Shown here piece by piece: positions 1 to 64,000 of a DNA stretch of 64,000 nt. The translations under genes were made by a program, and so were the position numbers. Source of the DNA: an uncultured Enterobacteriaceae bacterium. GTDB lineage: Bacteria > Desulfobacterota > Binatia > Bin18. The stretch covers positions 3,491 to 67,490 of the forward strand of contig CAZBUD010000016.1 of the NCBI GenBank assembly GCA_964495015.1. The letters run 5' to 3'. The notes under the pieces were generated by a model. The model did no database searches. It was not told the origin of the DNA and worked only from the letters and a program-made list of their open reading frames with translations. Position 1 is the stretch's first letter, and each line of letters begins with the position of its first letter.

Positions 1-1115
1 TATCAGATTGCAGCCACTCAACTGCCTCAATATAGCGCACGGCCGTCCGCGCGCGGCCGATTTCGGCCATGGCCCAGGTGTTGATCTCAACATCGTCTTG
101 ACTGATTTGTTTGCCCGTCTGTTTGGACAAGGTATTGAGATGCGAGGCGATCGCGCTCGTCAAAATAGCCCAGACGTGCCGTCGCAGTTCCTGTTCAGCA
201 TCGAGCGCGGAGGGATACGCTTCTTCAATCGTGTGTCCGAGTGCACCGAGAAGTTGAACCGTTTCTTGGACTGCGGCGACACAATTCGGATGCAGTGGCA
301 CGGCCTTGCCTGGAAAGTGGCCAAGAAAGCCTATCCGCAGTCGGCCTGGATCAGCGCCGACTTCTTCCAAAAACGGTCGGGCCGAGGGGGGAGCAAAATA
401 CGGATCGCCAGGCATGGGTCCGGCGATCACATCCAGGATGGCGGCCGTATCGCGCACGGAGCGCGTTACCACGTGTTCATTGACTAAGCCCTGCCAGATC
501 TCGCCATACTCGGGTCCAAGCGATGCGCGTGCGCGTGTAGACTTGAGTCCAACCAAGCCGCACTCGCTAGCGGGAATACGAGTTGAGCCACCGCCGTCGT
601 TAGCATGCGCCGCCGGAACCATGCCGGATGCAACTGCGGCTCCTGCGCCGCCGCTTGATCCCCCAGTAGAATGATTTATGTTCCAGGGATTCCGAGTTGG
701 GCCATAGGCTTCCGGCTCAGTCGTGGGCATGCTGGCGAACTCAGGTGTGTTTGTTTTGCCCAAGAAAATAAAACCCGCCACGCGTAGCTTGGCGGCCATA
801 TAGGTGTCTTCTTTCGCCGTCCAGCTGAGGTCTTTGAGAAAACGTGTGCCCTGATGATACGGGTCACCGGCTGAGTGACAACCAAAATCCTTGAGGAGAA
901 ACGGGACGCCCTTGAATGGCCCGTCCGGTACGTCAGTGGACTTTGCTTGCATACGCGCTTTTTCAAACAGCGGAGTAATAACTGCGTTGAGCTGTGGGTT
1001 GGTTTTCTCTACCCTGGCAATGGCGGCATCGACCAGTTCGAGCGGAGTCGTTTCGCCTTTGTGTACAAGATCGGCCTGGGCAATCGCATCGAGACGGGCG
1101 AGTTCATCGGCCATA
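1..1115 (-). CDS. Amidase (amidase-signature family), partial; the C-terminus lies beyond the window start
   Basis: Reverse-strand reading from ATG (complement of 1113-1115) gives [76 protein letters not shown]. It continues through a [12 protein letters not shown] amidase signature and a [10 protein letters not shown] serine motif. An SD-like GAGGAT sits 8 nt upstream. The frame is open to position 1. Confidence 0.8.
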
Positions 1116-1186
1116 GTTTTATCCTCTGAAAGAGATCTTTCCCCTTAACAAACTCGAGGTGAAATAAGAAGGCTAAGCAGGGATTG

Positions 1187-1402
1187 TTACCCTTTGACCC
1201 TCAGATCCTGTAACGCTGCCCATTTCTGGTATTCAAATATCCAAATGACCAAACACGGAATCGCGATGATCCATCCCCTTCCCAATAGCGCTGCACTGCC
1301 ACGCCAAACCCTTGGATGAGCAAAAACAACCCCGATCACCTCCAGCCCACCATACTTCTGAGACTCTGAGGCTGTGTCCCCCTGCGGATAACGCCTCGCC
1401 AT
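1187..1402 (-). CDS. Hypothetical small membrane protein (2 predicted TM helices) upstream of the amidase
   Basis: ORF MARRYPQGDTASESQKYGGLEVIGVVFAHPRVWRGSAALLGRGWIIAIPCLVIWIFEYQKWAALQDLRVKG. Hydrophobic stretches, same strand as the amidase and 70 bp upstream of it. No clear SD, so weak. Confidence 0.25.
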   Translation of the reverse strand: MARRYPQGDTASESQKYGGLEVIGVVFAHPRVWRGSAALLGRGWIIAIPCLVIWIFEYQKWAALQDLRVKG

Positions 1403-1842
1403 TGACGGACACGTCATGACCGAGCCATCGGAGCGACGTGGCAACCAACTAGGCCAAGAACTCTGCCAACGGCTGGAGCACATAGACCTGAACCACGGGT
1501 CAGCGCAAGCCGACAAACAGGCCAACCAAGGCCAGCAGCGCCCCGCCAAGAAAGTGGAGGAGTTGGGAGCGAAAACCCTGGTTCTACCCTACGTCTGCGT
1601 GGGTGGAAGGGATTCCTCCTGCCGGCGCTGCAGTGTGAGTCGTCGGTTCCATCCGTAGCATTCAGCCTTTGCCCTCAATTTTCTGCCTTTCCGACTCTAT
1701 GCCTTTCATCAATACACGGTCAAGGTAAGCAGACAATTCCAATGGCCCTTTGACTGCGTGAGAAAATGTATTGGCATAAGGTCTCCGCCTAGCTTTCTGT
1801 CCTCCTGCCTGTTATGCGAAAACGAAGCGAAGGAGGCCTAGC

Positions 1843-2238
1843 ATGGCAAGACGCAAAGACATTACCCCACAGGCGATGCAGACTATTCGAGAACACTTTC
1901 GCTATTCGCCCGGCGTGCGAGCCGGCAATCTTCTCTATATTGCGGGCCAAGTCGGTCGGGATGAGAACTTGCAAGTCATCGTCGACAAAGAAGCCCAGTT
2001 CGTTCAGGCATTTGAAAATGTGAAGAAGGTATTGACTGAGGCCGGGGCAACGTTTGAGGATGTGGTGGAGATGGTCACCTACCATACAGACATGCGCGAC
2101 CTTGAACTTTTTATCTCGGTCAAAGATCGCTATATTACTAACCTCGACCGTCTCCCTACCTGGACAGGCATCGGAACGACAGCGCTGGCTATGCCCGCAC
2201 TCTTTGTCGAGATTAAGTGTACGGCCTATCTTGAATAG
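1843..2238 (+). CDS. ridA: RidA/YjgF/TdcF family reactive-intermediate deaminase
   Basis: 131 aa. RBS GAAGGAGG 5 nt upstream. Motifs YIAGQVG, TFEDVVEMVTYHTDM and the C-terminal VEIKCTAY are typical of the Rid family. Confidence 0.8.
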   Translation: MARRKDITPQAMQTIREHFRYSPGVRAGNLLYIAGQVGRDENLQVIVDKEAQFVQAFENVKKVLTEAGATFEDVVEMVTYHTDMRDLELFISVKDRYITNLDRLPTWTGIGTTALAMPALFVEIKCTAYLE

Positions 2239-2266
2239 GTCCGCTGATTCCTAGAAAGCAGACTAT

Positions 2267-3568
2267 ATGCCGCAATCAGAACAACTCGCACAACAACTAG
2301 AGCAACCTTCATACGGCTGGGTCATCGTCGGGGCAGGTCTCGTGATTAGCCTGTGCATGTACGGAGTCATCGAGTCCTTTGCCATTATGTTTAAACCCCT
2401 TGCCGAGCAGTTCGAATGGGACCGAGGGACTGTTTCGGTTGCGTCGATGATTAGCTGGATCAGCTTCGGCCTCTCAAGCCTGGTGTGTGGTCGGCTGAGT
2501 GATCGTTTTGGTTCAAAGTGGATAATCATAGGCGGCGCTCTTTTTTTTGTGACAGGAACGTTTCTGATGAGTCAGATCCAGTCATTGTGGCAGCTGTATC
2601 TGTATTTTGGCGTTATCCTAGCCATTGGACGGTCTGCGACTGGGGTGCCGATGGTCGCCCTAGTCACAAAATGGTTTGTGAAACGACAGGGCCTCGCACT
2701 GGCGCTTGCCCAATCACAGAACGTGGGCTCGGCCGTCTTTGCTCCGTTGGTTGTTTTCCTCCTTGCCCGCAACGATTGGCGTTGGTCGTATATCTGGCTT
2801 GGGGTAGTCACCTTGATCGTCCTTCCTTTGTCCCTGCTCATGCGGGATAAGCCTGTAGCACCGGTTTCCGCTCGGGGGGTGGACTCGGCTCTCAAAGGTT
2901 CTGATCAGACGGGGAGTGATCCAGTCCAAACTTCTGCATATAGGGCATCTGGCATGTCCCTGAGTGAGGCCATGCGGACACGAGCGTTTTGGACGCTCAA
3001 CTTCATGGTCTTGGGCTGTTGTATGTGTCACTCGTGCATTTTACTGCATGGGTTCAACCATATGACTGACGTGGGCATGCTGGAGTCGGTTGCGGCTCGG
3101 GTGGTGATGCTGATGGCTGTGTTTGGCATGATCGGTAAAATTGTTAACGGTCTATTAGCCGATCGTATCGGCGCGAAACGAGCGATTGCCCTGTTTCTTG
3201 GTTTACAGGCGGTGATGATTCCCTTTTTTATAGAAGCCCGGCAGGCACCCTCTTTCTACTCTTGGGCCGTCCTGTTTGGGCTAGGGTTTGGTGGGCCGAT
3301 GCCTGTCTACGCTATGCTCTTTCGAGAGTATTTTGGCACACGTGCGATTGGGACAATCTTGGGCGTCTTTTTTATGGTGGCGTCTATAGGTATGGGATCG
3401 GGGGGCATGATGGGTGGTGTATTGTACAATCTATTTGGCGATTATAGCGTGCCTTTTCTTACCAGTTCGACTACCGGTATGATCTCCGCCATTCTCGCTC
3501 TCACTTTACCTTCTCCGAAACGAGAGGCCCGAGTGCAAGCGCCACAGATGGCTTTGCAGACAAGCTGA
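2267..3568 (+). CDS. MFS transporter (oxalate/formate antiporter-like family)
   Basis: 433 aa, about 12 hydrophobic segments, with a soluble loop near residue 200. Motif GRLSDRFGSK after TM2 is the MFS signature. Confidence 0.8.
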   Translation: MPQSEQLAQQLEQPSYGWVIVGAGLVISLCMYGVIESFAIMFKPLAEQFEWDRGTVSVASMISWISFGLSSLVCGRLSDRFGSKWIIIGGALFFVTGTFLMSQIQSLWQLYLYFGVILAIGRSATGVPMVALVTKWFVKRQGLALALAQSQNVGSAVFAPLVVFLLARNDWRWSYIWLGVVTLIVLPLSLLMRDKPVAPVSARGVDSALKGSDQTGSDPVQTSAYRASGMSLSEAMRTRAFWTLNFMVLGCCMCHSCILLHGFNHMTDVGMLESVAARVVMLMAVFGMIGKIVNGLLADRIGAKRAIALFLGLQAVMIPFFIEARQAPSFYSWAVLFGLGFGGPMPVYAMLFREYFGTRAIGTILGVFFMVASIGMGSGGMMGGVLYNLFGDYSVPFLTSSTTGMISAILALTLPSPKREARVQAPQMALQTS

Positions 3569-3626
3569 CCAAGCTGAGAATACGGGGACAAAAGTTCCTC
3601 TCCTGCCTGGCCTGTTCCTGCCCTGA

Positions 3627-4565
3627 TTACGAGATGAGGTGTGCGGCGGTCTCGTCGCGATGTTTCTTGAGATAGGGCATGAACGGTGTCCCGCCCGTAC
3701 CGCGATCGGTCGGGTTGTCAGCGCGACACTGGTTCTGTTGATGGATATAGCGCCCCGCGTACTCCAGGTGGGTGGAACGGAAGAGTTCAATCTGGTGTAC
3801 ACAGGCGTCTCACGCGCTGCGCAGCCCAGAAGACCGTTGACACGGCGCCAGAACATACTCACGAATACAAGGGCCTTGTTCGATCGTCGCAATATAAACA
3901 CGGTGATGGAGGGGCATTTGGGCGCGCATCTCTCGCGGGTAGGGACGCAGCCGATCGTCTCGGTGCCCGATGCTGAGTGCAGCATCAAGACAAGGAATAA
4001 GAGAACGCTGGGCTCCGGTTTCACCTCGAAACTGGTGCGGGTGGGCTTTATAGGGCGTTACGCCTTGATACGCAACGCCGCGCGGGAGAGCAGGCTGGTC
4101 CTTCCGGCCGTGGATATAAGGTCGTACCCGGTCGTAATAGATAGACGGGTTGCACTGTTCAGGCATACGGAGCACGGTTGTGTACATATCTTGCACAACC
4201 GTAGCGATGAGGCCGAATTGATGTTCGAGTTCGTCCGGGCGGTTCTCACTCACAGCTCTTTGCGCTGAACCGATTGCTCTGAGCACCGAAGCAGCTTTCG
4301 CTTCGATATCGACGTGGATGAGAATAAACCATTCTTCGTCCAAGCTGGCCAAGAAATTGTGTAGCAGAACGATGTTGCCTAACGCGATTGGCCCGTTGGG
4401 CTCCAGCCGGCGGCAGTTGTAGAGTGCATACGAGGCGTAGGACAGAACCGGTGGACGATCGAGCTGGTGTGCTACGGCCCTAAACGAAACTTGACCTGTG
4501 CGGTAACAAAGCAGTATGAGGAGATGACTAGGGGGAGGTTTCCACGGCGCCGTTAGCAGCGCCAA
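3627..4565 (-). pseudogene. Indoleamine 2,3-dioxygenase (IDO)-family heme dioxygenase homolog with an in-frame TGA (3810-3812) and a short N-terminus
   Basis: The reverse frame encodes PPVLSYASYALYNC ... FILIHVDIEAKAASVLRAIG ... YYDRVRPYIHGRKDQPALPRGVAYQGVTPY ... FRGETGAQRSLIPCLDAAL ... MRAQMPLHHRVYIATIEQGPCIREYVL. These align with the IDO blocks [76 protein letters not shown] and [27 protein letters not shown]. After ...GLRSA comes an in-frame TGA. The same frame then continues as DACVHQIELFRSTHLEYAGRYI (IDO: [22 protein letters not shown]) to a TAA at 3627-3629. The start is a TTG at 4565, directly preceded by a TAA. Confidence 0.6.
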
Positions 4566-4620
4566 ATGGTGGAGAGCTTACACATTAAGCTCATCAAGCA
4601 AGCCAGGAAGGAGGCAGACT

Positions 4621-5805
4621 ATGCAATTTTTCAACTTCCATCTCATGCCCTGGCCACACGTACCAGAGGATTTTGGCGATGCTGAAAAATATCCCTCAGC
4701 TTGGGTCACGTTCTCCAATGAGCACTATGATCCCGAAAAAGGGCAGGATCTGTATAATCGCTATCTGGATGAGCTGGAGTATGCAGAAACGTTAGGTTTC
4801 GATGGCGTATGCGTGAACGAGCATCATCAAAATACGTATGGCACCATGCCGTCGCCCAATATTATTGCCGCCTTGCTTGCGCGCAGAACCAGTCGGGTCA
4901 AGATCGCCATGGTCGGCAACGGGCTGCCGTTGCGCGAGCATCCGATACGGGTGGCAGAGGAGATTGCGATGCTCGACGTCGTCACTGGCGGGCGCATTAT
5001 CTCCGGTTTTGTGCGTGGTATTGGGTGCGAGTATTACTCTATGGGGGTCAATCCTACCCACTCTCTTGCGCGTTTTCGGGAGGCGCATGATTTGATTATT
5101 CGCGCTTGGACCGAGACCGGGCCGTTTAACTTTGACGGTGAACACTACCAGGTTCGCTATGTCAACCTGTGGCCACGTCCGTTTCAACAACCGCATCCTC
5201 CCATCTGGATCCCCGGTTTTGGCAGTAAAGATACAATGAGTTGGTGCGCTGATCCGGCTCGCAAGTACCCCTATTTAGCCGTGTACATGTCGGACGCACT
5301 CGTCAAAACGTATTTCGATCAATATCGTGCGGAGGCCGAGAAATGTGGATATACAGCTTCTCCGTACCAACTGGGTCATTTGCTCCCCATCTATGTGGCT
5401 GAAACCGATGAGCGTGCTCGTGAAGAAGCGGCAGACCACGTTCTGTGGCTTTATCACCGGGGGTTGCGGATTCCCTTAAACATGCTCTTCCCGCCGGGGT
5501 ATGTTACGCAGGAGTCCATGAAACATGTTTTGGGGATGGCTGATGATCTCGACTATGCCAAGATGTCTTTCGATGACCTGAATGATCGCGGCTATTGTGT
5601 CGTGGGCGGTGTGGAGACCGTTAAGCAACGGCTTGCCGCTTCTATCAAAGAATTAGGCTACGGCATTTTACTGTCCCTACTCCAGATTGGTGACATGCCG
5701 CACTACCGGACCGTCAAAAATATGGAGCTGTTCGCCACTGAGGTCATGCCGTATTTGAGAAAAGAGTTTCAGGGCATGCAGGAAAAGTGGGCTCAGGCCG
5801 CGTAG
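4621..5805 (+). CDS. LLM-class (luciferase-like) flavin-dependent oxidoreductase
   Basis: 394 aa. RBS AGGAAGGAGG upstream. TIM-barrel LLM hallmarks are present (LGFDGVCVNEHH, PIWIPGFG, C-terminal helical bundle). Confidence 0.8.
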   Translation: MQFFNFHLMPWPHVPEDFGDAEKYPSAWVTFSNEHYDPEKGQDLYNRYLDELEYAETLGFDGVCVNEHHQNTYGTMPSPNIIAALLARRTSRVKIAMVGNGLPLREHPIRVAEEIAMLDVVTGGRIISGFVRGIGCEYYSMGVNPTHSLARFREAHDLIIRAWTETGPFNFDGEHYQVRYVNLWPRPFQQPHPPIWIPGFGSKDTMSWCADPARKYPYLAVYMSDALVKTYFDQYRAEAEKCGYTASPYQLGHLLPIYVAETDERAREEAADHVLWLYHRGLRIPLNMLFPPGYVTQESMKHVLGMADDLDYAKMSFDDLNDRGYCVVGGVETVKQRLAASIKELGYGILLSLLQIGDMPHYRTVKNMELFATEVMPYLRKEFQGMQEKWAQAA

Positions 5806-5845
5806 GTGAGGATCGGAGCTCGCATGCTTCGGCCCTCCGGAGGCT

Positions 5846-6634
5846 CTACCTATCACTTGCGAGTTGCTGCAGGACCTCCAGAACAGCCCGATGAATGTGA
5901 CTGTTTGACGCAAGCGTTTGCTCACCGTGGAGATCGAAACGAGCGCCAGAAAAATCACTCGTACGGCCTCCGGCTTCTTCGACCAGGAGTGAGCCGGCTG
6001 CAACATCCCACGGGTGCAGCCGCCACTCCCAGAAGCCATCCGCCCGGCCACAGGCCACATAGCACAAGTCGAGCGCAGCAGAACCGCTCCGCCTGACACC
6101 GTGGGTGCGCAGCATAAAGGCTTCGTAGTAACGAAGATAAAATGCGCTCCGCGCGCGGCGATCATACGGGAAACCTGTCAGCAGCAGACTCTGATCAAGT
6201 TGTGCTGCGGAAGAGACATGAATCGAATTTCCGTTGAGATACGCGCCTCCGTTACGACTGGCGCAGAAGGTCTCGTTCCGAAGCGGGTCGTGGACCACCC
6301 CCACAATTATTTTTGACTCATAGGCGAGGGCGATAGAAACGGCAAAGTGTGGATAGGTGTGGGCAAAATTTGTGGTTCCGTCCAATGGATCGATATACCA
6401 ACAATACGGGCTGTCGGGGCCGGACCTGGCCGATTCCTCTGCGATGAACTTATGCGCTGGAAAACGTGAACGCAGCATATCGGTAATCAGACGATCAGCC
6501 GCTTTATCCACGTTGGTGACCAGATCGACCATGTCCGTTTTTATTTCGACTTGTTTGGTTTTGAGCCAGTTTTCCTTGAGAAGAAGACCTGCTTGCAGCG
6601 CCGCGTCTTGGGCAGCTGTTATGAACGCTCGCAT
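5846..6634 (-). CDS. suhB: Inositol monophosphatase family protein (SuhB-like)
   Basis: Carries DFVTNVDKAADRLI, WYIDPLDGTTNF and WDVAAGSLLVEEAGG motifs. I moved the start to the internal ATG (MRAFITAAQDAALQAG), because the longer ORF would overlap ispE. Confidence 0.8.
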   Translation of the reverse strand: MRAFITAAQDAALQAGLLLKENWLKTKQVEIKTDMVDLVTNVDKAADRLITDMLRSRFPAHKFIAEESARSGPDSPYCWYIDPLDGTTNFAHTYPHFAVSIALAYESKIIVGVVHDPLRNETFCASRNGGAYLNGNSIHVSSAAQLDQSLLLTGFPYDRRARSAFYLRYYEAFMLRTHGVRRSGSAALDLCYVACGRADGFWEWRLHPWDVAAGSLLVEEAGGRTSDFSGARFDLHGEQTLASNSHIHRAVLEVLQQLASDR

Positions 6635-6695
6635 AGATGTATTGTGGCAAGCGCGTTTGGCGCCTGCAATAGGACGATATAACGAAAGGATATCC

Positions 6696-7562
6696 GTGCG
6701 TATCTTTGCCCCAGCAAAAGTCAATCTTTTTCTACGTATTGTTGGCCAACGGTCCGATGGCTATCACCTACTGGATTCTCTCATGGCTCCGGTGCATTTA
6801 TATGACGCAATTGCGATTCAGGCCGAGAGGCGAGAGCAAAACAAGTTAAGAATCACACTGACCTGTGACAAGCTAGACCTACCGACTGATCAATCCAATC
6901 TCGCCTATCGAGCCGCTCTACTCATATGTAGAGAAACTGAAACCACTGCGACTATTACGATTGATCTGCAAAAAAATATTCCGGCTGGTGCAGGCTTAGG
7001 CGGCGGGAGTAGCGATGCCGCCGCTGTGCTCAAGGCCCTGAATTGTTTGCTCTCTTTGGGGCTGAATGTCTCCCAACTGTGCCAGTTGGCGGCGCAAATT
7101 GGGGCAGACGTTCCCTTTTTCATCCCTTGTAGGTTAGCCCGGGTGAGAGGAATTGGTGAAATCCTGACTCCTCTTCCGCCTCTTCCTCGGCACTGGCTGG
7201 TGATTGTAGTTCCGCCTTTTACTGTTTCTACACCATGGGCCTATCGACGCTTTGATGAGCTTTCTCCGGACGTGACATGCAGCCCAGCCGATTCGACACT
7301 GCAAATCACAGCTCAGCAATGGCCGGACATCGGTGTTTTTGTCAACGATCTTGAGCAGGCCGTTCTGCCGGAACACCCGCTTATCGCACAGAGCAAGAGT
7401 AGGCTTCTTGAACTCGGTGCTGAGATGGCCCTGATGTCTGGCAGTGGTTCTGCCGTATTCGGTGTCTTTACAGAGCAGCTACAGGCGCAGCAGGCTGCTG
7501 CGACTTTCACCGACTCCGAACAGGCATTTGTTGTGACAGTAGTAGAGCAGGCCTTGGAATAG
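6696..7562 (+). CDS. ispE: 4-diphosphocytidyl-2-C-methyl-D-erythritol kinase
   Basis: RIFAPAKVNLFLRIVGQRSDGYHLL and PAGAGLGGGSSDAAAVLKALN are GHMP-kinase/IspE signatures. I chose the GTG at 6696 because AAAGGA sits 6 nt upstream. The upstream part of the long ORF overlaps suhB. Confidence 0.8.
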   Translation: MRIFAPAKVNLFLRIVGQRSDGYHLLDSLMAPVHLYDAIAIQAERREQNKLRITLTCDKLDLPTDQSNLAYRAALLICRETETTATITIDLQKNIPAGAGLGGGSSDAAAVLKALNCLLSLGLNVSQLCQLAAQIGADVPFFIPCRLARVRGIGEILTPLPPLPRHWLVIVVPPFTVSTPWAYRRFDELSPDVTCSPADSTLQITAQQWPDIGVFVNDLEQAVLPEHPLIAQSKSRLLELGAEMALMSGSGSAVFGVFTEQLQAQQAAATFTDSEQAFVVTVVEQALE

Positions 7563-7863
7563 TGATTTCTTCTGTCTTCATCAGCATCGTTGTTGTGCTG
7601 TCGTAGGCGAGAGAGCAGGTGGGAGAGAAGGTTGCTCTTTTGCTCTTAACCGCAGTAGACTTTCCTTAGGAAAGGTGCTAAAAAACGCGGTCTCGAATAG
7701 CGGTCTGATCTTCTATAATCTGCTGATTTCATTTGACAATCGAATGACGATGGAATGGTTGGATAACCTGTCCGGCAAGGAGGACAGGTGGAAGGACGGG
7801 TTGGGCCAGTTGTATGTGAAGAAAGGAATACCGACAGCGATAGGGGAAGAGCAGCCGTAATGA

Positions 7864-7937
7864 TGGGGAGTAGCCAAGTCAGGTAAGGCACCGGGTTTTG
7901 ATCCCGGCATTCGCAGGTTCGAGTCCTGCCTCCCCAG
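7864..7937 (+). tRNA. tRNA-Gln (anticodon TTG)
   Basis: Cloverleaf by eye. Acceptor stem TGGGGAG/CTCCCCA. Anticodon stem CCGGG/CCCGG with loop TTTTGAT. T-arm GCAGG-TTCGAGT-CCTGC. Discriminator G. No encoded CCA. Confidence 0.75.
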
Positions 7938-7985
7938 CTGCCTTTCTGGGACGAGGTCGTGAGAGTCCTGTTCATGTGAGACGCC

Positions 7986-8951
7986 GTGTTAAAAATATTT
8001 GCTGGAAATTCAAATCGTCCGCTTGCGCAAGAGATCTGCGCTTCCCAGGGCAGTTCTCTCGGTACAGCTGATATCCGTACGTTTAGTGATGGTGAAATCG
8101 CGGTTGAGATCACGGAGAACGTCCGTGGGGGCGATATCTTTGTCGTCCAGTCCATCTGTACGCCCGGCAACGATAATCTTATGGAGCTGCTCCTGATGAT
8201 TGATGCCTTTAAGCGCGCGTCGGCCAATCGTATTACCGCTGTGGTCCCGTATTATGGATACGCACGACAAGATAGGAAAGTTGCGCCCCGGGTGCCCATT
8301 AGCGCCAAACTTGTTGCCGACCTAATAACGACGGCTGGCGCGTCTCGGGTGCTGACCGTTGAATTACACGCCGGACAGATCCAGGGCTTTTTTAATATCC
8401 CTGTTGATAATCTCTTTTCTTCGCAGGTCTTATTGCCGTATTTGCAGTCTCGGGTTGGCCGTGAGCCGGTTAGTGTGGTGTCTCCTGATGCGGGAGGAGT
8501 GGAGCGCGCGCGCGCGTTCGCCAAACGCATGGGAGCGTCGTTAGCAATTATTGATAAACGGCGCGCCCAGGAAGAGGAAAGTGAGATTGACGGCAAAGCG
8601 AACCGCGACGTTGTCGAGATGAACGTCATTGGTGAGGTTGATGGGCGTGTCGCTATTCTGGTTGATGATATGGTAGACACAGCAGGAACGTTGACGACAG
8701 CGGCCAACGCGATCCAGGATGCCGGCGCAAAAGCGGTGATTGCCTGCTGTACCCATGCGGTGCTGTCAGGGCCGGCTATCGAGCGCATCCAGGCCTCAGC
8801 CCTCGAAGAGTTGGTTGTCACGAACTCCATCCCACTTACGCCAGAAGCACAAGCTGTTGGAAAAATTCGGGTCCTTTCTGTGGCCCCGCTGATTGGAGAG
8901 GCTATTCGTCGGATACATAATGAAGAATCAATTAGTTCCTTGTTTGTGTAA
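7986..8951 (+). CDS. prs: Ribose-phosphate pyrophosphokinase (PRPP synthetase)
   Basis: 321 aa with canonical N-terminus [17 protein letters not shown], a [14 protein letters not shown] block and the PRPP-binding loop [10 protein letters not shown]. There is an acidic insertion of about 10 aa ([10 protein letters not shown]) before the flexible loop. Confidence 0.9.
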
Positions 8952-8974
8952 GATCCAAAGAGAGAAGGATATCA

Positions 8975-9643
8975 ATGGAAACCATAAAACTCGGTGTTGA
9001 GCCCAGACAAGAAAAGGGCAAAGGCAAAGCTGGCCGACTGCGTAGGAGTGGCAAGGTGCCCGGAATCTTCTATGGTCCAGGCGAAGACGCTGTTTCGGTG
9101 TGTGTGAATACACGCGAGTTTCAGCAGCAAGTCTCACACCTCGAGGGATCACACCTCGTCCAGTTCCTCTCGGAGACACCACAGCTGAATGAAAAAATTG
9201 TACTGCTAAAAGAGGTGCAGCAGGATCCTATAACCGCAGACCCGCTCCATATTGACTTTTATGCGATCGATGTGAACGTGGTTCTCCAAGTTGGCGTAGT
9301 ACTTCATCTGACGGGTCGAGCGGAAGGAGTGACTGCTGGTGGTTCCCTACAACACGCTCGGCGGGAAATTATGGTGGAATGCCTGCCGCTTGACATCCCC
9401 GATTTCATTGAGGTCGATGTGTCGCATTTAGCCATTAACGATGCCATACACGTTGGAGATCTGACTCTCCCACCGAACGTCAAGTCTGTGGAGGACGCAC
9501 AGCTTATGCTTGCGTCTGTGATTGCCCCGGCTGCAGAACCAGAGCCTGAGGCCGAGGCTGTAGAAGATGAGGAAGCGGCTGGGGAGGGTGAAACTCCAGC
9601 TGAGGGAGAAGCTGCGGAAGGCGAGGCGCGGTCTGCCGAGTAA
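8975..9643 (+). CDS. rplY: 50S ribosomal protein L25 / general stress protein Ctc (long form with acidic tail)
   Basis: 222 aa. N-terminus KLGVEPRQEKGKGKAGRLRRSGKVPGIFYG matches the L25/Ctc family. The acidic, Glu/Ala-rich C-terminal extension marks the Ctc long form. Conserved prs-ctc-pth order. Confidence 0.85.
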   Translation: METIKLGVEPRQEKGKGKAGRLRRSGKVPGIFYGPGEDAVSVCVNTREFQQQVSHLEGSHLVQFLSETPQLNEKIVLLKEVQQDPITADPLHIDFYAIDVNVVLQVGVVLHLTGRAEGVTAGGSLQHARREIMVECLPLDIPDFIEVDVSHLAINDAIHVGDLTLPPNVKSVEDAQLMLASVIAPAAEPEPEAEAVEDEEAAGEGETPAEGEAAEGEARSAE

Positions 9644-9694
9644 TGCCCCTGATGGGTTGCGGGGTGTGATGGAATAGCGAGATGAAATGGGATA

Positions 9695-10173
9695 ATGCGC
9701 GTCATTATGGGACTCGGAAATCCTGGCGGGCGCTACGAAAAGACCCGTCACAATGCAGGCTTTCGGATGATTGATAAACTCGCAATACGTTTGGGGGGGG
9801 GTCCAGCTTTCACAATACGAATGGTCTTCTCGGCTGGGACGGGGAACACGTTTGTCTTATACAGCCACAGACATATATGAATAGAAGCGGCGAAGCTGCT
9901 GCCTGCTTGTGCGAAATATACCAAGTGCAGCGAACAGATTTTGTTGTGGGATGTGACGATTTGAATCTCCCGCTGGGCCGTCTCCGCATTAAGCGGACGG
10001 GTGGTTCTGGGGGACATGATGGAATTGCGTCGATTATGGCGGTCCTGGCAGGCTCGGACTTTGCTCGGATAAAGATCGGAATTGGTCGCCGGCCAGCTAG
10101 GCTCGATCCAGCCGATTTTGTTCTCCAGCCCTTTACTCGGGACGAAGAAGCCTTTACTCTCCCGGCGGCGTAA
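9695..10173 (+). CDS. pth: Peptidyl-tRNA hydrolase, interrupted by a frameshift in a G9 homopolymer (9793-9801)
   Basis: ORF 9695-9880 gives [36 protein letters not shown], then loses Pth similarity. In the -1 frame the same DNA reads [33 protein letters not shown]..., running into ORF 9877-10173 ([29 protein letters not shown] ... IGIGRRP). Together they make a complete Pth. The junction is the run ttGGGGGGGGGtcc. Confidence 0.75.
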
Positions 10174-10355
10174 CATGCCGTTACTGCGGTTGAGGCCGTT
10201 CTTGCTGAGGGGTTTGATCATGCCATGGCGTTATTTAAGGGCGCCGATAGCGCGAGGCCTGCAAGTCCTGTGCAGGGGGTAGTTTGAAAACCTGGCCTCA
10301 TCCTTTCGGCGTTGTACACTGTACGCGATAAAAGAGAGGCCAATCGGAGGAGTTC

Positions 10356-10847
10356 ATGCCGATTTATGAGACCCTATATATCCTTCACCCGGAACTGTCC
10401 GCAGCTCGGGTGAAGGAAGTTGTCGAAGGAATGCAAAAGACCCTCGAAGAGAGTCAGGCAAAAATGTTATGGGTTGAAGAGTGGGGGTTGCGCAACTTAG
10501 CCTATGACATTCAGAAACAAAAACGCGGATATTATGTGCGCTTCGAATACGATTCTCCTCCTCAGGCCGTCAGAGCCTTGGAACGGGTCTTGCGCTTAAG
10601 CGAAGACGCCATGCGGTTCTTATCCGTTGCGCGCTCTGCACCGTCGGAGGGGCAAGATCCGAAATCTCAGTCACCTAAACCTGCTGAGCCAGCCGCAGCG
10701 GTCGTTCCTAGGTCAGCAGAGAGTGATGCGCCGCAGTCCACTGCCCCAGAAGAAGGGACAGGTGATGCACCCCAAGCTACTACTCCAGAGGGCGAGGCGA
10801 GTGAGCCCCCTTCAGAGGCTTCAGAGGAAAATACAGAAGGACAATGA
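10356..10847 (+). CDS. rpsF: 30S ribosomal protein S6 (with acidic C-terminal extension)
   Basis: MPIYETLYILHPEL ... EEWGLRNLAYDI ... is the S6 fold. RBS GGAGGAG upstream. Ends at TGA. Confidence 0.9.
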   Translation: MPIYETLYILHPELSAARVKEVVEGMQKTLEESQAKMLWVEEWGLRNLAYDIQKQKRGYYVRFEYDSPPQAVRALERVLRLSEDAMRFLSVARSAPSEGQDPKSQSPKPAEPAAAVVPRSAESDAPQSTAPEEGTGDAPQATTPEGEASEPPSEASEENTEGQ

Positions 10848-10863
10848 GACGTGAGTCTTTTGT

Positions 10864-11145
10864 GTGAGGAAAGGATACAATAAGGTCATATTTGCGGGCC
10901 GATTCCATCGGAGTCCGGAATTAACGTTCTCCTTTTTAGTACCGAAGAGTAAAGAGAAAGAAGACGATCTTTTTGTTGACGTTGTGGCTTTTCGGACACT
11001 CGCAGAAGAATATTGTCCAGTATTGATAAATGGGAAAGCCGTTCTTGTGGAAGGAACGTTGGCTCCTTGTCGGTGGAATAAGGTAGAAGGCGTGATACGC
11101 GATCCCTACGAAGTGCGAGTTTCTCTGATTCGGATTATCGAGTGA
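10864..11145 (+). CDS. Short single-stranded-DNA-binding (SSB/PriB-like) OB-fold protein
   Basis: 93 aa, GTG start. YNKVIFAGRF.RSPELTF ... VDVVAFRTLAE ... VLVEGTLAPCRWNKVEGVIRDPYEVRV matches the SSB N-terminal OB-fold pattern. It sits at the canonical rpsF-ssb/priB-rpsR position. Shorter than a typical SSB and lacks a C-terminal tail. Confidence 0.5.
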   Translation: MRKGYNKVIFAGRFHRSPELTFSFLVPKSKEKEDDLFVDVVAFRTLAEEYCPVLINGKAVLVEGTLAPCRWNKVEGVIRDPYEVRVSLIRIIE

Positions 11146-11199
11146 CGAATAAAGCCAATAGAAAAAGATGAACACTGCTGAGCAGTAAAGGGAGTAATT

Positions 11200-11478
11200 A
11201 TGCAAGGACCGCCCAGAGGTAAATTTAACCGGCGCGGCGGGGATGATAGATATCCCCGTCGGCGTATGCGCCGGAAAGTCTGTCGTTTTTGTGTGGATAA
11301 GAAAGATTCCATCGACTTTAAAGAAACTTCTCTACTCGGAGATTTTATTACCGAGCGAGGGAAAATTATCCCGAGCCGTATTACGGGGACGTGTTTTTGG
11401 CATCAAAGGAAACTCACCCTTGCAATTAAACAAGCACGCGCGATTGCGTTGCTGCCCTACGCTGCCGATCAGGTGTGA
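11200..11478 (+). CDS. rpsR: 30S ribosomal protein S18
   Basis: CRFC ... [28 protein letters not shown] ... [12 protein letters not shown] are S18 hallmarks. Confidence 0.9.
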
Positions 11479-11558
11479 TCGAATCCTCTCTGAGCCTATG
11501 TGCACTGTGTAGTATTTAGTTGTGTTTTTACGGACGCTCGCGTAAGGTAAGGACCGGT

Positions 11559-12011
11559 ATGGAGATTATTTTACAAGAAGAGGTGGTGAGTCTCGGGCAG
11601 ATCGGAGATCTGGTCAAGGTGAAGAATGGCTATGCACGGAATTATCTGCTTCCCCGTGGTTTGGCTGTTGTGGCGAACAGACGTAATATTCGTGTCCTGG
11701 ATCATCAAAAGCGTCTTGCTACGGAGAAAAAGGAACGTGTACAAAAGCAGGCAAATGTTTTAACGGCACGGCTTTCGGGTCTCACGATCGCTATTCCTGC
11801 TCGTGCTGGTGAGGGAGAGAAGCTGTTTGGTTCTGTTACGAATATCGATATTGAGAAAGCGCTCACGGCGCAAGGCGTGAGCGTAGATCGTCGGAGAATT
11901 ATCCTTGTTGAGCCCATTAAACAGCTCGGGACCTATGAGGTTCCAGTGCGTTTAAGTGGGGGAGTCCAGGCGAAAGTGACTGTTCAAGTCACGCCGGAAG
12001 ACGCGGCCTGA
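11559..12011 (+). CDS. rplI: 50S ribosomal protein L9
   Basis: Internal ATG at 11559 with SD AAGGTAAGGA upstream. MEIILQEEVVSLGQIGDLVKVKNGYARNYLLPRGLAV is the L9 N-domain. Confidence 0.85.
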   Translation: MEIILQEEVVSLGQIGDLVKVKNGYARNYLLPRGLAVVANRRNIRVLDHQKRLATEKKERVQKQANVLTARLSGLTIAIPARAGEGEKLFGSVTNIDIEKALTAQGVSVDRRRIILVEPIKQLGTYEVPVRLSGGVQAKVTVQVTPEDAA

Positions 12012-12080
12012 CGCTTTTCTTGACATACTATGGGAAAGTTAGTACGCACCAAACGAATATTCGATAGCGGAGCGATTTGC

Positions 12081-12152
12081 AGGCGCGTAGCTCAGTGGGA
12101 GAGCACTTCCTTGACACGGAAGGGGTCGGCGGTTCAATCCCGCCCGTGCCTA
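12081..12152 (+). tRNA. tRNA-Val (anticodon GAC)
   Basis: Acceptor AGGCGCG/CGTGCCT with one G-U pair. D-arm GCTC-AGTGGGA-GAGC. Anticodon stem CTTCC/GGAAG with loop TTGACAC. T-arm GGCGG-TTCAATC-CCGCC. Discriminator A. Confidence 0.75.
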
Positions 12153-12206
12153 TACTGCACAAAGAATTAGAACTAATACACGTCCACGATTCGAAGATAA
12201 ATATAT

Positions 12207-12267
12207 CCATCCGATGCTGAATAGGATGGAAAGAGGCATCAGTAACGGATGCCTCTTTTCTTTTTCG
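12207..12267 (+). terminator. Tandem hairpins; the second is an intrinsic-terminator-like stem (AAGAGGCATC-agtaacg-GATGCCTCTT) plus a U-tract, ending 1 nt before the thrS ATG
   Basis: 12207-12229: CCATCC-N11-GGATGG. 12231-12257: 10-bp GC-containing stem, followed by TTCTTTTTCG. GATGC at 12212-16 could instead pair with GCATC at 12236-40, which would act as an antiterminator. Confidence 0.5.
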
Positions 12268-12268
12268 T

Positions 12269-14206
12269 ATGAGTGAAGCCGCTCAAAATATTCTACCCGA
12301 AGCCCGCGGACAAGCCTCCGCTGACAAGGTCTCCGACAGGGTCGGCAACAATGCAGGCAGCGTGAAACCGCAAGACCTGAGCCGTCGCGTGCCTAAGGCG
12401 ATTGCTGCACGGGTGGATGGAAAAGTAGTTGACTTGTCCTCTCCTCTGATCACCGAGGACGCCGAGCCTATTCTCCCGTCCTCTCCTGAAGGACTCGAAG
12501 TCCTACGCCATTCGACCGCCCATCTGATGGCCCAAGCCGTGAAACGCCTCGTTCCTGCTGTACAGATCACCATTGGGCCTGTTATCAAGAACGGTTTCTA
12601 TTACGATTTTAAACATGACGGTTCGTTTACACCCGAAGATTTAGAACGCATCGAAGCCGAGATGCGAGCTATTGTGAAAGAAAACATCCCGGTCAAGCGA
12701 GAAGAAGTCTCGCGCAATGATGCCGTCCATCTTTTTCGAGAGATGGGGGAGCATTATAAAGCCGAGATTATTGAGGGCATTCCCGGCGACGAAGTTCTTT
12801 CGGTCTACCGCCAAGGTGAGTTCGTTGATCTGTGTCGCGGTCCGCATGTCCCCTCAACCGGGCGACTCCAGGCATTTGAGCTGACGGGCGTAGCCGGTGC
12901 CTATTGGCGTGGAGACGAAAAGAATGAGATGCTGCAGCGTATCTATGGGGCCGCGTTTGCAACACCGAAAGAGCTGCGCCAACACCTTGCCTTACTTGAG
13001 GAAGCCAAGAGGCGTGACCATCGCCGTTTGGGGAAAGACCTCGACCTCTTCAGCTTTAACCCCGTTGCGCCGGGGAGTCCATTTTTTCATCCCAAAGGGA
13101 CCCTGATCTACAATGAGCTCGTTGCGTATATACGCAGCCTCTATCAGCGCTACGGCTATCAAGAGGTCATCACCCCACAGATTTTTGATGTGGATCTGTG
13201 GCACCGCTCCGGACATTACGATAACTACAAAGAGAATATCTATTTTACTGAGGTCGAAGGACGGGACTTTGGTGTGAAGCCGATGAATTGTCCCGGCCAT
13301 ACGTATATTTATGCGGCCAAGAAGCGCTCGTATAGGGACCTCCCGCTGCGCTATGCCGACTTTGCCCGGTTGCACCGCTTTGAACGCTCTGGGGTGTTAT
13401 CGGGGCTTACGCGGGTACGCTCTTTTGCTCAAGACGATGCCCACATCTTTTGCGCTCCGGAGCAAATCGAGAGTGAAGTGGGCGCGGTCTTGCGCATGAT
13501 TAATGAGGTCTACCGAACGTTCGGTTTCGAAGAGGTTCATTTTTATCTCTCAACGCGTCCGGAGAAGCGTTTGGGAGACGATGCTACCTGGGATCGAGCT
13601 GAAGCGGCTCTTTCCTCTGCGTTAAAAGCAAATGATGTTACCTTTGAGGTCAATGAGGCTGACGGTGCGTTTTACGGCCCCAAAATAGACTTTATTGTAC
13701 TTGATGCCTTACGCCGGGAATGGCAACTGGCCACAATCCAGCTTGACTTCATGCTTCCCGAGCGTTTTGATCTGACCTATGTCACGGCCCAAGGCGAAGA
13801 AGCACGACCGGTGATGATTCATCGTGCTGTGTTAGGGTCTATAGAACGTTTTATGGGCGTCCTCATCGAACACTGTGGTGGCGATTTCCCGCTGTGGTTG
13901 GCTCCCGTTCAGGCGAAGATCGTCACGGTGACTGATAATCAAGATACATACGCTCGATCCGTTGAGGAGCGGCTTCGACAGGCCGGAATTCGCTGCGAAC
14001 TCGACCTACGGAATGAAAAGCTCGGGTATAAAATCCGTGGAGCGGAAATGCAGAAGATACCGTATATAGTCGTGATTGGGGACAAAGAGGTTCAAGCCGG
14101 TACGGTTGCCCCACGGGCGCGGAAACGAGAGAAGATCGCTCCGCTCCTCGTTGAGGCATTTATCCAGCGCTTGAGCCATGAACGTGTCCCGGGAGGTGCA
14201 CCATAG
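12269..14206 (+). CDS. thrS: Threonyl-tRNA synthetase
   Basis: 645 aa. Motifs HSTAHLMAQAV, GPVIKNGFYYDF, CRGPHVPSTG, class II motifs, and the RDHRRLGKDLDLF block. Start uncertain: there is no SD and a terminator lies directly upstream. Confidence 0.85.
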   Translation: MSEAAQNILPEARGQASADKVSDRVGNNAGSVKPQDLSRRVPKAIAARVDGKVVDLSSPLITEDAEPILPSSPEGLEVLRHSTAHLMAQAVKRLVPAVQITIGPVIKNGFYYDFKHDGSFTPEDLERIEAEMRAIVKENIPVKREEVSRNDAVHLFREMGEHYKAEIIEGIPGDEVLSVYRQGEFVDLCRGPHVPSTGRLQAFELTGVAGAYWRGDEKNEMLQRIYGAAFATPKELRQHLALLEEAKRRDHRRLGKDLDLFSFNPVAPGSPFFHPKGTLIYNELVAYIRSLYQRYGYQEVITPQIFDVDLWHRSGHYDNYKENIYFTEVEGRDFGVKPMNCPGHTYIYAAKKRSYRDLPLRYADFARLHRFERSGVLSGLTRVRSFAQDDAHIFCAPEQIESEVGAVLRMINEVYRTFGFEEVHFYLSTRPEKRLGDDATWDRAEAALSSALKANDVTFEVNEADGAFYGPKIDFIVLDALRREWQLATIQLDFMLPERFDLTYVTAQGEEARPVMIHRAVLGSIERFMGVLIEHCGGDFPLWLAPVQAKIVTVTDNQDTYARSVEERLRQAGIRCELDLRNEKLGYKIRGAEMQKIPYIVVIGDKEVQAGTVAPRARKREKIAPLLVEAFIQRLSHERVPGGAP

Positions 14207-14718
14207 CTAGAGAAGCGGGAGTTCGAATTAACCAGCAGATTCGCGCTCGTGAGGTGCGGGTTATCGACGCTGATGGCGAGCAGGTCGGTATTCAGCCGCT
14301 TGGCGAGGCATTCCGAACAGCGATCAGCCAAGACCTCGATCTGGTGGAAATTGCAGCGAAGTCCTCTCCCCCTGTCTGCCGAATCATGGATTATGGCAAG
14401 TATCGCTACTTGCAGAAAAAGAAGGTTCAGGAGTCTAAGAAGCATCAGACCCAAGTGCTGGTGAAGGAAGTCAAGTTAGGCTCGCGCACCAGCGAACATG
14501 ATGTGGGCTTCAAGATTAACCATATTCGTCGGTTTATTGAGAAAAAGCACCGGGTAAAAGTCTCGGTCTTTTTTCGGGGACGAGAAATTACCCATCCAGA
14601 GATTGGGAAAGAGCTGCTCAACCGTGTATATGAAAAAGTAGAAGATGTCGCATCCCTTGAGACGCCACAGCCTCGCATGGAAGGGCGAAATATGTCAATA
14701 CTTGTTGTTCCGAGGTAA
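14203..14718 (+). CDS. infC: Translation initiation factor IF-3, probably using a non-AUG start (ATA 14203 or ATT 14227) that overlaps the thrS stop
   Basis: The frame is open from 14182. It encodes [24 protein letters not shown] upstream of the listed GTG, matching the IF3 N-terminus RINGEIRAQEVRL. SD GGGAGGTG at 14191-98, 5 nt before ATA. The remainder ([14 protein letters not shown] ... [12 protein letters not shown] ... MEGRNMSIL) is canonical IF3. Confidence 0.8.
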
Positions 14719-14720
14719 CT

Positions 14721-14918
14721 ATGCCAAAGATTAAAACGCGCCGTGGAGCGGCGAAACGTTTCAAGATCACGGGAACGGGGAAAGTGCGCCGTCGGCGTGC
14801 ATATCTCCGTCATCAACTATCGGCAAAAACACGGAAGCAGAAACGGAATCTGGATCAACCAGCGCTCGTGGCAGCTGTTGATGTAAAGGCGATCAAAAAG
14901 CTGATTCCTTACCTGTAG
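14721..14918 (+). CDS. rpmI: 50S ribosomal protein L35
   Basis: [27 protein letters not shown]. Starts 2 nt after the infC stop. Confidence 0.9.
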
Positions 14919-14939
14919 AGACGGAGAGGAGAAGGATAT

Positions 14940-15299
14940 ATGCCACGGGCAAAACGCGGCTTCAAGGCACGGCGACGCAGAAAGCGCATTCTGAAATTGG
15001 CCAAAGGGTTTACGGGCGGGCGTCGACGCCTGTACCGCCAGGCGCGAGAAACTGTAGAGCGCGGCCTGGTCTATGCATACCGGGATAGGCGCAATAAAAA
15101 GCGTGATTTTCGGCGCTTGTGGAACGTTCGTATTAATGCTGCTGCGCGACTGAACGGTCTCAATTATAGTCGCTTAATCCATGGCCTGTCCCAGGCGAAT
15201 GTCGAGATTGATCGCAAAATACTCGCGGCACTGGCTATGGAAGATCCTGCAGCTTTTGCTGCGGTCACTGAGCTTGCCAAGCGGCGTCTGGCTGCGTAA
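14940..15299 (+). CDS. rplT: 50S ribosomal protein L20
   Basis: [24 protein letters not shown] ... [23 protein letters not shown] upstream. Confidence 0.9.
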
Positions 15300-15304
15300 T
15301 GGGG

Positions 15305-15334
15305 TCAGGGACTCAGCGTAGACTGAGTCCCTGA
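15305..15334. terminator. 12-bp perfect inverted repeat (TCAGGGACTCAG-cgtaga-CTGAGTCCCTGA) between convergent rplT and pheT
   Basis: The hairpin starts 6 nt after the rplT TAA. It overlaps the last codons and the stop of pheT on the opposite strand. No flanking U-tract on either strand. Confidence 0.4.
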
Positions 15335-17691
15335 GACTTCAGAAAATTAATATATTCCTGCTGGAACGCTTCTATTTGTTCGCTTGTGAGCGTGCTGTCT
15401 TTCGATTCAATCCAATAGCGGAAGGTGTAGCTGCCCATTCCTTCTGCTAGCCCTTTCCCTTTATACAGTGTGGTAAACTCTCTCCTCTTCAGAAAGGGAT
15501 GGGAGAATGTGTCGAGTATGTGGTTCAACTCGACAAATCCTGATTCTGCGTTTGCAACAATCGAGAAATCGAACCAGGAGCCAGGATATCGGGAGGCCGC
15601 CTGATATCTCGTTTCGGGGAAGATGGGTCCTTCGAGTGCGTCAAAATTCAGCTCGAACCAGACCACTTGGGATTTGGATGCAATTTCAGACAGCAGCCGG
15701 TCAGACAAGAATCCAAGGCCGCCGATGACGGTATTATCCAGCTGTATGTCGATAAAGCAGCCTGGGGTTTGCCACGGCGCTGTCTCGTGCGTGCCGGGCT
15801 CAAACGCCAACCTGCCCACATTTAACTGCGCGGCGAGGGCTTCAAGAGCGCCTTTTATTGAGCGGAAGTGCTCCTCCAAGTCAGTGCTTCGATCGTTTTG
15901 AAAACTGACTCCTGACAAGAAGTTGTACTCTTTCCGCTGTCGTTCCCCCAGCGGCAGATAGACTCGGCCCAGTTCAAATATGCGGAAGTGGTCGCGTAGG
16001 ACGGCGTTCTTTTTGGTCACTGCAAGGATATTAGGGAGAAGCGTGGTCTGGAGGCGGATATTGTGTTCTGCACTGGAATTAGCCATTTCCAGCGCTGCCT
16101 GAGGTTCGTAGCCAATAGTTTTGAGCCAGGTTTCGTCGAACCAACTGTAATTATGGATCTCTGAGAAACCATAGGCTTGGGCTAAGAGGCGTCGGGCTTT
16201 ATGTTCCGTACGGAGCTGGTCATTAAAGGCGATGGTTTTAACGGAAAAATCCGGCATCTTTGGCTCCAAATTGTCATAGCCGTTGATGCGGGTGATTTCC
16301 TCGAGAATATCGACTGGCAGCGAGATATCCTTCTCGCTCCGGAACGGCGGAATCCCGACTTTGAGCACACCTCCGGTAACCTCAGCTTCGAAACCGAGCG
16401 CGCTGAGGATGGTTGTGATCTTCTTCGGGGCAATGGGATTGCCGATGCGTCGGTCAAAAAAGATGGTCGGAATTTCAAGTCTTCGCACGTCCCCTTTGAG
16501 CTCTCCAGCAGAGGTGAAACGAGAACGCACTTCGGGTTGCATGCCGGCTTTTTGCAAGAGGTGCAGAAAACGTTCCGTGGCAATTTTTGTATTGATAGGA
16601 GGCTGTTGTTTCTCGAAACGTTGACTCGCGTCGGTGCGAATGCCCAAACGGGTGGCCGTGCGTCGAATGCGGGCATCTTTGAAATTTGCGCTCTCAAGGA
16701 GGAGGATAGTAGTATGCTCACTCACTTCGCTGTTGAGCCCACCCATAATGCCCGCCAAGGCAACTGGTTCCTGCTTATTCCAGATCATGAGATCTTCTGG
16801 GACCATCTTTCGTTCCTGGCCGTCTAGCGTTGTAAAATTGCCAAGAGTGCCGAACGGAGCCACGCGTACAGCACGCAGCAGGCCGCCATCGAATGCGTGC
16901 ATGGGCTGCCCAAGTTCCAGCATGACGTAATTGGTGAGATCAACAAGAATATTAAAGGTGCGTTGTCCAAGGGCATGCAAGCGGTACTGAATGTTCAGTG
17001 GGGAGGGAGCGGCAGTCAGGCCTGCCATCTCCGCACAGGAGTAGCAGGGACAATCCTCCGGGTCGTCAATCGTCAGCGGATAGGGCGGTAAGTCATCATA
17101 TGCGGACAAATCTGCTCGTTCGAGCGGGCGTAGCGGGCGTTCAAAAATTGCAGCGAGCTCTCGAGCAAAACCATAATGTCCCCAGAGGTCGGGGCGATGT
17201 GTCAGGCTTTTGTTATCGATTTCCAGAAGCGAGTCCGAGGGCGGAATCAGATTCGCAAGGGCAACCCCGTCTTCAAGAGACTCAGGCAGCTCGATAATGC
17301 CGAAATGGCCGCCACCCATTCCTATTTCATCCGAAGAGCACAAGATGCCTTGGCTGAGGTGCCTGCCCATCCGCTTCTCTGCGATAACGTGTCCCCCGGC
17401 AATGCGGACTCCGGCTGGGGCAAAAGCGGTTTTCATACCGACTCGAACATTGGGAGCATCGCAGACCGTAGTAAACTGATCGGCACCACATTGGACGTGT
17501 ACGAAGGTCTGCGACCCATTGAGTGGCTCAACAAACATGACACTGCCGATCCGGACGCCGTCCAGCGCGCGAACCAGTGTTTCCACGTCTTCTACCTCCG
17601 CCGTGGCCATAGTGAGACGATTCGCGACCGTCTCAGGGGAGACATCAGAGAAGTCCACATACTGGGATATCCAGTCGAGAGATATTTTCAT
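15313..17691 (-). CDS. pheT: Phenylalanyl-tRNA synthetase beta subunit
   Basis: 792 aa with the full PheT domain set (N-terminal tRNA-binding, B3/B4, B5 and C-terminal anticodon-binding-like region). Ends at TGA. Confidence 0.9.
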   Translation of the reverse strand: MKISLDWISQYVDFSDVSPETVANRLTMATAEVEDVETLVRALDGVRIGSVMFVEPLNGSQTFVHVQCGADQFTTVCDAPNVRVGMKTAFAPAGVRIAGGHVIAEKRMGRHLSQGILCSSDEIGMGGGHFGIIELPESLEDGVALANLIPPSDSLLEIDNKSLTHRPDLWGHYGFARELAAIFERPLRPLERADLSAYDDLPPYPLTIDDPEDCPCYSCAEMAGLTAAPSPLNIQYRLHALGQRTFNILVDLTNYVMLELGQPMHAFDGGLLRAVRVAPFGTLGNFTTLDGQERKMVPEDLMIWNKQEPVALAGIMGGLNSEVSEHTTILLLESANFKDARIRRTATRLGIRTDASQRFEKQQPPINTKIATERFLHLLQKAGMQPEVRSRFTSAGELKGDVRRLEIPTIFFDRRIGNPIAPKKITTILSALGFEAEVTGGVLKVGIPPFRSEKDISLPVDILEEITRINGYDNLEPKMPDFSVKTIAFNDQLRTEHKARRLLAQAYGFSEIHNYSWFDETWLKTIGYEPQAALEMANSSAEHNIRLQTTLLPNILAVTKKNAVLRDHFRIFELGRVYLPLGERQRKEYNFLSGVSFQNDRSTDLEEHFRSIKGALEALAAQLNVGRLAFEPGTHETAPWQTPGCFIDIQLDNTVIGGLGFLSDRLLSEIASKSQVVWFELNFDALEGPIFPETRYQAASRYPGSWFDFSIVANAESGFVELNHILDTFSHPFLKRREFTTLYKGKGLAEGMGSYTFRYWIESKDSTLTSEQIEAFQQEYINFLKSQGLSLR

Positions 17692-17704
17692 CGGCCACTC
17701 CTAC

Positions 17705-18718
17705 TCAGACGGATGCTGGAAACTGCTCACAGAAACGGAGATCCCCCGAGTTTAGCAGCCGAATGTCCGGAATGTTGTATTTCATCATAGCGAGCCGTGT
17801 TAGCCCCAGGCCAAATGCAAACCCACTAAATTCATTCGGGTCCAGCTTGCCGAATTCTAGCACCTTGGGGTGCACCAGACCGCATGGCAACAACTCGATC
17901 CAGCCGGACTTTTTGCAGGTTGAACATCCCTTGCCACCGCAGATCAGACATTGAATGTCTAATTCGAACCCCGGCTCGACAAAGGGGAAATATCCCGGGC
18001 GTAATCGGACAGTGACTTCTCGGTGGAAGACTGCAGTCAATAACGTATGCATGACGGCAATCAAATTTGCGACGGAGATTTCCTCGTCTACCATTAGGCC
18101 TTCAAGTTGGTAGAAGGTATTCTCATGACTCGCATCAATAGCTTCGTTACGAAAGCAGCGGCCGGGAAAGATCGCTCGAATTGGCGCGCCATAGTGCTCC
18201 AACGCGCGAACTTGATTGGGAGAAGTGTGGGTGCGTAGCAGCAGGCCGTTTTTGAGCCAGTACGTATCCTGCATATCCCGGGCAGGATGGTCACTGGGAA
18301 TGTTGAGGCTCTCGAAGTTATAATAGTCCGTCTCAACGTGGTAGCCGCTCAGGATCATAAAACCCATAGACTGAAAGATCTCTTCCAGTTCCATTTGGAC
18401 AAGAGAAATTGGGTGCAGATGGCCGATGTTGTTATTGAGACCAGGCAGGGTCATATCGATAACCGCCTTCGGTCGTGACGTACTCTGTTGTTGAGCGATT
18501 GCATCCTGAATTTGCTGTTCAGCAAAATTCTTGAGTTCGTTGAACTGCTGTCCAAAATGTTTCTTTTCATCTGGTGACATGACGGAGAAGTCAGCATTTT
18601 TTCGGAGTAGTGTGATCGTTCCTTTACGGCCGAGATAACGGATACGAATTTCCTCAAGCTCTTGATCCGTGGTGGCGGCAGCAAGGTCTTTGCTCAACTG
18701 AGCATGGATGTCCTGCAA
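17705..18718 (-). CDS. pheS: Phenylalanyl-tRNA synthetase alpha subunit
   Basis: 337 aa. Class II motifs HPARDMQDTYW, FPGRCFRNE and GFAFGLGLTRLAMM. Lies 13 nt upstream of pheT. Confidence 0.9.
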   Translation of the reverse strand: MQDIHAQLSKDLAAATTDQELEEIRIRYLGRKGTITLLRKNADFSVMSPDEKKHFGQQFNELKNFAEQQIQDAIAQQQSTSRPKAVIDMTLPGLNNNIGHLHPISLVQMELEEIFQSMGFMILSGYHVETDYYNFESLNIPSDHPARDMQDTYWLKNGLLLRTHTSPNQVRALEHYGAPIRAIFPGRCFRNEAIDASHENTFYQLEGLMVDEEISVANLIAVMHTLLTAVFHREVTVRLRPGYFPFVEPGFELDIQCLICGGKGCSTCKKSGWIELLPCGLVHPKVLEFGKLDPNEFSGFAFGLGLTRLAMMKYNIPDIRLLNSGDLRFCEQFPASV

Positions 18719-18823
18719 GGTCTTTCCTCCATATCGTTATTAGGCCCCTATCCTAGCGTTGGCTGTGTTGTGCGGAAAGCCCTCCCGTGTCGTGCCGGAT
18801 GATCCCGCGCTGGGCGCGCAAAC

Positions 18824-18852
18824 TTGACTTCAAGACTTGGCTCTATTATGTT
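18824..18852 (+). promoter_or_regulatory. Candidate sigma70-type promoter (TTGACT-N17-TATGTT) in the pheS/ihfA divergent region
   Basis: Hexamer match and spacing read by eye. It would give a roughly 200-nt 5' leader for ihfA. Confidence 0.3.
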
Positions 18853-19060
18853 CGCAGCGTTATATGTATAGGGTTCGCTATTACATCTTTTGGTCGTTGC
18901 GCGGGATCGAGTGTGCGTTACGGAAGGAGACCGTCTGGCCGAGACAGTCAGTGCCGCAGCGCAAAAGCTCGACCTCCCTCCCGTCTATTGATGCTCGTGT
19001 GTGAATATCAAACCGGAGAATTTGACCTTTATTGAGGAGAATTGTAGAGGGGGCTGACCT

Positions 19061-19348
19061 ATGACTAAAGCAGATATTGTAGAACGAATTTATGAAAAGG
19101 TGGGATTCTCGAAAAAAGAAGCGACCGATGTCGTGGAGTCGATATTTGGAATAATCAAGGGTCGCCTCGAAAAAGGGGAGAAAGTAAAAATCTCCGGATT
19201 TGGGAATTTTGTCATTAATGAAAAGCGGCCACGTAAAGGGCGAAATCCACAAACGGGCGAGGAAATTATCATCTCAGGCCGTAGTGTTCTCTCATTCAAA
19301 CCGAGTCCGGTATTAAAGAAGGCCATTAACCCACTTTTGCCAAACTGA
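19061..19348 (+). CDS. ihfA: Integration host factor alpha subunit (HU/IHF family)
   Basis: [21 protein letters not shown] ... [12 protein letters not shown] ... [12 protein letters not shown] ... [10 protein letters not shown] matches IHF-alpha more closely than HU. The pheST-ihfA neighbourhood is conserved. Confidence 0.75.
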
Positions 19349-19355
19349 GCGTATA

Positions 19356-19730
19356 GTGGATCAGGTTGAGTTCCCGAATAAGCTCTATTTTCGCATCGGT
19401 GAAGTCGCGAAGATCATCGGTGTGAAGCCATATGTGTTGCGTTACTGGGAAACAGAGTTTTCTGTTCTCAAGCCGGGCAAGACCCCATCACGCCACCGCC
19501 TGTACCGGCGCCGTGATGTTGAAACCTTGCTCGAGATCAAGTACCTCTTGTACGAAGAAGGCTTCACTATTGCTGGGGCAAAAAAACGCCTCAAAGATGG
19601 GGAAAAAGAAGAAGAAGCTGCTCCTGTGTCTCAGGTGCAACCACTCCAGGCTGATCGGCGCCAAATTTTGACCGAGATTCATAAGGACATCCGGTCTCTG
19701 CACAAGATCCTAAGTGCAGAAAGGCGCTAG
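19356..19730 (+). CDS. MerR-family transcriptional regulator
   Basis: N-terminal [28 protein letters not shown], then a coiled-coil-like, Lys/Glu-rich tail. Lies 7 nt after ihfA. Confidence 0.75.
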
Positions 19731-19886
19731 ACGATTCGTTTTTAGCCTGCCCCGATAAGAAGAAAAAGTTTCTTGTTGATGCGACCTTACGTCGTATGGT
19801 AGCATAGAAGACGAGAAACTGTTCTAGGGGTCGGGACGACCCATTCCCTACATACAGTAGGACACGTAGAGCAAGAGGAGGGGTGG

Positions 19887-21050
19887 ATGCGGTCAACGTG
19901 GTGGATGTGGTGCTCTTTTGTCTTGAGTGTGGGCAGCCTGCTTGGCGGCCTTACGATGCCCGCCTTTGCTTTTGAGGAGCACAGGCGGATCCCTCGGCTC
20001 CCAGATTCTCAAAATTTTGCTGCGGTTCTCCTACAAGATGCGGAGACCGGCCAGGTGTTATTTGCCAAAAACAGCCAGAAAATATGGCCCCAGGCTTCTC
20101 TGACCAAAATGATGTTAGGATTGGTCGTTTTTGAGGAAATTGAAAAGGGGAATATTGCGCTGCGCACTCCGGTGAAAATTAGTCGCCGTGCCAGTCGGAC
20201 GAGAGGCCGAACGATCGGCTTGCGGTCTGGAGAAGTGTTTTCTCTAGAAGAACTCCTCCAAACAGTGTTAGTGACCTCTGCAAATGACGCTGCTGTTGCA
20301 GTGGCTGAGCATGTGTGTGGCTCGGTGAGCAAGTGTGTTCAGCGTATGAACGACCGAGCCCAGGAACTGGGTATGAAGCGTGCCCAGTATCAGACTGTCA
20401 ACGGAATGCCGACGAAACGAGATCAAGCTCCTGATATGGCGCCCGCTGAGGATATCGCCGTCCTCGCTCGGGCGCTTTTACGCCACCCCCGCGTCCTTAC
20501 CTGGACTTCGCAACAATCTATGCCGTTTCGAAATGGTCGCCAGAGACTACCAAATACAAACCGGCTGGTTGGTCGAACAAACGGAGTTGACGGTTTAAAG
20601 ACAGGATTTACGAGAAAGGCCCATTTCAATCTTGTGACGACTGCGCAACGGGGCTCTGTGCGTCTCATCGCCATTGTCTTTGGCGGGAAAACCAGTACTA
20701 TACGCTTTCGAATTGGTAAGGACTTGCTTGAGTGGGGATTCACGAATTTTACGCGGCTTCGGCTCATAGAGGGAGGAGCTCCCCTGTGGGTCGAGATTCG
20801 GGTTGAGAATGGCAGCATGTCTGCCTTCCAACCGGTTGCCGCAGCAATGGCTGCGCCCCTTGTTCGGAAAGACGAGATTGCGGCTGTATCTGTCGCGCTG
20901 CAAATTCCTAGCCGGGTGTCAGCCCCCGTACTGCGTCATCAGGTTCTTGGAGAAATAGTTGTCCGACGGGGTAAACAAACGCTTGCCGTTATTCCGGCAT
21001 TGAGTCCAGGTGAGATTCCGCAGGCCAGGTGGACGCATGCCCGTCGATAG
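19887..21050 (+). CDS. D-alanyl-D-alanine carboxypeptidase (serine-type, PBP5/6-like)
   Basis: Signal peptide. SxxK (ASLTKMM), SxN (TSANDAA) and KTG (LKTGFT) motifs are present. Confidence 0.8.
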   Translation: MRSTWWMWCSFVLSVGSLLGGLTMPAFAFEEHRRIPRLPDSQNFAAVLLQDAETGQVLFAKNSQKIWPQASLTKMMLGLVVFEEIEKGNIALRTPVKISRRASRTRGRTIGLRSGEVFSLEELLQTVLVTSANDAAVAVAEHVCGSVSKCVQRMNDRAQELGMKRAQYQTVNGMPTKRDQAPDMAPAEDIAVLARALLRHPRVLTWTSQQSMPFRNGRQRLPNTNRLVGRTNGVDGLKTGFTRKAHFNLVTTAQRGSVRLIAIVFGGKTSTIRFRIGKDLLEWGFTNFTRLRLIEGGAPLWVEIRVENGSMSAFQPVAAAMAAPLVRKDEIAAVSVALQIPSRVSAPVLRHQVLGEIVVRRGKQTLAVIPALSPGEIPQARWTHARR

Positions 21051-21146
21051 CGTGTTGGAAACGGTAAAAAGCGCTTGCATACTGACGAAAGATGCTTAAG
21101 TTGCCTCTGCACGTTGGAAAGAGGTCGATGAAAGGAGATCGTTCGC

Positions 21147-22781
21147 ATGGCGAGTAAATTGGTCTATTTACATGATAAAGCCCGCACGGGGATTCTGAGA
21201 GGCGTCAACCTCATAGCTGATGTGACTCAGGTGACACTCGGACCACGGGGTCGCAATGTCCTCTTAGAGAAAAGTTATGGGGCTCCAGTAGTCACAAAAG
21301 ACGGTGTGACAGTTGTGAAAGAAGTTGAGCTTGACGATAAATTTGAGAACATGGGAGCAAAGATGGTCCGCGAGGTTGCGACCAAGACCTCGGATGTCGC
21401 CGGTGACGGGACCACGACCGCAACGATCTTGTCGCGGGCCGTTCTAACTGAAGGGCTGCGTTTGCAAGTTGCCGGGTTTGACCCTATGTCGCTCAAACGC
21501 GGTATTGATGCGGCGGTTGAGCAAATTGTGGAGGGGGTACAAAAGCAGAGCCGACAGGTCCGGGGACGAGAGGATATTGCCCAAGTCGGGACGATCGCAG
21601 CGAATGGGGAATCAACCATAGGTGACACGATCGCCGAAGCCATGGAGCGCGTGGGAAACGAAGGCGTAATTACTCTTGAAGAAGGGAAAGGGCTGGACAC
21701 GGTTCTCGACGTTGTTGAGGGCATGCAGTTTGATCGCGGCTTTCTCTCTCCTTATTTTGTCTCAGATCCTGAGAAACAGACTGCCGAAATGGATGAACCC
21801 TACATCCTCTTGCACGAAAAAAAGATCTCGAATATGGGAGACCTTATCCCTCTACTTGAGAAAATAGCGCAAAGTGGGCGTCCGCTTGTCATTATTGCCG
21901 AAGACCTTGAAGGCGAAGCGTTGGCCGCATTGGTGGTGAATAAAATTCGGGGGACCCTCAACTGCGCTGCGGTAAAGGCCCCCGGCTTTGGCGACCGCCG
22001 TACAGCCATGCTGGAAGACATTGCCATTCTGACTGGTGGCAGAGTTGTGGCAGAAGAACTGGGCATGAAGCTCGAAAATATCGAGCTCAGTGACCTGGGA
22101 AGCTGTCGGCGTCTAGTGATGGATAAAGATAACACCACCATTATCGCCGGAGCGGGGAAAAAGAAGGATATGCAGGGCCGCGCTGACCAGATTCGTTCCC
22201 AGATTGAAGAAACGACTTCGGATTATGATCGAGAAAAACTCCAAGAGCGTTTGGCTAAATTAGCCGGTGGGGTGGCTGTGGTTAAGATTGGGGCAGCCAC
22301 GGAAGTGGAGATGAAAGAACGAAAAGCCCGCGTTGATGATGCGCTGCATGCCACAAGATCTGCCGTAGAAGAAGGCATCGTGCCTGGTGGAGGTGTTGCC
22401 TTGCTGCGGGCCCAGGCCAAGCTAGATGAGCTGTCTTTTGACGATGATAGAGCTGCGGGGGTCAATATTATCCGTCGGGCGGTTGAAGAGCCGATTCGGC
22501 AAATCGCTAAGAACTCCGGACTTGATGCTCCAGTCGTGCTGGACAAAGTCAAAAAGAGCAGGGGCGATATCGGGTTTAATGCTGTATCCGGAGAATATGA
22601 GAGCCTCTTCAAGGCTGGAGTCATCGACTCAACAAAAGTCGTTCGCGTAGCATTACAAAATGCGGCGAGCGTAGCGGGTTTAATGCTAACGACTGAGGCC
22701 GCGATCGCTGAAAAACCAGAGGAACCAGATCCAGCAGCGGGCGGTCATGACCATGGTGATGATTTTGATGATGATTATTAA
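21147..22781 (+). CDS. groEL: Chaperonin GroEL (Hsp60) with no adjacent groES and a non-canonical His/Asp-rich C-terminus
   Basis: 544 aa with full GroEL conservation ([25 protein letters not shown] ...). The tail ...[21 protein letters not shown] replaces the usual GGM repeats. Only 96 bp separate it from the upstream gene, with no 10-kDa ORF. Confidence 0.9.
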
Positions 22782-22811
22782 GCCGTGACACTGTAATCCG
22801 ATTGCAAGAGA

Positions 22812-22838
22812 GGGGGTCGGACGGCCCCCTTTTTTATT
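22812..22838 (+). terminator. Rho-independent terminator after groEL (GGGGGTC-GGAC-GGCCCCC + TTTTTTATT)
   Basis: 7-bp GC stem, 4-nt loop, and a U-tract directly after. Confidence 0.7.
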
Positions 22839-22944
22839 GCTGCCTGTGAAGCGGGATCCCCTCTTTTCTCGTTTTTCATTCCTTTGGCTTTCTCTCTTTG
22901 TTATGGGATAGCATTTCTTTTAGTAATCTATTACGAACTGGCGT

Positions 22945-24159
22945 ATGATCGACCTCTCCCCTCCCTCGCATGTTGAGAAGACAGTTCGTGACATTCACCG
23001 ATTCATAGAAAACGATCTCTCACCCATTGAGCAGGATCTTTCTCAACACCTTATCAATGAACACCTCTATCTGCGCCAAGACGGACGCCTTGCGCCCGAG
23101 GTGTTGGCCGCCCAGCAGACGATTCGGAAACGGTCGGCGGAGAAGGGTTTGTATGCTCTCCACATGCCCAAAGAAGTCGGCGGTGGCGGTCTGAGCCTGA
23201 CTGATATGTTCTTTGTCCACGAGGCTGTCTACCAGCATGGCATAGGGGTAACGCAATGGATGCTGTCGTGGACGGAGGGACCAAACCAGATGCTGATGGT
23301 TCTCAACGAGGAGCAGAAGCAAAAATACCTCCTGCCGATGATGCGGGGTGAAACGACCGGCGCTTACGCCATCACTGAGTATCGAGGCGGTTCTGACGTG
23401 CTCGGTATGCAGACCCAAGCGGAAAAGCGTGGCGATGCTTGGGTGATTAACGGCACGAAGGCTTATATCACAAATGCCCAGTATGCAGACTTGGTTTTCG
23501 TGTGCGCCATGCACGATCCGAGCAAAGGCGGTGCAGGAGCAACCGCCTTTATTGTGGAGCGAGACAATCCCGGGCTCGAGATCGGGCGAACCTACCGAAC
23601 CATTATGGATGACGGAATGACTGGCGAGTTACGGTTTGAGAATTGCCACGTACCACAGGAAAACATGTGGGGGCAGGAGGGTGAAGGCTTTTACCTCAGC
23701 ATGGGCATGATCAACTGGATTCGCGTGCGCCGCGGGGGCATGTGCACCGGCCTGGGGCAATATTTGCTGGATCGGTGTATCGATTATATTAAAAACCGGC
23801 GTGCGTTTGGTGGCGCACTCAGCCGTTTTCAAGCCCTGCAGTGGATGGTTGTGGATTCTTACCTGGATGTCCAAGCCATGCGCAGTATGTCGCTTCAAAG
23901 TCTCTGGCAGGCCGACCAGGGAAACCTGTGGGCGTTCAAGGTCGATCCTCAACTCATCAAGGCCGTGTGTGCGCTCAAGGTCTTTTGCGATGAAGCGCTG
24001 TATCGCGTAGCCGACCGAGCGGTGCAGCTCCACGGTGCCCATGGACTCATGAAGGAATCCGGAATTGAAAAAATATTTCGGATTGCCCGCAATCTGCGTA
24101 TCCCTGGGGGAACGGATGAGATCCAGCGGGTGAATATTGCCAAGGCTCTCGGATTGTAA
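22945..24159 (+). CDS. Acyl-CoA dehydrogenase family protein
   Basis: 404 aa. YAITEYRGGSDVLGMQTQAEKRGDAWVINGTKAYITNA, plus a C-terminal four-helix region with the catalytic-base region (ARNLRIPGGTDEIQR). Confidence 0.8.
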   Translation: MIDLSPPSHVEKTVRDIHRFIENDLSPIEQDLSQHLINEHLYLRQDGRLAPEVLAAQQTIRKRSAEKGLYALHMPKEVGGGGLSLTDMFFVHEAVYQHGIGVTQWMLSWTEGPNQMLMVLNEEQKQKYLLPMMRGETTGAYAITEYRGGSDVLGMQTQAEKRGDAWVINGTKAYITNAQYADLVFVCAMHDPSKGGAGATAFIVERDNPGLEIGRTYRTIMDDGMTGELRFENCHVPQENMWGQEGEGFYLSMGMINWIRVRRGGMCTGLGQYLLDRCIDYIKNRRAFGGALSRFQALQWMVVDSYLDVQAMRSMSLQSLWQADQGNLWAFKVDPQLIKAVCALKVFCDEALYRVADRAVQLHGAHGLMKESGIEKIFRIARNLRIPGGTDEIQRVNIAKALGL

Positions 24160-24195
24160 CGTGTCCACGCTCTTCCCTCTGCCTCTTGCTGTCCC

Positions 24196-25524
24196 TTGAC
24201 CAACCTTTTCCCCCCCGGATACTGCAAGGCAGTGAGGGCTATCGAATCTGTCAATACTGAGTCTCGTACCGAGACCGCTAATCAGCAGAAATTCTTTTAT
24301 GGCTGGGTGGTAGTTGCCTGTTCGTTTATCGTCCTGACGGCTGCATATGGTGTTCAGTTTTCCTTTGGCGTGTTCATGCCGGAGATATCGGCTGAAATGG
24401 GCTGGGGACGGACGGAACTCTCTTTAGCCTATGCGTTCTACGTTTTCGTCTATAGCGGCCTTGGAATTGTAAGCGGCTGGTGTACCGACCGTTGGGGGCC
24501 GCGCATTGTAATTTTGGTTGGCGGTCTCCTGCTGGGGAGTGGTACTATGCTGATGAGCCAAGTGCACGCGCTCAGCCAACTATACGTATTCCTTGGTTGT
24601 ATCGCTGCTCTTGGCATGAGCGCTGCCTTTGTGCCGTGCAACTCTACAGTGGTGCGCTGGTTTATTGAGCAGCGTGGTCTTGCGCTCAGTATCAGTACGA
24701 GTGGGTCAAGTTTTGGAAACTTTCTTGTTCCACCACTCACAGCAGCTCTGATTACGGCCTATGGCTGGCGGGTGACGTATCTGATGATTGGGCTCATTAG
24801 CATGGCCATCATCGTATTGTGTTCACTATTTATTATCCGCGATCCTGAGACGGCTGGACTACAACCGGACGGGACTGTGCCGGTTGAACCAGTTCCGCGA
24901 TCAGAATCCCAGGCTCAGGTGAGTACGGCTGACGAATGGACGCTGGCAACAGCTCGGCAGACCTCGGCCTTCTGGATGCTGGTCGTGATCTTTACCATGA
25001 CGTGGTTAGTCGTCTTCATGCCGGTGATCCATATTGTTCCATTCGCGATGGACCTCGGTGTTCCGCAAGTCCGCGCGTCCACGCTCATTAGTGTTATCGG
25101 TCTGGCTGGATTTGGCGGACGACTCTTAATGGGACCGATTTCCGACCGCCTGGGTCGTATTCCAGCATTAAAAGTATGCCTGCTGCTGCAAACCCTGGCC
25201 TTTCTCGGGTTTTCGTTTAGCACCAGCCTGTCTCTGCTCTATCCGGCCGTAGCCGTCTTTGGTGTCTCTTACGGCGGGACGACTGCGCTCTTCCCGGCCA
25301 TCGTTGGGGACTTTTTCGGACGCGTCGCAGTTGGGTCCATTGTCGGGTTTATTTTTGCCGTGGCTGGCTCAACTGCCGCTTTCGGGCCGGCTGTTGCTGG
25401 GTATCTATACGACGTCTACGGAAACTATGAGATAGCGTTTTTATTAAGTTCGGGGTTGAATTTTCTTGGAGTCATGTTGTTATTTTTCATGAAAAGGCCA
25501 AAACGGTTGCCACATGCAACGTAG
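24196..25524 (+). CDS. MFS transporter (OFA-like; paralog of the 2267-3568 gene)
   Basis: 442 aa, about 12 TM segments. GWCTDRWGPR motif. Central hydrophilic loop. Confidence 0.8.
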   Translation: MTNLFPPGYCKAVRAIESVNTESRTETANQQKFFYGWVVVACSFIVLTAAYGVQFSFGVFMPEISAEMGWGRTELSLAYAFYVFVYSGLGIVSGWCTDRWGPRIVILVGGLLLGSGTMLMSQVHALSQLYVFLGCIAALGMSAAFVPCNSTVVRWFIEQRGLALSISTSGSSFGNFLVPPLTAALITAYGWRVTYLMIGLISMAIIVLCSLFIIRDPETAGLQPDGTVPVEPVPRSESQAQVSTADEWTLATARQTSAFWMLVVIFTMTWLVVFMPVIHIVPFAMDLGVPQVRASTLISVIGLAGFGGRLLMGPISDRLGRIPALKVCLLLQTLAFLGFSFSTSLSLLYPAVAVFGVSYGGTTALFPAIVGDFFGRVAVGSIVGFIFAVAGSTAAFGPAVAGYLYDVYGNYEIAFLLSSGLNFLGVMLLFFMKRPKRLPHAT

Positions 25525-25533
25525 GAGGGGAGT

Positions 25534-26337
25534 ATGCAGCGTGCATCGGTAAATGGAGTTGAATTAGTGTATGAAACCTACGGAGCGGGTGAACCGCTTG
25601 TTCTTGTCCACGGTGCGCAAAGTGATCGGAGTATCTTTATCAATCTACTCCCGGATTTTACGGATCAATTTGAGGTCCTGATCTTTGATCAACGCGGCTC
25701 AGGTCAAAGCGAAAAACCCGACGTGGAATACACTATGGGCATGATTGCCGATGACACTGCCGCGCTGATGGACTACGTGGGCTTCCCTCCTGCGCATGTG
25801 TATGGGGTCTCAATGGGGGGGATGATCGCCCAAGAGCTGGCCATTCGCCATGCCTCGCACGTCCAATCCCTCGTCCTTGGCTGCACGACTCCTGGAGGGC
25901 CTCAAGCAGTCAGCCTGCAAGGCGAGGCCATACAGAGTTCGCACTCAACTGAGGAACTCTCTGCAGAAGAACGTGGTAAGGCATTGGCTGAAACCGCTTT
26001 TACCGAGGGCTATATTCAAAAGCACCCAGAGATTATCTCGACATTGGTCGAAGCTCGCAAAAAGCAGCCGCTTGACACTGTTGGTTTTTCTCACCGAATG
26101 CAAGCAGCTTACATGCATAATACCTTTGACCGTTTGTCACAGATTACTTGTCCGACACTTGTGATTACGGGTAAAGACGATGCGCTGATTGCGTGGGAGA
26201 ACTCAAAACTCCTGGCAAAAAATATTGCCAATTCCGAACTTGTGGTCTTAGAGCCGGCCGGCCATGTTTTTTGGGTGGAACAGCCAACACGGTCGAGAAA
26301 TGCGATTTTGACATTTCTACAGAAACACAAGAGGTAA
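25534..26337 (+). CDS. Alpha/beta-fold hydrolase
   Basis: HG oxyanion motif (LVLVHGAQSD). Nucleophile elbow GVSMGG. C-terminal GHVFWVEQP histidine. Confidence 0.8.
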   Translation: MQRASVNGVELVYETYGAGEPLVLVHGAQSDRSIFINLLPDFTDQFEVLIFDQRGSGQSEKPDVEYTMGMIADDTAALMDYVGFPPAHVYGVSMGGMIAQELAIRHASHVQSLVLGCTTPGGPQAVSLQGEAIQSSHSTEELSAEERGKALAETAFTEGYIQKHPEIISTLVEARKKQPLDTVGFSHRMQAAYMHNTFDRLSQITCPTLVITGKDDALIAWENSKLLAKNIANSELVVLEPAGHVFWVEQPTRSRNAILTFLQKHKR

Positions 26338-26346
26338 GGGTCAACT

Positions 26347-27378
26347 ATGCAAAACAAAGAAATCACCAAAAATAGTCAAGTACGTATGATGCGGAGTTGG
26401 ATGCTCGGCCTGCATGCCACGCATATTACCGATATTGGTGGGCGGCTCGGCTATTTCACTGAGATGCGTCGGCGCGGTGGAACAGCCTCGGCTGAAGGGC
26501 TTGCCCAAGCTCTGGAACTCGATCCCTGGCGGACAAGGGTCTGGTGCCAGGCGGCGTGTGCGGTCGGGGTGCTGCAATCTGACGGTGATACGCAGTTCAC
26601 CTTTGCTCCGTTTATGGACGAACTCCTGGGCGATAATTCGCCTGAACTCCTCACGACCCATGTCCTGGCAAGCCTGTCACGAGACTTTCCCGCCTATCCG
26701 GAGGCCTTTCGGACCGGCGCGCTGAAAACCTTTCATGACCATGACGAAGATTTCTTCCACCATCAAGGCAAAATATCAGCTTTGCGCGCGCCTGTCGTAG
26801 TTGCTGCAGCCCGCAAACTGTCCGGTATGGAAGACCGATTGAGTACCGGGGGTAAAGTCATGGACATCGGTTCCGGCAGCGGAACAGTCCTCGTCCGCTT
26901 TGCCGAAGAGTTTCCGACCTGCCAAGTCACCGGCATCGAGCCGTTGCCATATTTTGTGGAGACCTCTCAAAAACTGATTCAAGACAAAAGGCTGGGCAGC
27001 AGGGTGCGGGTTGAGTCGGTCGGCGGGGAAGAACTGCCTTTTGAGAACGAGTTTGATCTTGTTACTATGGTTCAGGTCTTCCACGAGCTGCCGGATGAAA
27101 AGAAAATAGATATCTTGATTCGGTGCCACCGTAGTCTCAAGCCGGACGGAGTATTGCTCGTTGTTGATCGGTGTGCGCCTGAGACTGGGGAAGATTTGCA
27201 TGACCGACGCTTCACCATGAGTATTCTGGAGCAGTGGTTTGAAGTGACCTGGGGTAATATCGTTAACACTCGAGGTGATATTATTCAAATGTTAAAAGAC
27301 ACGGGGTTGAGCGTGACTGATGAGAACTCGGATATCATCCCGACGTATTGGACGTTTGTGGCGGAGAAGACTGCTTAA
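26347..27378 (+). CDS. Class I SAM-dependent (O-)methyltransferase with an N-terminal winged-helix/dimerisation domain
   Basis: Motif I VMDIGSGSGTV and an acidic motif II (TGIE), then LVTMVQVFHELPD and LKPDGVLLVVD. Starts 9 nt after the hydrolase stop. Confidence 0.75.
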   Translation: MQNKEITKNSQVRMMRSWMLGLHATHITDIGGRLGYFTEMRRRGGTASAEGLAQALELDPWRTRVWCQAACAVGVLQSDGDTQFTFAPFMDELLGDNSPELLTTHVLASLSRDFPAYPEAFRTGALKTFHDHDEDFFHHQGKISALRAPVVVAAARKLSGMEDRLSTGGKVMDIGSGSGTVLVRFAEEFPTCQVTGIEPLPYFVETSQKLIQDKRLGSRVRVESVGGEELPFENEFDLVTMVQVFHELPDEKKIDILIRCHRSLKPDGVLLVVDRCAPETGEDLHDRRFTMSILEQWFEVTWGNIVNTRGDIIQMLKDTGLSVTDENSDIIPTYWTFVAEKTA

Positions 27379-27402
27379 GAGGAGTCGGAACGGAGTAGCA
27401 AT

Positions 27403-28392
27403 ATGGGTCGATTAGGGCTCGTCCTTTACCATGGCATTGAAAGTGGTCCAGAACTCAAACAGTACGGACAGATTGCAGAAGACGCGGGTTATGAGTCGCT
27501 GTGGGTGACGGAGCGCTATTTCCACGAAGAGATTTTTTCCCTGCTTGGCTATCTTGGTGCTGCTACAGAAAAGATCAAACTCGGTGTTGGCGTCACTAAC
27601 CCCTACACGCGGAATCCCGCGCTCTTAGCCATGGCAACGGCAACACTAGATCGGATCACGGGCGGACGCTTTTTGCTGGGGCTTGGACGAAGCGAACGCA
27701 GTGTTATCCAAGACAAGATGGGCATGCCCTACGGCAATTCCCAGGCAGCGATGAACGCTGCGGTCTCGCTCGTCAAACGTCTTTTATCTGGTGAACGGGT
27801 AACCGACACCGAAGGGCCTTTTACACTGCGCAAGGCATGCCTTGCTACAAAGCCGATTCAACAAAACCTGCCCATCTATCTTGCCGCAATTGGAGAAAAA
27901 GGGCTGCGTCTGGCTGGAGCGATTGCCGATGGCATCTTGCTCAATGCCTACGTTCCGCCGTCCTACGTCAAATACGCAGTTGAAGAGATTCGCAGCGCAG
28001 CCCAAGAGGCTGGGCGTAATCCACAGTCTATCGATATTGCCTGCATGCTCGTCATTCGATTGACCGATGACCCGCACAGCATGATGCCAACCCTCAAAAA
28101 GCGTATTGTCCGGCTGCTCGACGAAGCCTTTGTGGGAGAGATTCTGCTGAAAAAAGGCGGCTTTGATCCGTCCATTCTTGGGCCCTTACGGGAGTCTTAT
28201 GCAAAGGATGAAGGTAAAGAGGCCGTAGGACTCATCACGGATGAAATGGTCGAGTCTTTTTACCTCGTCGGCTCAGCAGAGAAATGCAAAGAAGGTATAG
28301 CCGAATATCGACAGGCGGGTGTGGACCTCCCGCTGCTCCTACCTCGCCTTGAGGATTATAAGCGTGTCGCGGAAGAGCTGAAAGATGCGTAA
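27403..28392 (+). CDS. LLM-class F420/flavin-dependent oxidoreductase (Mer/luciferase-like)
   Basis: 329 aa. ESLWVTERYFHEE, RFLLGLGRSE and the C-terminal GLITDEMVESFYLVGSAEKCKEGIAEYRQAGVDLPLLLP are typical of the family. Confidence 0.8.
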   Translation: MGRLGLVLYHGIESGPELKQYGQIAEDAGYESLWVTERYFHEEIFSLLGYLGAATEKIKLGVGVTNPYTRNPALLAMATATLDRITGGRFLLGLGRSERSVIQDKMGMPYGNSQAAMNAAVSLVKRLLSGERVTDTEGPFTLRKACLATKPIQQNLPIYLAAIGEKGLRLAGAIADGILLNAYVPPSYVKYAVEEIRSAAQEAGRNPQSIDIACMLVIRLTDDPHSMMPTLKKRIVRLLDEAFVGEILLKKGGFDPSILGPLRESYAKDEGKEAVGLITDEMVESFYLVGSAEKCKEGIAEYRQAGVDLPLLLPRLEDYKRVAEELKDA

Positions 28393-28788
28393 CGTTTCAG
28401 CCTAGAACGCAAAGGCCTTCTTATTGGGCAGCCTCGTTCAGACGGGTAACGCGGTAATAAATCAAAACCGGCCCCACGGTCTTCGATAATAGCAGTTGAG
28501 ACAAGCGGGCCTTTTATCCGAATGGGGTTAAAGGCGCAAAAGGGGACTTTGCTTTCCGGCTGAGTATGCCAAGGGCAACAAATTCATCAAGGTGAGCCTC
28601 TTCTCCGTTAGTTTTTCGCTGCTCCTGCTGCATTTGTGGTCATTATGACTATACGAAAAGCTGTTGTCAAAGCTATTATTATTTTCAAGCGAATATTCCC
28701 CTACCCGAGTAGCCGCATGTTTAGCTGTTCTATATAAACAGTCCCCTATGGCGAATATTCATTCATCTCATACGAGGAAGGAGCTCCC

Positions 28789-29823
28789 ATGAAACTTGCA
28801 ATCGGTGTTGGCTATTCCGGCGGGCGGGTTGAACTGCCCATGGATATGATCCTTGAGGCGGAAAAGCTAGGTTATGACTCGGTCTGGAGCGCGGAGGCGT
28901 ATGGCTCGGATGCTGTGACGCCGTTGGCCTACTTAGCCGCGAAAACCTCACGGATCAAACTTGGCACCGGCATTATGCAAATCCCGGCTCGTACGCCGGC
29001 CATGTGTGCTATGACCATGTCGACTCTGGATGCGCTCTCGAATGGCCGCGTGCTGGTAGGTCTTGGTATGTCCGGTCCGCAGGTGATCGAGGGCTGGCAC
29101 GGCATGTCGTACAGCAAAGCCGCCGCGCGTATTCGTGAATATGTGGAGATCATGCACAAGATTTGGGACCGTCAAGAGCCAGTTGCGTTTGATGGCAAGG
29201 TGTATCAACTGCCCTACCAAGGCGAAGATGCGAGTGGACTCGGTAAACCGCTCAAGTCGATCCTGCACTCACGGCGTCTACCGGTCTATCTGGCGACCAT
29301 GAAGCCGCTCAGTATCCGTATTACGGCCGAACTCGCCGACGGCTGGTTGCCGATTTGGTTTTCACCCTACCGTATGAGTATGTTTGCCCATGATTTGGAA
29401 AAGGGCTTTCAGCGTGCAGCAAATGGTAAGTCTTTGGACAATTTCGACGTGGTAGCTGGATGTACGGTTGTCATCGGAGACGATGTGAGGTTCTGCCTCG
29501 CCCAACTCAAGCCGACCTTGGCTCTCTACGTCGGCGGCATGGGTGCCAGAGGCAAGAATTTCCACAATGAAATGGTCTCGAAGTACGGCTACGCTGATGT
29601 GGCGGCTGAGATACAGGATCTCTATCTGTCGGGCCGTAAGAAAGAGGCCACTGCGCTGGTCCCGGATGAGCTGTGTGACGAAATCTCCTTGTGTGGCCCA
29701 CCAGCTCGGATTCGCGAACGCTTCAAAGCTTGGGAATACGCCGGCGTTTCAACCATGATGGTCCAGTCGAGGCAGCCTGAGGCGCTGGCCTTAATGGCGG
29801 ATGTAGCGGGAACGAATCAGTAG
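28789..29823 (+). CDS. LLM-class F420/flavin-dependent oxidoreductase
   Basis: 344 aa. RBS GGAAGGAG upstream. DSVWSAEAYGSD, RVLVGLGMSGPQ, and a C-terminal ALVPDELCDEISLCGPPARIRERF. Confidence 0.8.
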   Translation: MKLAIGVGYSGGRVELPMDMILEAEKLGYDSVWSAEAYGSDAVTPLAYLAAKTSRIKLGTGIMQIPARTPAMCAMTMSTLDALSNGRVLVGLGMSGPQVIEGWHGMSYSKAAARIREYVEIMHKIWDRQEPVAFDGKVYQLPYQGEDASGLGKPLKSILHSRRLPVYLATMKPLSIRITAELADGWLPIWFSPYRMSMFAHDLEKGFQRAANGKSLDNFDVVAGCTVVIGDDVRFCLAQLKPTLALYVGGMGARGKNFHNEMVSKYGYADVAAEIQDLYLSGRKKEATALVPDELCDEISLCGPPARIRERFKAWEYAGVSTMMVQSRQPEALALMADVAGTNQ

Positions 29824-29854
29824 GCCAAGGAAGAGGGGATTTTTAGGAGAGAAA

Positions 29855-30742
29855 ATGAGTGAATCCATTTCAGCTAATGATCCGTATAAACGTAAACGTG
29901 TGTCCGTACTCGATAGTGAGATGGCCTATGTTGATACCGGCAGTGGAGACCCGGTGGTGTTTTTGCATGGGAATCCTACTTCCTCATATCTATGGCGCAA
30001 TATCATTGCCGAAGTTGAAGGCAGTACGCGTTGCCTGGCACCTGACCTAATCGGGATGGGTGATTCGGGCCAAAATCCGGCTGGGTCCTATAGCTTTGTT
30101 GACCACGCCCGATATTTGGATACCTGGTTTGACGCTGTCGGGCTTGATCGGAAAACGAAAAATGTCACTTTGGTTGTTCATGATTGGGGCTCGGCCTTGG
30201 GCTTCCACTGGGCGCACCGTCACCCTGACCGCATCAAAGCTTTTATCTATATGGAGGCAATTGTGTGCCCCCTAACCTGGGAAACCTTTCCTGAGGCAGC
30301 ACGCGAAGTCTTTCAAGGCTTTCGCTCTCCTGCTGGAGAAGAGATGGTGCTGCAAAATAATATCTTTGTAGAGCGCGTTTTGCCTGGGAGTGTGGTGCGG
30401 AAGATGACGGAAGAAGAAATGGCCGTTTACCGTAAGCCTTACACAGAGCCAGGCGAGTCACGCCGCCCCACGCTGACTTGGCCTCGTCAGATTCCAATAG
30501 ATGGCGAGCCAGCTGATGTGGTGGAGATCGTCGAACAATATGGGAAGTGGTTGGCCGGCAGCGATATTCCAAAACTCTTTGTGAACGCTGACCCTGGTGC
30601 GATCCTGGCTGGTCCGCAGCGTGAGTATTGTCGTACCTGGCCGAACCAGAAAGAAATCACCGTTAAAGGGTCCCATTTTATCCAGGAAGATGCACCGCAG
30701 GAGATCGGGCAGGCAATCGCCAGTTTCCTGCAATCCATCTAA
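29855..30742 (+). CDS. dhaA: Haloalkane dehalogenase (DhaA/Rluc-type alpha/beta hydrolase)
   Basis: Very close motif-level match to DhaA: FLHGNPTSSYLWRNII, APDLIGMGDS, nucleophile HDWGSALGFHWA, E in YMEAI, His in GSHFIQEDAP. Confidence 0.85.
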   Translation: MSESISANDPYKRKRVSVLDSEMAYVDTGSGDPVVFLHGNPTSSYLWRNIIAEVEGSTRCLAPDLIGMGDSGQNPAGSYSFVDHARYLDTWFDAVGLDRKTKNVTLVVHDWGSALGFHWAHRHPDRIKAFIYMEAIVCPLTWETFPEAAREVFQGFRSPAGEEMVLQNNIFVERVLPGSVVRKMTEEEMAVYRKPYTEPGESRRPTLTWPRQIPIDGEPADVVEIVEQYGKWLAGSDIPKLFVNADPGAILAGPQREYCRTWPNQKEITVKGSHFIQEDAPQEIGQAIASFLQSI

Positions 30743-30779
30743 TCCGTTTAACCCATCTAGGTGCAATACGGAGGAATCC

Positions 30780-31568
30780 ATGTCCTATACGGCCATCCTG
30801 TTTGAAAAGAAGGACAATATCGCAAAGATCACGATCAACCGTCCGGAGGCGGCCAATGCGCTCAACTTCGACCTTGCATATGATCTCATGCATGCATCGC
30901 TCGAATGTGATGAGGACCCCGAAATCCGGGCGGTTGTGATGACAGGAAGCGGGCGGATGTTTTGTGCTGGAGGCGACCTGAAGAGTTTTTCTGCACAAGG
31001 GGAGAAACTGCCAGCCCACATGAAAGAAGTGACCACGTATCTGCATGGCGCTATCTCGCGTTTCGCGCGTATGGACCCGCCGCTGATCGGAGCGGTGAAT
31101 GGAACAGCTGCGGGCGCAGGCCTGAGTATTGCCTGTTCGTGTGATATTGTCTTGGCTGCCGAATCGGCTAAATTCACTATGGCCTACACCCGCATTGGAC
31201 TTACCCCGGATGGCTCGTCGACCTATTTTCTGCCGCGCATTGTGGGTATGAAACGGGCGTTAGAGTTGACCATTACCAATCGGGTCCTTTCAGCCCAGGA
31301 AGCTGCAGAGTGGGGCCTCGTTAATCGGGTCGTACCGGATGCGGGCCTACTCGCTGAAGCCGAGAAGCTTGCTGGTGAGCTGGCGCCTGGGCCGACTGGT
31401 GCGTTTGGTGGAGCCAAGCGGCTGCTGCATAGTGGCTGGACGGAAACGCTTGAAACCCAGATGGAAAACGAAACCCAGTCGATTGCCGCACGGTCCAAGA
31501 CCGAGGACGGGAGAGAAGGCATTACTGCCTTCTTAGAGAAACGCGCCGCCAAATTTAATGGGAAATAG
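30780..31568 (+). CDS. Enoyl-CoA hydratase/isomerase (crotonase family)
   Basis: Internal ATG preceded by GGAGGA. ITINRPEAANAL, MTGSGRMFCAGGDLK and GAVNGTAAGAGLSIACSCDI. The longer upstream ORF overlaps dhaA. Confidence 0.85.
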   Translation: MSYTAILFEKKDNIAKITINRPEAANALNFDLAYDLMHASLECDEDPEIRAVVMTGSGRMFCAGGDLKSFSAQGEKLPAHMKEVTTYLHGAISRFARMDPPLIGAVNGTAAGAGLSIACSCDIVLAAESAKFTMAYTRIGLTPDGSSTYFLPRIVGMKRALELTITNRVLSAQEAAEWGLVNRVVPDAGLLAEAEKLAGELAPGPTGAFGGAKRLLHSGWTETLETQMENETQSIAARSKTEDGREGITAFLEKRAAKFNGK

Positions 31569-31654
31569 ATTGTAAGGGCGAATCATTCACCTCCGTCGGG
31601 AGGAAAGAGCGTTCGACGCAAAGACCAGAATGCCTCGCCCCTGGAGATCACGCT

Positions 31655-32644
31655 ATGGTTCAACCATATCGCCTCTTTGGTGTGGAATTGTCGCCCTACT
31701 CACTAAAGGTTCGGGCGTATTTTCGGTATAAGGACATCCCGCACGAATGGATTGCACGCGATTCGACCAATCAGGCAGAGTTCGAGCTCTGGGCCAAACT
31801 GCCTCTTGTACCGCTTGTAGTGACGCCAGATGGGGTGGGGATGCAAGACTCCACGCCCATCATGGATTATTTTGAAAAGCTCCAACCGGAACCGTCCATA
31901 CATCCTAGCGACCCGGCCCTGGCGTTCCTCTCTGCGCTCATCGAAGAGTATGGTGATGAGTGGGGCAACAAGCAGATGTTCCACTACCGTTGGAGGTACG
32001 AGCCGGACCAAAAGTCGACCGCCGAGCGTATTGTGCGTCTGACGAGACCGGGACTCAGCGAAGAAGAATATCAAAAGGCAGCCAAGCAGATCCGGGAGCG
32101 TATGGTGCTCCGGCTGTCGTTTGTGGGTTCGTCAGAACATACGCGGGAACATATAGAGTCCTCGTTGGATCGTCTTTTGTCGATTCTCGAACAACACCTT
32201 AGGCAACGCATGTATCTGTTTGGGGGCAAGCCAATGTTTGGTGATTTCGGCCTGGCCGCTCAGCTCCATCAGTGTTCGACCGACCCCTCAGCTGGAACGA
32301 TGATACGGGCAGTTGCGCCAAATGTGTTGTCCTGGACACAGCAGATGTTGGACCCCAAAGATGAGGGCGAGCTGGAGACGTGGGATGATCTTGCTCCAAC
32401 CTTGATGCCGCTACTGAAAGAAATCGGTCAAACTTTTTTGCCGTGGTCAGTGATCAACGCCAAAGCCTTGGCCGCTGGTGAGAAAAAATGTTCTGTTATG
32501 CTGCGTGGCAAGGAATATGCCCAAGGCACGCAGAAATACCATGCCCGGTCTCTTGGCGTGCTGCGTGAACGATACAAAGTTGCGGAGAAAGCGGCCTTAG
32601 ACCCGATTTTGGAAGGTGCTGGCTGCCTGCAGTGGTTGCCGTAA
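31655..32644 (+). CDS. Glutathione S-transferase-family protein (long form)
   Basis: N-terminal thioredoxin-like LFGVELSPYSLKVRAYF ... LPLVPLVVTPDG ... DSTPIMDYF, plus an alpha-helical C-terminal domain. 329 aa. Confidence 0.65.
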   Translation: MVQPYRLFGVELSPYSLKVRAYFRYKDIPHEWIARDSTNQAEFELWAKLPLVPLVVTPDGVGMQDSTPIMDYFEKLQPEPSIHPSDPALAFLSALIEEYGDEWGNKQMFHYRWRYEPDQKSTAERIVRLTRPGLSEEEYQKAAKQIRERMVLRLSFVGSSEHTREHIESSLDRLLSILEQHLRQRMYLFGGKPMFGDFGLAAQLHQCSTDPSAGTMIRAVAPNVLSWTQQMLDPKDEGELETWDDLAPTLMPLLKEIGQTFLPWSVINAKALAAGEKKCSVMLRGKEYAQGTQKYHARSLGVLRERYKVAEKAALDPILEGAGCLQWLP

Positions 32645-32696
32645 TCATATCGTCGGGTAAGAGAAAAATCTGGAAAAATCTGAAGGAGAAGCAGGC

Positions 32697-33842
32697 ATGT
32701 ATGGCTTTGAATTGACCCCGGAGCAAAAACAACTAAAAGAAACCGTTCATAAGTTTGCGATTGAGGAAATTATTCCCGTTGCAGCCCAGTACGACAAAGA
32801 AGAACAATTTCCTGATGAAATCTGTCGCAAAGCTTGGGAGCTGGGCATCCTGAATCCGCTTATTCCTACAGCCCAAGGCGGCCTTGGACTTGAGGTGTTT
32901 GATACCTGCCTTGTTGACGAAGAGCTCGTGTACGGTTGTGCTGGTGTTGCGCTCAATATGGTGGCCAATAATCTGGCTACGACTCCGCTCCTCGTTGCTG
33001 CGGACGACGAACAGAAAAAGGAGTATTTAGGGCAGCTGGTTTCCGAGCCGGTGTATGCCGCCTTTGCATTGACTGAGCCGGGCGCAGGCTCTGATGCTGC
33101 TGCCATTTCCACGACCTATAGAAAAGTTGGAGACGATTTCGTCCTGAATGGCACTAAGCACTTTATTACAAATGGATCAGTCGCCCAGTGGTATGTGACG
33201 TTTGCGACTGAAGATAAGACTCAGCGGCATGGCGCTGTATCGTGTTTTGTACTGCCTGCCGCCACGCCGGGCATTACCGCCAACCGGATGCATAACAAAA
33301 TGGGTCAGCGTGCGTCGGATACGGCGGAGATCGTCTTTGAAGATGTCGTGGTACCGCGCAGGGGGCTTGTTGGTGCCGAGGGCGAGGGCTTTAAGATCGC
33401 CATGCGCACTTTTGACCGTAGCCGTCCTGAGGTTGGTGCGTTTGCCATTGGGATTTCGCAGCGGGCGCTCGATGAATCCGTCAAATATGCACAACAACGT
33501 GAAGCGTTCGGCCAGGCTATCGCGAATTTTCAGGCTATACAGTTCATGCTGGCTGATATGGCAATTGAGCTGGAGGCTATGCGGCTGCTGACCTATAAAG
33601 CTGCTTGGTTGCTGGACCACGGCGCATCGTCTTCTATTGTATCGAGTTACGCCAAAGCGTTCGGCGCAGATCGGACCATGCAGATCACGACCAACGCCGT
33701 CCAAATTTTTGGCGGGTATGGCTATTTTAGCGAGTATCCGGTCGAGAAGCTCATGCGCGATGCGAAACTGCTCCAGATTTATGAAGGCACGTCGCAGATC
33801 CAGCGGGTTGTCATTGCCAAACATTTATTAAAAGGGGCATAA
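32697..33842 (+). CDS. Acyl-CoA dehydrogenase
   Basis: 381 aa. AFALTEPGAGSDAAAI, NGTKHFITNG, and a C-terminal YEGTSQIQRVVIAKHLL. Confidence 0.85.
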   Translation: MYGFELTPEQKQLKETVHKFAIEEIIPVAAQYDKEEQFPDEICRKAWELGILNPLIPTAQGGLGLEVFDTCLVDEELVYGCAGVALNMVANNLATTPLLVAADDEQKKEYLGQLVSEPVYAAFALTEPGAGSDAAAISTTYRKVGDDFVLNGTKHFITNGSVAQWYVTFATEDKTQRHGAVSCFVLPAATPGITANRMHNKMGQRASDTAEIVFEDVVVPRRGLVGAEGEGFKIAMRTFDRSRPEVGAFAIGISQRALDESVKYAQQREAFGQAIANFQAIQFMLADMAIELEAMRLLTYKAAWLLDHGASSSIVSSYAKAFGADRTMQITTNAVQIFGGYGYFSEYPVEKLMRDAKLLQIYEGTSQIQRVVIAKHLLKGA

Positions 33843-33878
33843 GGGAATTCTCTATACAAACTGAAAAGGAGCAAGGAC

Positions 33879-34535
33879 ATGGCAGAAGAACTCGGTGTAT
33901 TTGAAACGATGCACTCTATGCGGGCTATGCGACGGCTCAAGTCCGATCCGGTGCCGATTGAGATGATCCGTAAGATTATTGATGCGGGAATACGTGCGCC
34001 CAGCGGGCAGAATCTCCAGGCTTGGGCTTTTGTCGTTCTCCAGGAGGCGGACAACAAGAAGTTTTTCCAAGAACGCTACCATAAAGCTATGGTTGATCGC
34101 TTTGGTGATCGGCTCAAACCAACGGAGGATGACAAATCATCCTTTGCCAAGACCGCTCGGGCTGCGATACATCTGGCCGAACACATGCATGAAGCTCCGG
34201 TCTTACTTCTCATCTGCGGGAAACGGGATTGGCCGTTTGCTATACCTCCGGAAAAACGCGAAGGAAAAGCTCCGCCCTCATATGGTTCGCTTTATCCCTG
34301 CGTACAAAATATTCTGCTCTCCTGTCGGGCGCTCGGTCTTGGTGCCAGCCTGACGACCATGCACCAGATGTTTGAGGATGAGCTCCAAGAACGTCTGGGT
34401 ATTCCGCTCGAATATGGTGTAGTTGCGACCATCCCAATCGGCCACCCTACGGGAAAGTTTGGGCCGGTCAAACGCCATCCCGCTCCTGAGGTGACGCATT
34501 TTGATAGATGGGGACAGCACGAACCGAAAGCGTAG
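33879..34535 (+). CDS. Nitroreductase-family protein
   Basis: MRRLKSDPVPIEMIRKIIDAGIRAPSGQNLQAWAFVV and the later LLSCRALGLGASLTTMH are nitroreductase-fold motifs. Confidence 0.75.
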   Translation: MAEELGVFETMHSMRAMRRLKSDPVPIEMIRKIIDAGIRAPSGQNLQAWAFVVLQEADNKKFFQERYHKAMVDRFGDRLKPTEDDKSSFAKTARAAIHLAEHMHEAPVLLLICGKRDWPFAIPPEKREGKAPPSYGSLYPCVQNILLSCRALGLGASLTTMHQMFEDELQERLGIPLEYGVVATIPIGHPTGKFGPVKRHPAPEVTHFDRWGQHEPKA

Positions 34536-34653
34536 CGACCACTAGTAGTAACAGCCTCTTCGTAAGGGGACGGTCTGCCGTGCCCTTACCTTTTTGTGGA
34601 AGGAATCCCGCTAGGAAACATGTCATGTTTCTCGCCGCCCGTCCGCACGATGA

Positions 34654-35250
34654 AATGGTCGCATGGGAAAAAAGTACGGATCCGCAGGTTTTGAATCGTT
34701 GTGGTAAGCGGAGATGACCATCTCGGCGCGCATGCAGCTGGCTGCGATTGTTCCCAGAGTCGGTACTATCCAGATCGGTCCATACGCCGCCCTGACGGGT
34801 GAGCTCGGGAACGGCCTGATTGGTAACCCTATTTTCTCTCCCCAGCATGTGCGGGACCATATCTTATCTGCGCTGAAAATAGGACTCGACAAACGTGGGC
34901 GCAGTCGATCTGATCCTGAAGTCTTGGGCCAGCGTTTTGCTATCATTGATGACGATCTGACAGCTGCCTACCGTATTGGCGCAGACGCCATGATGTTTAG
35001 CATCTGGGCGCGCATTTATTATGATGATATCTTTGCCGCCGATGGATTTTCATAGACAGTTGAACAGGTCCGCTCCATGTAGCGCATTCCAGACACAGAC
35101 AAGGCCGTTGAGCTGATTTCCTATGAGATGGTTGATGCCTTTTGTGCAGTCGGGCGGATTGATCGGGTCCGGGCCAAAATCAATGAACGCGAAGGACTGC
35201 TTGATACCAGCATTCTCGCTGTCCCGAATACAGGCACGACGCAAGAGTAG
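34654..35250 (+). pseudogene. Decayed LLM-family oxidoreductase gene (C-terminal two-thirds only, with in-frame TGA, TAA and two TAG codons)
   Basis: A single + frame reads NGRMGKKYGSAGFESLW*AEMTISARMQLAAIVPRVGTIQIGPYAALTGELGNGLIGNPIFSPQHVRDHILSALKIGLDKRGRSRSDPEV ... AADGFS*TVEQVRSM*RIPDTDKAVELISYEMVDAFCAVGRIDRVRAKINEREGLLDTSILAVP. This is colinear with the intact LLM at 27403 (LPIYLAAIGEKGLRLAGAIADGILLNAYVPPSYVKYAVEEIRSAAQEAGRNPQS ... GLITDEMVESFYLVGSAEKCKEGIAEYRQAGVDLPLLLP). No N-terminal half is present. Confidence 0.45.
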
Positions 35251-35411
35251 CGCGATTATTGTCGGGATAAAACTTTGGATGCGTTTACGGACTAGAAAAG
35301 GCTGCACCCGTTCTGAATTCCCCTCTTGGCCGGGGAGCCGCCTTGTGTCAGTGACACGTAGCGCCAGGGTGGGTCCTATCTCTAGATTCACAAGGCAAGG
35401 AGCGCCGACAC

Positions 35412-36167
35412 ATGAGTAGGAATGAGAAGGTCGCTATCGTAACAGGCGCAGGCACTGGAATTGGTAAATGCAGTGCGCTCGCCCTCTTGCAAGAGGGCTA
35501 TGCCGTGGCTTTAGCTGGCCGCCGTGTAGCGCTATTAGAAGCAACGGCGAAAGCGGCTGGGACAGATGCAAAGACTCTTGTCGTCCCGACTGATGTAAGC
35601 GATCCTGACTCTATTCGTGCCTTGTTTGCCAAAACGAAAGAGACCTTTGGCCGACTCGACGTATTGTTCAACAATGCCGGCATTGGCGCACCGCCTGTGC
35701 CTCTGGAAGATCTATTATATGATCAATGGAAAGCCGTTGTGGACATCAACCTGACCGGTGCTTTTGTGTGTACGCAAGAAGCATTCAAGATCATGAAAAA
35801 CCAAGATCCACGTGGCGGTCGTATCATCAACAACGGTTCCATCTCGGCCCACGTCCCGCGTCCCAACTCCGCGCCGTATACGGCAACGAAGCACGCCATG
35901 ACTGGCCTGACCAAGTCGACGTCACTTGATGGGCGTCAATACGATATTGCCTGTGGCCAAATTGACATCGGAAACGCCGGGACAGAAATGACAGCAGTCA
36001 TGAAAAAAGGTGTCCCTCAGCCTCATGGGTCCGTTGAGGTAGAGCCGACATTTGACGTGAATCATGTAGCGCAAGCCGTTGTGTATATGGCAAACTTGCC
36101 GCTTGATGCGAATGTACAATTCATAACGATCATGGCGACCAAGATGCCGTTTATTGGGCGAGGGTAA
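35412..36167 (+). CDS. SDR-family short-chain dehydrogenase/reductase
   Basis: TGAGTGIG cofactor motif, NNAG, and the catalytic YTATKHA (YxxxK). Confidence 0.85.
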
Positions 36168-36172
36168 CAAAG

Positions 36173-36361
36173 ATGAATCCAGAACCGCTTGGCATCGGTA
36201 CTTCAACGGTCGAGGTTGCTAATATATCTAGGTATGGGATATGGATCATCGTCGGTGACCGAGAACTGTCTATGCCGTACGAGAATTTTCCATGGTTCAG
36301 AGATGCGGCCATTAGCAAGATGGTTAATACAGAAGAGCCAACACCAGCGCGCGTCTACTGA
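36173..36361 (+). CDS. Small DUF2442-like protein
   Basis: 62 aa. EVANISRYGIWIIVGDRELSMPYENFPWFRDAAISKMVN resembles the DUF2442 pattern. Lies 5 nt after the SDR stop. Confidence 0.35.
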   Translation: MNPEPLGIGTSTVEVANISRYGIWIIVGDRELSMPYENFPWFRDAAISKMVNTEEPTPARVY

Positions 36362-36415
36362 CCTCCCGCAAGTACTTGACTCTACTCCTGGATTTGGGCA
36401 TCACAAAACAATCAC

Positions 36416-37735
36416 GTGGTATCCCGTTGGCGTCGGACGCTTAGTCTTGCCCTGCCTGTCATGGGCGGGATGATTTCCCAAAACATTATGAATCTAGTGG
36501 ACACGGCTATGCTGGGTTCGCTAGGGGATGGTGCCTTGGCAGCGGCGGGCCTCGCTCAGTTTACCACCTTCACTAGCGCGGCATTTATTATCGGTCTTGC
36601 AACCGGGGTGCAGGCAACGTCTGCGCGTTGGCTCGGAGCCGGGCGAACGAGTGAAATTGCCGTGCCCCTGAACGGCGGACTCCTGCTTGTTTTGCTGCTC
36701 GGGCTGCCCCTTTCCGTGACGTTGATTGTGTTCGCTCCAGATTTCTTCCCTCTCCTTACTCACGATGCAGATGTGGCCTCTCAGGGAACCGTCTACCTCC
36801 AGGCTCGACTTGTTGGTTTGATTGCCATGGGTACGAACTTTGTCTTTCGTGGGTACTGGAACGCCGTTAATTTGTCCAAGATCTATATGCGTACGATCAT
36901 TGTGATGAATGTGACGAACATCTTCCTCAACTGGGTGCTGATCTTCGGCAATCTGGGTTCACCACGCCTTGGGGTGGTAGGTGCAGGGATAGGAACAACA
37001 GCGGCCCTCTATATTGGATCAATCGCGTATCTGATGAGCGCTTTTCACTGTGCTCGGGAGGGTGGTTTTCTGGCGTGTTGGCCAGACTGGGCGACGCTCG
37101 TCGCCTTGCTGCGTCTGTCTATTCCGGCAGGTGTTCAGCACGTATTCTTTGCCGCTGGTATGACCGCGTTCTTTTGGATTCTTGGCAATATAGGGACAGC
37201 GGAACTCGCCGCCGGGCATGTGTTATCCAATCTCCTCCTGCTCTGGCTGTTGCTATCGAATGCGTTCGGACTGACTGCTGCATCATTTGTCGGACAGGCG
37301 CTCGGAGCGGGAGATGCGGAAGCTGCTCGTTCGTGGGCATGGTATGTGGCGCGCGTGGCAGTCCTGGTCGTTGGCGCGCTTGCGCTGCCGGCACTCCTCA
37401 TACCCGACTTTTTCCTCATGCTTTTCTTGCATGACCCTGCAACGCTTGCGCTCGCCCGGATACCACTGCAAATCACTGCAGCAACGATGGCGTTTGAGGC
37501 CCTTGGCGTTGTACTGCTGAACGCCCACTACGGGGCAGGACACAGTCGGCGTGTGATGGTGATCTCTCTCTGCATGCAGTGGTGTTTCTTCTTGCCCATC
37601 GCCTTTGGCATGCAATCACTATGGAGCTTTGGTTTGCTCTCCATTTGGATAGCTAATGTGACCTACCGTATCCTCCAATCGGCCACATTCGTTTGGAGTT
37701 GGCAGACTGGAAGCTGGGCTCGAGTAAAGGTCTGA
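36416..37735 (+). CDS. MATE-family multidrug/toxin efflux transporter
   Basis: 439 aa, 12 TM segments with the two-repeat MATE architecture. N-terminal LALPVMGGMISQNIMNLVDTAMLG. Confidence 0.8.
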   Translation: MVSRWRRTLSLALPVMGGMISQNIMNLVDTAMLGSLGDGALAAAGLAQFTTFTSAAFIIGLATGVQATSARWLGAGRTSEIAVPLNGGLLLVLLLGLPLSVTLIVFAPDFFPLLTHDADVASQGTVYLQARLVGLIAMGTNFVFRGYWNAVNLSKIYMRTIIVMNVTNIFLNWVLIFGNLGSPRLGVVGAGIGTTAALYIGSIAYLMSAFHCAREGGFLACWPDWATLVALLRLSIPAGVQHVFFAAGMTAFFWILGNIGTAELAAGHVLSNLLLLWLLLSNAFGLTAASFVGQALGAGDAEAARSWAWYVARVAVLVVGALALPALLIPDFFLMLFLHDPATLALARIPLQITAATMAFEALGVVLLNAHYGAGHSRRVMVISLCMQWCFFLPIAFGMQSLWSFGLLSIWIANVTYRILQSATFVWSWQTGSWARVKV

Positions 37736-38448
37736 TGGCTGTAGCAGAAGAATTTTCTTTCTAGCCTTGTTTTGCGACTCTTTTCCTTCGTAAAATGGTT
37801 AATTTATAACAGCCTCGCGGCCGAAGCGGGGCAAACGGTTTCCGACCTCGTTGCAACGGCCGCATCCGGTTTCTCCCCCCACCCTCCAACAACGCTATGT
37901 TGATCCGATACGGCCACTGAGCGTACACTTTGTACCAATCGATGCCTGGCTTGCTGAACACAAACCGGATGTGTGGCAACACCTTCACTAATCGGACGAT
38001 GAACTCCTACATTTGTGTCAAATTGGAGTTGTAGAAAGCCGCTATCGAGCTGAGCTTGGGCATTCGTTGTCGTATGTGAAGAAGTCGAGTGACTCTATTA
38101 CGAGGCGCATCCGTCTGAGTTGATCCTCTTCCCTTTGGCACCGGATGAACGCGTTGCCGTCTATTACGAGCTGAGTGACGGTTCTATGCACAAGGTCAGT
38201 GGCGACGACGAGTAGGAGTTCTCAGTCGTATCGCGACTGGCGGGACTGTATCGAAAAAAAGAAAATCTTCCCATCCCTTAGTTTCAAGGAAGCGATGCCT
38301 TGTCCCTGGGCATTGCTTCCGTCTTCCTGCAGGTCAGATTCACTAGATTCGCAAGAGTAAAAGAATACGTTACAGTAGCGCGACCCTTTTGTGGCGAGAC
38401 AGCGTGGTCTACGCAATGCCCGTCTCCCAGAAAGGGGAAGGGGGGATA

Positions 38449-39729
38449 ATGGGTTCCGGACTGTTTGCATTCCGCGACTATTGGCCACGGCGCTTTACCC
38501 TGATTGGCCTGTGTTTTTGTAGCACTTTTATTTGTTATATCGACCGGGTCAATATCTCAGTTGCTATTATTCCCATGGCCCAAGAGTTTGGCTGGGATCA
38601 AACCACACGGGGCATTGTGCTGTCCTCCTTTTTTTACGGCTACCTTGCCACCCAGGTCTTGGGAGGGTGGTTTGCCGACCGCTACGGTGGAAAGATCGTC
38701 TTAAGCTGTGGTGTCCTTTTATGGTCGCTCTTTACATTTGTTACCCCACCTGCTGCCGCAGTATCCCTCACTGTGCTCTTCCTCGCTCGGGTGGGTATGG
38801 GCCTCGGCGAAGGCGTGGGCTTTCCTGCGATTTACAACCTCTTTGCCCATTGGGTACCGAGCCAGGAGCGCGCACGTTCGGCTGCGTTGAATGTGAGCGG
38901 GATTTCGCTTGGGACGGTGGCCGCACTGCTCCTGACGCCGTCCATCGTCGTGGCTTGGGGCTGGCCGATGGTATTTTACCTGTTTGGCATACTCGGGTTT
39001 ATTTGGTTCGGCTTCTGGTATTCTCGTGTGACGGATACGCCGGAAACACACCCCACGATCCGCTCAGAAGAAATGGCCTATATTCACGAGCAGGCCCCAC
39101 CCCTTCCAAAAAATGAAACGATTCCGTGGAAATTGCTGCTGTCAAAAGCTCCGGTGTGGGCGATTATTATTAACCATTTTTGTTCAAACTGGGGCTTTTA
39201 TGTCATCCTGACCTGGCTTCCAACCTATTTCAACCATGCCCTCGGAGTCGATATTCACAAAGTCGGGTTCTACACCATTCTACCCTGGATCGTCATGTTT
39301 GTGATGGCGAATGTCGCTGGCTGGATCGCGGATACACTGTTGCAACGCGGCTTTTCCATCACCTTTGTCCGGAAACTGATGCAGAGCATTGGCCTCCTGA
39401 GCCCAGCCGTGTTTCTTGTTCTGATTGGAGGCGTGACCTCGCCGACTCAGGCCGTCGTCTATATGTGTTGCATCCTTGGATTTGGCTCATTTGCTTTGTC
39501 CGGCTTTGCGGTGAATCACCTCGATATTGGTCCACGTTATGCGGGGATCTTACTCGGTTTGTCCAACACCGCCGGCACGATTCCAGGTATTGTTGGGGTT
39601 ACTCTGACCGGTTTTATTTTGGATTCCACGGGCTCGTGGAGCCTAGTATTCCTGATCGCGTCCGGGATCTATGTCTTTGGTGCGCTCGTGTGGCTGCTTT
39701 TCGCTACTGGTGAGCGCGTGTTTGAGTGA
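38449..39729 (+). CDS. MFS transporter, anion:cation symporter (ACS/SLC17-like) family
   Basis: Internal ATG with an AAAGGGGAAGGGGGG SD. FICYIDRVNISVAI ... MAQEFGW and GGWFADRYGGK are ACS-family signatures. 12 TM segments. Confidence 0.8.
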   Translation: MGSGLFAFRDYWPRRFTLIGLCFCSTFICYIDRVNISVAIIPMAQEFGWDQTTRGIVLSSFFYGYLATQVLGGWFADRYGGKIVLSCGVLLWSLFTFVTPPAAAVSLTVLFLARVGMGLGEGVGFPAIYNLFAHWVPSQERARSAALNVSGISLGTVAALLLTPSIVVAWGWPMVFYLFGILGFIWFGFWYSRVTDTPETHPTIRSEEMAYIHEQAPPLPKNETIPWKLLLSKAPVWAIIINHFCSNWGFYVILTWLPTYFNHALGVDIHKVGFYTILPWIVMFVMANVAGWIADTLLQRGFSITFVRKLMQSIGLLSPAVFLVLIGGVTSPTQAVVYMCCILGFGSFALSGFAVNHLDIGPRYAGILLGLSNTAGTIPGIVGVTLTGFILDSTGSWSLVFLIASGIYVFGALVWLLFATGERVFE

Positions 39730-39759
39730 AGGATCAAAACCTGGGTAGAAAACCTCACG

Positions 39760-39963
39760 CTATTCCGGCTTCTTCTTGATCTCGTAGCCGAGCTCCTCAA
39801 CGGCTAATAGGATGTCTGCGATAGCCGTGAAATCCTGAATATCGGCATGCCCCATACGAATGCTCACGGCGTAATTGGAGCCGTACGGATGTTTGGTACG
39901 CCGATGCTGAAACACTGACTTCGCTATTCTGAGCAGCTCGAATTTCGGAGTATCGTCCGCCAT
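39760..39963 (-). CDS. Hypothetical small protein, translationally coupled to the TusA-like gene
   Basis: The ATG lies 1 nt after the TusA-like TAA (TAAtATG). 67 aa, MADDTPKFELLRIAKSVFQ ... VSIRMGHADIQDFTAIADILLAVEELGYEI. No confident family assignment. Confidence 0.35.
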   Translation of the reverse strand: MADDTPKFELLRIAKSVFQHRRTKHPYGSNYAVSIRMGHADIQDFTAIADILLAVEELGYEIKKKPE

Positions 39964-39964
39964 A

Positions 39965-40207
39965 TTATCTCTCAATCACAATCCGCCATTCCCGGCTGGT
40001 GTCGGTAGCATCTGGTTCGGTAATGTCAATAACGGTGTAGCCTTCGGCTTCTGCCGCGCGAGGAATGTCACGCCGACCTTTGGGGTCGTCGATGATTAGC
40101 TCGAGCCAAGCGCCTTGTTCGAGATATTCGAGCCGTACCTTGGCTTTGGCCCAGTTAAGGGGGCATTTGACCCCGCACAAATTCAGCTGCTCAGTTTTTT
40201 CAGCCAT
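39965..40207 (-). CDS. TusA-like sulfur-carrier (SirA/YedF/YeeD family) protein
   Basis: 80 aa. LNLCGVKCPLNWAKAKVRLEYLEQGAWLELIIDDPKGRRDIPRAAEAEGYTVI follows the TusA fold pattern, with the conserved Cys in a C-P context near the N-terminus. Confidence 0.7.
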   Translation of the reverse strand: MAEKTEQLNLCGVKCPLNWAKAKVRLEYLEQGAWLELIIDDPKGRRDIPRAAEAEGYTVIDITEPDATDTSREWRIVIER

Positions 40208-40583
40208 CGCTGTTTACATACCAGAGAGACTGTCCCCATTCACACTCCCCCCCTCCAGTCCGGTTGCTATTCGCGTCATAGACATAGGTGGACACCACTA
40301 CGCTATTGGCTTCCACTTCATCCAAGCGCCAGGCTACGTCGTAGTGATAGTCGTACGTCGTGGTCACGCCTTCGATAGTCTCTATGGTCTGCGTGATGCG
40401 GCCCAAATCGTCGCGGACGTGGTCCTGCCTGAGCACATCCGTGCTGTTCACCTTGACCGTGTACAGATCCGACTCGCCAAAGCCGTCATAGTCTGTTATA
40501 TCGATCACACTACCCAGCGTACTGCCCGCTTTTGCGAGAACGATAGAATATCGACTGTCTTGAGGGCGGTATCCTCCCCGTTT
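40200..40583 (-). CDS. YD-repeat (RHS-like) small ORF or fragment, overlapping the TusA-like start by 8 nt
   Basis: The frame is open from the stop at 40584. It reads ...GGYRPQDSRYSIVLAKAGSTLGSVIDITDYDGFGESDLYTVKVNSTDVLRQDHVRDDLGRITQTIETIEGVTTTYDYHYDVAWRLDEVEANSVVVSTYVYDANSNRTGG..., with tandem Y-x-YD-x-x-(G/A)-(R/N)-(L/R)-T repeats. No ATG; the first candidate start is a GTG at 40508. Its stop TGA lies inside ATGGCTGA, overlapping the TusA-like ATG. Confidence 0.4.
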   Translation of the reverse strand, partial: KRGGYRPQDSRYSIVLAKAGSTLGSVIDITDYDGFGESDLYTVKVNSTDVLRQDHVRDDLGRITQTIETIEGVTTTYDYHYDVAWRLDEVEANSVVVSTYVYDANSNRTGGGECEWGQSLWYVNSDG

Positions 40584-40638
40584 CTACGGTTCCTTTTATA
40601 CGGTATGCTGTGCCATCTTCGAATCACTGGGGTGCGGT

Positions 40639-42696
40639 GTGGAGCGCGACGAGAGCCGTCCGTTGAAATATGTGCTGCGGTCAGACGATGCAGACAACCG
40701 ACCGCAACGTTTTTCCATAAACTACAAGCAAGAGCTGAATCCAAGTCAGTACGAGGCTGCGATTGTACGCGATGGGCCGGTGCTGGTGCTTGCCGGCGCG
40801 GGCAGCGGCAAGACACGCACGCTCATCTATCGGGTCGCACGTCTGATCGAAGAGGGCGTAGACCCGGCTTCGCTCTTGCTGCTGACCTTTACCCGACGTG
40901 CTGCTGAGGAAATGGTCCAACGTGCAGGCTTCCTTATGGGCGGCCGGTGCGACAAGGTGACTGAGGGAACCTTCCATTCTTTTGCCAATACCGTGCTGCG
41001 CCGCTACGCCGCGTTGCTCGGTTTCTCCAATTCGTTCACTATTTTAGATCGCACTGATTCCGAAGATGCGATTAACCTCATTCGTGCCCAGCTTGGCCTC
41101 GATAAGAAAACGCGTCGCTTCCCACGCAAGCAGACGATTGCTGAGGTCATCAGTTTGGCGGCCAATAAAACTACCAGTGTTGCTGAAGTTCTCGATACGC
41201 AGTTCCCACACCTCTTCTCCGAACTCGACGAACTGAGTCGTATCCAGGAGCATTACCGCCAGTACAAGCAAGAGCGCAGTTTGCTCGACTACGATGATCT
41301 GCTGACACATTTGCGTGAACTGCTACGCGCCCATCCCGATGTTGCCGACCGGCTGTCGCGCATCTACCGCTATATTATGGTTGACGAGTATCAGGATACG
41401 AATCGGCTCCAAGCTGAAATTATCCGCTCGCTGGCTCATGCCCATGACAATGTTATGGCGGTTGGTGATGACGCCCAGTCGATCTATAGCTTTCGTGGCG
41501 CGACAGTACGAAATATTTTTGAGTTCCCGGATCTTTTTCCCGGTACTAGAGTGATTAAGCTCGAAGAAAATTACCGCAGTACCCAACCTATTCTCGACCT
41601 CTCTAACGAGATTATTCTTCAAGCCAAGGAGCATTACACTAAGAATCTCTTTACGAAAAAGGAAGCGGGCTTTCAGCCTACTTTGATCGAAGCCGATAGC
41701 GAGCGCTATCAGTCGCGCTTTGTCACCCAGAAGATTTTAGAGCTCCGGGAGGAAGGCGTCCCACTTACTGAAATCGCGGTACTCTTCCGTTCCAGCTTTC
41801 ATTCGTTTGATCTGGAGCTGGAGCTGAATCGATGCAATCTGCCGTTTGTGAAGCGGGGTGGATTTAAGTTTATTGAAACAACGCATGTAAAGGACGTACT
41901 GGCCCATCTGCGTATTATCGCGAATCCGCAGGATGCCGTTTCCTGGCATCGCATTCTGCTGCTGCTTGAAGGCGTGGGACCAAAGAGCAGCGACAAGATC
42001 CTCAACCACGTCCTGGGTGGCCCAGAGCAGCTCCAACGTCTAGCCGAATTTCCCGGCCGCGGGGTAGTCAAGACTGAGGTGCAGCAGCTTGCGGCTGTGC
42101 TGCAAGCGGTCTCTGATCCAGACCTCGATCCGCGAGAGCAGATTGACGGCATCGTGCAATACTACCTGCCTATGCTCAAACGTAACCACCGAGAAGATTA
42201 TCCCAAGCGGCAAAAAGATCTAGAGCATTTTTCGATTATTACCGAGCGATATCGCAGCTTGGATCGCCTCCTGTCGGATATGGCCTTAGAGCCGCCCAAC
42301 ACTAGCGTTGACGGTGTACCGGCAACGGATCGCGATGAAGAAGGGGTGTTGACTCTGTCCACGATACACTCGGCAAAAGGGCTTGAGTGGCATTCCGTGT
42401 TTATCATTTGGGCAGTCGAAGGACGCTTCCCGTCGCTATACAACAAAGAGGACGACGATCTCGAAGAAGAGCGCCGTCTAATGTATGTTGCAGCCACTCG
42501 GGCTAAAGAGAATTTGTTCATTTCTTATCCGATCAATATCTTTGATCGGGCAACCGGAATGGTTCTGAGTAAACCGTCGCGGTTTCTCGAGGACATTCCG
42601 CGCCGGATCCTAAAGCCCGTCTTCCTGATTGAAGAAGATGATGACGCGGATGATGATGACGACGGCTGGCAGTCGCGTCGAAATCGGTCACGGTGA
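40639..42696 (+). CDS. UvrD/Rep/PcrA-family ATP-dependent DNA helicase
   Basis: 685 aa. Walker A GAGSGKT, helicase motifs (DEYQDTN, VGDDAQSIYSFRGA, the LEENYRS region, TIHSAKGLEW) and a poly-Asp C-terminus. Confidence 0.85.
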   Translation: MERDESRPLKYVLRSDDADNRPQRFSINYKQELNPSQYEAAIVRDGPVLVLAGAGSGKTRTLIYRVARLIEEGVDPASLLLLTFTRRAAEEMVQRAGFLMGGRCDKVTEGTFHSFANTVLRRYAALLGFSNSFTILDRTDSEDAINLIRAQLGLDKKTRRFPRKQTIAEVISLAANKTTSVAEVLDTQFPHLFSELDELSRIQEHYRQYKQERSLLDYDDLLTHLRELLRAHPDVADRLSRIYRYIMVDEYQDTNRLQAEIIRSLAHAHDNVMAVGDDAQSIYSFRGATVRNIFEFPDLFPGTRVIKLEENYRSTQPILDLSNEIILQAKEHYTKNLFTKKEAGFQPTLIEADSERYQSRFVTQKILELREEGVPLTEIAVLFRSSFHSFDLELELNRCNLPFVKRGGFKFIETTHVKDVLAHLRIIANPQDAVSWHRILLLLEGVGPKSSDKILNHVLGGPEQLQRLAEFPGRGVVKTEVQQLAAVLQAVSDPDLDPREQIDGIVQYYLPMLKRNHREDYPKRQKDLEHFSIITERYRSLDRLLSDMALEPPNTSVDGVPATDRDEEGVLTLSTIHSAKGLEWHSVFIIWAVEGRFPSLYNKEDDDLEEERRLMYVAATRAKENLFISYPINIFDRATGMVLSKPSRFLEDIPRRILKPVFLIEEDDDADDDDDGWQSRRNRSR

Positions 42697-42740
42697 AAGT
42701 AGGGGCGGCCGGCCGGTAGCCCGGGCACAGCATGCCGCTT

Positions 42741-43565
42741 TTAAGAAGATACCTGGGATGCTTGCCTCGCGTGTTTGTCCAGAAATGCTCCCAGCGCTGC
42801 GTTGAATGCTTTCGGTTGCTCGATATTCGTCAGATGCCCGGACCCTGGGATGGTGGCCAAGGAAGCTCCGGGAATGTTCTTGACCAGAAATTCTGACGCT
42901 GCTGGCGGTGTGACCTGATCTTCCTCGCCGACAATAACCAATGTGGGTACGCTAATATGTGGCAAGACTGTGCGGAAATCAGTGCTAACGATTGCATGCA
43001 AGGCCTGTTTATACGAATCAACCCGGAGGGCGGACATGGATGCAATGAGCTTATCGCGTACGGGCTGTGACGCACTTGGTGCGACAAGGACCTTGACCAC
43101 CTCGGGAGCAATGTCGGCCGGAGTTAAGCCTTTCTCGAGTGGTTCAAGGCGCCGTGCAAGAAAATCCTGTTTGACTTCCTTCGATGCTGCACCGAAGCCC
43201 GAAGAAGTATCCACTAATGCGAGCGTGGCGACACGGTCTGCGTAACGACCATAAAAGTCCTGGATAATCATACCGCCCATCGAAAGCCCAACGAGATGGG
43301 CTTTTTCGACTTCGAGCTGATCAAGGAGACGGAGCAGGTCATCGGCAAAGTCGCTAAATTGCAGGATCTGCGGCGAATCGTCACTGCCGAGATAACCTCG
43401 GGCATCCCATGCCACAGCGCAAAAGCGACTCCCAAAGTGTGCGAGCTGGCCCGTCCAATTTCGACGATTTCCGCCAATACCATGCAGGAAAATCACTAAT
43501 GGGCCCTCGCCTTGGGTATCGTACGCAACAGAAACCGGACCTTCTGTGCGTCGTGTTTCGGCCAT
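42741..43565 (-). CDS. Alpha/beta-fold hydrolase
   Basis: 274 aa. LVIFLHGIGGN, nucleophile elbow GLSMGG, and a C-terminal GSGHLTNIEQP. Confidence 0.8.
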   Translation of the reverse strand: MAETRRTEGPVSVAYDTQGEGPLVIFLHGIGGNRRNWTGQLAHFGSRFCAVAWDARGYLGSDDSPQILQFSDFADDLLRLLDQLEVEKAHLVGLSMGGMIIQDFYGRYADRVATLALVDTSSGFGAASKEVKQDFLARRLEPLEKGLTPADIAPEVVKVLVAPSASQPVRDKLIASMSALRVDSYKQALHAIVSTDFRTVLPHISVPTLVIVGEEDQVTPPAASEFLVKNIPGASLATIPGSGHLTNIEQPKAFNAALGAFLDKHARQASQVSS

Positions 43566-43582
43566 GGGCTTCTCCTTTTCTG

Positions 43583-45301
43583 CTACATTGCCTCCAGTGT
43601 CTCTATCCCCAGTAGCTCCAGCCCGGTTTTCAAATACTGGGCGGTCAGACTACACAGCAACAGCCGCGTGGGCCGACGATCCTCCAGGGCCTTCAGAACC
43701 GGATGGGCTTGGTAGAAAAGATTAAACTGGGTGGCGAGTTCGTACAAAAAATTTGCCAGCAAATTAGGTTTATACGAGCGTTCGACTTCGAGCAGCACGT
43801 CGCCAAAGCGGAGCATGTATTTGGCCAGGTTTCGTTCTTCGGGTGCAAGCAGTTGGACCAGCATGTCTGGCGGGGGCTGCCAGTCGGTCAGACCGCCTTT
43901 GCGAAAGATCGAACGAATACGGGCATACGCGTATTGCAAATACGGGGCCGTATTGCCATCCAAGGCGAGCAGCTTATCCCAACTAAAGCGATAGTCCATA
44001 GTGCGGTTCTGCATCAGATCCGCATATTTGACCGCACCGATAGCAACGATTCTCGCTATATGTTTCTGCTTTTCTTGTGACAGACCAGGGTTCTTATCTC
44101 GGACCACAGCCAGCGCCCGTTCTTCCGCCTCGTCCAGCAGAGCGGTGAGCTTTATCGGTTCTCCCTCGCGGGTTTTAATCGGCTTGCCATCTTCTCCGAG
44201 GATCGTACCGAAGCAGATATGTTCCAGGTCCATGTCATATCCCCAGATTCGCGCGACGGCAAAAAGCTGACGAAAATGGAGCTGTTGGCGGCTGTCGGTG
44301 ACATACACAATACGATCCGGCTGGAAGGTAGTCGCACGATATTTGATCGTGGCCAGATCCGTGGTGGCATACAGAAATGCGCCGTCCTGTTTCTGGATCA
44401 GGAATGGCGTGTCGGCGAGATCTGAGTCGTTATCATAAAAGACGCAGATTGCGCCTTCGCTGGGTCGAGCGATGCCTTTGTCTTGAAGTTCCCGAACCAC
44501 ATCCGCGAGCATGGGGTTATAGAAGCTTTCTCCCAGCCAGTGATCGAAGGTGACGTCAAGGCGGTCATAGATGCGCTCGAACGCCTGACGCGAGACCCGC
44601 ATATATTCATTCCACAAGGCCGTATTGTCTGCATCCCCTTGCTGCAGCTTGGCCAGCTCTGCGCGAGCACTGTCCGCAAGCGTTGTGTCGGTCTTGGTTT
44701 TGTCCTGGACCTCTTTATACATCCGTTCCATTTCAGCCAGGGGGTCGCGTTCGTACGCAGCTTGGTCGAGAAACGAACGATACCCGACCACCAACATCCC
44801 AAACTGGGTGCCCCAATCACCCAGGTGATTGTCCGTCGTCACGCTATGGCCCAGGAAGCGAAGAATACGGGTAAGCGTATCGCCCAGGATCGTTGAACGG
44901 ATATGGCCGACATGCATGGATTTCGCGACATTCGGGGCACTAAAGTCCACGACTATGGTATCTGGAGCAGCAGCGGGTTCCACGCCGAGGCGTTCGTCCT
45001 GCGCGGCAGAGAGAATGGTTCGCCCAAGCCAGTGGGGATCAAGGTGAAAATTGATAAAGCCGGGACCGGCAATGTCCCAGGTCGCAGGAATATCGTCCGG
45101 CTTCAGCTCGGCAATCACGGCTTCGGCTAGTTTGCGCGGATTCTGCTTCTGCGCTTTAGCAACAGCCATGACGCCGTTTGCTTGATAATCGCCGAATTTT
45201 GGATTGGTCGCCGGGGTGACGATGGCTGCCGCTGCTGTGCCGCTGACTGCAGCGATAGCCTGAGCGGTCTTTTCCTCTAAGAGCTGTTGTATCGTTGGCA
45301 T
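43583..45301 (-). CDS. argS: Arginyl-tRNA synthetase
   Basis: Internal ATG (MPTIQQLLEE...). HIGH-like motif SAPNVAKSMHVGHIRS. The C-terminal DALR anticodon-binding domain ends ...LGIETLEAM. The longer ORF adds 59 implausible residues. Confidence 0.85.
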   Translation of the reverse strand: MPTIQQLLEEKTAQAIAAVSGTAAAAIVTPATNPKFGDYQANGVMAVAKAQKQNPRKLAEAVIAELKPDDIPATWDIAGPGFINFHLDPHWLGRTILSAAQDERLGVEPAAAPDTIVVDFSAPNVAKSMHVGHIRSTILGDTLTRILRFLGHSVTTDNHLGDWGTQFGMLVVGYRSFLDQAAYERDPLAEMERMYKEVQDKTKTDTTLADSARAELAKLQQGDADNTALWNEYMRVSRQAFERIYDRLDVTFDHWLGESFYNPMLADVVRELQDKGIARPSEGAICVFYDNDSDLADTPFLIQKQDGAFLYATTDLATIKYRATTFQPDRIVYVTDSRQQLHFRQLFAVARIWGYDMDLEHICFGTILGEDGKPIKTREGEPIKLTALLDEAEERALAVVRDKNPGLSQEKQKHIARIVAIGAVKYADLMQNRTMDYRFSWDKLLALDGNTAPYLQYAYARIRSIFRKGGLTDWQPPPDMLVQLLAPEERNLAKYMLRFGDVLLEVERSYKPNLLANFLYELATQFNLFYQAHPVLKALEDRRPTRLLLCSLTAQYLKTGLELLGIETLEAM

Positions 45302-45523
45302 ACGGGAAAGTCTTTTGTTATACGTTGCGCTTCCAAATATTTTTTGCAGTGTAGCTGCTGATTTGTAGCAAAGGCTCTTCCTTATCGGCAAGGGTGGGCG
45401 TACATTTGCGCCAGTTATCACTTTGTGCCATGATTTTTTACAATAACTTGCTCCGTGAGAATACAAAGTGGTTTGCACGAACGTAGTAAGGACGTGAGCT
45501 AAAAGAGCTGGGACAGAAGAGCC

Positions 45524-46663
45524 ATGGAAAGCCCATCAGTGAACCGCGATAGCCAGACACAATCGACCTACTGGATCGCACTCCACCTGGTACATGGTGT
45601 TGGAAATGTTACGTATCGTCAATTGCTGAAGAATTTTACCTCACCGCAGGCGGCCTTGAATCCTTCCACCGCTGCGCTGATAGAAACTTGTGTCCGCTCA
45701 CGTGTTGCGCAAAATATTACTGCATTTGATCAATGAGCGGACTTTGAAGCTGAAGTCCACAGGCTGGAACAGGTTGGGGCACATTTGGCCACACGAACAG
45801 ACGACGAATATCCGGTGAGGCTACGGCAGATCCATGACCCAGCCCCTCTTCTCTATGTGCAGGGGAGATTTGTTCCGGAAGATAGGGTATCAATTGCCAT
45901 TGTGGGCGCCCGGATGGCCGGTGCATATGGACGTGGTGTGGCACGCGAGCTGGCCCAGGAACTTGTTGCCCGGAGGATTAGCGTCGTGAGCGGGATGGCG
46001 CGTGGTATTGATGCCGAGGCCCACCATGCGACTCTCGAGGCCGGCGGCCGGACCATTGCTGTTTTAGGATCGGGGCTTGACGTAGTGTATCCGCGTGAGC
46101 ACATAGCGTTGGCAGAGCATATTGCTGCGAATGGAGTAGTCGTGTCGGAGTTTGCACTTGGCAGTCGACCCGAGGCCGGGAACTTTCTCTATAGGAATCG
46201 GGTCATTAGTGGCATGAGTCTCGGCACAGTTGTTGTGGAGGGAACGGAAAAGAGTGGGTCTCTGATCACGGCCCAGTGTGGGCTGGACCAGAACCGTGAG
46301 ATGTCTGCCGTCCTTGGTCCGATTACAGTAAGCCGCAGCCGTGGTCCACATCGGGTCATTAAGGATGGCGCAAAATTTGTTGAAAACATTGATGATACAC
46401 CGAGCGAAATTGTACTCGGCCCCGTGCCGGTTGGCCAGCCTGCGAAGGTCACGCCGGCCGTCCTTTTGGATCCGGACGAAGAGCTACTGTTTCGGCTGTT
46501 TGAAGAAGAGCCGCTACACGTTGATACGGTAATTACCGGAAGTCGGCTTGAGACAGCACGCGTACTTGAGGTGTCCCTTAGGCTAGAATTAAAAGGATTA
46601 GTTGCCCAACTCCCAGGAATGGATTTCGCGTCTACGAGAGGAAGCGAAGCAAGAGGAATGTAA
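45524..46663 (+). CDS. dprA: DNA-processing protein DprA (Smf), one reading frame interrupted by an in-frame TGA at 45734-45736
   Basis: ORF 45524-45736 (YWIALHLVHGVGNVTYRQLLKNFTSPQAAL, the DprA N-terminal SAM/HhH domain) and ORF 45785-46663 (DEYPVRLRQIHDPAPLLYVQG ... Rossmann-like DprA core ... C-terminal winged helix) are in the same frame. The intervening read ...AFDQ*ADFEAEVHRLEQVGAHLATRT aligns to E. coli Smf ...SLCWLEQPNHHL. Conserved dprA-topA adjacency, 2 nt apart. Confidence 0.75.
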
Positions 46664-46665
46664 GT

Positions 46666-49002
46666 ATGGCGAAGAATCTGCTGATTGTTGAATCTCCGGC
46701 CAAAGCGCGGACGATTGGAAAATATCTAGGCCGTGGCTATCAGGTAAAAGCTTCGGTCGGGCATATTATGGATCTGCCCAAGAGTAAACTCGGCATTGAT
46801 ATTGAGAACGGCTTTACCGCCGAATATCAAGTCATCCATGGGAAGGCCAAGATTGTCGACGAACTCAAAAATGCGGCCAAAGGCAAGGAGCACATCTTTC
46901 TCGCTTCAGACCCGGACCGTGAGGGCGAAGCTATTGCCTGGCATATTGCAGAAAAACTTGGCAAGAATGGCCAAAAGATTCAACGCGTCCTGCTGAATGA
47001 AATTACGAAAAAAGCGGTTCAAGAAGCGATAAAAAATCCTGCTGAATTGAACAAAAAGCGCTACGACGCTCAGGTCGCACGCAGGGTGCTCGACCGGTTA
47101 GTCGGCTATCAGATCAGTCCGCTGTTATGGAAAAAAGTCCGCCGTGGTCTGTCGGCAGGCCGAGTACAATCCGTCGCCGTGCGCATCATTACGGAGCGTG
47201 AACGTGCCATTCGTGCCTTTGTGGCCGTGGAATACTGGTCGATTACCGCTGCGCTGGAAGGCGCACTGCCACCAGTGTTTGAAGCCAACCTCTTCAAGGT
47301 TGGTGATCAAAAGGTCGACATTAAGAAGTTCCGGATTGAAAACGGAGACGAGGTCCAGAAGATTGTTGCGGGCCTGAATGGGGCACGGTGGACGATCCAG
47401 AAGATCGAGAAAAAAGACCGCAAGAGAAATCCAGCTCCTCCCTTCATTACCTCGCGTTTGCAACAAGAAGCCTCACGCAAACTCGGTTATTCGCCGTCGC
47501 GGACCATGGGGATTGCTCAGCGTTTATACGCCGGGTTGGAGTTGGGCGATGAAGGCGCAGTTGGCTTGATCACCTATATGCGGACCGATTCGCCTCGTAC
47601 CTCACCAGAAATGACCACGGCGGCCCGTGCGCATATCGAACAGACGTACGGGCCGGAGTATGTGCCTGCGAAGCCACCCTCTTTTCGGTCCGGCAAAGCT
47701 GCGCAAGAAGCGCATGAGGCCATTCGGCCCACCTCGCTTGAAAATCCACCCAACAAAGTTGCCCCCTATCTCAAAAAGGAAGAACTGGGCCTGTATTCGC
47801 TGATCTGGAACAGGTTTATGGCCAGCCAAATGGCCCCGGCCCAATTTGAACAAACGAGCGTGGATATAGCGGCCAACGAGTGTATTTTTCGGGCAACCGG
47901 ACAGGTGCTGCGCTTTGACGGCTTCTTACGCGTCTATATGGAAGGCAGGGACGATAAGACGGAAGAAGATGACGATGCGGAGAAGCGACTGCCGGCATTG
48001 ACCGAGGGTGAACAACTGACCCTCCACAAAGTGACTCCAAATCAGCATTTCACCCAGCCCCCGCCACGCTTTACCCAAGCGACGTTAATTAAAGAACTGG
48101 AGGACAAAGGCATTGGTCGCCCGTCAACCTATGCCTCCATAATGGGCACGATCCTGAACAAGGAATACGTCGTCGAAGGCGAACAACGGCGCCTGCGTCC
48201 GACTGATTTGGGGATGCTGATCACTGACTTATTAGTTGAATCGTTTCCCGACATTCTGAACGCGGAGTTTACCGCGGGTATGGAAGCCGTGCTTGATCAG
48301 ATTGAAGAGGGCCAGGAAGACTGGCGACGCGCGATTGAACAATTCTATACACCGTTTGCTTTGGATTTGGCTAAAGCCGACAAGGAAATGCGTGATGTCA
48401 AAGGCACAGGCGAGCCAACGGATATTTCTTGTGAGGAATGTGAAGACGGCAAGATGACGATACGCTGGGGGCGTAACGGGGAGTTTCTGGCGTGTTCACA
48501 TTACCCAGAATGTAAATCCACACGCAATTTCACTCGGGACGACAAGGGGGAGATCGTGATGCAGGAAAAGGAGGAAGTCCTGACCGACGAGAAATGCGAG
48601 AAGTGTGGTCTCCCGATGCAGATACGCTACGGCCGGTATGGGAAATTCCTCGGCTGCTCGGGCTATCCGGAATGTAAAAGCGTGAAGAAGATAGGCCAAC
48701 CGGCGACCCAGTCGTTGGACATCAAATGTCCCGAGTGTGAAGAAGGAGAGATCCAACAAAAATACTCTCGCCGAGGTAAAGTCTTTTATAGCTGCGGTCG
48801 TTACCCCAAGTGCAAATACGCACTCTGGGATCGGCCCATCCCTGAACCCTGTCCAGAGTGTAAGGCTCCATTTGTATTGGAAAAGACAACCAAACGGGCT
48901 GGGACAACACGGCGGTGCGTGCGCGAGGAATGTGACTACCAAGTCAGTGTCGAGCAGGAAGGCGCTGAGCCGGCTGTCGAAGAAATGGCCCAGGCAAGCT
49001 GA
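46666..49002 (+). CDS. topA: DNA topoisomerase I
   Basis: 778 aa. Toprim N-terminus LLIVESPAKARTIGKYLG, the active-site Tyr region, and C-terminal tandem Cys4 zinc ribbons (CEECEDG ... CSHYPEC, CEKCG ... CSGYPEC, CPECEEG ... CGRYPKC). Confidence 0.9.
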   Translation: MAKNLLIVESPAKARTIGKYLGRGYQVKASVGHIMDLPKSKLGIDIENGFTAEYQVIHGKAKIVDELKNAAKGKEHIFLASDPDREGEAIAWHIAEKLGKNGQKIQRVLLNEITKKAVQEAIKNPAELNKKRYDAQVARRVLDRLVGYQISPLLWKKVRRGLSAGRVQSVAVRIITERERAIRAFVAVEYWSITAALEGALPPVFEANLFKVGDQKVDIKKFRIENGDEVQKIVAGLNGARWTIQKIEKKDRKRNPAPPFITSRLQQEASRKLGYSPSRTMGIAQRLYAGLELGDEGAVGLITYMRTDSPRTSPEMTTAARAHIEQTYGPEYVPAKPPSFRSGKAAQEAHEAIRPTSLENPPNKVAPYLKKEELGLYSLIWNRFMASQMAPAQFEQTSVDIAANECIFRATGQVLRFDGFLRVYMEGRDDKTEEDDDAEKRLPALTEGEQLTLHKVTPNQHFTQPPPRFTQATLIKELEDKGIGRPSTYASIMGTILNKEYVVEGEQRRLRPTDLGMLITDLLVESFPDILNAEFTAGMEAVLDQIEEGQEDWRRAIEQFYTPFALDLAKADKEMRDVKGTGEPTDISCEECEDGKMTIRWGRNGEFLACSHYPECKSTRNFTRDDKGEIVMQEKEEVLTDEKCEKCGLPMQIRYGRYGKFLGCSGYPECKSVKKIGQPATQSLDIKCPECEEGEIQQKYSRRGKVFYSCGRYPKCKYALWDRPIPEPCPECKAPFVLEKTTKRAGTTRRCVREECDYQVSVEQEGAEPAVEEMAQAS

Positions 49003-49125
49003 GGCAGTTGGCAAGAGCAAATACGCAAATGTATTTAAGCAATGAAAACGTCATGGCGGCCTCACGAGGTCGCCCTTTTTTGTGGTTCACTTTTAAAGCT
49101 GAGAAGGGAAGGGTATAGAACGGCT

Positions 49126-50505
49126 ATGCAGACTGTTACCATTGTCGGTGGTGGTTTAGCCGGAAGCGAGGCTGCCTGGCAGTTGGCCCAACAGGGCATT
49201 CCTGTGCGGTTGTATGAAATGCGCCCAGTCCGTCCGACCGATGCCCACCGTACCGACAAGCTTGCTGAGCTGGTGTGTTCAAATTCCTTTCGGAGTGCCG
49301 CGCTTCAAGTGGCCGTTGGCTTACTCAAAGAGGAAATGCGCCGCTTAGCGTCGTTGGTGATGACTGCTGCTGATATGGCCCGTGTTCCAGCCGGGCAGGC
49401 CTTAGCGGTCGATCGCGATGTTTTTGCTCAGTGTATTACGGATGCCTTGGCCACACATCCGCTCGTTGAGGTGCGACGTGAAGAAGTCCAAGCCATTCCC
49501 TCAGGACCAACTATAATCGCCAGTGGTCCACTAACCTCGCCGGCGCTGTCCGAACAACTTCGGGAGCTTTTTGGCCGAGAGTATTTATATTTCCACGACG
49601 CGATCTCTCCTGTTGTGGTAGCCGATTCCATTGATTCCAGCCTCGCTTTTCGGGCGTCACGCTATGATCACGGGGGCGATGACTATTTGAACTGCCCGCT
49701 CTCGCGTGACGAGTATTATCGGCTCATCGATGAAATCCTGGCCGCAGACAAAGTTCCAGAGAAGGAATTTGAACGCTGCATTTATTTCGAAGGCTGTTTG
49801 CCCATCGAGGAAATGGCCCGTCGGGGCAAGGACACCTTAGCCTATGGTCCGATGAAGCCAGTTGGTTTGACCGATCCTCGGACTCAGGAGCGCCCATACG
49901 CAGTAGTACAGCTCCGGCAAGACGACCGGGCTGGTACTTTGTGGGGTCTGGTCGGCTTCCAAACCAAAATGACTTATCCGGAGCAACGGCGGGTCTTCCG
50001 GATGATCCCTGGACTGGCCAACGCTGAGTTTGTTCGTTTAGGCAGCCTACATCGCAACACGTTCATTGAGTCGCCACGCTTACTCAAGCCTACGCTCCAA
50101 TTCAAAAAGCGCGACGACTTATTCTTTGCCGGGCAGATGATTGGTGTTGAGGGCTATCTGGAATCTGCTGCGGCTGGCTGGCTTGCTGGGAGAAATGCCG
50201 GATTGCAGGTTAAAGGGGAGGGCCTCCTCCTGCTGCCACGGACGACTGCACTTGGTGCTATGCTTGCGTATGTTACTGACCCTGAGCGTAAAGAATTCCA
50301 GCCTATGAACGTGAACTACGGGCTTTTCCCTAGCCTGTCACGACGCTTGCGCCGTCGTGAGAAAAAGCGCGCCTTGGCGGATCGGGCACTCAAGGACCTC
50401 GCTGTGTGGCAGGCTGAGCAGGGATTGTCTGATCTGGCTGACCCTTCTCTTCCTTCGACCCCAGGCGATGCCGATCCTGTCCCCCTTGCTCCCCTTGCAC
50501 CGTAG
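49126..50505 (+). CDS. trmFO: Methylenetetrahydrofolate--tRNA-(uracil54-C5)-methyltransferase TrmFO (Gid)
   Basis: Internal ATG with a GAAGGGAAGGG SD. FAD motif VTIVGGGLAGSEAAWQLA. Then ELVCSNSFRS ... and a C-terminal domain. Conserved dprA-topA-trmFO order. Confidence 0.85.
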   Translation: MQTVTIVGGGLAGSEAAWQLAQQGIPVRLYEMRPVRPTDAHRTDKLAELVCSNSFRSAALQVAVGLLKEEMRRLASLVMTAADMARVPAGQALAVDRDVFAQCITDALATHPLVEVRREEVQAIPSGPTIIASGPLTSPALSEQLRELFGREYLYFHDAISPVVVADSIDSSLAFRASRYDHGGDDYLNCPLSRDEYYRLIDEILAADKVPEKEFERCIYFEGCLPIEEMARRGKDTLAYGPMKPVGLTDPRTQERPYAVVQLRQDDRAGTLWGLVGFQTKMTYPEQRRVFRMIPGLANAEFVRLGSLHRNTFIESPRLLKPTLQFKKRDDLFFAGQMIGVEGYLESAAAGWLAGRNAGLQVKGEGLLLLPRTTALGAMLAYVTDPERKEFQPMNVNYGLFPSLSRRLRRREKKRALADRALKDLAVWQAEQGLSDLADPSLPSTPGDADPVPLAPLAP

Positions 50506-50691
50506 CGTAGCAAGGTATTCTCACAGTCCTCTGTCTATGCGAAACGGCTGCTCCATCTGAGGCTTCCCTTTCGTCTCTCATGTGTCGCGTGTTTTTCGAG
50601 GGTGCTCTTGGGCTACGGGGTCGCACCTCTGCCTTTCTCTCTGAGGTCTTGTTACAGTACGCCCAACGCTATCACGGAGAGGGAGACCCAC

Positions 50692-51858
50692 ATGGATTTT
50701 GAACTACCCGAAGAGTACCGCATGTTGCAGGACACGGTACGCCGCTTTGTCCGCCAAGAACTTATGCCACTTGAGGCAACGGTATTAGAGCGTGACACCC
50801 AAGGGATGACGGGCGAAGACCTCGTCCCGCCTGAAGCCGAAGAACGCTTGCTTTCAGTCGCACGGGAGGCTGGTCTATGGGGCCTTGATGTACCGGAGGA
50901 GTTTGGTGGGTTGAATTTGAGTACGCTGCCCAAATGTTTAGCTACCGAAGAGCTATACAAAACGATTACGCCGTTTACCCTTCCACCTGACGCTCCGAAT
51001 CTACACATGTTGATGCAAACGTGTACGCCTCAGCAGCGGGAGAAATATCTGCTGCCGTATGCGCAAGGGAAGGCGCAGTCGGCCATTGCTATCTCTGAAC
51101 CGGGGGCGGGCTCAGATCCAGCCGGCATGCAAACTGCGGCTGTTAAAAAAGGTGACCAGTGGGTTATCAACGGTCGCAAGATTTGGATCTCACGCGCGCA
51201 TGTTGCTGATTTTATCATTGTGATGGCTGTGACGGATAAAGAGAAAGGCACGGGCGGCGGGATGACCGCTTTCCTGGTCGATAAAGGCACGCCCGGGCTC
51301 GTTCTACAGCGCCAGATTCCGGTTATCGGCGGACACGCCCCCTGGGAGTTGGTGTTTGAGGATATGACTATTCCGGATTCTCATGTGCTGGGTGAAGTCG
51401 GGCAGGGATTTGCGCCCATGCAACTCCGGTTGACCGTCCGGCGCCTAGAGATGGGGTGTTGGTGTGTAGGTTTGGCTCAACGCTGTCTGGATATGATGGT
51501 GGACTACGCAAAACAGCGTGTGACCTTCGGTCAGAAGCTGGCGGACCGCCAAGCTATTCAGTGGTTTATTTCGGACTCGGCAATTGATATCCACGCCTCG
51601 CGACTGATGGCTCATCATGGGGCGTGGAAGTTCGATCAGGGTGATGACGTGCGGCAAGAGGCGTCCATGCTCAAGGTCTTTGCCACAGAAATGGCCACCC
51701 GCGTTGCCGATCGAGCGATGCAGATGCATGGCGGGATGGGTATGTCAAAAGAAATGCCGCTTGAGTTTATCTATCGCCGTCTGCGTCCCATGCGGATTTT
51801 TGAAGGACCGACTGAGATCCATCGTTGGGTGATTGCGCGAAAACTCTTGCGGGAGTAG
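50692..51858 (+). CDS. Acyl-CoA dehydrogenase
   Basis: Internal ATG with a GGAGAGGGAGA SD. AIAISEPGAGSDPAGM, WVINGRKIWISRA, and a C-terminal IFEGPTEIHRWVIARKLL. Confidence 0.85.
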   Translation: MDFELPEEYRMLQDTVRRFVRQELMPLEATVLERDTQGMTGEDLVPPEAEERLLSVAREAGLWGLDVPEEFGGLNLSTLPKCLATEELYKTITPFTLPPDAPNLHMLMQTCTPQQREKYLLPYAQGKAQSAIAISEPGAGSDPAGMQTAAVKKGDQWVINGRKIWISRAHVADFIIVMAVTDKEKGTGGGMTAFLVDKGTPGLVLQRQIPVIGGHAPWELVFEDMTIPDSHVLGEVGQGFAPMQLRLTVRRLEMGCWCVGLAQRCLDMMVDYAKQRVTFGQKLADRQAIQWFISDSAIDIHASRLMAHHGAWKFDQGDDVRQEASMLKVFATEMATRVADRAMQMHGGMGMSKEMPLEFIYRRLRPMRIFEGPTEIHRWVIARKLLRE

Positions 51859-51969
51859 CGCTTCCCTAGCGCGACCGCTGCGGCCGTTGCGTCCCAGCTA
51901 GGGGCGATCTATTGTACAGTCGGGTATACACTCCAGTTCTGCGGAGACAAGAGAAAAAGGGAGAGCAGC

Positions 51970-52422
51970 ATGCGCGGAACCTATGGTTGGCTATTCATTC
52001 TCGTCAGTTTTCTTGCCGGTTGTTTTCTGCGTCCGCCGAAACCGATGACTATTGAAGAGCGGATTGCGCCGATCTATCCCGAGTCTCGTCCGGCGGATTG
52101 TCGGGTTGGCATGCTGACAGAACCCCCATCTCAGCCGTACGATGTGTTTGTCCAGATCGTCTCGTATGGCAATGAATTTGACGGGTTGGAAAAAATGAAT
52201 TCCCTCATTCGAGATAAAGCGTGTGAAGTGGGTGCGGATGCTGTGGTCTTACTGCCGCCACAGGACGTTGACCACATGAATATGGAAGACTCTTACCCAG
52301 ACTGGGTCCTCCAAAAGGGACAAGGCTTGGGTGGGCGGTATGCTCAATCCGCAGACCGTAAATTTACGTTGTTCCGCCGTGGCTTTGCCCTGGTCTTCAA
52401 GGACGTTGAGGCAGAGCATTAA
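51970..52422 (+). CDS. Hypothetical lipoprotein
   Basis: Signal peptide with lipobox LAGC. 150 aa. No family recognised. Confidence 0.55.
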   Translation: MRGTYGWLFILVSFLAGCFLRPPKPMTIEERIAPIYPESRPADCRVGMLTEPPSQPYDVFVQIVSYGNEFDGLEKMNSLIRDKACEVGADAVVLLPPQDVDHMNMEDSYPDWVLQKGQGLGGRYAQSADRKFTLFRRGFALVFKDVEAEH

Positions 52423-52446
52423 CCGTCGCCTGTCTGGGGAGTGTGG

Positions 52447-53304
52447 TTAGTGTGGCTGATGCGCGTCAATATAAATCTCTTTTACTCCTGAGGGCGGAGT
52501 CAGCCTAAAGAGCGAGTCGGGTAGAGCCGGGCTGAGTTCCACGTTTTTATACACGAGCGAGAGCTGCTGGGCTCCGTGTGTGTCTGACAAGGTAATGGAA
52601 AACGGAAAAGAGAGACCTTGCACCTGTCGGTAGTCGGCTAATTGCCCCTGTGTCTGGGTGCTTCCATCGGCAGCAATAACAGCCCAGCGTTGGAGGTGTT
52701 TTGTGTTCGTGTCAAACCACAACGCGGCGACGCTACCGTCAGACTTTGGAAGGTCGACCCGGTAGGTACCGCCATGGGGGCCAAGGCGCACAGTGGTCGT
52801 TGCCCCGCTTTCTCCTTCCATAGGAAAAGGTGGAAAGCCTAACAGCAAGCGGATGATTTCACGTGCGGACAGCATCAGCCGAGTAAACCGTGCAATACTC
52901 AGCGGACTTGCCGGTCCTCGGTAGATGACCTTGTCGCGTGGGAAATATGCAGCCAGCGTCTGCCCGTCACACGTGTGGATGGCGGCCACGCTGATCAAAG
53001 AAAATAATTCGAGACGAAATCGATCCGGCGCGGCAATTGCGACCGCTTGGGTCAGCGAACCACGTTCTTGTGTGTCCTGGTAAGTCACTCGGGTGAGGCC
53101 ACGTAGACCAGTTAGATGTTGTTGGCGTGTTTTGAATGGTCCTAATAATTCTTGGGCGGAGGGGAGGGAAGACTGTGGAAGAGGCGGGCGATGCGGAGGA
53201 CGACGGGCGGTACAGCCGCCAGCCCATACAATAATGAGCAGCAAGAACAAAGACGACACTGCGTGCCGTTGCCATTGCTGTTGGCAAAACGGAGAGACGG
53301 ACAC
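52447..53304 (-). CDS. Outer-membrane lipoprotein (LolB/DUF4292-like), paired with the TPR protein
   Basis: Signal peptide and lipobox WAGGC. Beta-rich 285-aa protein. Starts 26 nt after the TPR gene stop on the same strand. Confidence 0.5.
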   Translation of the reverse strand: MSVSPFCQQQWQRHAVSSLFLLLIIVWAGGCTARRPPHRPPLPQSSLPSAQELLGPFKTRQQHLTGLRGLTRVTYQDTQERGSLTQAVAIAAPDRFRLELFSLISVAAIHTCDGQTLAAYFPRDKVIYRGPASPLSIARFTRLMLSAREIIRLLLGFPPFPMEGESGATTTVRLGPHGGTYRVDLPKSDGSVAALWFDTNTKHLQRWAVIAADGSTQTQGQLADYRQVQGLSFPFSITLSDTHGAQQLSLVYKNVELSPALPDSLFRLTPPSGVKEIYIDAHQPH

Positions 53305-53330
53305 AAATGCCCTAGCCTGAGAGGACGGCG

Positions 53331-55142
53331 CTACGGAAGCCCCGTTTCGCTCCTCTTTTGTACCTCGGTCGGTCTCAAGGCCAAGGCATTAAGCTTCGTC
53401 CGCAAACGCTGAATCTGAGATTCTTCCGACGTGTTTTGGATTGCTTCCTGGTAGATGCGGGATGCATCAGCGATCCGTCCGGTCTTGTGGTAGGCATCGC
53501 CCAGATGTTCGATCAATGTAGGGTCTTCATCGACCAGCTCAACGGCGCGTTCGAGGTGCTGAACTGCTTGCACATATTCTCCGCGTTGGTAATAGACCCA
53601 CCCCAGGCTGTCAATGTAAAAGCCATCGTTTGGTTCAATTGCGAGCGCGCTTCGGATGAGGCTCTCAGCCTCATCAAGACGCACACCTTGTTCGGCCCAC
53701 GTATACCCGAGGTAGTTGAGTGCGGCTGCATTCTTGGGGTTGAGTGCAATCGCCTTTTGCATGTGCCGGATGCAACGGTCCTTCTCTTTCAGTTCATCGT
53801 AGACCGCTCCCAATGTGAAGTGGTACTGATCATTGTTTGGGGCAAGGCTAACAACTTTCTCAAGGATACTGATTGCTTTCGTACGATTATCATTTTCTAG
53901 GTGAAGTGAGGCGAGGAAACCCAACAAGTCCAGATCATCCTCTTTGACGCTCAGCAAGCGTTCCACCTCCGTAATCGCCAGGTCGAGCTTCTCCTGGCGT
54001 TGATAAATATAACTGAGGTAGACGCGGGAATCAGCAAAATATTCCGAGTCAGATGGAATACGCAATAACTCGACGGCCGCTTTCTCATCGTCTTTGGCTT
54101 CCGTATAAATGACGCCAAGAAAGTATCTGGCCCTGTGGTTATTTGCCTGGGAGGCCAAGATGAGGTTGAGCTGAGTAACCGCCTTTTCATTGTTCCCTTT
54201 TTCCCGGTAGATCAGGCTTATTTTGAGTCGGGTTTCTTGGGGGTCTGCCTCAATCTTCTCAAGCACAAGAAACTGATGCAGCGCGTCATCGAGCTTCTTC
54301 TGACCTAGGTAGAAGCGTCCGAGACGATTACGCACCTGTTCACTGTGGGGATTGACGGCGAGCGCTTTTTGATAGATCTCCGCGGCCTGAGCGGTCTTCT
54401 TCTGCATTTCGTACACTAACGCAAGGTCAAGCAGCACCAATTCAGACTGCGGATTGAGACTCAGTGCCTTCTGGTAATACGTTTCTGCCTGATCCAGTTG
54501 TCTGGCTGCTGCTGAAGTCTGACCGAGGTAGTAATAGCCCAAGACAGAATGCGGGTAGCGTTCAACAAGCTTTTTCAGAACCGCTGTGGCTTTTTGGAAT
54601 TCCTCCTGCTTGGCATATAAGGTACCGAGATAGAGGTAGGGCTCTTGGTTGTCAGGACTGCGTTTGAGCAGAGCCTCGTAGACCTGAGCGGCCTTTGTTT
54701 CTTTGCCGCTCGATGAGAGGAGCCCGGCAAGTAGGAGCTGGGCGTCGACGTTTTCGGGTTCACTGGCAACGACTTTTTTGCAGTGCTCTAGGGCTTCGGC
54801 CAGCTTGCCTTGACGCACGGCCAGGGTGGCGAGTCGGAGACGTAAAAACGGACTTTCCGGGTCGTTTTTTACCGCCTGTTCAAGTTCAGTCAGAGCCGTT
54901 TCGTAAACACCGTCATTGAGCGCGACCTGGCTCTTGAGAAAATGTCCCAGGGCTTTGTCTTCAGGTGACAGTACGACTGGAGTGCCCGGAATTTGCGCGG
55001 CTTGTGCTGGAGATGGCGCGACAACTGCAGGTGGTGATAGCGACAATGAAGGAGGCCGGGCTGGACGAGTGGCGGTACACGCGCCAAGAGCAGCAACAAG
55101 ACCGACTGAGACTGCCCTACCGACAGGGTTATTGGCATGCAT
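53331..55142 (-). CDS. TPR-repeat lipoprotein
   Basis: 603 aa. Lipobox LGAC, a Pro/Ala-rich linker, then more than 12 tandem TPR-like 34-residue repeats (recurring A..Y.KAL..NP motifs). Confidence 0.8.
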   Translation of the reverse strand: MHANNPVGRAVSVGLVAALGACTATRPARPPSLSLSPPAVVAPSPAQAAQIPGTPVVLSPEDKALGHFLKSQVALNDGVYETALTELEQAVKNDPESPFLRLRLATLAVRQGKLAEALEHCKKVVASEPENVDAQLLLAGLLSSSGKETKAAQVYEALLKRSPDNQEPYLYLGTLYAKQEEFQKATAVLKKLVERYPHSVLGYYYLGQTSAAARQLDQAETYYQKALSLNPQSELVLLDLALVYEMQKKTAQAAEIYQKALAVNPHSEQVRNRLGRFYLGQKKLDDALHQFLVLEKIEADPQETRLKISLIYREKGNNEKAVTQLNLILASQANNHRARYFLGVIYTEAKDDEKAAVELLRIPSDSEYFADSRVYLSYIYQRQEKLDLAITEVERLLSVKEDDLDLLGFLASLHLENDNRTKAISILEKVVSLAPNNDQYHFTLGAVYDELKEKDRCIRHMQKAIALNPKNAAALNYLGYTWAEQGVRLDEAESLIRSALAIEPNDGFYIDSLGWVYYQRGEYVQAVQHLERAVELVDEDPTLIEHLGDAYHKTGRIADASRIYQEAIQNTSEESQIQRLRTKLNALALRPTEVQKRSETGLP

Positions 55143-55412
55143 GCGCCGAGCGTATCACGTGGTGAAATTGACGGTCAATCCTGGGATGGGTAAGAAGCGC
55201 GGGAAAGGAATATTTTTATGGTTCCAGCTGAGCCAGCTATACTGGCCATACCCACTACATCTCGAGACGTCTCAGTTTTTATATAGAAAGTTGACTGTGA
55301 CCACACTACCGTGTTTGGCCCCTGAGCCTTCCCTATTGCATGCCCCGGGTGAGCGACTATATGCTGGCCCTCTGTTAAGAAGCGGGTCGACGGTGTGTTG
55401 TGCCGAACACGT

Positions 55413-56352
55413 GATGCCTAACGAATTTTACGATCTGAAACGCCTATTCACCCTGCACCAAACGATAGCGCACTGTGACGGCGCAGCACCTCCCACGGCA
55501 CATCTGTTCTCTCTACCGATCCGTTCGACATCACACCGGATCGGAGTGCTGTGCGGCTCGTTTAATCCGTTGACCCTGGCTCATACCGAACTGGCCGATC
55601 AGGCCTGTCGGATTTTTCAGCTTGATCAGCTCCTATTTACGTTGGCAAAGGTCACGGTGGATAAGGAGCAGGTGACCGGCCTGGGGCTGGAGGATCGATT
55701 GCTGTTGCTCCTCCTCTACGCAGCGCAGCATCCAAAAACAGGAGTAGCGCTGGTCAACCGTGGGCTGTATGTCGAGCAAGCTCAGGCTTTTCGTGCGGCT
55801 TTTGGCGAGGATATTTCCCTGTCTTTTATTGTTGGCATGGATAAGCTCATCCAGATTCTGGATGCGCGTTATTACCAAGATAGAGAAGTGGCCCTTGCTC
55901 AGCTTTTTTCTCGTACATCTCTTGTAGTAGCGAATCGAGGGGAAATGGGGCGACGTGCTTTCGATGACCTGCTGAATCAGCCTGCCAACCGCGCCTATCA
56001 GGCAGACGTACACTTCTTAGCGCTTCCGGAGTCGGTGGGGAATCTTTCCTCAACCGCCGTACGAGATGCGCGAGATGCCCAGGTGCCGCCTGAGGTGGCA
56101 GCGTTTCTGGCTGACACCCACGCATATGCAGTCCCTCAGCAGGACGACGAAGAGAGGGAAGCCCGGATCGATGCCTATGCCGTCCGCCTTGCTCTGTTGG
56201 ATCGGCTCATCGAGGTACAAGGCTGGGCGGAACAAGAAGTCGATTTTCGACAGCTCATTGGACAAACGGGTGCGCCTGATGCGAAAGGCCGGGCGCTCCG
56301 CCGGGCAGCGACTGGCGAGGAGTTGCGTACCCTCTTACGGAAGCCGGCCTAG
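55413..56352 (+). CDS. NadD-like nucleotidyltransferase (nicotinate/nicotinamide-nucleotide adenylyltransferase family) with a C-terminal extension
   Basis: RIGVLCGSFNPLTLAHTELADQA is the (H/T)xGH nucleotidyltransferase motif. SFIVGMDKLIQI and a downstream block follow. The start is uncertain: the uninterrupted ORF runs back to 54916, but its first 166 codons overlap the TPR gene on the other strand. Confidence 0.5.
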
Positions 56353-56417
56353 CGCCTCTTTCCCCCGGGTGGTAGCTTTCCGACGCGTTCCGTCAACTTG
56401 AGTAGGTAGGAGGAAAG

Positions 56418-57395
56418 GTGAGTAGTCAGCCCATCTCCGACTTTTTGAAACACCATTTTCGGCATTTCAACGCTGCCATGGTCATTGACGCGGCTGATGC
56501 CTATCGGCGTCAGCTCGATCAGGGCGGGAAAATGTTACTGGCCATGGCGGGAGCTATGAGTACAGCCGAGCTCGGAATATCTCTGGCTGAAATGATCCGC
56601 AATGATTGTGTCCATGCCATTTCCTGCACAGGGGCCAATTTAGAGGAAGACATTTTTAATTTGGTGGCACACGATCATTATGAACGAGTTCCACACTACC
56701 GTGATTTGACCCCTCAGGATGAAGAGGTTTTGCTTGAGCGACATATGAACCGGGTCACGGATACGTGTATTCCTGAGTTTGAGGCCATGCGCCGTGTGGA
56801 AGGTGTGCTGCAGGAATTATGGATGCAGGCGGATCACTCGGGTCAGCGCGTCTTTCCGCATGAAACCTTGTATGAAGTTTTGCGTGCCGGGATGCTGGAG
56901 TCCTATTACGAGATCGACCCGAAAGACTCTTGGGTTTATGCCGCGATGGAAAGGGATCTGCCTATTGTCGCGCCAGGCTGGGAGGACTCAACCTGCGGGA
57001 ATGTCTACGCGAGCTATTGTATGACCGGGTTGATCAAAAACGTACATACGGTCAGGCATGGAATCGAGTATATGACCTATCTAGCTGACTGGTATAGCGC
57101 AGTATCCGCCCAGCACTCAATTGGATTTTTTCAGATCGGCGGTGGCATTGCCGGAGATTTTGCCATCTGCGCCGTGCCAATGCTGATCCAAGATATGAAG
57201 CGGACTGACACTCCGCTGTGGGGTTATTTTTGTCAGATCGGCGATTCCACCACCAGCTATGGCTCGTATTCTGGCGCCGTCCCAAATGAAAAGATTACTT
57301 GGGGCAAACTGGCGGTGGATACTCCGCGCTATCTGATTGAATCTGACGCTTCGATTGTCGTGCCGCTGATCTTTGCTCAAGTACTGGGACAGTGA
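56418..57395 (+). CDS. Deoxyhypusine synthase-family protein (homospermidine synthase-like)
   Basis: 325 aa. AISCTGANLEEDIFNLVAHDHYERVP, HMNRVTDTCIPE and GWEDSTCGNVYASYCM blocks are typical of the DHS fold. RBS GGTAGGAGGAAAGG upstream. Confidence 0.75.
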   Translation: MSSQPISDFLKHHFRHFNAAMVIDAADAYRRQLDQGGKMLLAMAGAMSTAELGISLAEMIRNDCVHAISCTGANLEEDIFNLVAHDHYERVPHYRDLTPQDEEVLLERHMNRVTDTCIPEFEAMRRVEGVLQELWMQADHSGQRVFPHETLYEVLRAGMLESYYEIDPKDSWVYAAMERDLPIVAPGWEDSTCGNVYASYCMTGLIKNVHTVRHGIEYMTYLADWYSAVSAQHSIGFFQIGGGIAGDFAICAVPMLIQDMKRTDTPLWGYFCQIGDSTTSYGSYSGAVPNEKITWGKLAVDTPRYLIESDASIVVPLIFAQVLGQ

Positions 57396-57559
57396 GAACG
57401 CTTGGGTAGTGGAGATCGATAATCAATTATACTCGCCTACCGTTGCCCGCTTTATCTGCGCTTTCTACAAAATTTTTATAAGAGTTCTGAACAGGTCAGG
57501 CATTTCAGTCTGGGCGAGACAGTCTGATAGACTGTTCTGAGGACGGAGATCGTATTCCT

Positions 57560-58369
57560 ATGGAAAAAGAGAAAGACATTGCTGTTGCCGCAGCGCACGC
57601 TGCGGGCGATATTATTCGTCAAATCTACGCGACAGACTACGCCGTCGATTACAAAAGTAAGGATAATAGCCCGGTGACGGTTGCTGATCGGGAAGCCAAC
57701 AAAAAGATCCAGGAGATGCTCCAGGGAGCTTGCCCCGACTATGGTTGGTTGTCTGAGGAGACCGTGGACTCGTCCGATCGTCTCGCATCCTGTCGTGTTT
57801 GGATCGTTGATCCCATAGACGGGACCCAAGAGTTCATCCATAAAATTCCAGAATTTGCCGTGTCTATTGGACTCGTCGAGGATGGACGGCCTATTCTCGG
57901 TGTCGTGTACAATCCGACCCTCGATCAACTCTTTTGGGCTATACGCGGACAAGGGGCTTGGTGCGGGGAGCAGCAATTGTGCGTTCCTGAAACGCCTCGT
58001 CTAGCCGAGGCGACGATCCTGTCGAGTCGTTCCGAAACGAAACGCGGAGAATGGAAAGATCTTACTTCCCTTTTCCATGCCCGTCCAATGGGCAGTATTG
58101 CCTACAAGCTCGCCTGCATTGCAAATGGTGAGGCGGATGCATCCTTCACCTTAATACCGAAAAATGAGTGGGACATTTGTGCCGGGACACTGCTTGTGGA
58201 AGAGGCTGGTGGAACTGTGACAAATCTGAGAGGAAAACCAGTGATCTTTAATCAACCCACAACGCTGTTACAAGGCTTGGTTGCGAGCAACGGCAATCTC
58301 CATACGCAGCTCCTAGAGCTGATTAGGCCCCGGTTGACTGACCGGCATCGGGCTGAGGACCGGAAGTAA
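57560..58369 (+). CDS. Inositol-monophosphatase-family phosphatase (CysQ-like 3'(2'),5'-bisphosphate nucleotidase)
   Basis: SPVTVADREANKKI, WIVDPIDGTQEF and WDICAGTLLVEEAGG. Confidence 0.75.
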   Translation: MEKEKDIAVAAAHAAGDIIRQIYATDYAVDYKSKDNSPVTVADREANKKIQEMLQGACPDYGWLSEETVDSSDRLASCRVWIVDPIDGTQEFIHKIPEFAVSIGLVEDGRPILGVVYNPTLDQLFWAIRGQGAWCGEQQLCVPETPRLAEATILSSRSETKRGEWKDLTSLFHARPMGSIAYKLACIANGEADASFTLIPKNEWDICAGTLLVEEAGGTVTNLRGKPVIFNQPTTLLQGLVASNGNLHTQLLELIRPRLTDRHRAEDRK

Positions 58370-58601
58370 GAGCGTGTCTAACAAGTATCTCTGTGGCCAA
58401 AGCCCGCACGAAAACGGTGTGACCGAGGCGCCCGAAGCAGCCATATCCGCTGTGATATGACGATGCAGGGCAATGCTGGACACACCGTTTACAGCCGGGC
58501 GACGCCCAGAATGGACTTTTTGGGCACCCTCTACGAGAAAAAGCCTGGTTGACGTTACGTCTTCTGCAACGCTAGGTTGAAGTGGAGAGAAAGGAGCAGT
58601 C

Positions 58602-58823
58602 GTGTCTCAAATCGCTGCACTTTTGCGGGGCCGCCCAAAACCTCGTTGTCCCATCTGCCACAAATGGAACCGTGTCTATCTGACGGGTGGTTCATTCTTG
58701 TCCGACTGTGTGCATTGCGGATCGCCGTTGGAGGTCCGTCATGCACGGGCGGTGTGGGGCGCTATTGCGATTGGCCTGAGCATCTTAATTCTTGCCGCGA
58801 CGATTCCACTCTTTGCGCGGTAG
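58602..58823 (+). CDS. Small zinc-ribbon protein with a C-terminal TM helix
   Basis: 73 aa. CPIC ... CVHC ligands, then AVWGAIAIGLSILILAATIPLF. Confidence 0.35.
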   Translation: MSQIAALLRGRPKPRCPICHKWNRVYLTGGSFLSDCVHCGSPLEVRHARAVWGAIAIGLSILILAATIPLFAR

Positions 58824-58824
58824 C

Positions 58825-58861
58825 GGGGAGGTGACCTCGCCCGGGCAGGGTAACCCTCCCC
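58825..58861. terminator. Inverted repeat (GGGGAGG ... CCTCCCC enclosing CCCGGG) between convergent genes
   Basis: 7-bp GC-rich outer stem with a 23-nt interior that contains a palindrome. No U-tract. Confidence 0.35.
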
Positions 58862-58878
58862 TATATCGATTCGCGGCC

Positions 58879-59766
58879 TTACAGCGCGTGCGTTTTCGAA
58901 GGCGTTGGAAGTGGAGGCTGAGCCGGCGGTTCAGCGTCTAGGCGAACATCTTTTTCTACAGTTTTTTCATCTGGAACTTCGGCCCGCTCAAGGACGAACG
59001 GTTTGCCTCGTCCTGTCGGGTTTGTGACAAAGACATCATACGAACCCGTGTCAAGCGAAAAACGATGCTCTTGCCCAGGCTCACTCCGGGCGATCTCTTT
59101 TTGTGTTCCTGCTGCATAGATAATGACATGGGTGACCGGGCTCACGTCACGTCCGTCAAGGAGCGGGTGAACCCAGAGTTGGCCGCGCATGCGTTCGCGC
59201 AAAGTCAGCTCTTGCAAGCCTCCCCGGTGGAGTTCAATATCACGCCACCACCGACTCTGTGGTGGCGTCGCGACTTTGACATCAACCACTCCGGGCTGAG
59301 CCATAATGCGTTCTCCACTCAGGAATTCTCCAAGCAGGTCTTTTGAAACGCCATCATAGATTTCAACGCCGAGACCCAGATCCTGGCCTTTTTTGTCCAG
59401 GACGTTCACCTGCAGTTCAGCTACCTCGCTGATAATAACACTGCTTGTTCGACCTGCTTTGACGAGGACGCGCTCCCGCGAGATCGTTCCACCCAGGACA
59501 TCGAGTTCGACCCGATATGTTCCTGGTGAAAGTGATAGCAGTCTGCCCAAAGGAGCCATGCTGACAAGGGTTTGGGGATCTGTGGCATAGATCCTGGCCT
59601 GTGCATCCCCCTGGTTTCCCTCTTCGGTAGAGGTCCGAACGATGAGCGAGCCTGTTGCCTCTGGCTCCGCTTGAGGCTGAACAGCGTAGCTAGCATGCGG
59701 CAAGAGTGGCGAGAATGGGAAGAAGAGAAGACTAACCAGACAGATCAATATGCAATACTGTCTCAT
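58879..59766 (-). CDS. Hypothetical secreted protein
   Basis: 295 aa. N-terminal signal peptide MRQYCILICLVSLLFFPF ... ASYA. Beta-rich, and Pro-rich at the C-terminus. Confidence 0.5.
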   Translation of the reverse strand: MRQYCILICLVSLLFFPFSPLLPHASYAVQPQAEPEATGSLIVRTSTEEGNQGDAQARIYATDPQTLVSMAPLGRLLSLSPGTYRVELDVLGGTISRERVLVKAGRTSSVIISEVAELQVNVLDKKGQDLGLGVEIYDGVSKDLLGEFLSGERIMAQPGVVDVKVATPPQSRWWRDIELHRGGLQELTLRERMRGQLWVHPLLDGRDVSPVTHVIIYAAGTQKEIARSEPGQEHRFSLDTGSYDVFVTNPTGRGKPFVLERAEVPDEKTVEKDVRLDAEPPAQPPLPTPSKTHAL

Positions 59767-59798
59767 CGTTGGCAGATTCCTATAAAAAAGCCAGCCGG

Positions 59799-60621
59799 CT
59801 TATTTCTCAATCGGCAAATCTTCTCGATTGCCCCATTCCGCCCATGAAGCATCATAATTCCGGACCTTGTCAAAACCGAGAAGCCGCAGGGTAAAGAGTC
59901 CGTGCGCCGCACGGATGCCGCCCTGTCAATACGTAATGACTTCACATTCAGGCCTGACCCCGGCCTGCTCAAACAGGGAGCGCAATTCTACCGCCGGCTT
60001 AAATTGTCTCGTTTTGGGATCAACATAATTGAGCCATTCGAGATGGACGGCGCCGAAAACCCGCCCGCCACGTTTGGTGCCCCGATCGTTTTCACCCGTC
60101 CATTCCGCGTCCGAACGTGTGTCGAGGACTACCGTATCGGTGTCGATTGCATCCTGGACCTGTTCCCAACGAGCAATGAAGTCTTCACGCACCTGAGGGG
60201 TAAAAACTGCTTTTGCCGGACGAGTGGCCGCAGTTGTCACGGGCCGACCTTCGGCCAACCAGGTATCCCATCCACCGTTCAGCACTTTAGCGTTTGCATG
60301 ACCATAATAGCTGAGTGCCCACCAAAATCGCGTAGCGTACAGGCCGCTAAAGCCGTCATAGGCAACCACCAGGCTGTCAGCGCCGATCCCAAGCGCACCC
60401 ATGGCCTGGGCAAACTCGTCCGGGCCCATAACATGCAGCGCCCCTTCTTTTTCTTTCAAGTAATGATGGCCACGGAAGGTAGTCGCGCCAGGAATATGGG
60501 CGCGTCGGTACGCCTCACGGTTGTCACAATCGACTATTCGAATATTATCGTCCTGGAGATGGGTTGCCAGCCATTGGCTATCGGCCAACATCTCCGGTCG
60601 AGCATAGCCTTGGTCCGCCAT
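59799..60621 (-). CDS. Two-domain rhodanese (thiosulfate/3-mercaptopyruvate sulfurtransferase) with an in-frame TGA at the catalytic-cysteine position; candidate selenoprotein
   Basis: ATG at 60621 preceded by AGGAGG. The N-terminal inactive rhodanese domain is followed by ...[55 protein letters not shown], all in one frame. This aligns to the rhodanese active-site loop (V/I)xxYC(Q/R)xG(I/V)R(A/S) and the downstream YDGSWxEW motif. A shadow ORF (59763-59972) occupies a different frame. Confidence 0.75.
59887..59925 (-). other. Two-stem hairpin immediately 3' of the rhodanese UGA (candidate bacterial SECIS-like element)
   Basis: mRNA: UGA-CAGGG-CGGCA-UCCGUGC-GGC-GCACGGA-CUCUUUA-CCCUG. Lower stem CAGGG/CCCUG, asymmetric internal loop, 7-bp upper stem, G-rich apical loop about 20 nt after the UGA. 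Confidence 0.35.
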
Positions 60622-60698
60622 AAAGTGCCTCCTCTTGTTATTTACTGTAATGGACCCTCGAGGGGGAAGCCAGCAAGGTGCATTATTGGGCGTGTTTC

Positions 60699-61541
60699 TT
60701 ATCGTCCTTGATACTGTGGAGATCGCCCCTCCATACACGCTCGAACCGCCTCTTTCGCATCCTTCGAGCGTATGCACTCAGCCTGACTCTTCGCTTCCAG
60801 CAGCAGCCCGTCACGAACGGACAGATTCTGACTTGCATCAATCGCACGTTTTGCATACCGCACGGCCAACGGAGGCTGGCTTGCCAGCTGTTCAGCCAAG
60901 GCAGAGACCGTTGACTCTAAGGACTCGTCATCGACAAGCTGTTCAGCCAGACCAATCCGATACGCCTCGTCTGCCTCAATTTGCTGGGCAGTGAAAATCA
61001 ACTCCTTGGCTTTTCCTCGACCGACCAAGCGTGGCAGGCGTTGGGTGCCGCCAAGATCTGGGATGAGTCCATAGCGATGCTCAAGCAGCCCCAATTTTGT
61101 CCCGTGTGCAACCACGCGTATGTCGCAGGCCAAAGCAAGTTGCATTCCGCCCCCGAGGGCAAAGCCTCGGACCGCGGCAATAGTTGGATAAGGTGCTTCT
61201 TCAAGCCAGGTATAGGCCTCTTGAAAGCCTTGAATAATAGAAACGAGTGGGTCGTCGTCCGTGACCACCTCTGGAGCCGGCTCACGCTCGTGGACATTAA
61301 AGGTATCGCCACTAAAGGCGGAGGTGTCGATACCTGTTGAGAATGCCCGTCCCTCGCCTATGACGACCAGAGCACGCAGGCTCTCGTCACTAGAAAGAAC
61401 TTGGCCCAGCTCGCGCAACTCAGCCCACATTTTCGGCGTCATGGCGTTCAGTTTTTGCGCCCGGTTAAGCCGCAGCCAGCCAATAGCGCCAGACCGCTCA
61501 TAGCGGAGCGTTTCGAGTTGTGCGAGTTGTGATGGGTCCAT
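60699..61541 (-). CDS. Enoyl-CoA hydratase/isomerase (crotonase family)
   Basis: Internal ATG with an AAGGAG SD. GWLRLNRAQKLNAM, VIGEGRAFSTGID and VRGFALGGGMQLALACDIRV. Confidence 0.8.
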   Translation of the reverse strand: MDPSQLAQLETLRYERSGAIGWLRLNRAQKLNAMTPKMWAELRELGQVLSSDESLRALVVIGEGRAFSTGIDTSAFSGDTFNVHEREPAPEVVTDDDPLVSIIQGFQEAYTWLEEAPYPTIAAVRGFALGGGMQLALACDIRVVAHGTKLGLLEHRYGLIPDLGGTQRLPRLVGRGKAKELIFTAQQIEADEAYRIGLAEQLVDDESLESTVSALAEQLASQPPLAVRYAKRAIDASQNLSVRDGLLLEAKSQAECIRSKDAKEAVRACMEGRSPQYQGR

Positions 61542-62248
61542 AACAATGCTCCTTTTTTGGCTCCTACTTGTGGGGCCAACGTAGCGTCTTCGCCTGTTGA
61601 TTCCAAACCCCTTGGCCAATGATACTTTCAGTTAAAGAAGCCGCAGCATTTCCGACTCTGTCAATAGTAAGGATAACGTTATAAAAATTACAACTTTTCT
61701 GCTTCTCCTGTGTCTGCCTGTTTGTGTGTACGGTGAGGCTCTGCGTGAGGTGGAATTGAGCGACGGGCGTGTGGTGCAAGCCGAGGTCATTGGCATGCTC
61801 GATGGTGTGCACCAGATGCGTTCGACCGCGCTTGGAGCATCTGAAGTGCCGCAATCAAGGAGTTGCGATTCGAACGCCACACAGTGAGCCGGCTCCCGCG
61901 CGTGTAGCAGAATGGGACGGAAATGTAGTATCCCCGCAACCCCAGCGGACTGTTCCGGCAGCAGGAGAACTGCAACAGGTGCTGACGCAAGACCCGGCAG
62001 CGCTGAACAAAATTCTCTCTTTTCAAACTGATCCGCTGGTTCAAAGTATCCTCCGTGATGAGAGCACGATGCAGGCGGTGGAGTCCGGAGATCTGGGCGT
62101 GTTGCGTAATGATCATAAGATCAAAGCGCTTATGATCATCCTACTGTTCAAGACCTGGGACAGAGCTACGGGCAGTAGCTCTAGAACTGCAGAACCTTCA
62201 GTCGGAGCGCTCTTTGTCGCGCCGCTGGTGGGTAGGGCGACCCTGTCG

Positions 62249-63313
62249 CTAACCTTCTCTGTATGGCGTAATAATCTCCCGCGCAAACTCTACAATACTT
62301 TCTTCCACAAACCCCCACGGCGGCGAGATCACAATCTGCGTGAGTCCAGCTGCTTCAAGCTGACTCAGACGTTCGAGGATGTCCTCCCGCGAGCCGGTCA
62401 GACTCATTGCGCGAATTGCCTCGGGTGGAATAAATTTCTCCTCGCCGGGATGCAGGAAGCGGGAATGGGTTGCATGTATGTCTTCCCAGCGGGCATCTAA
62501 ATAGCGTTTGTATTCGGAAGTTACGAACGGCCGCAAAAAGGGCGGAACATCCTTACCCTGCTTGGCAACCTCATACGCATAGTGGAGGGCTACCGCGACA
62601 CGTGGACCGACCCGAGAAAGTACGCGCGGGCTGGTGAGTGCTTCGCCCGGCTGCAGTACGCATGAGACCCCGAGTGTGACAACGCCGAAGTCTTGCGGTT
62701 TTCCGCCTGCTCGGTTGTCCCAGGCCTTAATTACTGTGGCGAGATTGTTTTTCAGTAGATCGGGAGAGAGCAGACTTAATGTTAAGAGTCCGTCGCCTAA
62801 TTCGCCGGCAATGGCCTGGGCTTTGGGATGGGAGGCTGCCAGATAGACCGGAATCGGATCGTGGGTATTGATATAACCATGATCCAGATCCATAAATCGG
62901 ACTTGACTCTGTCGTCCTCGCTCGTGATATTCGACACTCTCGCCGCACAGCAGTCCTTGGCATACCTCGACTGCATGCCGAAATTCTGTGAGTGAAACAG
63001 GCGGCATGCCCATTGCCCGCCACGCTGTATGACCCGTACCAAGACCCAAAATCACCCGGCCTGGTGCAAGTTGATTAATCGTCGCAATGGAATGGGCAAT
63101 AACGGGCGGAATGCGCGTACCGACGATGGTTACCCCCGTACCTAGCCGAATGGTCTTAGTATGCTCGGCCGCTAGTGCCATGCACGCATACATGTCTGAG
63201 GCAATCATTTGGGAGTCCACAAACCAGACGTTGCTGAACCCCATTTGCTCGGCCAGGACAGCGTGTTTCCAACCGTTGTGAATATGGGACTGAAATCCAA
63301 CTCCGAAGTCCAT
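62249..63313 (-). CDS. LLM-class flavin/F420-dependent oxidoreductase
   Basis: Internal ATG (MDFGVGFQSH...). NVWFVDSQM, GRVILGLGTGH, and a C-terminal LERLSQLEAAGLTQIVISP. Confidence 0.8.
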   Translation of the reverse strand: MDFGVGFQSHIHNGWKHAVLAEQMGFSNVWFVDSQMIASDMYACMALAAEHTKTIRLGTGVTIVGTRIPPVIAHSIATINQLAPGRVILGLGTGHTAWRAMGMPPVSLTEFRHAVEVCQGLLCGESVEYHERGRQSQVRFMDLDHGYINTHDPIPVYLAASHPKAQAIAGELGDGLLTLSLLSPDLLKNNLATVIKAWDNRAGGKPQDFGVVTLGVSCVLQPGEALTSPRVLSRVGPRVAVALHYAYEVAKQGKDVPPFLRPFVTSEYKRYLDARWEDIHATHSRFLHPGEEKFIPPEAIRAMSLTGSREDILERLSQLEAAGLTQIVISPPWGFVEESIVEFAREIITPYREG

Positions 63314-63344
63314 AAGATGGCCTTTCCAGCAATGCTTGCCGTAC

Positions 63345-64000
63345 CTAGCGCGGCTCCAATGGCATCCCTTCCCGTTGCCGTACATCGTTCAGATAGGCCA
63401 GCATACCTTCTTCAACCGTGTACTTGGGAGTAAAACTCAGCTCATCGCGGAGCCTGTCCGTTTTGAGCAAGGACGTCATGACATACGGCTTATTACTCAC
63501 CGAGATGTCGGCTTGAGGCATAAGCTCCCGCATATAAGCAGTGATCTCGCCGGTTTTGCGGCTTGGACCGGCCATATTGAAGACGTGGGATTTCGGGTTT
63601 TCTGCATGGTAAGCGAGGCGAAAGACTTCCGCTGCATCTCTCACATACATCCAGTCTGCAATCTGTTCGTCCGGCGGCATGACAACGGGCTTGCCGAGTA
63701 AGGCGAGTTCAGGCGCGACCATAAAATGAGCCCCCGCTGCCCCGCGCCGCTGGCCACGTCCCTCGCCAAATACCGAGGTTGGCCTGATCGCAATCAGATC
63801 CATCCCATAGGCATGATTATAATAGTCAGCCGTATGCTCATTGAACAATTTACACGCACCATACAGGCCGGCCTGGTTGCTCGTTGACGGAGCAGGCGGG
63901 TCGTCTTCGCCAAGCTCTGGAGCAGTGAGTGCTGTTCGTTCAGGAAACACAGCAACCGAGCTCATATAGACGACGCGTTTAATGCCACTGAGCCGTGCGG
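63345..64000 (-). CDS. NAD-dependent epimerase/dehydratase (extended SDR), partial; the N-terminus lies beyond the window end
   Basis: The YxxxK motif YGACK, plus a downstream substrate-binding region, correspond to the C-terminal half of an extended SDR. The Rossmann N-terminus is not in the window. Confidence 0.7.
   Translation of the reverse strand, partial: ARLSGIKRVVYMSSVAVFPERTALTAPELGEDDPPAPSTSNQAGLYGACKLFNEHTADYYNHAYGMDLIAIRPTSVFGEGRGQRRGAAGAHFMVAPELALLGKPVVMPPDEQIADWMYVRDAAEVFRLAYHAENPKSHVFNMAGPSRKTGEITAYMRELMPQADISVSNKPYVMTSLLKTDRLRDELSFTPKYTVEEGMLAYLNDVRQREGMPLEPR

Follow-up and report, generated by a model that had tools for sequence, protein, structure and literature searches.

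The window, by which we mean the whole stretch of 64,000 nucleotides that was analysed, is ordinary chromosome that carries genes for ThrRS, the alpha and beta subunits of PheRS, GroEL, Prs, L25 and IspE. On its minus strand, a reading frame related to indoleamine-2,3-dioxygenase (IDO) extends from position 4565 to position 3627. The translation of this frame passes through PYIHGRKDQPALPRGVAYQGV, FRGETGAQRSLIPCLD, MPLHHR and REYVL to LRSA, where it meets a TGA, and then resumes with DACVHQIELFRSTHLEYAGRYI and ends in HLIS and a TAA. The open reading frame (ORF) from its TTG (4565-4563) to the TGA (3810-3812) comprises 251 codons, and a further 60 codons separate the TGA from the TAA at 3627-3629. 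The TTG is the first possible start, with an upstream TAA (4580-4578) five codons away. The features at the locus are as follows.

3630 to 4478, minus strand: remnant of an IDO coding sequence, 283 codons corresponding to codons 116-398 of the 398-residue protein P0001 encoded on the related contig L001 (blastn, tblastn and Pfam)
3810 to 3812, minus strand: premature stop TGA, at the Tyr338 codon of the orthologue
3627 to 3629, minus strand: terminal TAA, the stop with which the IDO gene originally ended, also present in L001
4479 to 4481, minus strand: deletion junction, the same junction being present in contigs L002, L003 and L004
4482 to 4620, minus strand: retained part of the former intergenic region between the divergent luciferase-like monooxygenase (LLM) and IDO genes, including IDO 5′ leader; collinear with L001 2942-3086, which is intergenic there
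3639 to 4268, plus strand: antisense ORF of 209 aa, inside the IDO remnant, with no Pfam family on record

The 312-residue translation through the TGA was compared with the Pfam IDO family (PF01231), affording a match with an E-value of 3e-63 and a score of 214.5 bits against a gathering score of 26. The match is a single stretch across the TGA, in which residues 28-307 lie on profile positions 102-410 of 412, and the first ∼100 profile positions, the N-terminal quarter, are absent from the window copy. The homology of this frame to IDO is far beyond chance, and its N-terminal quarter is truly missing. NCBIfam holds no model matching IDO. The best match to the translation is P0001 (398 aa, 85% identity), and a tblastn search of P0001 against the window returned the same identity over 287 aa. 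An earlier note on this DNA, made from the letters alone, had pointed to IDO heme-pocket blocks in the reverse-strand frame, to an in-frame TGA after which the frame continues as IDO, to the lack of about 120 N-terminal residues and to a TTG start bounded by an upstream TAA; each of these readings is borne out by the profile match and by the coordinates given above.

The same note considered dioxygenases of this family uncommon in bacteria, which overstates the case. A search of a metagenome and genome protein set returned at least 7,999 IDO homologues at E ≤ 1e-5, all but one of the 8,000 candidates scored. Among the best matches listed, nearly all are 385-400 aa long and many are labelled indoleamine 2,3-dioxygenase; the homologues cover 92% of the query, leaving its first ∼8% unaligned and adding ∼110 N-terminal residues of their own. 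Peptide patterns derived from P0001 alone located 198 stretches that encode IDO relatives in GTDB species-representative genomes, and the 80 of these that were retained carry labels from many phyla, including Armatimonadota/Fimbriimonadales, Acidobacteriota, Bdellovibrionales, Gammaproteobacteria, Bacteroidia, Chloroflexi and Nitrospirota. The nearest named homologues (∼65% identity) are labelled Binatia, Thermodesulfobacteriota and Deltaproteobacteria. Published work likewise records bacterial IDOs (PMC4191572, which cites as its reference 18 Yuasa, Ushigoe and Ball, 2011, Gene 485:22-31). The normal bacterial IDO is a full-length protein, and the family is not rare in bacteria.

An intact counterpart of the gene is found at the syntenic site of a close relative. 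The 10-kb contig L001 encodes P0001, an intact IDO, and is ∼90% identical to the window at the nucleotide level. L001 and the window share the gene order inositol monophosphatase, LLM monooxygenase, IDO, MFS transporter, RidA-family protein, exosortase and amidase. Two blastn blocks flank the 5′ end of IDO, the first pairing L001 2-3086 with window 7543-4482 (91% identity) and the second L001 3471-6273 with window 4478-1679 (89% identity). A second intact 398-aa IDO lies between the same LLM and MFS genes on a 7.09-Mb contig (L089), and its product is one of five further 398-aa members of the 90%-identity cluster of P0001.

Base-level alignment at the gap between the two blocks, together with the blastn coordinates, reveals that 384 nt of L001 (3087-3470) correspond to three bases in the window (4479-4481), a net loss of 381 nt in the window lineage. 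The segment lost relative to L001 comprises 39 nt of 5′ leader with a GGAGGA Shine-Dalgarno sequence, the ATG and codons 1-115. Because the deleted segment maps at 4479-4481, the first 29 codons of the TTG ORF (4565-4479) are former leader and intergenic DNA (4482-4565) followed by the three junction bases; they have no IDO homology, and genuine IDO sequence begins at 4478 with codon 116. The TTG is a mechanical ORF boundary only, and the 251-codon ORF that it opens appears to be an accident of the deletion. No displaced N-terminal fragment of IDO was found beyond chance in any frame of the whole 64-kb window (tblastn, word size 2). The copy in the window has neither its own start codon and ribosome-binding site nor an uninterrupted frame, and it departs from the full-length architecture of a functional IDO.

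The second lesion is the TGA itself. Comparison of codon 338 shows TAT in L001 and in a further relative, L006, and TAC in another, L005; two substitutions are therefore needed to arrive at the TGA of the window. A Tyr occupies this position in 101 of the 101 full-length homologues compared. The FRSTHLEY block, matched in the alignment by RSYH of human IDO, contains a conserved His encoded 14 codons downstream of the TGA, and the 251-aa open frame therefore ends before the heme ligand. In the published structure of human IDO1 this proximal ligand is His346. The His codon of the RSxH motif is present in the window, beyond the TGA, and a product translated to the TGA would lack the residue.

The remnant has also departed from its family at sites elsewhere in the frame. 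In the alignment, 144 columns reach a conservation of at least 90% across the 101 full-length homologues. At 15 of these the window is the only sequence to deviate, or at 13 without two positions derived from the junction, compared with none at which P0001 alone deviates. Examples include W240R (the invariant Trp of HGWK), S273R in GAQSS, L296P, Y302Q, G160S and D225N. Branch dN/dS values were estimated by assigning unique substitutions to terminal branches among four sequences, affording about 0.58 for IDO in the window, 0.51 in L005 and 0.93 in L006, against 0.15 in the intact L001. For the flanking LLM and MFS genes the values are 0.07-0.13 in all lineages, except for MFS in the relative L081 (0.22). 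The loss of constraint is therefore confined to IDO and to the lesion-bearing lineages. Two observations are counterpoints: the window value of 0.58 is below 1, a figure that also takes in the time before inactivation, and the 283 codons of the remnant are still free of frameshifts.

With a probability that we put at roughly 95%, the minus-strand locus at window 3627-4565 is the unitary pseudogene of a bacterial IDO that was once full length. The ancestral gene, which close relatives retain intact, encoded a 398-aa two-domain heme dioxygenase and was situated between a divergent LLM gene and a convergent MFS transporter gene. The 381-nt net deletion took away its ribosome-binding site, start codon and first 115 codons; the codon for the invariant Tyr338 became TGA, which stands before the conserved His aligned with RSYH of human IDO; and thirteen otherwise conserved residues were replaced in the window lineage. 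Judged from its sequence, the locus would make no functional IDO. The remnant may still be transcribed, much of the former leader being retained.

The earlier note had left a choice between a decaying gene and a short bacterial form that depends on stop-codon readthrough. The latter would be a functional IDO whose translation starts at the TTG (4565) and continues past the UGA at 3810-3812 by readthrough or by insertion of selenocysteine. It would fit the open frame, with its IDO homology, to either side of the TGA; a hairpin of -23 kcal/mol can also be drawn downstream of the UGA. The hairpin, however, is not a significant SECIS-like element (fold z = -1.67; 18 of 200 shuffles fold as well), no Rfam match was obtained in 3500-4700 even at E ≤ 10, and the 64-kb window contains no tRNA-Sec, only tRNA-Gln and tRNA-Val; neither a SECIS-type hairpin nor Sec machinery was found in the window. 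The residue at the homologous position in the 101 orthologues is never Cys or Sec. Such a protein would moreover have to be made after deletion of the Shine-Dalgarno sequence and ATG, from an ORF whose first 29 "codons" are former non-coding DNA, and with thirteen conserved residues replaced, while the near-identical strain represented by L003 carries two more stops. No short architecture occurs among the homologues listed (∼385-400 aa). Orthologues of full length, with a sense codon for Tyr in place of the TGA, refute the short readthrough form, which we regard as very improbable; the decaying gene is the alternative that agrees with the deletion, the TGA, the thirteen replacements and the dN/dS values. 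There is likewise only a very slight chance that the remnant might be expressed from the kept leader, through near-cognate TTG initiation and UGA readthrough, as an IDO-like heme protein that consists of the large domain only and has taken on a new role.

Related lineages at 85-93% nucleotide identity carry different lesions in the same IDO gene. L005 (JGI 3300003702) has a 1-nt deletion in codon 10 and a 10-nt deletion in codons 113-116, both frameshifting, and a 6-nt insertion. In L006 (ENA ERZ27247695) codon 2 is a stop, one nucleotide is deleted at nt 147 and the original stop codon is lost. L081 (GTDB representative CAZXFE010000007.1) has several small frameshifting indels and has lost roughly the 3′ third of the gene, and L087 and L088, identical in two samples, have two 1-nt insertions. 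The window, L005, L006, L081 and L087/L088 have no lesion in common, and L001 and L089 are intact. Because four other lineages carry different, unshared disabling lesions, IDO appears to have decayed repeatedly in this clade, and the simplest reading is that the gene was inactivated repeatedly and independently after it became dispensable in parts of the clade. Selection on the oxidation of tryptophan to formylkynurenine would accordingly appear to have been relaxed more than once. Some of the relatives' lesions (those of L087/L088 and of the single-contig L005 and L006) could include assembly indel errors; the lesions of L087 and L088 agree across two samples.

In L006 (378-1541) the IDO stop TAA has become TAT, and the called ORF gains 49 codons that overlap the convergent MFS gene at its 3′ end; its product, P0002 (387 aa), is a gene-caller artefact of a pseudogene, because the true start is disrupted too. 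In L089 (4269-5586) the MFS gene beside the intact IDO is called as fragments of 64 and 154 aa instead of 433 aa, which reflects either gene decay at the locus that differs between lineages or a long-read assembly indel error.

A further explanation is that the DNA is kept for a reason unrelated to IDO, either because it serves the divergent LLM gene as spacer or regulatory DNA or because it holds an antisense or otherwise novel ORF, the one at 3639-4268 on the plus strand being an example. The remnant still spans 0.85 kb, and in L002 (2019-2648) and L003 (1951-2580) gene callers annotated the 209-aa antisense ORF in place of the pseudogene. This ORF, however, has no family in Pfam, and all of it falls within DNA homologous to IDO, in which long ORFs on the opposite strand are a common occurrence; the call is very likely spurious. 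A promoter scan of 3400-4800 found no sigma-70-like site, a pattern that may not suit the host's phylum, and thus no promoter-like site that would speak for a regulatory role. Deletions in the related lineages fall in different places, at the 5′ end of the gene in the window and at the 3′ end in L081, and therefore no segment is consistently protected. Retention on such grounds is highly unlikely.

The unitary pseudogene is also reproduced in independent data. The 381-nt deletion is found in three other assemblies. L002 (SRR5007147) is 100% identical to the window over 3500-4700 and L003 (SRR5007141) 99.7% identical over the same interval, and both carry the deletion and the TGA; L004 (HARO18-2) covers the deletion junction and is identical there. 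The possibility that the real gene is intact and that the TGA, the 5′ truncation or both are contig errors draws on the metagenomic origin of the contig, single-base errors and chimeric joins being known to occur in such assemblies. Against this, the same deletion recurs in all three assemblies and the same TGA in two, the TGA differs from TAT and TAC at two bases and not one, and it is accompanied by the thirteen further replacements at conserved sites. An artefact is extremely unlikely. Over 4,712 nt, L003 differs from the window at only 4 positions, all inside the IDO remnant; these cluster within 16 nt (window 4137-4152; L003 2449-2464), read C>A, C>G, C>G and T>G on the minus strand, and create two stop codons. 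The cluster could represent one multi-nucleotide mutation, a recombination patch or a local assembly error.

SRR5007147 and SRR5007141 belong to PRJNA352798, a Mediterranean water-column metagenome series, and the HARO18 contigs presumably come from the same group. A sponge-symbiont context, suspected from sample names, was rejected on the basis of this project. The host of the pseudogene is an uncultured marine bacterium seen in Mediterranean water-column metagenomes. One protein of the 90% cluster of the LLM monooxygenase is labelled "Desulfurellaceae bacterium".

A reassigned genetic code, with TGA read as sense and the ORF uninterrupted, has only the open frame after the TGA in its favour and next to no chance of being correct. 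Of the 36 other long ORFs in the window, 9 end in TGA, one of them the MFS gene beside the remnant (433 aa, as is its L001 orthologue); the GC content is 53%; and under such a code the missing ribosome-binding site, start codon and N-terminus would stay missing. TGA is an ordinary stop in the genome of the window, and no in-frame TGA at a conserved Trp or Gly position was seen in its ThrRS, PheRS and GroEL ORFs.

The surroundings of the IDO remnant contain other features of interest. Two genes away lies a second pseudogene, of an exosortase (EpsH, PF09721), at window 1202-1661 on the minus strand. The intact exosortase in L001 has 524 aa; the window retains codons 1-102, with three in-frame stops, and a short C-terminal piece in another frame, and lacks L001 6703-7783 (1,081 nt), with the junction near 1328. 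The exosortase of L081 has a different internal deletion (about L001 6493-7387). The amidase gene (1-1114, minus strand) is intact to the window edge, covering 371 of 453 residues at 92% amino acid identity. The inositol-monophosphatase ORF (5846-6724, minus strand) is listed with a TTG start and 292 aa; its L001 orthologue of 262 aa starts at an internal Met (MQVFITAA in L001, MRAFITAA in the window), and the 30-codon extension is probably untranslated. A conserved operon of IDO with the LLM, MFS, RidA and amidase genes was considered and rejected after comparison with 79 distant IDO loci: homologues of the LLM, MFS, RidA and inositol-monophosphatase genes were next to IDO at none of the 79, and a weak amidase match was found at 3.

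The locus should accordingly be labelled an IDO pseudogene and not a 251-aa protein, a readthrough or selenoprotein candidate, or a 209-aa antisense ORF. It is an ordinary decayed copy of a known and widespread bacterial enzyme family, and it introduces no new mechanism. The recurrent, independent decay in sister lineages constitutes a small natural experiment, which suggests that IDO is dispensable in an uncultured marine clade, and the parallel loss is relevant to the distribution of the kynurenine pathway among bacteria and to its disappearance from some of them. The loss of tryptophan-to-kynurenine catabolism in at least five related marine lineages might be adaptive rather than a matter of drift.

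By way of comparison, the window copy retains clear likeness to other bacterial IDOs, with 85% amino acid identity to P0001, 55-67% identity to many proteins labelled IDO from metagenome-assembled genomes, and recognisable conserved blocks (HVDIEAK, RVRPYIHG-K, FRGETGAQ, FRSTHLEYA and GTGGTPFMPYLK). It differs from them in having no codons 1-115, ribosome-binding site or start, in the nonsense codon at an invariant Tyr and in 13 replacements at conserved sites. With reference to the human enzymes, for which solved structures such as 2d0t, 6e40 and 9uz1 are available, P0001 residues 18-396 align with IDO1 17-402 (E about 1e-55), including the RSxH motif, and P0001 aligns with IDO2 at E = 2e-60; this end-to-end alignment with both human proteins therefore identifies the bacterial orthologue as full length. 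In contrast to both, little of the fold's N-terminal part would be left in the window remnant, whose open frame stops before the heme-ligand histidine. A further parallel is with unitary bacterial pseudogenes, a general outcome of gene decay once selection is relaxed. Like them, the locus has an intact syntenic orthologue, several lesions, an elevated dN/dS, additional nonsense variants in the population and sister lineages with independent lesions of their own. Nothing about it is unusual in this company, except that decay has recurred in at least five related lineages at one locus.

Follow-up and report, generated by a model that had tools for sequence, protein, structure and literature searches.

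Closest described systems

Rhodanese-related sulfurtransferases of COG2897 with a UxxG motif are a listed selenoprotein family (PMC1088965; PMC13188914), which Zhang, Fomenko & Gladyshev were the first to predict, in 2005, from metagenomic data of the Sargasso Sea (PMC1088965) and which appears in a 2026 review (PMC13188914). The stretch of DNA analysed here (the window, 64 kb) carries on its minus strand a gene (59800..60621) that shares with this known COG2897/SseA-like PF00581 family two rhodanese domains, a predicted selenocysteine (Sec) at the position of the catalytic Cys, the UxxG motif and a marine origin; as in the known family, Cys-containing homologs exist, and there is no difference in kind. 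The gene comprises 273 codons including that for Sec, from an ATG start at 60619-60621 to a TAA stop at 59800-59802, contains two Pfam Rhodanese stretches and aligns over its whole length with two solved Cys-type enzymes, the rhodanese of Thermus thermophilus (1UAR, E = 4e-42) and SseA of M. tuberculosis (3HZU, 3e-36). Its in-frame UGA (59926..59928, minus strand; motif U-Q-G-G, that is, UxxG) matches the catalytic Cys of both, and the active-site loop, C-R-x-G-x-R in the solved enzymes, would read U-Q-G-G-I-R in the window.

Two further genes with an in-frame TGA also belong to described families. The first, dprA (45524..46663, plus strand; Pfam DNA_processg_A, DprA_WH and a weak DprA_N), has the N-terminal HhH/SAM-like part, the Rossmann-like DNA_processg_A part and the C-terminal winged helix of DprA from Rhodopseudomonas palustris (3MAJ), but differs from it by a TGA in place of a conserved Trp, located between the first and the second of these parts, and by 17 altered conserved positions. 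The second is a remnant (3630..4490, minus strand) of a bacterial IDO-family haem dioxygenase (PF01231, with human IDO1, 6CXU, as reference). Its C-terminal large domain aligns with this family, including the proximal-His region (FRSTHLEY); it is set apart from those enzymes by the loss of the N-terminal 111 residues, by a stop at a conserved Tyr and by substitutions at conserved sites, among them W129R and Y191Q (conserved-column numbering).

The first-pass annotation had reported these three TGAs, and all of them are real and present where it placed them (3810-3812 on the minus strand, 45734-45736 on the plus strand and 59926-59928 on the minus strand), in genes that Pfam assigns to IDO, to DprA (DNA_processg_A with a winged helix) and to a rhodanese of two domains. 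A cause shared by the three did not hold up, as they are three independent things. We consider it very probable that each UGA has its own cause, namely a Sec codon in the rhodanese and nonsense mutations in the dprA and IDO pseudogenes, under a normal genetic code. The co-occurrence of these TGAs within 64 kb reflects one selenoprotein and a modest number of genuine pseudogenes, and not recoding.

UGA as a terminator and the decay of dprA and IDO

UGA is the normal end of at least ten conserved genes in the window: rpsF, a small priB/ssb-like gene, rpsR, rplI, pheT, pheS, topA, uvrD, a deoxyhypusine-synthase-like gene and an MFS gene. After each of these stops just 1-19 codons precede the next in-frame stop, and the product lengths match those of relatives where these are available (433 aa in both for the MFS protein, 325 aa in both for the deoxyhypusine-synthase-like protein). 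This bears out the earlier view that UGA is a genuine terminator here and that its wholesale reassignment is unlikely; there is neither code reassignment nor general read-through. A reassigned code (table 4, UGA = Trp; table 25, UGA = Gly) was rejected on the same ground: the window resembles such codes in having one UGA, that of dprA, at a Trp position, but differs from them in that at least ten conserved genes end in UGA where their C-termini are expected, and a single conserved Trp is affected in 64 kb.

UGA is the leakiest stop codon and is misread by tRNA-Trp. It could be proposed that UGA is partly recoded in this organism, with Sec in the rhodanese and with dprA and IDO read through by near-cognate tRNAs (e.g. 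tRNA-Trp) into full-length, functional proteins, which we regard as quite unlikely. The dprA TGA (45734..45736, plus strand) does fall exactly at a conserved Trp codon, since FDQW or FDRW occupies this position in all the full-length homologs aligned and the DNA of the two closest relatives has TGG; the frame is otherwise open over all 379 codons, and all contigs sampled from this population at the site share the TGA, among them a short-read contig 14 SNPs from the window (L002). However, dprA is changed at 17 of 148 highly conserved columns (P222L, F261S and P264L among them), more than three times the next worst of 118 homologs, each of which has at most five such changes and 87 of which have none. 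Its dN/dS against relatives is raised (0.27-0.28; the relatives compared with each other give 0.15, and argS, topA and a gidA-like gene give 0.05-0.13), and all three of its population SNPs are non-synonymous, against seven synonymous and one non-synonymous in topA, these being small counts. Relatives do not conserve the hairpin that follows the dprA UGA, and the TGAs ending at least ten conserved genes are followed by no conserved extension. Judged from its sequence, dprA is a pseudogene, in which a TGG to TGA change at the conserved Trp has been followed by drift of the gene.

In the case of IDO, read-through could not rescue the gene, because its start is missing along with the first 111 codons. 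A tblastn search with an intact, 85%-identical homolog (P0241) covered residues 112-398 alone, upstream of the original TAA stop at 3627-3629, whereas the syntenic locus of a relative (L094) holds a full 398-aa gene with the same MFS and LLM neighbours on either side. The first-pass description of an otherwise open, conserved frame thus fails for this gene, only residues 112-398 of the closest intact homolog being represented. Its TGA (3810..3812, minus strand) occupies the position of a nearly invariant Tyr (AYDAC or AYNAC), which is Tyr in human IDO1 and in 11/11 aligned homologs, and it is shared by four short-read contigs; a relative has TAT at this site, so that two substitutions were needed to produce TGA. 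The remnant also deviates at 8 of 91 conserved columns and has a dN/dS of 0.30, compared with 0.06-0.20 for its neighbours. On these alignments the IDO-like gene is an older pseudogene, in which the 5' 111 codons have been deleted and the Tyr codon has since become TGA by two substitutions. The earlier suggestion of a load of recent nonsense mutations in non-essential genes is essentially right for dprA and IDO as to the load, and wrong for IDO as to "recent", because the 5' deletion and the two-step change from Tyr to stop make this remnant old. As a separate observation, one short IDO hit (P0243) lacks the N-terminus yet has Tyr at the TGA site.

The dN/dS of both genes is about 0.3 rather than about 1, as expected if inactivation was recent relative to the divergence compared. 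Such values leave room for some residual function, for example if low-level read-through makes some product with Trp at the site, or if re-initiation yields a DprA shortened at its N-terminus.

Real lesions in separate assemblies

Several genes are broken inside 64 kb, and one lesion lies in a homopolymer run, a typical site of error; it could be argued that the interruptions are sequencing or assembly errors and that the true genome has sense codons in dprA and IDO and an intact pth. This is very unlikely. Separately assembled short-read contigs from marine metagenomes (MEGAHIT k119/k127, Logan and scaffolds from other biosamples) align gap-free to the window, at 99.6-100% identity, over the three TGAs and the pth lesions, although some of the 100%-identical contigs may share the source sample of the window and the contigs are not all independent. 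Contigs spanning the IDO, dprA and rhodanese sites contain SNPs, which makes them separate population samples rather than copies of the window; only contigs identical to it (L085 and L086) span the pth lesions. The IDO 5' deletion, a 14-nt deletion in pth and the many amino-acid replacements, moreover, cannot be base-calling errors. Systematic assembly error, as raised by the first-pass annotation, is not borne out, the lesions being reproduced in assemblies that differ by SNPs.

The pth pseudogene (9695..10287, plus strand) is in a worse state than the frameshift first noticed. Alignment with two intact relatives (L096, L097) reveals a 4-nt expansion that produces a G9 run (9793-9801), the 14-nt deletion after 9838 and a CAA to TAA change (10171-10173); the two indels shift the frame, and the N- and C-terminal portions of the gene occupy different frames. 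The repaired conceptual protein covers positions 1-182 of the 183 of Pfam Pept_tRNA_hydro. The in-frame TAA and the indels mean that the lesions of this window are not TGA-specific; by the first-pass annotation's own criterion, whether TAA and TAG interrupt genes as well, this speaks against anything particular to UGA.

The rhodanese UGA and its downstream hairpin

Read without recoding, the rhodanese UGA would be a true stop or a mere nonsense mutation, leaving a 231-aa protein that lacks the active-site loop. Gene callers do annotate products of this kind: dozens of orthologs with 64-100% identity end exactly at ...ITY (231-233 aa), and the 64-kb window holds no selA, selB, selD or tRNA-Sec gene. 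We find this reading hardly tenable in the face of the relatives. Among 80 species-level representative loci, retrieved from Binatia, Dehalococcoidia and others, the codon at this site is TGA in 77 and TGC in three, and never TAA or TAG. The frame beyond it is open and conserved for 40-47 further codons, with full-length orthologs reading on after ...ITY (13 protein letters, not shown), and nearly all substitutions downstream of the TGA relative to an 88%-identical sequence are synonymous. To these are added the orthologs with Cys and a nucleotide-invariant hairpin at the canonical distance from the UGA.

This hairpin, (U)CCGUGC-GGC-GCACGG(A), lies within the coding sequence (59899..59915, minus strand). 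Its invariant 6-bp stem (59900-59914) begins 11 nt past the UGA, and an optional U-A pair lengthens it to 59899-59915. Across 79 distinct Sec-type sequences, codons +4 to +8 (ATC CGT GCG GCG CAC) have a synonymous entropy of just 0-0.1 bit, compared with 0.69 bit at codon +9 (GGA) and about 1.3-1.8 bits at flanking four-fold sites, while the same codons do vary in the three Cys-type orthologs. The consensus fold retains the six base pairs in 77-78 of 78 sequences. The invariant stem shows no compensatory base changes, and its support is the suppressed synonymous change; by folding energy alone it is indistinguishable from shuffled sequence (z = -0.7).

In E. coli fdhF, the SECIS lies inside the coding region, directly 3' of the UGA, and Sec insertion depends on SelB. 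The rhodanese hairpin resembles it in being an intra-CDS structure just 3' of the UGA, with a stem about 11 nt on and a G-rich apical loop; it differs in its short stem (6-7 bp), in its loop of three nucleotides, GGC (or five, should the closing pair open), and in that no bulged U is evident, SelB binding being a prediction here. We infer that the hairpin acts as a bacterial SECIS. By analogy with fdhF, SelB carrying Sec-tRNA(Sec) would bind it and deliver Sec at the UGA, and selA, selB, selC and selD would be encoded elsewhere in this genome. Translation would then run through 41 further codons to the TAA stop and yield a two-domain thiosulfate/3-mercaptopyruvate-type sulfurtransferase with Sec replacing the catalytic cysteine.

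UGA at the Cys site, the Sec/Cys dichotomy, the protein constraint downstream and the RNA constraint on the hairpin are direct observations. The Sec option that the first-pass annotation had offered for the rhodanese has gained from them, and comparative evidence strongly supports the reading of this UGA as Sec, aided by a bacterial SECIS, in a member of the known UxxG family "rhodanese-related sulfurtransferase". To the knowledge of that family the present data add that Binatia and Dehalococcoidia-type relatives have the Sec form as a rule (77 of the 80 species representatives retrieved) and that the SECIS core is nucleotide-invariant.

The first-pass annotation had also pointed to hairpins behind the TGAs. 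One can indeed be drawn within 12 nt of each of the three, but as evidence they fail, since the rhodanese hairpin alone is conserved in relatives; their stability is uninformative (z against shuffles of -0.7 for the rhodanese, -0.7 for dprA and -2.5 for IDO). That all three UGAs encode Sec, making dprA and IDO new selenoproteins, is effectively refuted: homologs have Trp (dprA) or Tyr (IDO) at the sites and never Cys, the nearest relatives have TGG and TAT, among the best 120 hits per gene, a stop at the site accounts for none but the dprA fragment of the window itself (P0123), and both genes are decayed with hairpins that are not conserved.

A decayed LLM gene, reported earlier, was not found, all four luciferase-like monooxygenase genes being full length. 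The broken gene adjoining the rhodanese region is a 169-aa hypothetical gene with two frameshifts (61681..62175, plus strand); in tblastn, the intact gene of a related 7.09-Mb genome (L001) aligns with this remnant as three segments of 60-76% identity, which lie in frames 1, 2 and 1.

UGA as a stop codon in the window

Three genes in the window, all identified by Pfam, are each interrupted by one in-frame TGA: a gene of the IDO family of dioxygenases (3810-3812, minus strand), dprA (45734-45736, plus strand) and a gene for a two-domain rhodanese (59926-59928, minus strand). We read this as the chance meeting, within 64 kb, of one selenoprotein of a known type and two ordinary pseudogenes, with no new recoding involved. 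The first-pass annotation had reported the three in-frame TGAs together with the use of TGA as a terminator, and both points are confirmed by the coordinates, the Pfam matches and at least ten genes that end in TGA. These include rpsF, a priB/ssb-like gene, rpsR, rplI, pheS, pheT, topA and uvrD, as well as a deoxyhypusine-synthase-like gene and an MFS transporter gene. Past their terminal TGAs the next stop comes within 1-19 codons, the extensions being short and non-conserved, and the products have the same lengths as in relatives wherever relatives were available. Because TGA ends many conserved genes with matching lengths, wholesale reassignment of UGA, which the annotation had itself thought unlikely, is excluded in the window. 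UGA is a terminator here, unlike in the reassigned codes of tables 4 and 25, and conserved Trp or Gly positions are not widely occupied by UGA: there are three in-frame UGAs in all, only one of them at a Trp. Scanning the window for stops with long open frames on both sides gave no candidate besides the three TGAs; the scan for interrupted genes was noisy, its hits being mostly antisense frames or neighbouring operon genes.

A probable selenocysteine codon in the rhodanese gene

The rhodanese gene encodes tandem domains of the PF00581/COG2897 type (Pfam Rhodanese, two stretches, E = 1.6e-28), and its product aligns over the full length with the Thermus thermophilus rhodanese (1UAR) and with SseA of Mycobacterium tuberculosis (3HZU), the TGA falling on their catalytic Cys. 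Dozens of its orthologs (64-100% identity) end exactly at ...ITY, after 231-233 aa, while others are full-length, and some of the full-length protein homologs carry a Cys at the UGA position (ITYCQGG). In the DNA of 80 species representatives, this position is TGA in 77 and TGC in three, and never TAA or TAG. All loci with TGA (Sec-type) keep an open frame of 40-47 codons to the next stop, and downstream of the TGA the changes relative to an 88%-identical relative are almost all synonymous, so this part is translated.

The window sequence reads U-Q-G-G-I-R-A-A-H from the UGA onwards and so contains a UxxG motif. A ‘rhodanese-related sulfurtransferase’ (COG2897) has been predicted as a selenoprotein in the Sargasso Sea (PMC1088965), and a 2026 review lists the rhodanese-related sulfurtransferase selenoprotein with the motif UxxG (PMC13188914); the window rhodanese falls within this listed family, with U-Q-G-G as its version of the motif. 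Taken together, the sequence comparisons indicate that the UGA is most probably the Sec codon of an already known selenoprotein family, and that the gene would encode a 273-residue selenoprotein, not a 231-aa fragment. Selenocysteine was among the explanations first proposed for this gene, and the catalytic position of the TGA, its prevalence in relatives, the conserved downstream frame and the invariant hairpin described below all bear it out. The Sec form is the rule (77/80) among the retrieved relatives (L005-L084), which are mostly Binatia and Dehalococcoidia/Chloroflexota.

The hairpin, CCGUGC-GGC-GCACGG, starts 11 nt 3' of the UGA. Synonymous entropy at codons +4 to +8 (ATC CGT GCG GCG CAC) is 0-0.1 bit over 79 distinct Sec-type sequences, against 0.69 bit at codon +9 (GGA) and about 1.3-1.8 bits at the flanking four-fold sites, and the three Cys-type orthologs vary at these same codons. 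The consensus fold retains the six stem pairs in 77-78 of 78 sequences, and no compensatory changes were seen in the stem among these sequences because it is invariant. With this pattern of constraint, the hairpin bears the signature of a bacterial SECIS. The stability of the hairpin was rejected as evidence in favour of these comparative data, since the folding-energy z values (-0.7 for the rhodanese, -0.7 for dprA and -2.5 for the IDO-like gene) do not separate the sites. Likewise, a lower stem (CAGGG...CCCUG) predicted from the window only was discarded, as it is absent from the consensus fold of the 78 sequences.

Insertion of Sec would also involve the sel genes and tRNA-Sec. In the window, Rfam (gathering thresholds) and ARAGORN turned up neither a SECIS family nor a tRNA-Sec, the only RNA genes recovered being tRNA-Gln and tRNA-Val, and NCBIfam and Pfam annotation found no selA, selB or selD among the roughly 50 window ORFs.

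The invariant SECIS and the near-universal Sec form yield a diagnostic DNA pattern, TGA CAG GGN GGN ATC CGT GCG GCG CAC GG, and the motif TGACAGGGNGGNATCCGTGCGGCGCACGG is nearly diagnostic for the Sec-form rhodanese. The practical value lies in correct annotation, as gene callers cut the rhodanese to about 231 aa in dozens of public protein clusters from Binatia and Dehalococcoidia, and the active site is thereby hidden.

The interruptions recur in other assemblies

Systematic assembly error was another of the initial suggestions. Look-up of exact proteins led to short-read contigs in further assemblies of marine metagenomes (runs SRR5007141 and SRR5007147 of PRJNA352798, ‘HARO18-2’ and ‘BERG17-1’ scaffolds, and ERZ27300296). 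These match the window at 99.6-100% identity with zero gaps and cover all three TGAs as well as the lesions of pth; the TGA of dprA is found again in contig L002 and that of the IDO-like gene in L088-L091. Several contigs carry 4-14 SNPs relative to the window, and thus represent separate samplings of the population. We therefore reject assembly error as the source of the interruptions, which recur gap-free in other assemblies, several of them SNP-distinct. With this, the suspected recoding or assembly problem is removed.

One of the contigs, L089, has a cluster of four SNPs in a 16-nt stretch (4137-4152) of the IDO remnant, and two of the SNPs create extra stops (TAG and TGA). The cluster coincides with the end of contig L091 and could reflect either true microdiversity or an artefact of the assembly graph; given the latter possibility, we gave it no weight.

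Decay of dprA and of the IDO-like gene

In dprA the TGA is codon 71 and breaks a frame that spans the N-terminal, Rossmann-like and winged-helix domains. All aligned full-length homologs have a Trp at this site (FDQW or FDRW). Since its two closest relatives (85% and 83% identity) carry TGG, the lesion comes down to a single G-to-A substitution. The hairpin that follows is not conserved in these two relatives. The first-pass annotation had considered near-cognate read-through for the genes other than the rhodanese, a view at odds with the state of the rest of dprA. Its conserved residues have not been kept: 17 of 148 highly conserved columns are altered, including P222L, F261S and P264L, whereas the 118 other homologs have at most five altered columns each and 87 have none. 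The dN/dS is 0.27-0.28 against the relatives, compared with 0.15 between the relatives themselves and 0.05-0.13 for argS, topA and a gidA-like neighbour. Of the population SNPs, the three that fall in dprA all change an amino acid, while topA has seven synonymous and one non-synonymous. These patterns indicate relaxed selection on dprA rather than maintenance by read-through.

The IDO-like gene is a pseudogene of older date. Measured against an 85%-identical intact homolog, it covers residues 112-398 only, whereas a full-length protein has about 390-400 aa and a start of its own. A syntenic contig of a relative (L094) has the full 398-aa gene flanked by the same MFS and luciferase-like monooxygenase (LLM) neighbours, and hence a deletion took the 5' third of the window gene, start included. 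The TGA stands at a nearly invariant Tyr and is two substitutions away from the TAT of the relative. The remaining frame is thus interrupted and has also lost conserved residues, 8 of 91 conserved columns being altered; second in this count comes a close relative whose gene likewise looks decayed. Its dN/dS is 0.30, versus 0.06-0.20 in neighbouring genes. Nonsense mutation in non-essential genes, as had been proposed, is the explanation that fits both pseudogenes, dprA and the IDO-like gene.

Other broken genes and the loss of pth

The first-pass annotation framed the interruptions as a UGA phenomenon, to be doubted if other stops were affected as well. The TAA and indels of pth and the frameshifts of a 169-aa hypothetical gene show that the lesions are not specific to UGA. 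The pth pseudogene (9695-10287, plus strand) occupies the canonical prs-ctc-pth-rpsF position, and comparison with intact relatives confirms the suspected frameshift as real, with two indels and an in-frame TAA: 4 extra nt that create a G9 run (9793-9801), the loss of 14 nt after 9838, and a change of CAA to TAA at 10171-10173. The two short-read contigs covering these lesions are both identical to the window. For the relatives' pth loci, look-up with rpsR gave same-strain contigs only, and a metagenome scan supplied the relatives. Two of these (L096 and L097) have an intact pth, yet with GGH[G/T]G where the canonical motif is GGHNG. The 169-aa gene (61681-62175, plus strand) is left as three frame pieces separated by two frameshifts; a related genome of 7.09 Mb (L001) has an unbroken copy, to which the pieces are only 60-76% identical. 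A decayed LLM gene had also been claimed, but tblastn with four LLM paralogs (E <= 0.1) found none in the window, whose four LLM genes all have their full length.

Peptidyl-tRNA hydrolase, the product of pth, is regarded as essential in bacteria. The window holds no second pth copy, and the significance of the dead gene depends on whether one exists elsewhere in the genome. If the genome had no second peptidyl-tRNA hydrolase, the lineage of this free-living marine bacterium would either live without it or rescue pth by slippage on the G9 run, a scenario that we consider very improbable. Under the same scenario, dead pth together with dprA, the IDO-like gene and the hypothetical gene would mark ongoing gene loss in a planktonic, large-genome lineage, and in a weaker variant tRNA-Trp read-through at the dprA UGA would yield enough full-length DprA. 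The nearest named relatives are ‘Candidatus Binatia’ MAGs, and the closest complete relative measures 7.1 Mb. We keep to the chance co-occurrence of one selenoprotein and two ordinary pseudogenes. For annotation, dprA, the IDO remnant and pth should be flagged as pseudogenes, and the pseudogene cluster, above all pth, offers a minor lead on gene loss in this marine lineage.

Neighbouring genes

Between the rhodanese gene and the 169-aa remnant lies a gene for an enoyl-CoA hydratase (306 aa; 60699-61619, minus strand), also present in short-read contig L003. At its place L001 has about 180 nt, which amounts to an insertion or deletion difference of about 0.9 kb between the relatives. Two ORFs had no Pfam match: one of 478 aa (54916-56352, plus strand), which overlaps the 5' end of an opposite-strand gene for a TPR protein by about 230 nt, and one of 295 aa (58879-59766, minus strand), which is conserved beside the rhodanese in L001 (91% identity) and in short-read contigs. 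Finally, the region 22945-36167 is a dense run of genes for acyl-CoA dehydrogenases, an enoyl-CoA hydratase, alpha/beta hydrolases, two luciferase-like monooxygenases, a GST, a nitroreductase, a short-chain dehydrogenase and a methyltransferase; all of them appear intact, and the region looks like a catabolic gene neighbourhood of the lipid or hydrocarbon type.

Follow-up and report, generated by a model that had tools for sequence, protein, structure and literature searches.

The 15-kb block downstream of groEL (positions 22945-37735) in the 64,000-nucleotide stretch of DNA analysed here (the window) is a genuine, vertically inherited run of enzyme genes from an uncultured marine Binatia bacterium (Binatota, bin18-like). 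In the reading we prefer, to which we give an even chance, it is an ordinary Binatia neighbourhood, composite around an old module of a haloalkane dehalogenase (HLD), luciferase-like oxidoreductases (LLM) and a crotonase-fold enzyme (ECH) in the order (LLM1)-LLM2-HLD-ECH, in which substrate would pass from HLD to F420-class LLM to CoA-enzyme.

All 15 features named in the initial annotation lie where it had placed them, in the same order and on the + strand after the groEL terminator. With their neighbours they are:

22812-22835, +, groEL intrinsic terminator (read directly from the sequence)
22945-24159, +, ACAD1, acyl-CoA dehydrogenase fold (three Pfam ACAD domains)
24196/24232-25524, +, MFS1, oxalate/formate-lactate (OFA/MCT) type transporter (Pfam MFS_1)
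25534-26337, +, alpha/beta hydrolase, distantly PcaD-like (131 bits vs. cut-off 256)
26347-27378, +, DnrK/TnmJ-type small-molecule O-methyltransferase, class I SAM (Pfam Methyltransf_25/_2)
27403-28392, +, LLM1, Mer-like F420-class luciferase-like oxidoreductase (NCBIfam Mer models, PDB)
28464..28670, -, Phd/YefM-PIN toxin-antitoxin remnant (tblastn; intact pair in relative L010)
28704..28747, +, conserved non-coding element 5' of LLM2 (comparison of 20 relatives)
28789-29823, +, LLM2, putative F420-dependent LLM oxidoreductase, Rv3520c family; opens the conserved core (TIGR03559)
29855-30742, +, haloalkane dehalogenase, HLD-II, LinB/DmbA/DhaA type (NF002938, PDB, motifs)
30780-31568 (30780 is the true start), +, PaaG-like crotonase-fold enzyme (ECH), isomerase type (PDB, motifs)
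31655-32644, +, GST-like protein, 329 aa (Pfam GST_N_3 and GST_C_2)
32697-33842, +, ACAD2, canonical acyl-CoA dehydrogenase (catalytic Glu in 'IYEGTS')
33879-34535, +, nitroreductase-superfamily flavoprotein (Pfam PF00881)
34616-35289, +, LLM3, decayed LLM pseudogene (tblastn with the intact orthologue)
35412-36167, +, SDR oxidoreductase (profile match)
36173-36361, +, DUF2442 small ORF, 62 aa (25.5 bits vs. cut-off 23.9)
36416-37735, +, MATE efflux transporter (TIGR00797, 233 bits vs. cut-off 147)
37809..38209, +, pseudogene of a conserved 133-aa protein (tblastn; intact in L010, 18555-18956)
38389..39729, +, MFS2, anion:cation symporter type, extends the block's synteny (profile match, synteny)

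The terminator, a 7-bp stem with a GGAC loop and a T6 tract (GGGGGTC-GGAC-GGCCCCC-TTTTTT) 3' of the groEL stop codon, was not listed by the consensus scan and was seen on direct reading. Spacers had been given as 5-50 bp; most are short (5-86 bp), but two gaps are long, one of 396 bp between LLM1 and LLM2, which carries the toxin-antitoxin remnant, and one of 876 bp between nitroreductase and SDR, which carries the LLM pseudogene. Co-direction is not specific to the block: genes on this strand continue without interruption from 19887 (PBP, groEL) to 42696 (MFS2, UvrD), which, with the positive GC skew, fits leading-strand bias.

Vertical inheritance of the block

The genes are not scattered or unlinked in relatives: about 20 species-level Binatia genomes, many of them from sponge metagenomes, share the order PBP-GroEL-ACAD1-...-MATE-MFS2. 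The initial annotation had called the block an island and proposed comparing its composition with that of flanking genes. GC (0.51-0.54 throughout), GC3 and codon usage (pooled RSCU, block vs. housekeeping genes, r = 0.90) match the flanking housekeeping genes, and the synteny takes in PBP and groEL. The annotated ORFs at the boundaries include no integrase or transposase, and no tRNA flanks the block (tRNAs lie at 7864 and 12081). Horizontal acquisition as a genomic island would accord with the close HLD homologues (about 73% identity) in MAGs of Dehalococcoidia and Methylomirabilota, which suggest that, given enough time, HLD genes pass from phylum to phylum. Against the indistinguishable composition, the plain boundaries and the identical chromosomal site beside groEL in about 20 species, however, this alternative is already refuted over the time scale spanned by the available relatives.

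Relative to the sponge-metagenome genomes, dS reaches 1.05-2.4, at or close to saturation of synonymous sites, and every intact gene is under strong purifying selection (dN/dS = 0.02-0.18; 0.04-0.08 for LLM2). Recombination has swapped gene-sized segments independently within the block, and decay is also seen. The LLM3 pseudogene has lost about 100 codons and has 4 in-frame stops and 1 frameshift; its orthologue is intact in L010 (14735-15751, 338 aa; the tblastn query) and wholly deleted in L018 and L024. The pseudogene at 37809..38209 has 2 stops and 1 frameshift, and its 133-aa parent protein has no Pfam match. At the site of the DUF2442 ORF, relatives carry variable insertions of 1-3 kb. 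The loss of LLM3 and the insertions show that the genes of the block do not form a tight unit.

A core of LLM2, HLD and ECH in distant Binatia

The single 15-kb unit first proposed is interrupted by pseudogenes, by the toxin-antitoxin remnant and by insertions that vary between relatives; at a distance, only (LLM1)-LLM2-HLD-ECH persists. L054 has LLM2-HLD-ECH only, flanked by a T2SS ATPase on one side and a DNA methylase on the other; L025 has LLM2-HLD-ECH-ACAD2-NTR; L026 and L028 have LLM1-LLM2-HLD-ECH. In about 15 contigs from soil or freshwater metagenomes (LLM2 identity 69-77%), HLD lies directly downstream of LLM2, followed by ECH where the contig reaches, and LLM1 lies upstream in about 10 of them. 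Genes that repeatedly join the core encode a canonical GST, a PPOX/F420-like protein and a cyclase-STAND regulator. The GSTs of the marine block and the soil loci are non-orthologous, and homologues of the marine GST also occur in unrelated contexts. LLM2-HLD-ECH, often with LLM1 ahead, is the part kept on its own in more distant Binatia and is likely the functional unit.

One element of the LLM1-LLM2 spacer points the same way. Lying 5' of LLM2, it reads TAGCCG-17-TATAAA (40-nt, promoter-like) and hardly varies among 20 relatives, even though the sequence upstream of it differs; the rest of the spacer is not conserved. The toxin-antitoxin remnant, the frameshifted C-terminal ~50 codons of the antitoxin, has an intact Phd/YefM-PIN counterpart in L010 (8035-8756) and itself carries a promoter-like site in the promoter scan (TTGACA-17-CATAAT, 28670->28642).

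A less probable but still sizeable alternative is that the genes share no pathway at all, and that their order reflects descent and leading-strand co-orientation in a genome rich in promiscuous paralogues (cf. marine organic-matter oxidisers). Further LLM, ACAD, ECH, hydrolase and MFS genes are indeed dispersed among the window's housekeeping genes, LLM3 decayed with its neighbours unaffected, and gene-sized segments have been replaced independently. Moreover, PBP and groEL are as syntenic in close relatives as the enzyme genes, so selection may play no part in keeping the outer genes linked. The core speaks against this alternative, however: the LLM2-HLD-ECH adjacency survives between unrelated flanks (L054, L025, soil contigs), the promoter-like element is conserved, and a GST recurs 3' of ECH through non-orthologous genes.

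In our preferred reading, no fewer than three units on the same strand (ACAD1 through LLM1, LLM2 through nitroreductase and SDR through MATE) would have grown around the older, Binatia-wide (LLM1)-LLM2-HLD-ECH module, to which other Binatia often add a GST or an F420-type PPOX. ACAD1, MFS1, the hydrolase, the methyltransferase, SDR and MATE would then be lineage-specific additions, tied to the core by synteny alone.

The dehalogenase and its LLM neighbours

The DhaA-type dehalogenase of the initial annotation holds up: judged by its sequence, the product is a genuine DhaA/LinB-type HLD-II with an intact catalytic pentad. It scores 443.8 bits against the NCBIfam NF002938 cut-off of 241, and its best PDB match, aligned over the full length, is 7pw1 (E 8e-124), the reconstructed ancestor AncLinB-DmbA (PMC8584953). 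The pentad (N40, D110, W111, E134, H274) is the Asn-Asp-Trp-Glu-His of LinB, DmbA and DhaA, and its motifs are kept in 96/97 homologues. The genomic setting, in contrast, is unlike that of these enzymes. The nearest loci (84-93% identity) are in Candidatus Binatia MAGs; the HLDs of about 52 loci outside it, at 57-73% identity, have heterogeneous neighbours.

The HLD pathways characterised so far employ alcohol dehydrogenases dependent on NAD or PQQ, together with aldehyde dehydrogenases. One haloalkane catabolic cluster, dhaR-dhaA-adhA-aldA of Rhodococcus, was reportedly described by Poelarends and colleagues in 2000 on plasmid pRTL1. There, as here, an HLD-II adjoins genes able in principle to oxidise its alcohol product. 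Unlike that cluster, the present locus has no regulator, NAD-dependent alcohol dehydrogenase or aldehyde dehydrogenase; around its HLD lie F420-class LLMs, a PaaG-like crotonase, a GST and an ACAD; and it is chromosomal, ancient and vertical, not on a plasmid and not flanked by IS elements.

LLM1 and LLM2 match F420-class oxidoreductases, Mer-like and of the Rv3520c family, respectively. LLM2 scores 417.9 bits against a TIGR03559 cut-off of 335; we know of no Rv3520c family member with a known substrate. LLM1 scores 204 and 193 bits with the NCBIfam Mer models, under their cut-offs; among PDB structures it is closest to Mer (1z69, E 1e-46), with Adf, fHMAD and Fgd next. Since H4MPT-linked C1 oxidation is reported absent from Binatota (PMC8262859), LLM1 is not Mer itself. 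Comparable identity is seen in about 23 LLM2 homologues that lie in other contexts with no HLD, so LLM2-type enzymes are not tied to dehalogenases. The LLMs had been proposed as alkane or alkanesulfonate monooxygenases; we rejected this on the F420-class matches and on SsuD scores that reach just 30-60 bits where the cut-off is 518, and the matches listed for the LLMs include no LadA-type model.

We propose that the cytoplasmic HLD-II hydrolyses the carbon-halogen bond of an organohalide, probably a natural one, to give an alcohol, and that the adjacent F420-class LLM dehydrogenases might then transfer hydride with that alcohol or a ketone as substrate. The second step is suggested by the closest solved relatives of the LLMs (Mer, Adf, fHMAD, Fgd), all of which are F420-dependent hydride-transfer enzymes. 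A dehalogenase gene, dhaA, has been reported in all Binatota genomes, and (halo)alkane degradation predicted from genome surveys (PMC8262859). In the literature that we searched, we found neither the conserved module nor any paper linking Binatia or Binatota to F420.

CoA enzymes and the GST-like protein

The best PDB matches of ECH are E. coli PaaG (4fzw_C) and 6sl9/3hrx. ECH retains the catalytic Asp144 ('PD' motif) and lacks both hydratase Glu residues; these motifs are kept in 36 cluster ECHs. PaaG, the 1,2-epoxyphenylacetyl-CoA isomerase/enoyl-CoA isomerase of phenylacetate catabolism, has the same catalytic Asp, but ECH scores under the PaaG equivalog cut-off (227 vs. 345 bits) and no other paa genes lie nearby. 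ACAD1 has Gly ('RIPGGTDE') where ACAD2, ACAD3 and 5ol2_C ('IYEGTSE') have the catalytic Glu, and this Gly is invariant in 18 orthologues.

The GST-like protein has a Ser-type 'SPYS' N-terminus and a C-terminal extension. Its best family and fold matches are IsoI (NCBIfam, 47 bits vs. cut-off 300) and StyI (9qd3, TM 0.54/0.7, compared with an AF2 model of the GST-like protein at pLDDT 95), epoxide-opening GSTs of isoprene and styrene degradation. The likeness is weak, however (TM 0.54, 18% identity), the C-terminal extension is additional, and the block lacks a monooxygenase that could make an epoxide. In the proposed scheme, ECH and ACAD2 would act on a CoA-thioester, isomerising a double bond or an epoxide instead of hydrating it, and the GST might serve as a detoxifying step or open an epoxide or halide.

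It had been suggested that the entire 15 kb forms one (halo)alkane or long-chain xenobiotic pathway, with LLM hydroxylation, HLD, SDR, beta-oxidation and export. We consider this improbable, although the HLD is genuine, the co-directional genes are linked in about 20 relatives and the Binatota surveys predict such chemistry. With F420-class LLMs, an ECH without hydratase Glu and an ACAD1 without catalytic Glu, the monooxygenase and beta-oxidation readings are weak. The absence of an obvious CoA ligase, already remarked upon, extends among the block's annotated genes to thiolase, 3-hydroxyacyl-CoA dehydrogenase and aldehyde dehydrogenase; the block also has no PQQ-dependent enzyme, leaving SDR as the sole NAD(P)-type candidate. 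Finally, MFS1, one of the supposed exporters, is of the carboxylate transporter type, the block is interrupted, and distant relatives keep the core only. What stands of the original interpretation is a real HLD-II, gene linkage and a wealth of paralogues; the island, the monooxygenases, beta-oxidation, MFS1 as exporter and the single unit do not.

Outer genes and paralogues

MFS1 best matches SfMCT in NCBIfam (250 bits, under the cut-off of 320), an oxalate/formate-lactate carboxylate rather than drug-exporter type; its start may be 24232, and the gene call on relative L002 is 430 aa. The methyltransferase matches TnmJ, DnrK and MitM (PDB, E 1e-15 to 1e-10). The nitroreductase, which carries no subfamily assignment, has 4dn2 as its best PDB match and is weakly similar to BluB, FbiB-C and iodotyrosine deiodinase.

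F420-dependent reductases occur in antibiotic and mycobacterial lipid biosynthesis, and a role in lipid or secondary-metabolite tailoring or export would draw together the O-methyltransferase, the base-less ACAD1, F420 reductases, SDR and MATE/MFS. The closest solved relatives of the methyltransferase are indeed natural-product O-methyltransferases, ACAD1 is non-canonical and a MATE exporter is present. We nevertheless judge this role very unlikely: the annotated ORFs of at least 150 aa in the 64-kb window include no PKS, NRPS, terpene synthase or other scaffold gene, the methyltransferase and MATE lie outside the deeply conserved core, and MFS1 belongs with uptake or antiport transporters.

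Three paralogues noted elsewhere in the window were all confirmed, in keeping with a genome rich in ACAD, ECH and LLM paralogues:

50602-51858, third ACAD (ACAD3)
60699-61619, -, second crotonase
62249-63385, -, further LLM

Two paralogues had been overlooked, an LLM at 4621-5805 and an MFS transporter at 2267-3568.

Layout of the enzyme block

An ORF listing combined with Pfam and NCBIfam scans confirmed every gene that the initial annotation had named in the block (22945-37735), in the order it had given and on the + strand: acyl-CoA dehydrogenase 1 (ACAD1), the transporter MFS1, an alpha/beta hydrolase, a methyltransferase, two luciferase-like oxidoreductases (LLM1, 27403-28392; LLM2, 28789-29823), a haloalkane dehalogenase (HLD, 29855-30742), a crotonase (ECH), a GST-like protein, a second acyl-CoA dehydrogenase (ACAD2), a nitroreductase, remnants of a third luciferase-like gene (LLM3), an SDR, DUF2442 and MATE. 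The close spacing that had been claimed (5-50 bp) held for most junctions, at 5-86 bp, but not for two, where gaps of 396 bp (LLM1 to LLM2) and 876 bp (nitroreductase to SDR) interrupt the series. The co-directional run itself is no special property of the enzyme genes; it spans 19887 (PBP, groEL) to 42696 (MFS2, UvrD) on the strand with positive GC skew. The features used below are listed here.

Features in and around the block
22812-22835, + strand: groEL terminator, a hairpin and T-run after the groEL stop codon
28464-28670, - strand: Phd/YefM antitoxin remnant, the frameshifted 3' third (~50 codons), in the 396-bp gap
28704-28747, upstream of LLM2: non-coding, promoter-like element of ~40 nt, reading TAGCCG-17-TATAAA
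30780, + strand: true start of the crotonase gene
36173-36361, + strand: DUF2442 ORF
37809-38209, + strand, between MATE and MFS2: conserved 133-aa gene with no Pfam family, here a pseudogene with two stops and one frameshift

We rejected a single operon, because the two long gaps hold a toxin-antitoxin remnant and a pseudogene, a conserved promoter-like element lies inside the block, and distant relatives link only (LLM1)-LLM2-HLD-ECH. Promoter and terminator scans gave counts no higher than those in shuffled controls, the sole informative site being a minus-strand one in the LLM1-LLM2 gap, and an Rfam search for structured RNAs returned two distant tRNAs and nothing else.

The block is inherited vertically and is a composite

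The initial annotation had called these genes an island, a term that composition does not bear out. GC is flat along the window, GC3 of the block genes (0.50-0.64) resembles that of ribosomal, aminoacyl-tRNA synthetase and replication genes (0.48-0.59), and pooled codon usage (RSCU) of block and housekeeping genes is correlated at r = 0.90. At the borders we found no integrase and no adjoining tRNA. With normal composition, no mobility gene or tRNA at its borders and counterparts in relatives, a horizontally acquired genomic island was rejected.

The linkage of the genes, on the other hand, was borne out. A tblastn search with the window proteins against fetched loci, for which gene calls are crude greedy ORFs and taxon names are record titles, found the genes together rather than scattered in ~20 species-level relatives, in one order: PBP-GroEL-ACAD1-MFS1-hydrolase-methyltransferase-LLM1-LLM2-HLD-ECH-GST-ACAD2-nitroreductase-LLM3-SDR-(variable)-MATE-MFS2. 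Against relatives from sponge metagenomes dS was 1.05-2.4, so that synonymous sites are saturated or nearly so, and dN/dS was 0.02-0.18 for all intact block genes. Shared order, high dS and low dN/dS together indicate that the block is old, passed down vertically and under purifying selection. Its vertical inheritance and composite make-up, as opposed to an island origin, are thus well supported.

The nearest HLD loci (84-93% identical) in a one-genome-per-species scan lie in MAGs titled Candidatus Binatia, many of them complete chromosomes (those with the block include OY761159.2, OZ252051.1 and OZ242288.1), and the exact HLD protein is present on marine metagenome contigs, Station ALOHA samples among them. 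The marine lineage of the phylum, bin18, has been described as sponge-associated (PMC9999580).

Decay and allele exchange within the block

The sequence of the gap after LLM1 identifies it as what is left of a toxin-antitoxin pair. An intact Phd/YefM-PIN pair occupies the same spot in the relative L010 (8035-8756), and other relatives have either the intact pair or nothing; the strong promoter-like site TTGACA-17-CATAAT stays with the antitoxin remnant. LLM3 is a pseudogene from which ~100 codons have been deleted and which carries four stops and one frameshift; sponge relatives keep the gene intact, and two others (L018, L024) have lost it altogether. The 133-aa gene is likewise intact in L010 (18555-18956). 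The same lesions recur on L001, a contig assembled independently, and so are not assembly errors.

Nucleotide identity also drops locally. Against the relative L007 it falls from ~93% to ~75% across MFS1 and the hydrolase (window 24300-26100), and against L018 and L024 from ~91% to ~78% across HLD (29700-30800) and again across the nitroreductase (33900-34500), indicating that gene-sized alleles have been exchanged among lineages to give recombination mosaics.

The dehalogenase belongs to subfamily HLD-II

HLD scored 443.8 bits against the NCBIfam HLD-II model NF002938 (cut-off 241) and gave full-length PDB alignments with 7pw1 (AncLinB-DmbA), LinB, DmbA and DhaA (E 1e-124 to 1e-81). Its pentad comprises an Asp nucleophile, a His base, a Glu acid after strand 6 and halide-stabilising Asn and Trp residues (N40, D110, W111, E134, H274; motifs HGNPT, HDWG, YMEA and SHF) and is conserved in 96 of 97 homologues. 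On this profile and these motifs the protein is a member of subfamily HLD-II, with predicted dehalogenating activity.

In a dhaA-type haloalkane catabolic cluster, a regulator and both alcohol and aldehyde dehydrogenases accompany the HLD. The block has the HLD but lacks the regulator and the aldehyde dehydrogenase, and we therefore rejected its membership in this type; within the block, only the LLMs and the SDR are candidates for alcohol oxidation. The observation in the initial annotation that the block has no CoA ligase or regulator was correct, and neither a thiolase nor an aldehyde dehydrogenase was found there.

A smaller core persists in distant Binatia

Among close relatives, linkage is a poor guide to function, as the flanking housekeeping genes are equally syntenic. 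More distant loci were informative. In L054 (HLD 72% identical), LLM2-HLD-ECH stands alone, flanked by genes for a type II secretion ATPase and a DNA methylase. The same trio is extended to LLM2-HLD-ECH-ACAD2-nitroreductase in L025, to LLM1-LLM2-HLD-ECH in L026 and L028, and to hydrolase-LLM2-HLD-ECH in L034. When metagenomes were scanned with LLM2, HLD lay directly 3' of LLM2 (69-77% identity) in ~15 soil and freshwater contigs, with ECH following wherever the contig was long enough and LLM1 5' of LLM2 in ~10 of them; two further contigs had LLM2-ECH without HLD. This linkage across distant genomes defines (LLM1)-LLM2-HLD-ECH as the conserved unit and the rest of the 15 kb as lineage-specific accretion. 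There is good support for a deep core made up of F420-type LLMs, an HLD-II enzyme and a PaaG-like enzyme. LLM2 itself was rejected as a marker of dehalogenase clusters, given that ~23 homologues (69-75% identity) sit in other contexts.

Twenty relatives share the ~40-nt element 5' of LLM2 almost unchanged, regardless of what precedes it and despite saturated synonymous sites, which suggests that LLM2 may begin a transcription unit of its own. An extra ~25 nt between the element and the ribosome-binding site is found in the window's clade and L010.

Three extras recur at the distant trio loci: a canonical 270-aa GST 3' of ECH, a PNPOx-fold gene, and a cyclase-AAA-TPR (STAND) regulator upstream. 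The GST was seen in the soil loci L028, L094, L096, L097 and L100. In L034, L054, L103, L143 and the metagenome contig P0109, the PNPOx-fold gene lies on the opposite strand close 3' of ECH (~3 kb in L054).

Outside the clade, HLDs (57-73% identity, ~52 loci, many phyla) have mixed neighbours. A universal HLD partner outside Binatia was rejected, since the ±1 positions of the ~52 loci held ECH in three cases, an SDR in five and an LLM, on the opposite strand, in two. The closest non-Binatia HLDs (73%), in two Dehalococcoidia MAGs (L027, 8896-9987; L029, 8922-9989), abut or overlap the gene upstream, which is a different conserved HLD partner; in L027 it is saccharopine-dehydrogenase-like.

The LLM enzymes resemble F420-dependent oxidoreductases

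LLM2 scored 417.9 bits (cut-off 335) against TIGR03559, the F420-dependent Rv3520c family, and F420 binding is predicted. For LLM1 the closest PDB entry was Mer (E 1e-46), with Adf, fHMAD and Fgd next; all of these are F420 enzymes. A true Mer was rejected: LLM1 scores below the Mer equivalog cut-offs, and Binatota have been reported to lack H4MPT-linked C1 oxidation (PMC8262859). LLM1, LLM3 and the LLM at 62249-63385 all matched F420-class models best, below cut-offs, and the LLM at 4621-5805 was ambiguous, its top match being an LLM-class monooxygenase family. Scores against the SsuD model TIGR03565 were 60 bits for LLM1 and 30 bits for LLM2 (cut-off 518), and no LadA-type model was among the matches listed in the LLM profile searches. 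The initial reading of these enzymes as alkane or alkanesulfonate monooxygenases was therefore abandoned; with the exception of 4621-5805, the LLMs of the window look like F420-dependent oxidoreductases rather than LadA or SsuD.

The PNPOx-fold gene of the distant loci best matched F420-dependent PPOX families, at 50-54 bits (cut-off 85), which makes it a second family that hints at F420 use. Among the annotated ORFs of at least 150 aa in the 64-kb window we found no F420 biosynthesis genes (fbiC or cofGH, cofC/D/E), and no link between F420 and Binatia was found in the searchable literature.

The remaining enzymes fit beta-oxidation poorly

The crotonase carries Ser and Tyr at the positions of the hydratase glutamates ('AGAGLSIA', 'MAYTRIG'), as do 36 cluster ECHs; we take these columns, set by a PaaG alignment plus the rat ECH motif, to be E144 and E164 of rat ECH. 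With both catalytic glutamates replaced, an enoyl-CoA hydratase was rejected. The protein is closest to PaaG, whose catalytic Asp (D144, 'PD' motif) is conserved, and scored 226.8 bits against the PaaG model TIGR02280 (cut-off 345). A crotonase-type dehalogenase was considered on account of 4-chlorobenzoyl-CoA dehalogenase (E 4e-44), but the match to PaaG is closer and similar scores are common among crotonases.

Three ACAD domains were found in each of ACAD1, ACAD2 and ACAD3 (50602-51858, elsewhere in the window). The catalytic Glu is kept in ACAD3 and in ACAD2, which is canonical. ACAD1 (22945-24159) has Gly at this position ('RIPGGTDE' vs 'IYEGTSE') in all 18 orthologues and also lacks Glu at the IVD-type alternative position. 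Since this Gly is invariant under strong purifying selection, ACAD1 probably catalyses chemistry other than dehydrogenation. A crotonase without hydratase glutamates, an ACAD1 without its catalytic Glu and the missing thiolase speak against beta-oxidation. MFS1 is of the oxalate/formate-lactate transporter type (NCBIfam), at odds with its description as an exporter, and the model of alkane monooxygenase, beta-oxidation and export is thus contradicted at several enzyme-level points.

The closest solved relatives of the methyltransferase are natural-product O-methyltransferases. The GST-like protein (31655-32644, 329 aa; model pLDDT 95) had the styrene-oxide GST StyI as its best, weak, fold match. 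It was rejected as a conserved pathway member: homologues in soil Binatia (62-64% identity) lie in unrelated neighbourhoods, and the GST of the soil trio loci is no orthologue of it; the two share 27% identity over an 85-residue N-terminal domain and the same position. The marine and soil proteins look like a non-orthologous replacement. For the nitroreductase, a role as deiodinase was rejected, since it resembles iodotyrosine deiodinase, BluB and FbiB too weakly to be assigned to any of them.

A possible role for the core

Few biocatalysts have been studied as closely as haloalkane dehalogenases, yet to our knowledge it is only for a few xenobiotic-degrading strains that we know what they act on in nature and which enzymes they work with. 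Binatia include dominant symbionts of sponges, animals in which brominated metabolites abound. The class-wide retention of HLD beside the same F420-type oxidoreductases and a PaaG-like CoA enzyme provides a concrete set of candidate partners.

Hydrolysis of a carbon-halogen bond by HLD would yield an alcohol. The putatively F420-dependent LLMs, if they act like Adf, fHMAD and Fgd, could then transfer hydride on this alcohol or on a ketone, after which a CoA-thioester intermediate would be isomerised rather than hydrated, perhaps with a GST assisting. This functional reading, which we infer by analogy, is weakened by the LLM2 homologues without HLD and by outer genes that are linked by synteny alone. 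We regard it as rather unlikely, though worth stating, that the (LLM1)-LLM2-HLD-PaaG-like module, with the GST and the F420-type PPOX, is an undescribed F420-using pathway of Binatia for natural organohalogens or related halohydrin or epoxide compounds. If so, its users would include pelagic bacteria as well as the abundant sponge symbionts to which they are related, HLD-II enzymes would gain a role in physiology and a class of natural substrates, and it would be the first evidence of F420-based metabolism in this phylum.

A published survey reports dhaA in every Binatota genome and predicts that these bacteria catabolise (halo)alkanes (PMC8262859). A dehalogenase in Binatota is thus known, and as a 15-kb 'pathway island' the block is ordinary. 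The module would be a dehalogenase-centred catabolic gene cluster, a known kind; the conserved module was not found in the searchable literature. The same survey counts Binatota LLM genes as ladA (PMC8262859), and published Binatota surveys take such luciferase-like 'ladA' genes as evidence for long-chain alkane oxidation; the LLMs of the window do not support that reading, which calls for caution in surveys.

Other features of the window and its relatives

The gene upstream of groEL (19887-22781 region) encodes a D-Ala-D-Ala carboxypeptidase, not groES. This pairing is kept in relatives, and the window's groEL is therefore probably a second chaperonin copy without groES. Three genes missing from the initial annotation lie amid housekeeping genes: an MFS gene (2267-3568), the LLM at 4621-5805 and an alpha/beta hydrolase (42741-43565). 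L007 (CAZXFE010000007.1), 91-95% identical in nucleotide sequence and fully syntenic with the window, is titled 'uncultured Enterobacteriaceae bacterium' and is evidently a mislabelled MAG; another relative, L011, carries the label Thermodesulfobacteriota.

Follow-up and report, generated by a model that had tools for sequence, protein, structure and literature searches.

When a stretch of 64,000 nt (hereafter the window) was analysed, dprA (smf) was found to be interrupted by a single in-frame TGA, which raises the question of what this stop codon represents: an error in the data, a codon that is recoded or read through, a boundary upstream of a shortened functional product, or the lesion of a pseudogene. 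The comparisons reported here point with good confidence to a fixed, moderately old dprA nonsense pseudogene in an uncultured marine bacterium related to Ca. Binatia.

Layout of the interrupted dprA locus

The locus comprises the following features (window coordinates):

45415 to 45444, plus strand: sigma-70-like promoter match TTATCA-18-TACAAT, 5′ of dprA-topA (consensus scan)
45500 to 45513, plus strand: 14-bp insertion in the dprA leader (alignment of the window and contig L001 with L002 and L003)
45524 to 45733, plus strand: dprA codons 1–70, N-terminal SAM/HhH-like fragment (ORF and translation; Pfam DprA_N, 23.4 bits)
45734 to 45736, plus strand: in-frame TGA nonsense codon at Trp71, with G as the +4 base
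45737 to 46663, plus strand: dprA codons 72–379 and TAA, Rossmann-fold domain (DNA_processg_A) and winged helix (Pfam)
46666 to 49002, plus strand: topA, intact, beginning 2 nt past the dprA stop

From the ATG at 45524 an ORF of 70 codons runs into the TGA, and from 45737 the frame is open for another 308 codons until the TAA at 46661–46663. Codons 1–70 exceed the Pfam cut-off for DprA_N (23.4 versus 22 bits) and align residue for residue with the intact 379-aa orthologs P0001 and P0002. In the downstream part, the Rossmann-fold domain DNA_processg_A (PF02481) was matched at 231.9 bits (6e-69; gathering cut-off 29.6), a score that identifies the gene as a DprA/Smf homolog, and the winged helix (DprA_WH) at 38.6 bits (1e-9). 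Sequence and Pfam matches thus bear out the preliminary description, in which the N-terminal piece and the core plus winged helix were said to share one frame and to be split only by the TGA at 45734–45736. Given the TGA at codon 71, the locus lacks the uninterrupted ORF with all domains that a functional DprA has. The two ssDNA-binding signature motifs of DprA, G-S/T/A-R and F/L/Y-x-x-R-N/D (Wang et al. 2014, PMC3950713), are intact in the translation, as G128-A129-R130 and F221-L222-Y223-R224-N225.

The gene context, previously described as intact, is so: argS (minus strand), dprA, topA and trmFO follow each other in synteny with contigs L003 and L004, and argS, topA and trmFO are themselves intact, with lengths equal or close to those of their orthologs. 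The SD of topA (AAGAGGAA) is located within the 3′ end of dprA, and topA is strongly constrained (dN/dS of 0.08 versus L003). On the other side of dprA, the leader with the sigma-70-like match is conserved with the orthologs in the alignment, and 45415 to 45444 is a tentative candidate for a sigma-70 promoter of dprA-topA. The 14-bp leader insertion, which ends 10 nt 5′ of the dprA ATG, is private to the window lineage.

Origin and distribution of the stop codon

Orthologs were searched over 5.8 billion protein clusters. Intact DprA orthologs are 379–382 aa in length; P0001 and P0002 are 85 and 83% identical to the window protein, and many relatives of 377–385 aa are found at 57–67%. Whether orthologs carry TGG or TGC in place of the TGA, a comparison proposed in the preliminary description, could be read directly from their DNA, which is CAATGG in L002, L003 and L004 and CAATGA in the window. 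In the protein alignment the stop column is W in all of the 118 full-length homologs, every one of which has AFDQW at the site. The colinearity that the preliminary description gave for E. coli Smf holds in equivalent form for these 118 sequences. Because the orthologs have CAATGG and W is universal at this column, the lesion is a single G>A change, TGG>TGA; the alignments show that the stop stands in place of the conserved Trp71 codon. L004, a Ca. Binatia metagenome-assembled genome (MAG) with 65% amino-acid identity, was taken as the outgroup, and a scan of genome contigs revealed no species representative of the window lineage, the nearest being a Ca. Binatia MAG.

A difference of one base at one site from the orthologs is the typical signature of a sequencing or assembly error, in which case the true codon would be TGG. 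However, five further assemblies, obtained from different runs and samples, share this TGA, their contigs having been located in ENA assemblies via exact look-ups of the 70-aa and the 249–292-aa products:

L001, ENA sample ERZ27300296: same TGA
L084, ENA sample ERZ23491077: same TGA
L085, ENA sample ERZ909416: same TGA
L086, ENA sample ERZ909419: same TGA
L087, ENA sample ERZ23486253: same TGA

With identities to the window of 99.6–99.98%, these metagenome contigs each show 1–14 other differences from it and therefore are not copies of one assembly; the sequence context of the hairpin downstream of the stop is likewise identical across all five. Moreover, dozens of further private substitutions in dprA are consistent with real decay. 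The base-call error entertained earlier is refuted by the five independent contigs, and error of either kind, in sequencing or in assembly, retains next to no probability. Among the 5.8 billion clustered proteins, none of the intact alleles exceeds 86% identity, and JGI metagenome contigs, scanned with an exact pattern covering both alleles (TGR) in the sequence context of this lineage, gave no match. From the TGA in five contigs and the lack of a close intact allele, the nonsense allele is taken to be real and, in the sampled population, fixed or nearly so. It thus is a real disabling lesion relative to the intact orthologs, as is typical of a pseudogene.

Relaxed constraint across the interrupted gene

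In a relative-rate test, amino-acid changes were assigned to the window or to L003, with L004 as the outgroup:

dprA: 37 window-specific changes, 7 L003-specific changes
argS: 18 window-specific changes, 9 L003-specific changes
topA: 9 window-specific changes, 5 L003-specific changes
trmFO: 18 window-specific changes, 15 L003-specific changes

The 37:7 asymmetry of dprA is highly significant (χ2 = 20.5; p = 6e-6) and also differs from that of argS, topA and trmFO pooled (45:29; p = 0.012; Fisher's test). Within the 118-homolog alignment, the window is off-consensus at 21 of the 160 columns with a conservation of at least 97%, while the other 118 homologs show on average 0.77 deviations at such columns (maximum 8), though they are far more diverged from one another. 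About 48 dprA replacements are private to the window lineage, and 16 of them fall on columns at least 97% conserved; the share of private replacements on conserved columns is 33%, versus 42% for random placement. Private replacements of this class include G56C, P107A, A205V, P222L, A240G, A253G and V260M, and furthermore F261S, P264L, L278V, L285F, L293P and L351S. Two of them, F261S and P264L, hit the (R/D)VFA(V/I)PG strand that is kept from Rhodopseudomonas (3MAJ) to Streptococcus (3UQZ; S. pneumoniae).

P222L was considered as a possible motif-breaking change and rejected, as it occupies the free ‘x' of the F-x-x-R-N motif. Since the position is free and H. pylori DprA presumably carries L at the matching residue, P222L alone was not counted as disabling. 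In the S. pneumoniae protein, mutants of the DprA dimer interface are H260A and L269R.

The distribution of nucleotide changes over codon positions 1:2:3 is 26:26:45 on the window branch, compared with 4:1:16 (L002) and 10:4:26 (L003) on the sister branches. Branch omegas were computed by a three-taxon decomposition with the stem branch included, which was used because the outgroup dS (>2) is saturated and synonymous changes cannot be polarised against it:

Whole dprA: window 0.33, sister pair L002-L003 0.15
Codons 1–70: window 0.62, sister pair 0.13
Codons 72–379: window 0.29, sister pair 0.16
Rossmann core (codons 131–290): window 0.22, sister pair 0.10

The Pfam scores are lowered as well, with 232 bits for the DprA domain versus 260–271 in the orthologs (~30 bits lower) and 38.6 bits for the winged helix versus 47–52. 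Within the population, three nonsynonymous and no synonymous SNPs were found in dprA, versus three and eight in the flanking genes (p = 0.055); for topA, seven SNPs are synonymous and two nonsynonymous, a count from which the differences clustered at the L086 contig end were left out. Purifying selection of the kind seen in the orthologs, as expected of a functional DprA, is not what the window shows (37:7; 21/160; 26:26:45). The comparisons instead show constraint on dprA to be relaxed before the stop and after it alike (omega of 0.62 and 0.29, respectively), a pattern that characterizes a pseudogene.

Age of the lesion and integrity of the frame

By codon-position decomposition, ~50–72 of the dprA substitutions are effectively unconstrained, corresponding to 0.04–0.06 per site or ~10 times the present population diversity (up to ~0.4%). 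Since the decay exceeds current diversity by that factor, the inactivation is not very recent. The preliminary description had spoken of a recent nonsense pseudogene; the pseudogene stands, but not its recency, given a stop shared by six assemblies and ~48 private amino-acid changes, of which 16 affect conserved columns. In simulations, as many random substitutions are expected to create 1.3–2.3 stops, with a probability of 0.33–0.62 of seeing at most one, and one is observed.

Alignment with the relatives revealed no indels in the 1,140-bp dprA frame. In the intergenic regions between the window and L003, gap events number 6 per 81 mismatches; at this ratio ~3.5–5 indels are predicted in dprA and the probability of none is ~0.005–0.03, figures that rest on six events. 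The test is weak, since the events are so few and intergenic DNA may acquire indels more readily. The absent indels are nevertheless the one observation in favour of some continued selection on the dprA frame. In addition, a branch omega below 1 (0.22 in the Rossmann core) implies that a part of the branch or of the protein was still constrained.

The downstream hairpin and the reading of the UGA

Directly after the stop lies one further feature:

45739 to 45758, plus strand: 7-bp hairpin with a 6-nt loop, GGACUUU/GAAGUCC, 2 nt after the TGA

As had been pointed out, this hairpin is real: its arms (GGACUUU at 45739–45745 and GAAGUCC at 45752–45758) form seven pairs including one U-G, with a ΔG of −8.6 kcal mol−1. 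The surrounding region of 66 nt folds no better than shuffled sequences (z = −0.04), and ~3% of the window positions have a perfect hairpin (6 bp or longer) that begins 0–15 nt downstream. The 5′ arm was made by two lineage-private substitutions (GCC>GCG and GTT>TTT), and L002, L003 and L004, which fold differently, lack the hairpin. Rfam searches, at gathering thresholds for the whole window and at E ≤ 10 for the interval 45400–46000, yielded only two tRNAs and two chance snoRNA-like matches, and no SECIS or recoding element. The hairpin was judged to be incidental on these grounds.

An in-frame UGA with a stem-loop shortly behind it looks, on the surface, like part of a bacterial selenoprotein gene, and the locus could accordingly be pictured as a case of programmed recoding, with selenocysteine inserted through the hairpin as SECIS, or with UGA reassigned to Trp or Gly. 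Several observations contradict this. Among the 118 homologs the homologous position is occupied by Trp, never by Cys or Sec, whereas Cys or Sec in relatives would be expected for a selenoprotein. In bacterial SECIS elements the apical loop lies roughly 16–37 nt downstream of the UGA; here the loop begins ~9 nt after the UGA, too near for such an element, so that a conserved SECIS at the proper distance is missing, and neither conservation of the hairpin nor any match to an Rfam family or covariance model (E ≤ 10) speaks for one. Furthermore, TGA is a usual terminator in this DNA: of 61 long window ORFs ~20 end with it, that of topA included, and the genetic code is therefore the standard one. 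An alternative code (tables 4 and 25), under which UGA would not terminate and would be frequent in frame, does not agree with this usage, and no other pair of long genes split by a single internal TGA was found in the window. Another apparent TGA-split gene, at 10852 (rpsF/SSB-fold ORF), was rejected, the upstream stretch being an alternative frame of the rpsF tail. The tRNA scan, which bears on the suppressor or tRNA-Trp features suggested in the preliminary description as worth a look, gave only tRNA-Gln(UUG) and tRNA-Val(GAC), and thus no tRNA-Sec, tRNA-Trp or suppressor tRNA within the 64-kb window. The selenocysteine and alternative-code readings are effectively refuted by the Trp column, the hairpin distance and the use of TGA as terminator, and programmed recoding as a whole is extremely improbable.

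A second possibility is basal readthrough, in which termination by RF2 at UGA-G is incomplete and a near-cognate Trp-tRNA(CCA) yields a low level of full-length DprA, making the allele a hypomorph; as an added element, the hairpin 2 nt downstream might enhance decoding of the UGA. Of the stop codons, UGA is the leakiest and most prone to readthrough; in E. coli and B. subtilis, tRNA-Trp misreads it (PMC5289835, PMC10570021), and since the ancestral residue is Trp, any such readthrough would restore it. The fully open downstream frame, with no indels against the ~3.5–5 expected, the intact ssDNA-binding motifs and the fact that both substitutions behind the 5′ hairpin arm are private to the lineage would also suit this reading. 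Against it stand the 16 private replacements at columns at least 97% conserved, F261S and P264L among them, and an N-terminal part that is equally relaxed (omega of 0.62). The +4 base is G and not the A reported to favour misreading by tRNA-Trp. Efficient global readthrough is unlikely in view of the ~20 of 61 window ORFs that end in TGA, and the hairpin, with its z of −0.04 and a chance frequency of ~3%, is no better than background. SECIS elements aside, simple downstream hairpins are not known to play a part when bacteria read through UGA.

Programmed readthrough would be marked by a stop and a stimulatory context that orthologs share and by purifying selection on the downstream part. Here, only a single lineage of ~0.4% diversity has the stop and the hairpin, and downstream constraint is relaxed. 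The site shares with the near-cognate readthrough of E. coli and B. subtilis (PMC10570021, PMC5289835) a UGA that tRNA-Trp could misread to Trp, but the latter is a general low-level property of UGA and not a feature of particular sites; unlike the favoured context (+4 A), the dprA site has +4 G, and the comparative data show no selection for readthrough. UGA readthrough, as raised in the preliminary description, therefore found no positive evidence (a stop in one lineage, relaxation on its two sides, a lineage-specific and unremarkable hairpin, no recoding RNA family), and the hypomorph with basal readthrough is considered quite unlikely.

Translation restart downstream of the stop

The downstream frame offers a putative start of its own:

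45785 to 45787, plus strand: TTG, first in-frame start-type codon after the stop, putative start of a 292-aa SAM-less product

Gene callers placed the start of the downstream part at this TTG (P0121, 292 aa), at the GTG at 45815 (P0003, 282 aa) or at the ATG at 45914 (P0122, 249 aa). Hence dprA might be split or truncated and yet functional, with reinitiation at TTG 45785 or GTG 45815 producing a DprA that has no SAM domain and still loads RecA. H. pylori DprA is naturally without the SAM domain and thus has this same architecture, and in Riemerella an RF-Zalpha construct partly complements a dprA mutant (PMC6533540), both of which lend the idea some plausibility. The 292-aa open frame begins 16 codons past the stop and is preceded, at 5 nt, by a G-rich stretch, the downstream frame contains neither indels nor further stops, and omega is lower in the Rossmann core (0.22) than in the N-terminal part (0.62).

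Yet the TTG, an ordinary Leu codon, and the G-rich stretch are already present in the intact orthologs, so that nothing start-like was gained in the window lineage. The Rossmann core and the winged helix, the very part that would have to function, hold the majority of the invariant residues that were replaced; the omega of the Rossmann core is still twice the sister value, and the Pfam domain score is down by ~30 bits. One of the three population SNPs, all of which are nonsynonymous, falls within the restart product (M260V). All candidate starts, moreover, lie downstream of residue 81, where the Pfam domain begins. A functional restart product has no positive support and is considered quite unlikely.

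A related proposal concerns the frame more than the protein: the UGA allele may be a tolerated hypomorph, or selection may keep the frame translated, whether ribosomes read through the UGA or restart at TTG 45785, and so shield topA from polarity. If true, the hypomorph or topA-polarity reading would explain a 1.1-kb frame without an indel or a second stop in the face of ~50–70 seemingly unconstrained substitutions. This proposal is given a low probability, and the nonsense pseudogene remains the preferred reading of the locus.

Probable lineage-specific loss of DprA function

The likely course of events behind the pseudogene can be outlined as follows. A G>A transition turned Trp71 (TGG) into TGA between the SAM/HhH and the Rossmann-fold domains, so that translation from the native start would end after 70 residues. 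The TGA allele would have swept or drifted to fixation in the marine Binatia-related lineage; with the function lost, missense changes would have built up gene-wide, replacing family-invariant residues. The remnant may have been retained for its position between the shared promoter and leader and the essential, tightly abutting topA, and probably persists because it is flanked by these elements, with the ribosome-binding site of topA overlapping the dprA 3′ end. DprA function thus appears to be lost, and neither DprA-dependent ssDNA protection nor RecA loading would be expected.

Among characterized proteins, Rhodopseudomonas palustris DprA (PDB 3MAJ) has the same SAM, Rossmann and winged-helix order and the same length, and residues 11–361 of the window protein align to its residues 19–372 (E = 2e-42). 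Compared with DprA of this type, the window ORF is broken at codon 71 and deviates at 21 conserved columns, including those of the VFAVPG strand. For the inactivation itself a parallel exists in Staphylococcus aureus CC5/VRSA, where a dprA truncation is lineage-wide and a possible reinitiation product is mentioned (Kos et al. 2012, PMC3372964). There, too, dprA is inactivated early in the ORF and the lesion is inherited throughout the lineage; however, the S. aureus CC5 lesion is a 1-bp duplication causing a frameshift, whereas that of the window is TGG>TGA accompanied by much more missense decay, and the organism and habitat also differ. In view of the S. aureus CC5 precedent for lineage-fixed loss of dprA, the locus is no new kind of element.

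The locus should accordingly be annotated as one dprA pseudogene and not as two genes of 70 aa and 249–292 aa, as called in the six assemblies. The data suggest that the lineage may have lost DprA-dependent natural transformation or the RecA-mediator role of DprA, which adds one more case of lineage-specific loss of a competence gene. The analysis also serves as a worked case in which comparative data alone suffice to tell a nonsense mutation that is real and fixed from sequencing errors and recoding signals.

As a minor observation, a decaying frame free of indels lies just upstream of the essential topA, a mildly interesting loose end.

Lineage rate and the dprA leader

Amino-acid changes in argS (43583-45301, minus strand) were mildly in excess in the window lineage, at 18 private changes versus 9 in L003, a sister-lineage locus with intact dprA. 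The dprA asymmetry could therefore stem in part from a generally faster window lineage; however, at 37 window-specific to 7 L003-specific changes, it far exceeds the 18:9 of argS.

Within the dprA leader, a 14-bp insertion, TAAAAGAGCTGGGA, was found at 45500-45513, with 10 nt between it and the start codon. Both the window and L001 (an independent, near-identical metagenome contig) carry it, but the intact orthologs of the two sister-lineage loci, L002 and L003, lack it. The inserted TAAAAGAGCTGGGA appears to duplicate part of the neighbouring AGAAGAGC. It may add a second lesion to this pseudogene, or it may be neutral.

Variation in topA

The topA gene differs in length among the window, L003 and L004 (the Ca. 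Binatia outgroup):

window 46666-49002: topA, 778 aa
L003 3569-5935: topA, 788 aa
L004 7152-9815: topA, 887 aa

The gap between the window and L003 corresponds to a 30-bp indel near window position 48950, in the region encoding the C-terminal zinc ribbon. The zinc-ribbon region is also where the final ~100 bp of L086, another independent metagenome contig, diverge (window-equivalent 48453-48551), with 12 clustered mismatches plus two compensating indels relative to the window, whereas the remainder of L086 is near-identical to it. This terminal cluster probably arose either through misassembly at the contig end or by exchange between the repeated zinc-ribbon modules of topA.

Start sites and other gene structures

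The mechanically called ORFs of trmFO and argS begin, respectively, 28 codons (49042-49125) and 59 codons (45302-45478) upstream of the start sites in the corresponding orthologs (MQTVTIVGGG... for trmFO, MPTIQQLLEEK... for argS), and these upstream extensions are probably untranslated. Elsewhere, two opposite-strand ORFs overlap at their 5′ ends by 227 nt:

53331-55142, minus strand: TPR-repeat ORF, 603 aa
54916-56352, plus strand: 478-aa ORF, with a cytidylyltransferase-like domain starting only at residue 212

The 478-aa ORF probably either starts further downstream than called or has an unrecognised domain at its N terminus.

TGA ends all four genes of one further cluster:

10356-12011: rpsF, 93-aa SSB-fold ORF, rpsR and rplI

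At 10864-11145, the SSB-fold ORF (29 bits to Pfam SSB) is short, has no C-terminal tail, and occupies the same position as PriB in E. coli and ssb in most bacteria. An in-frame TGA split suspected at 10852 was rejected, the upstream stretch being just the alternative frame of the rpsF tail.
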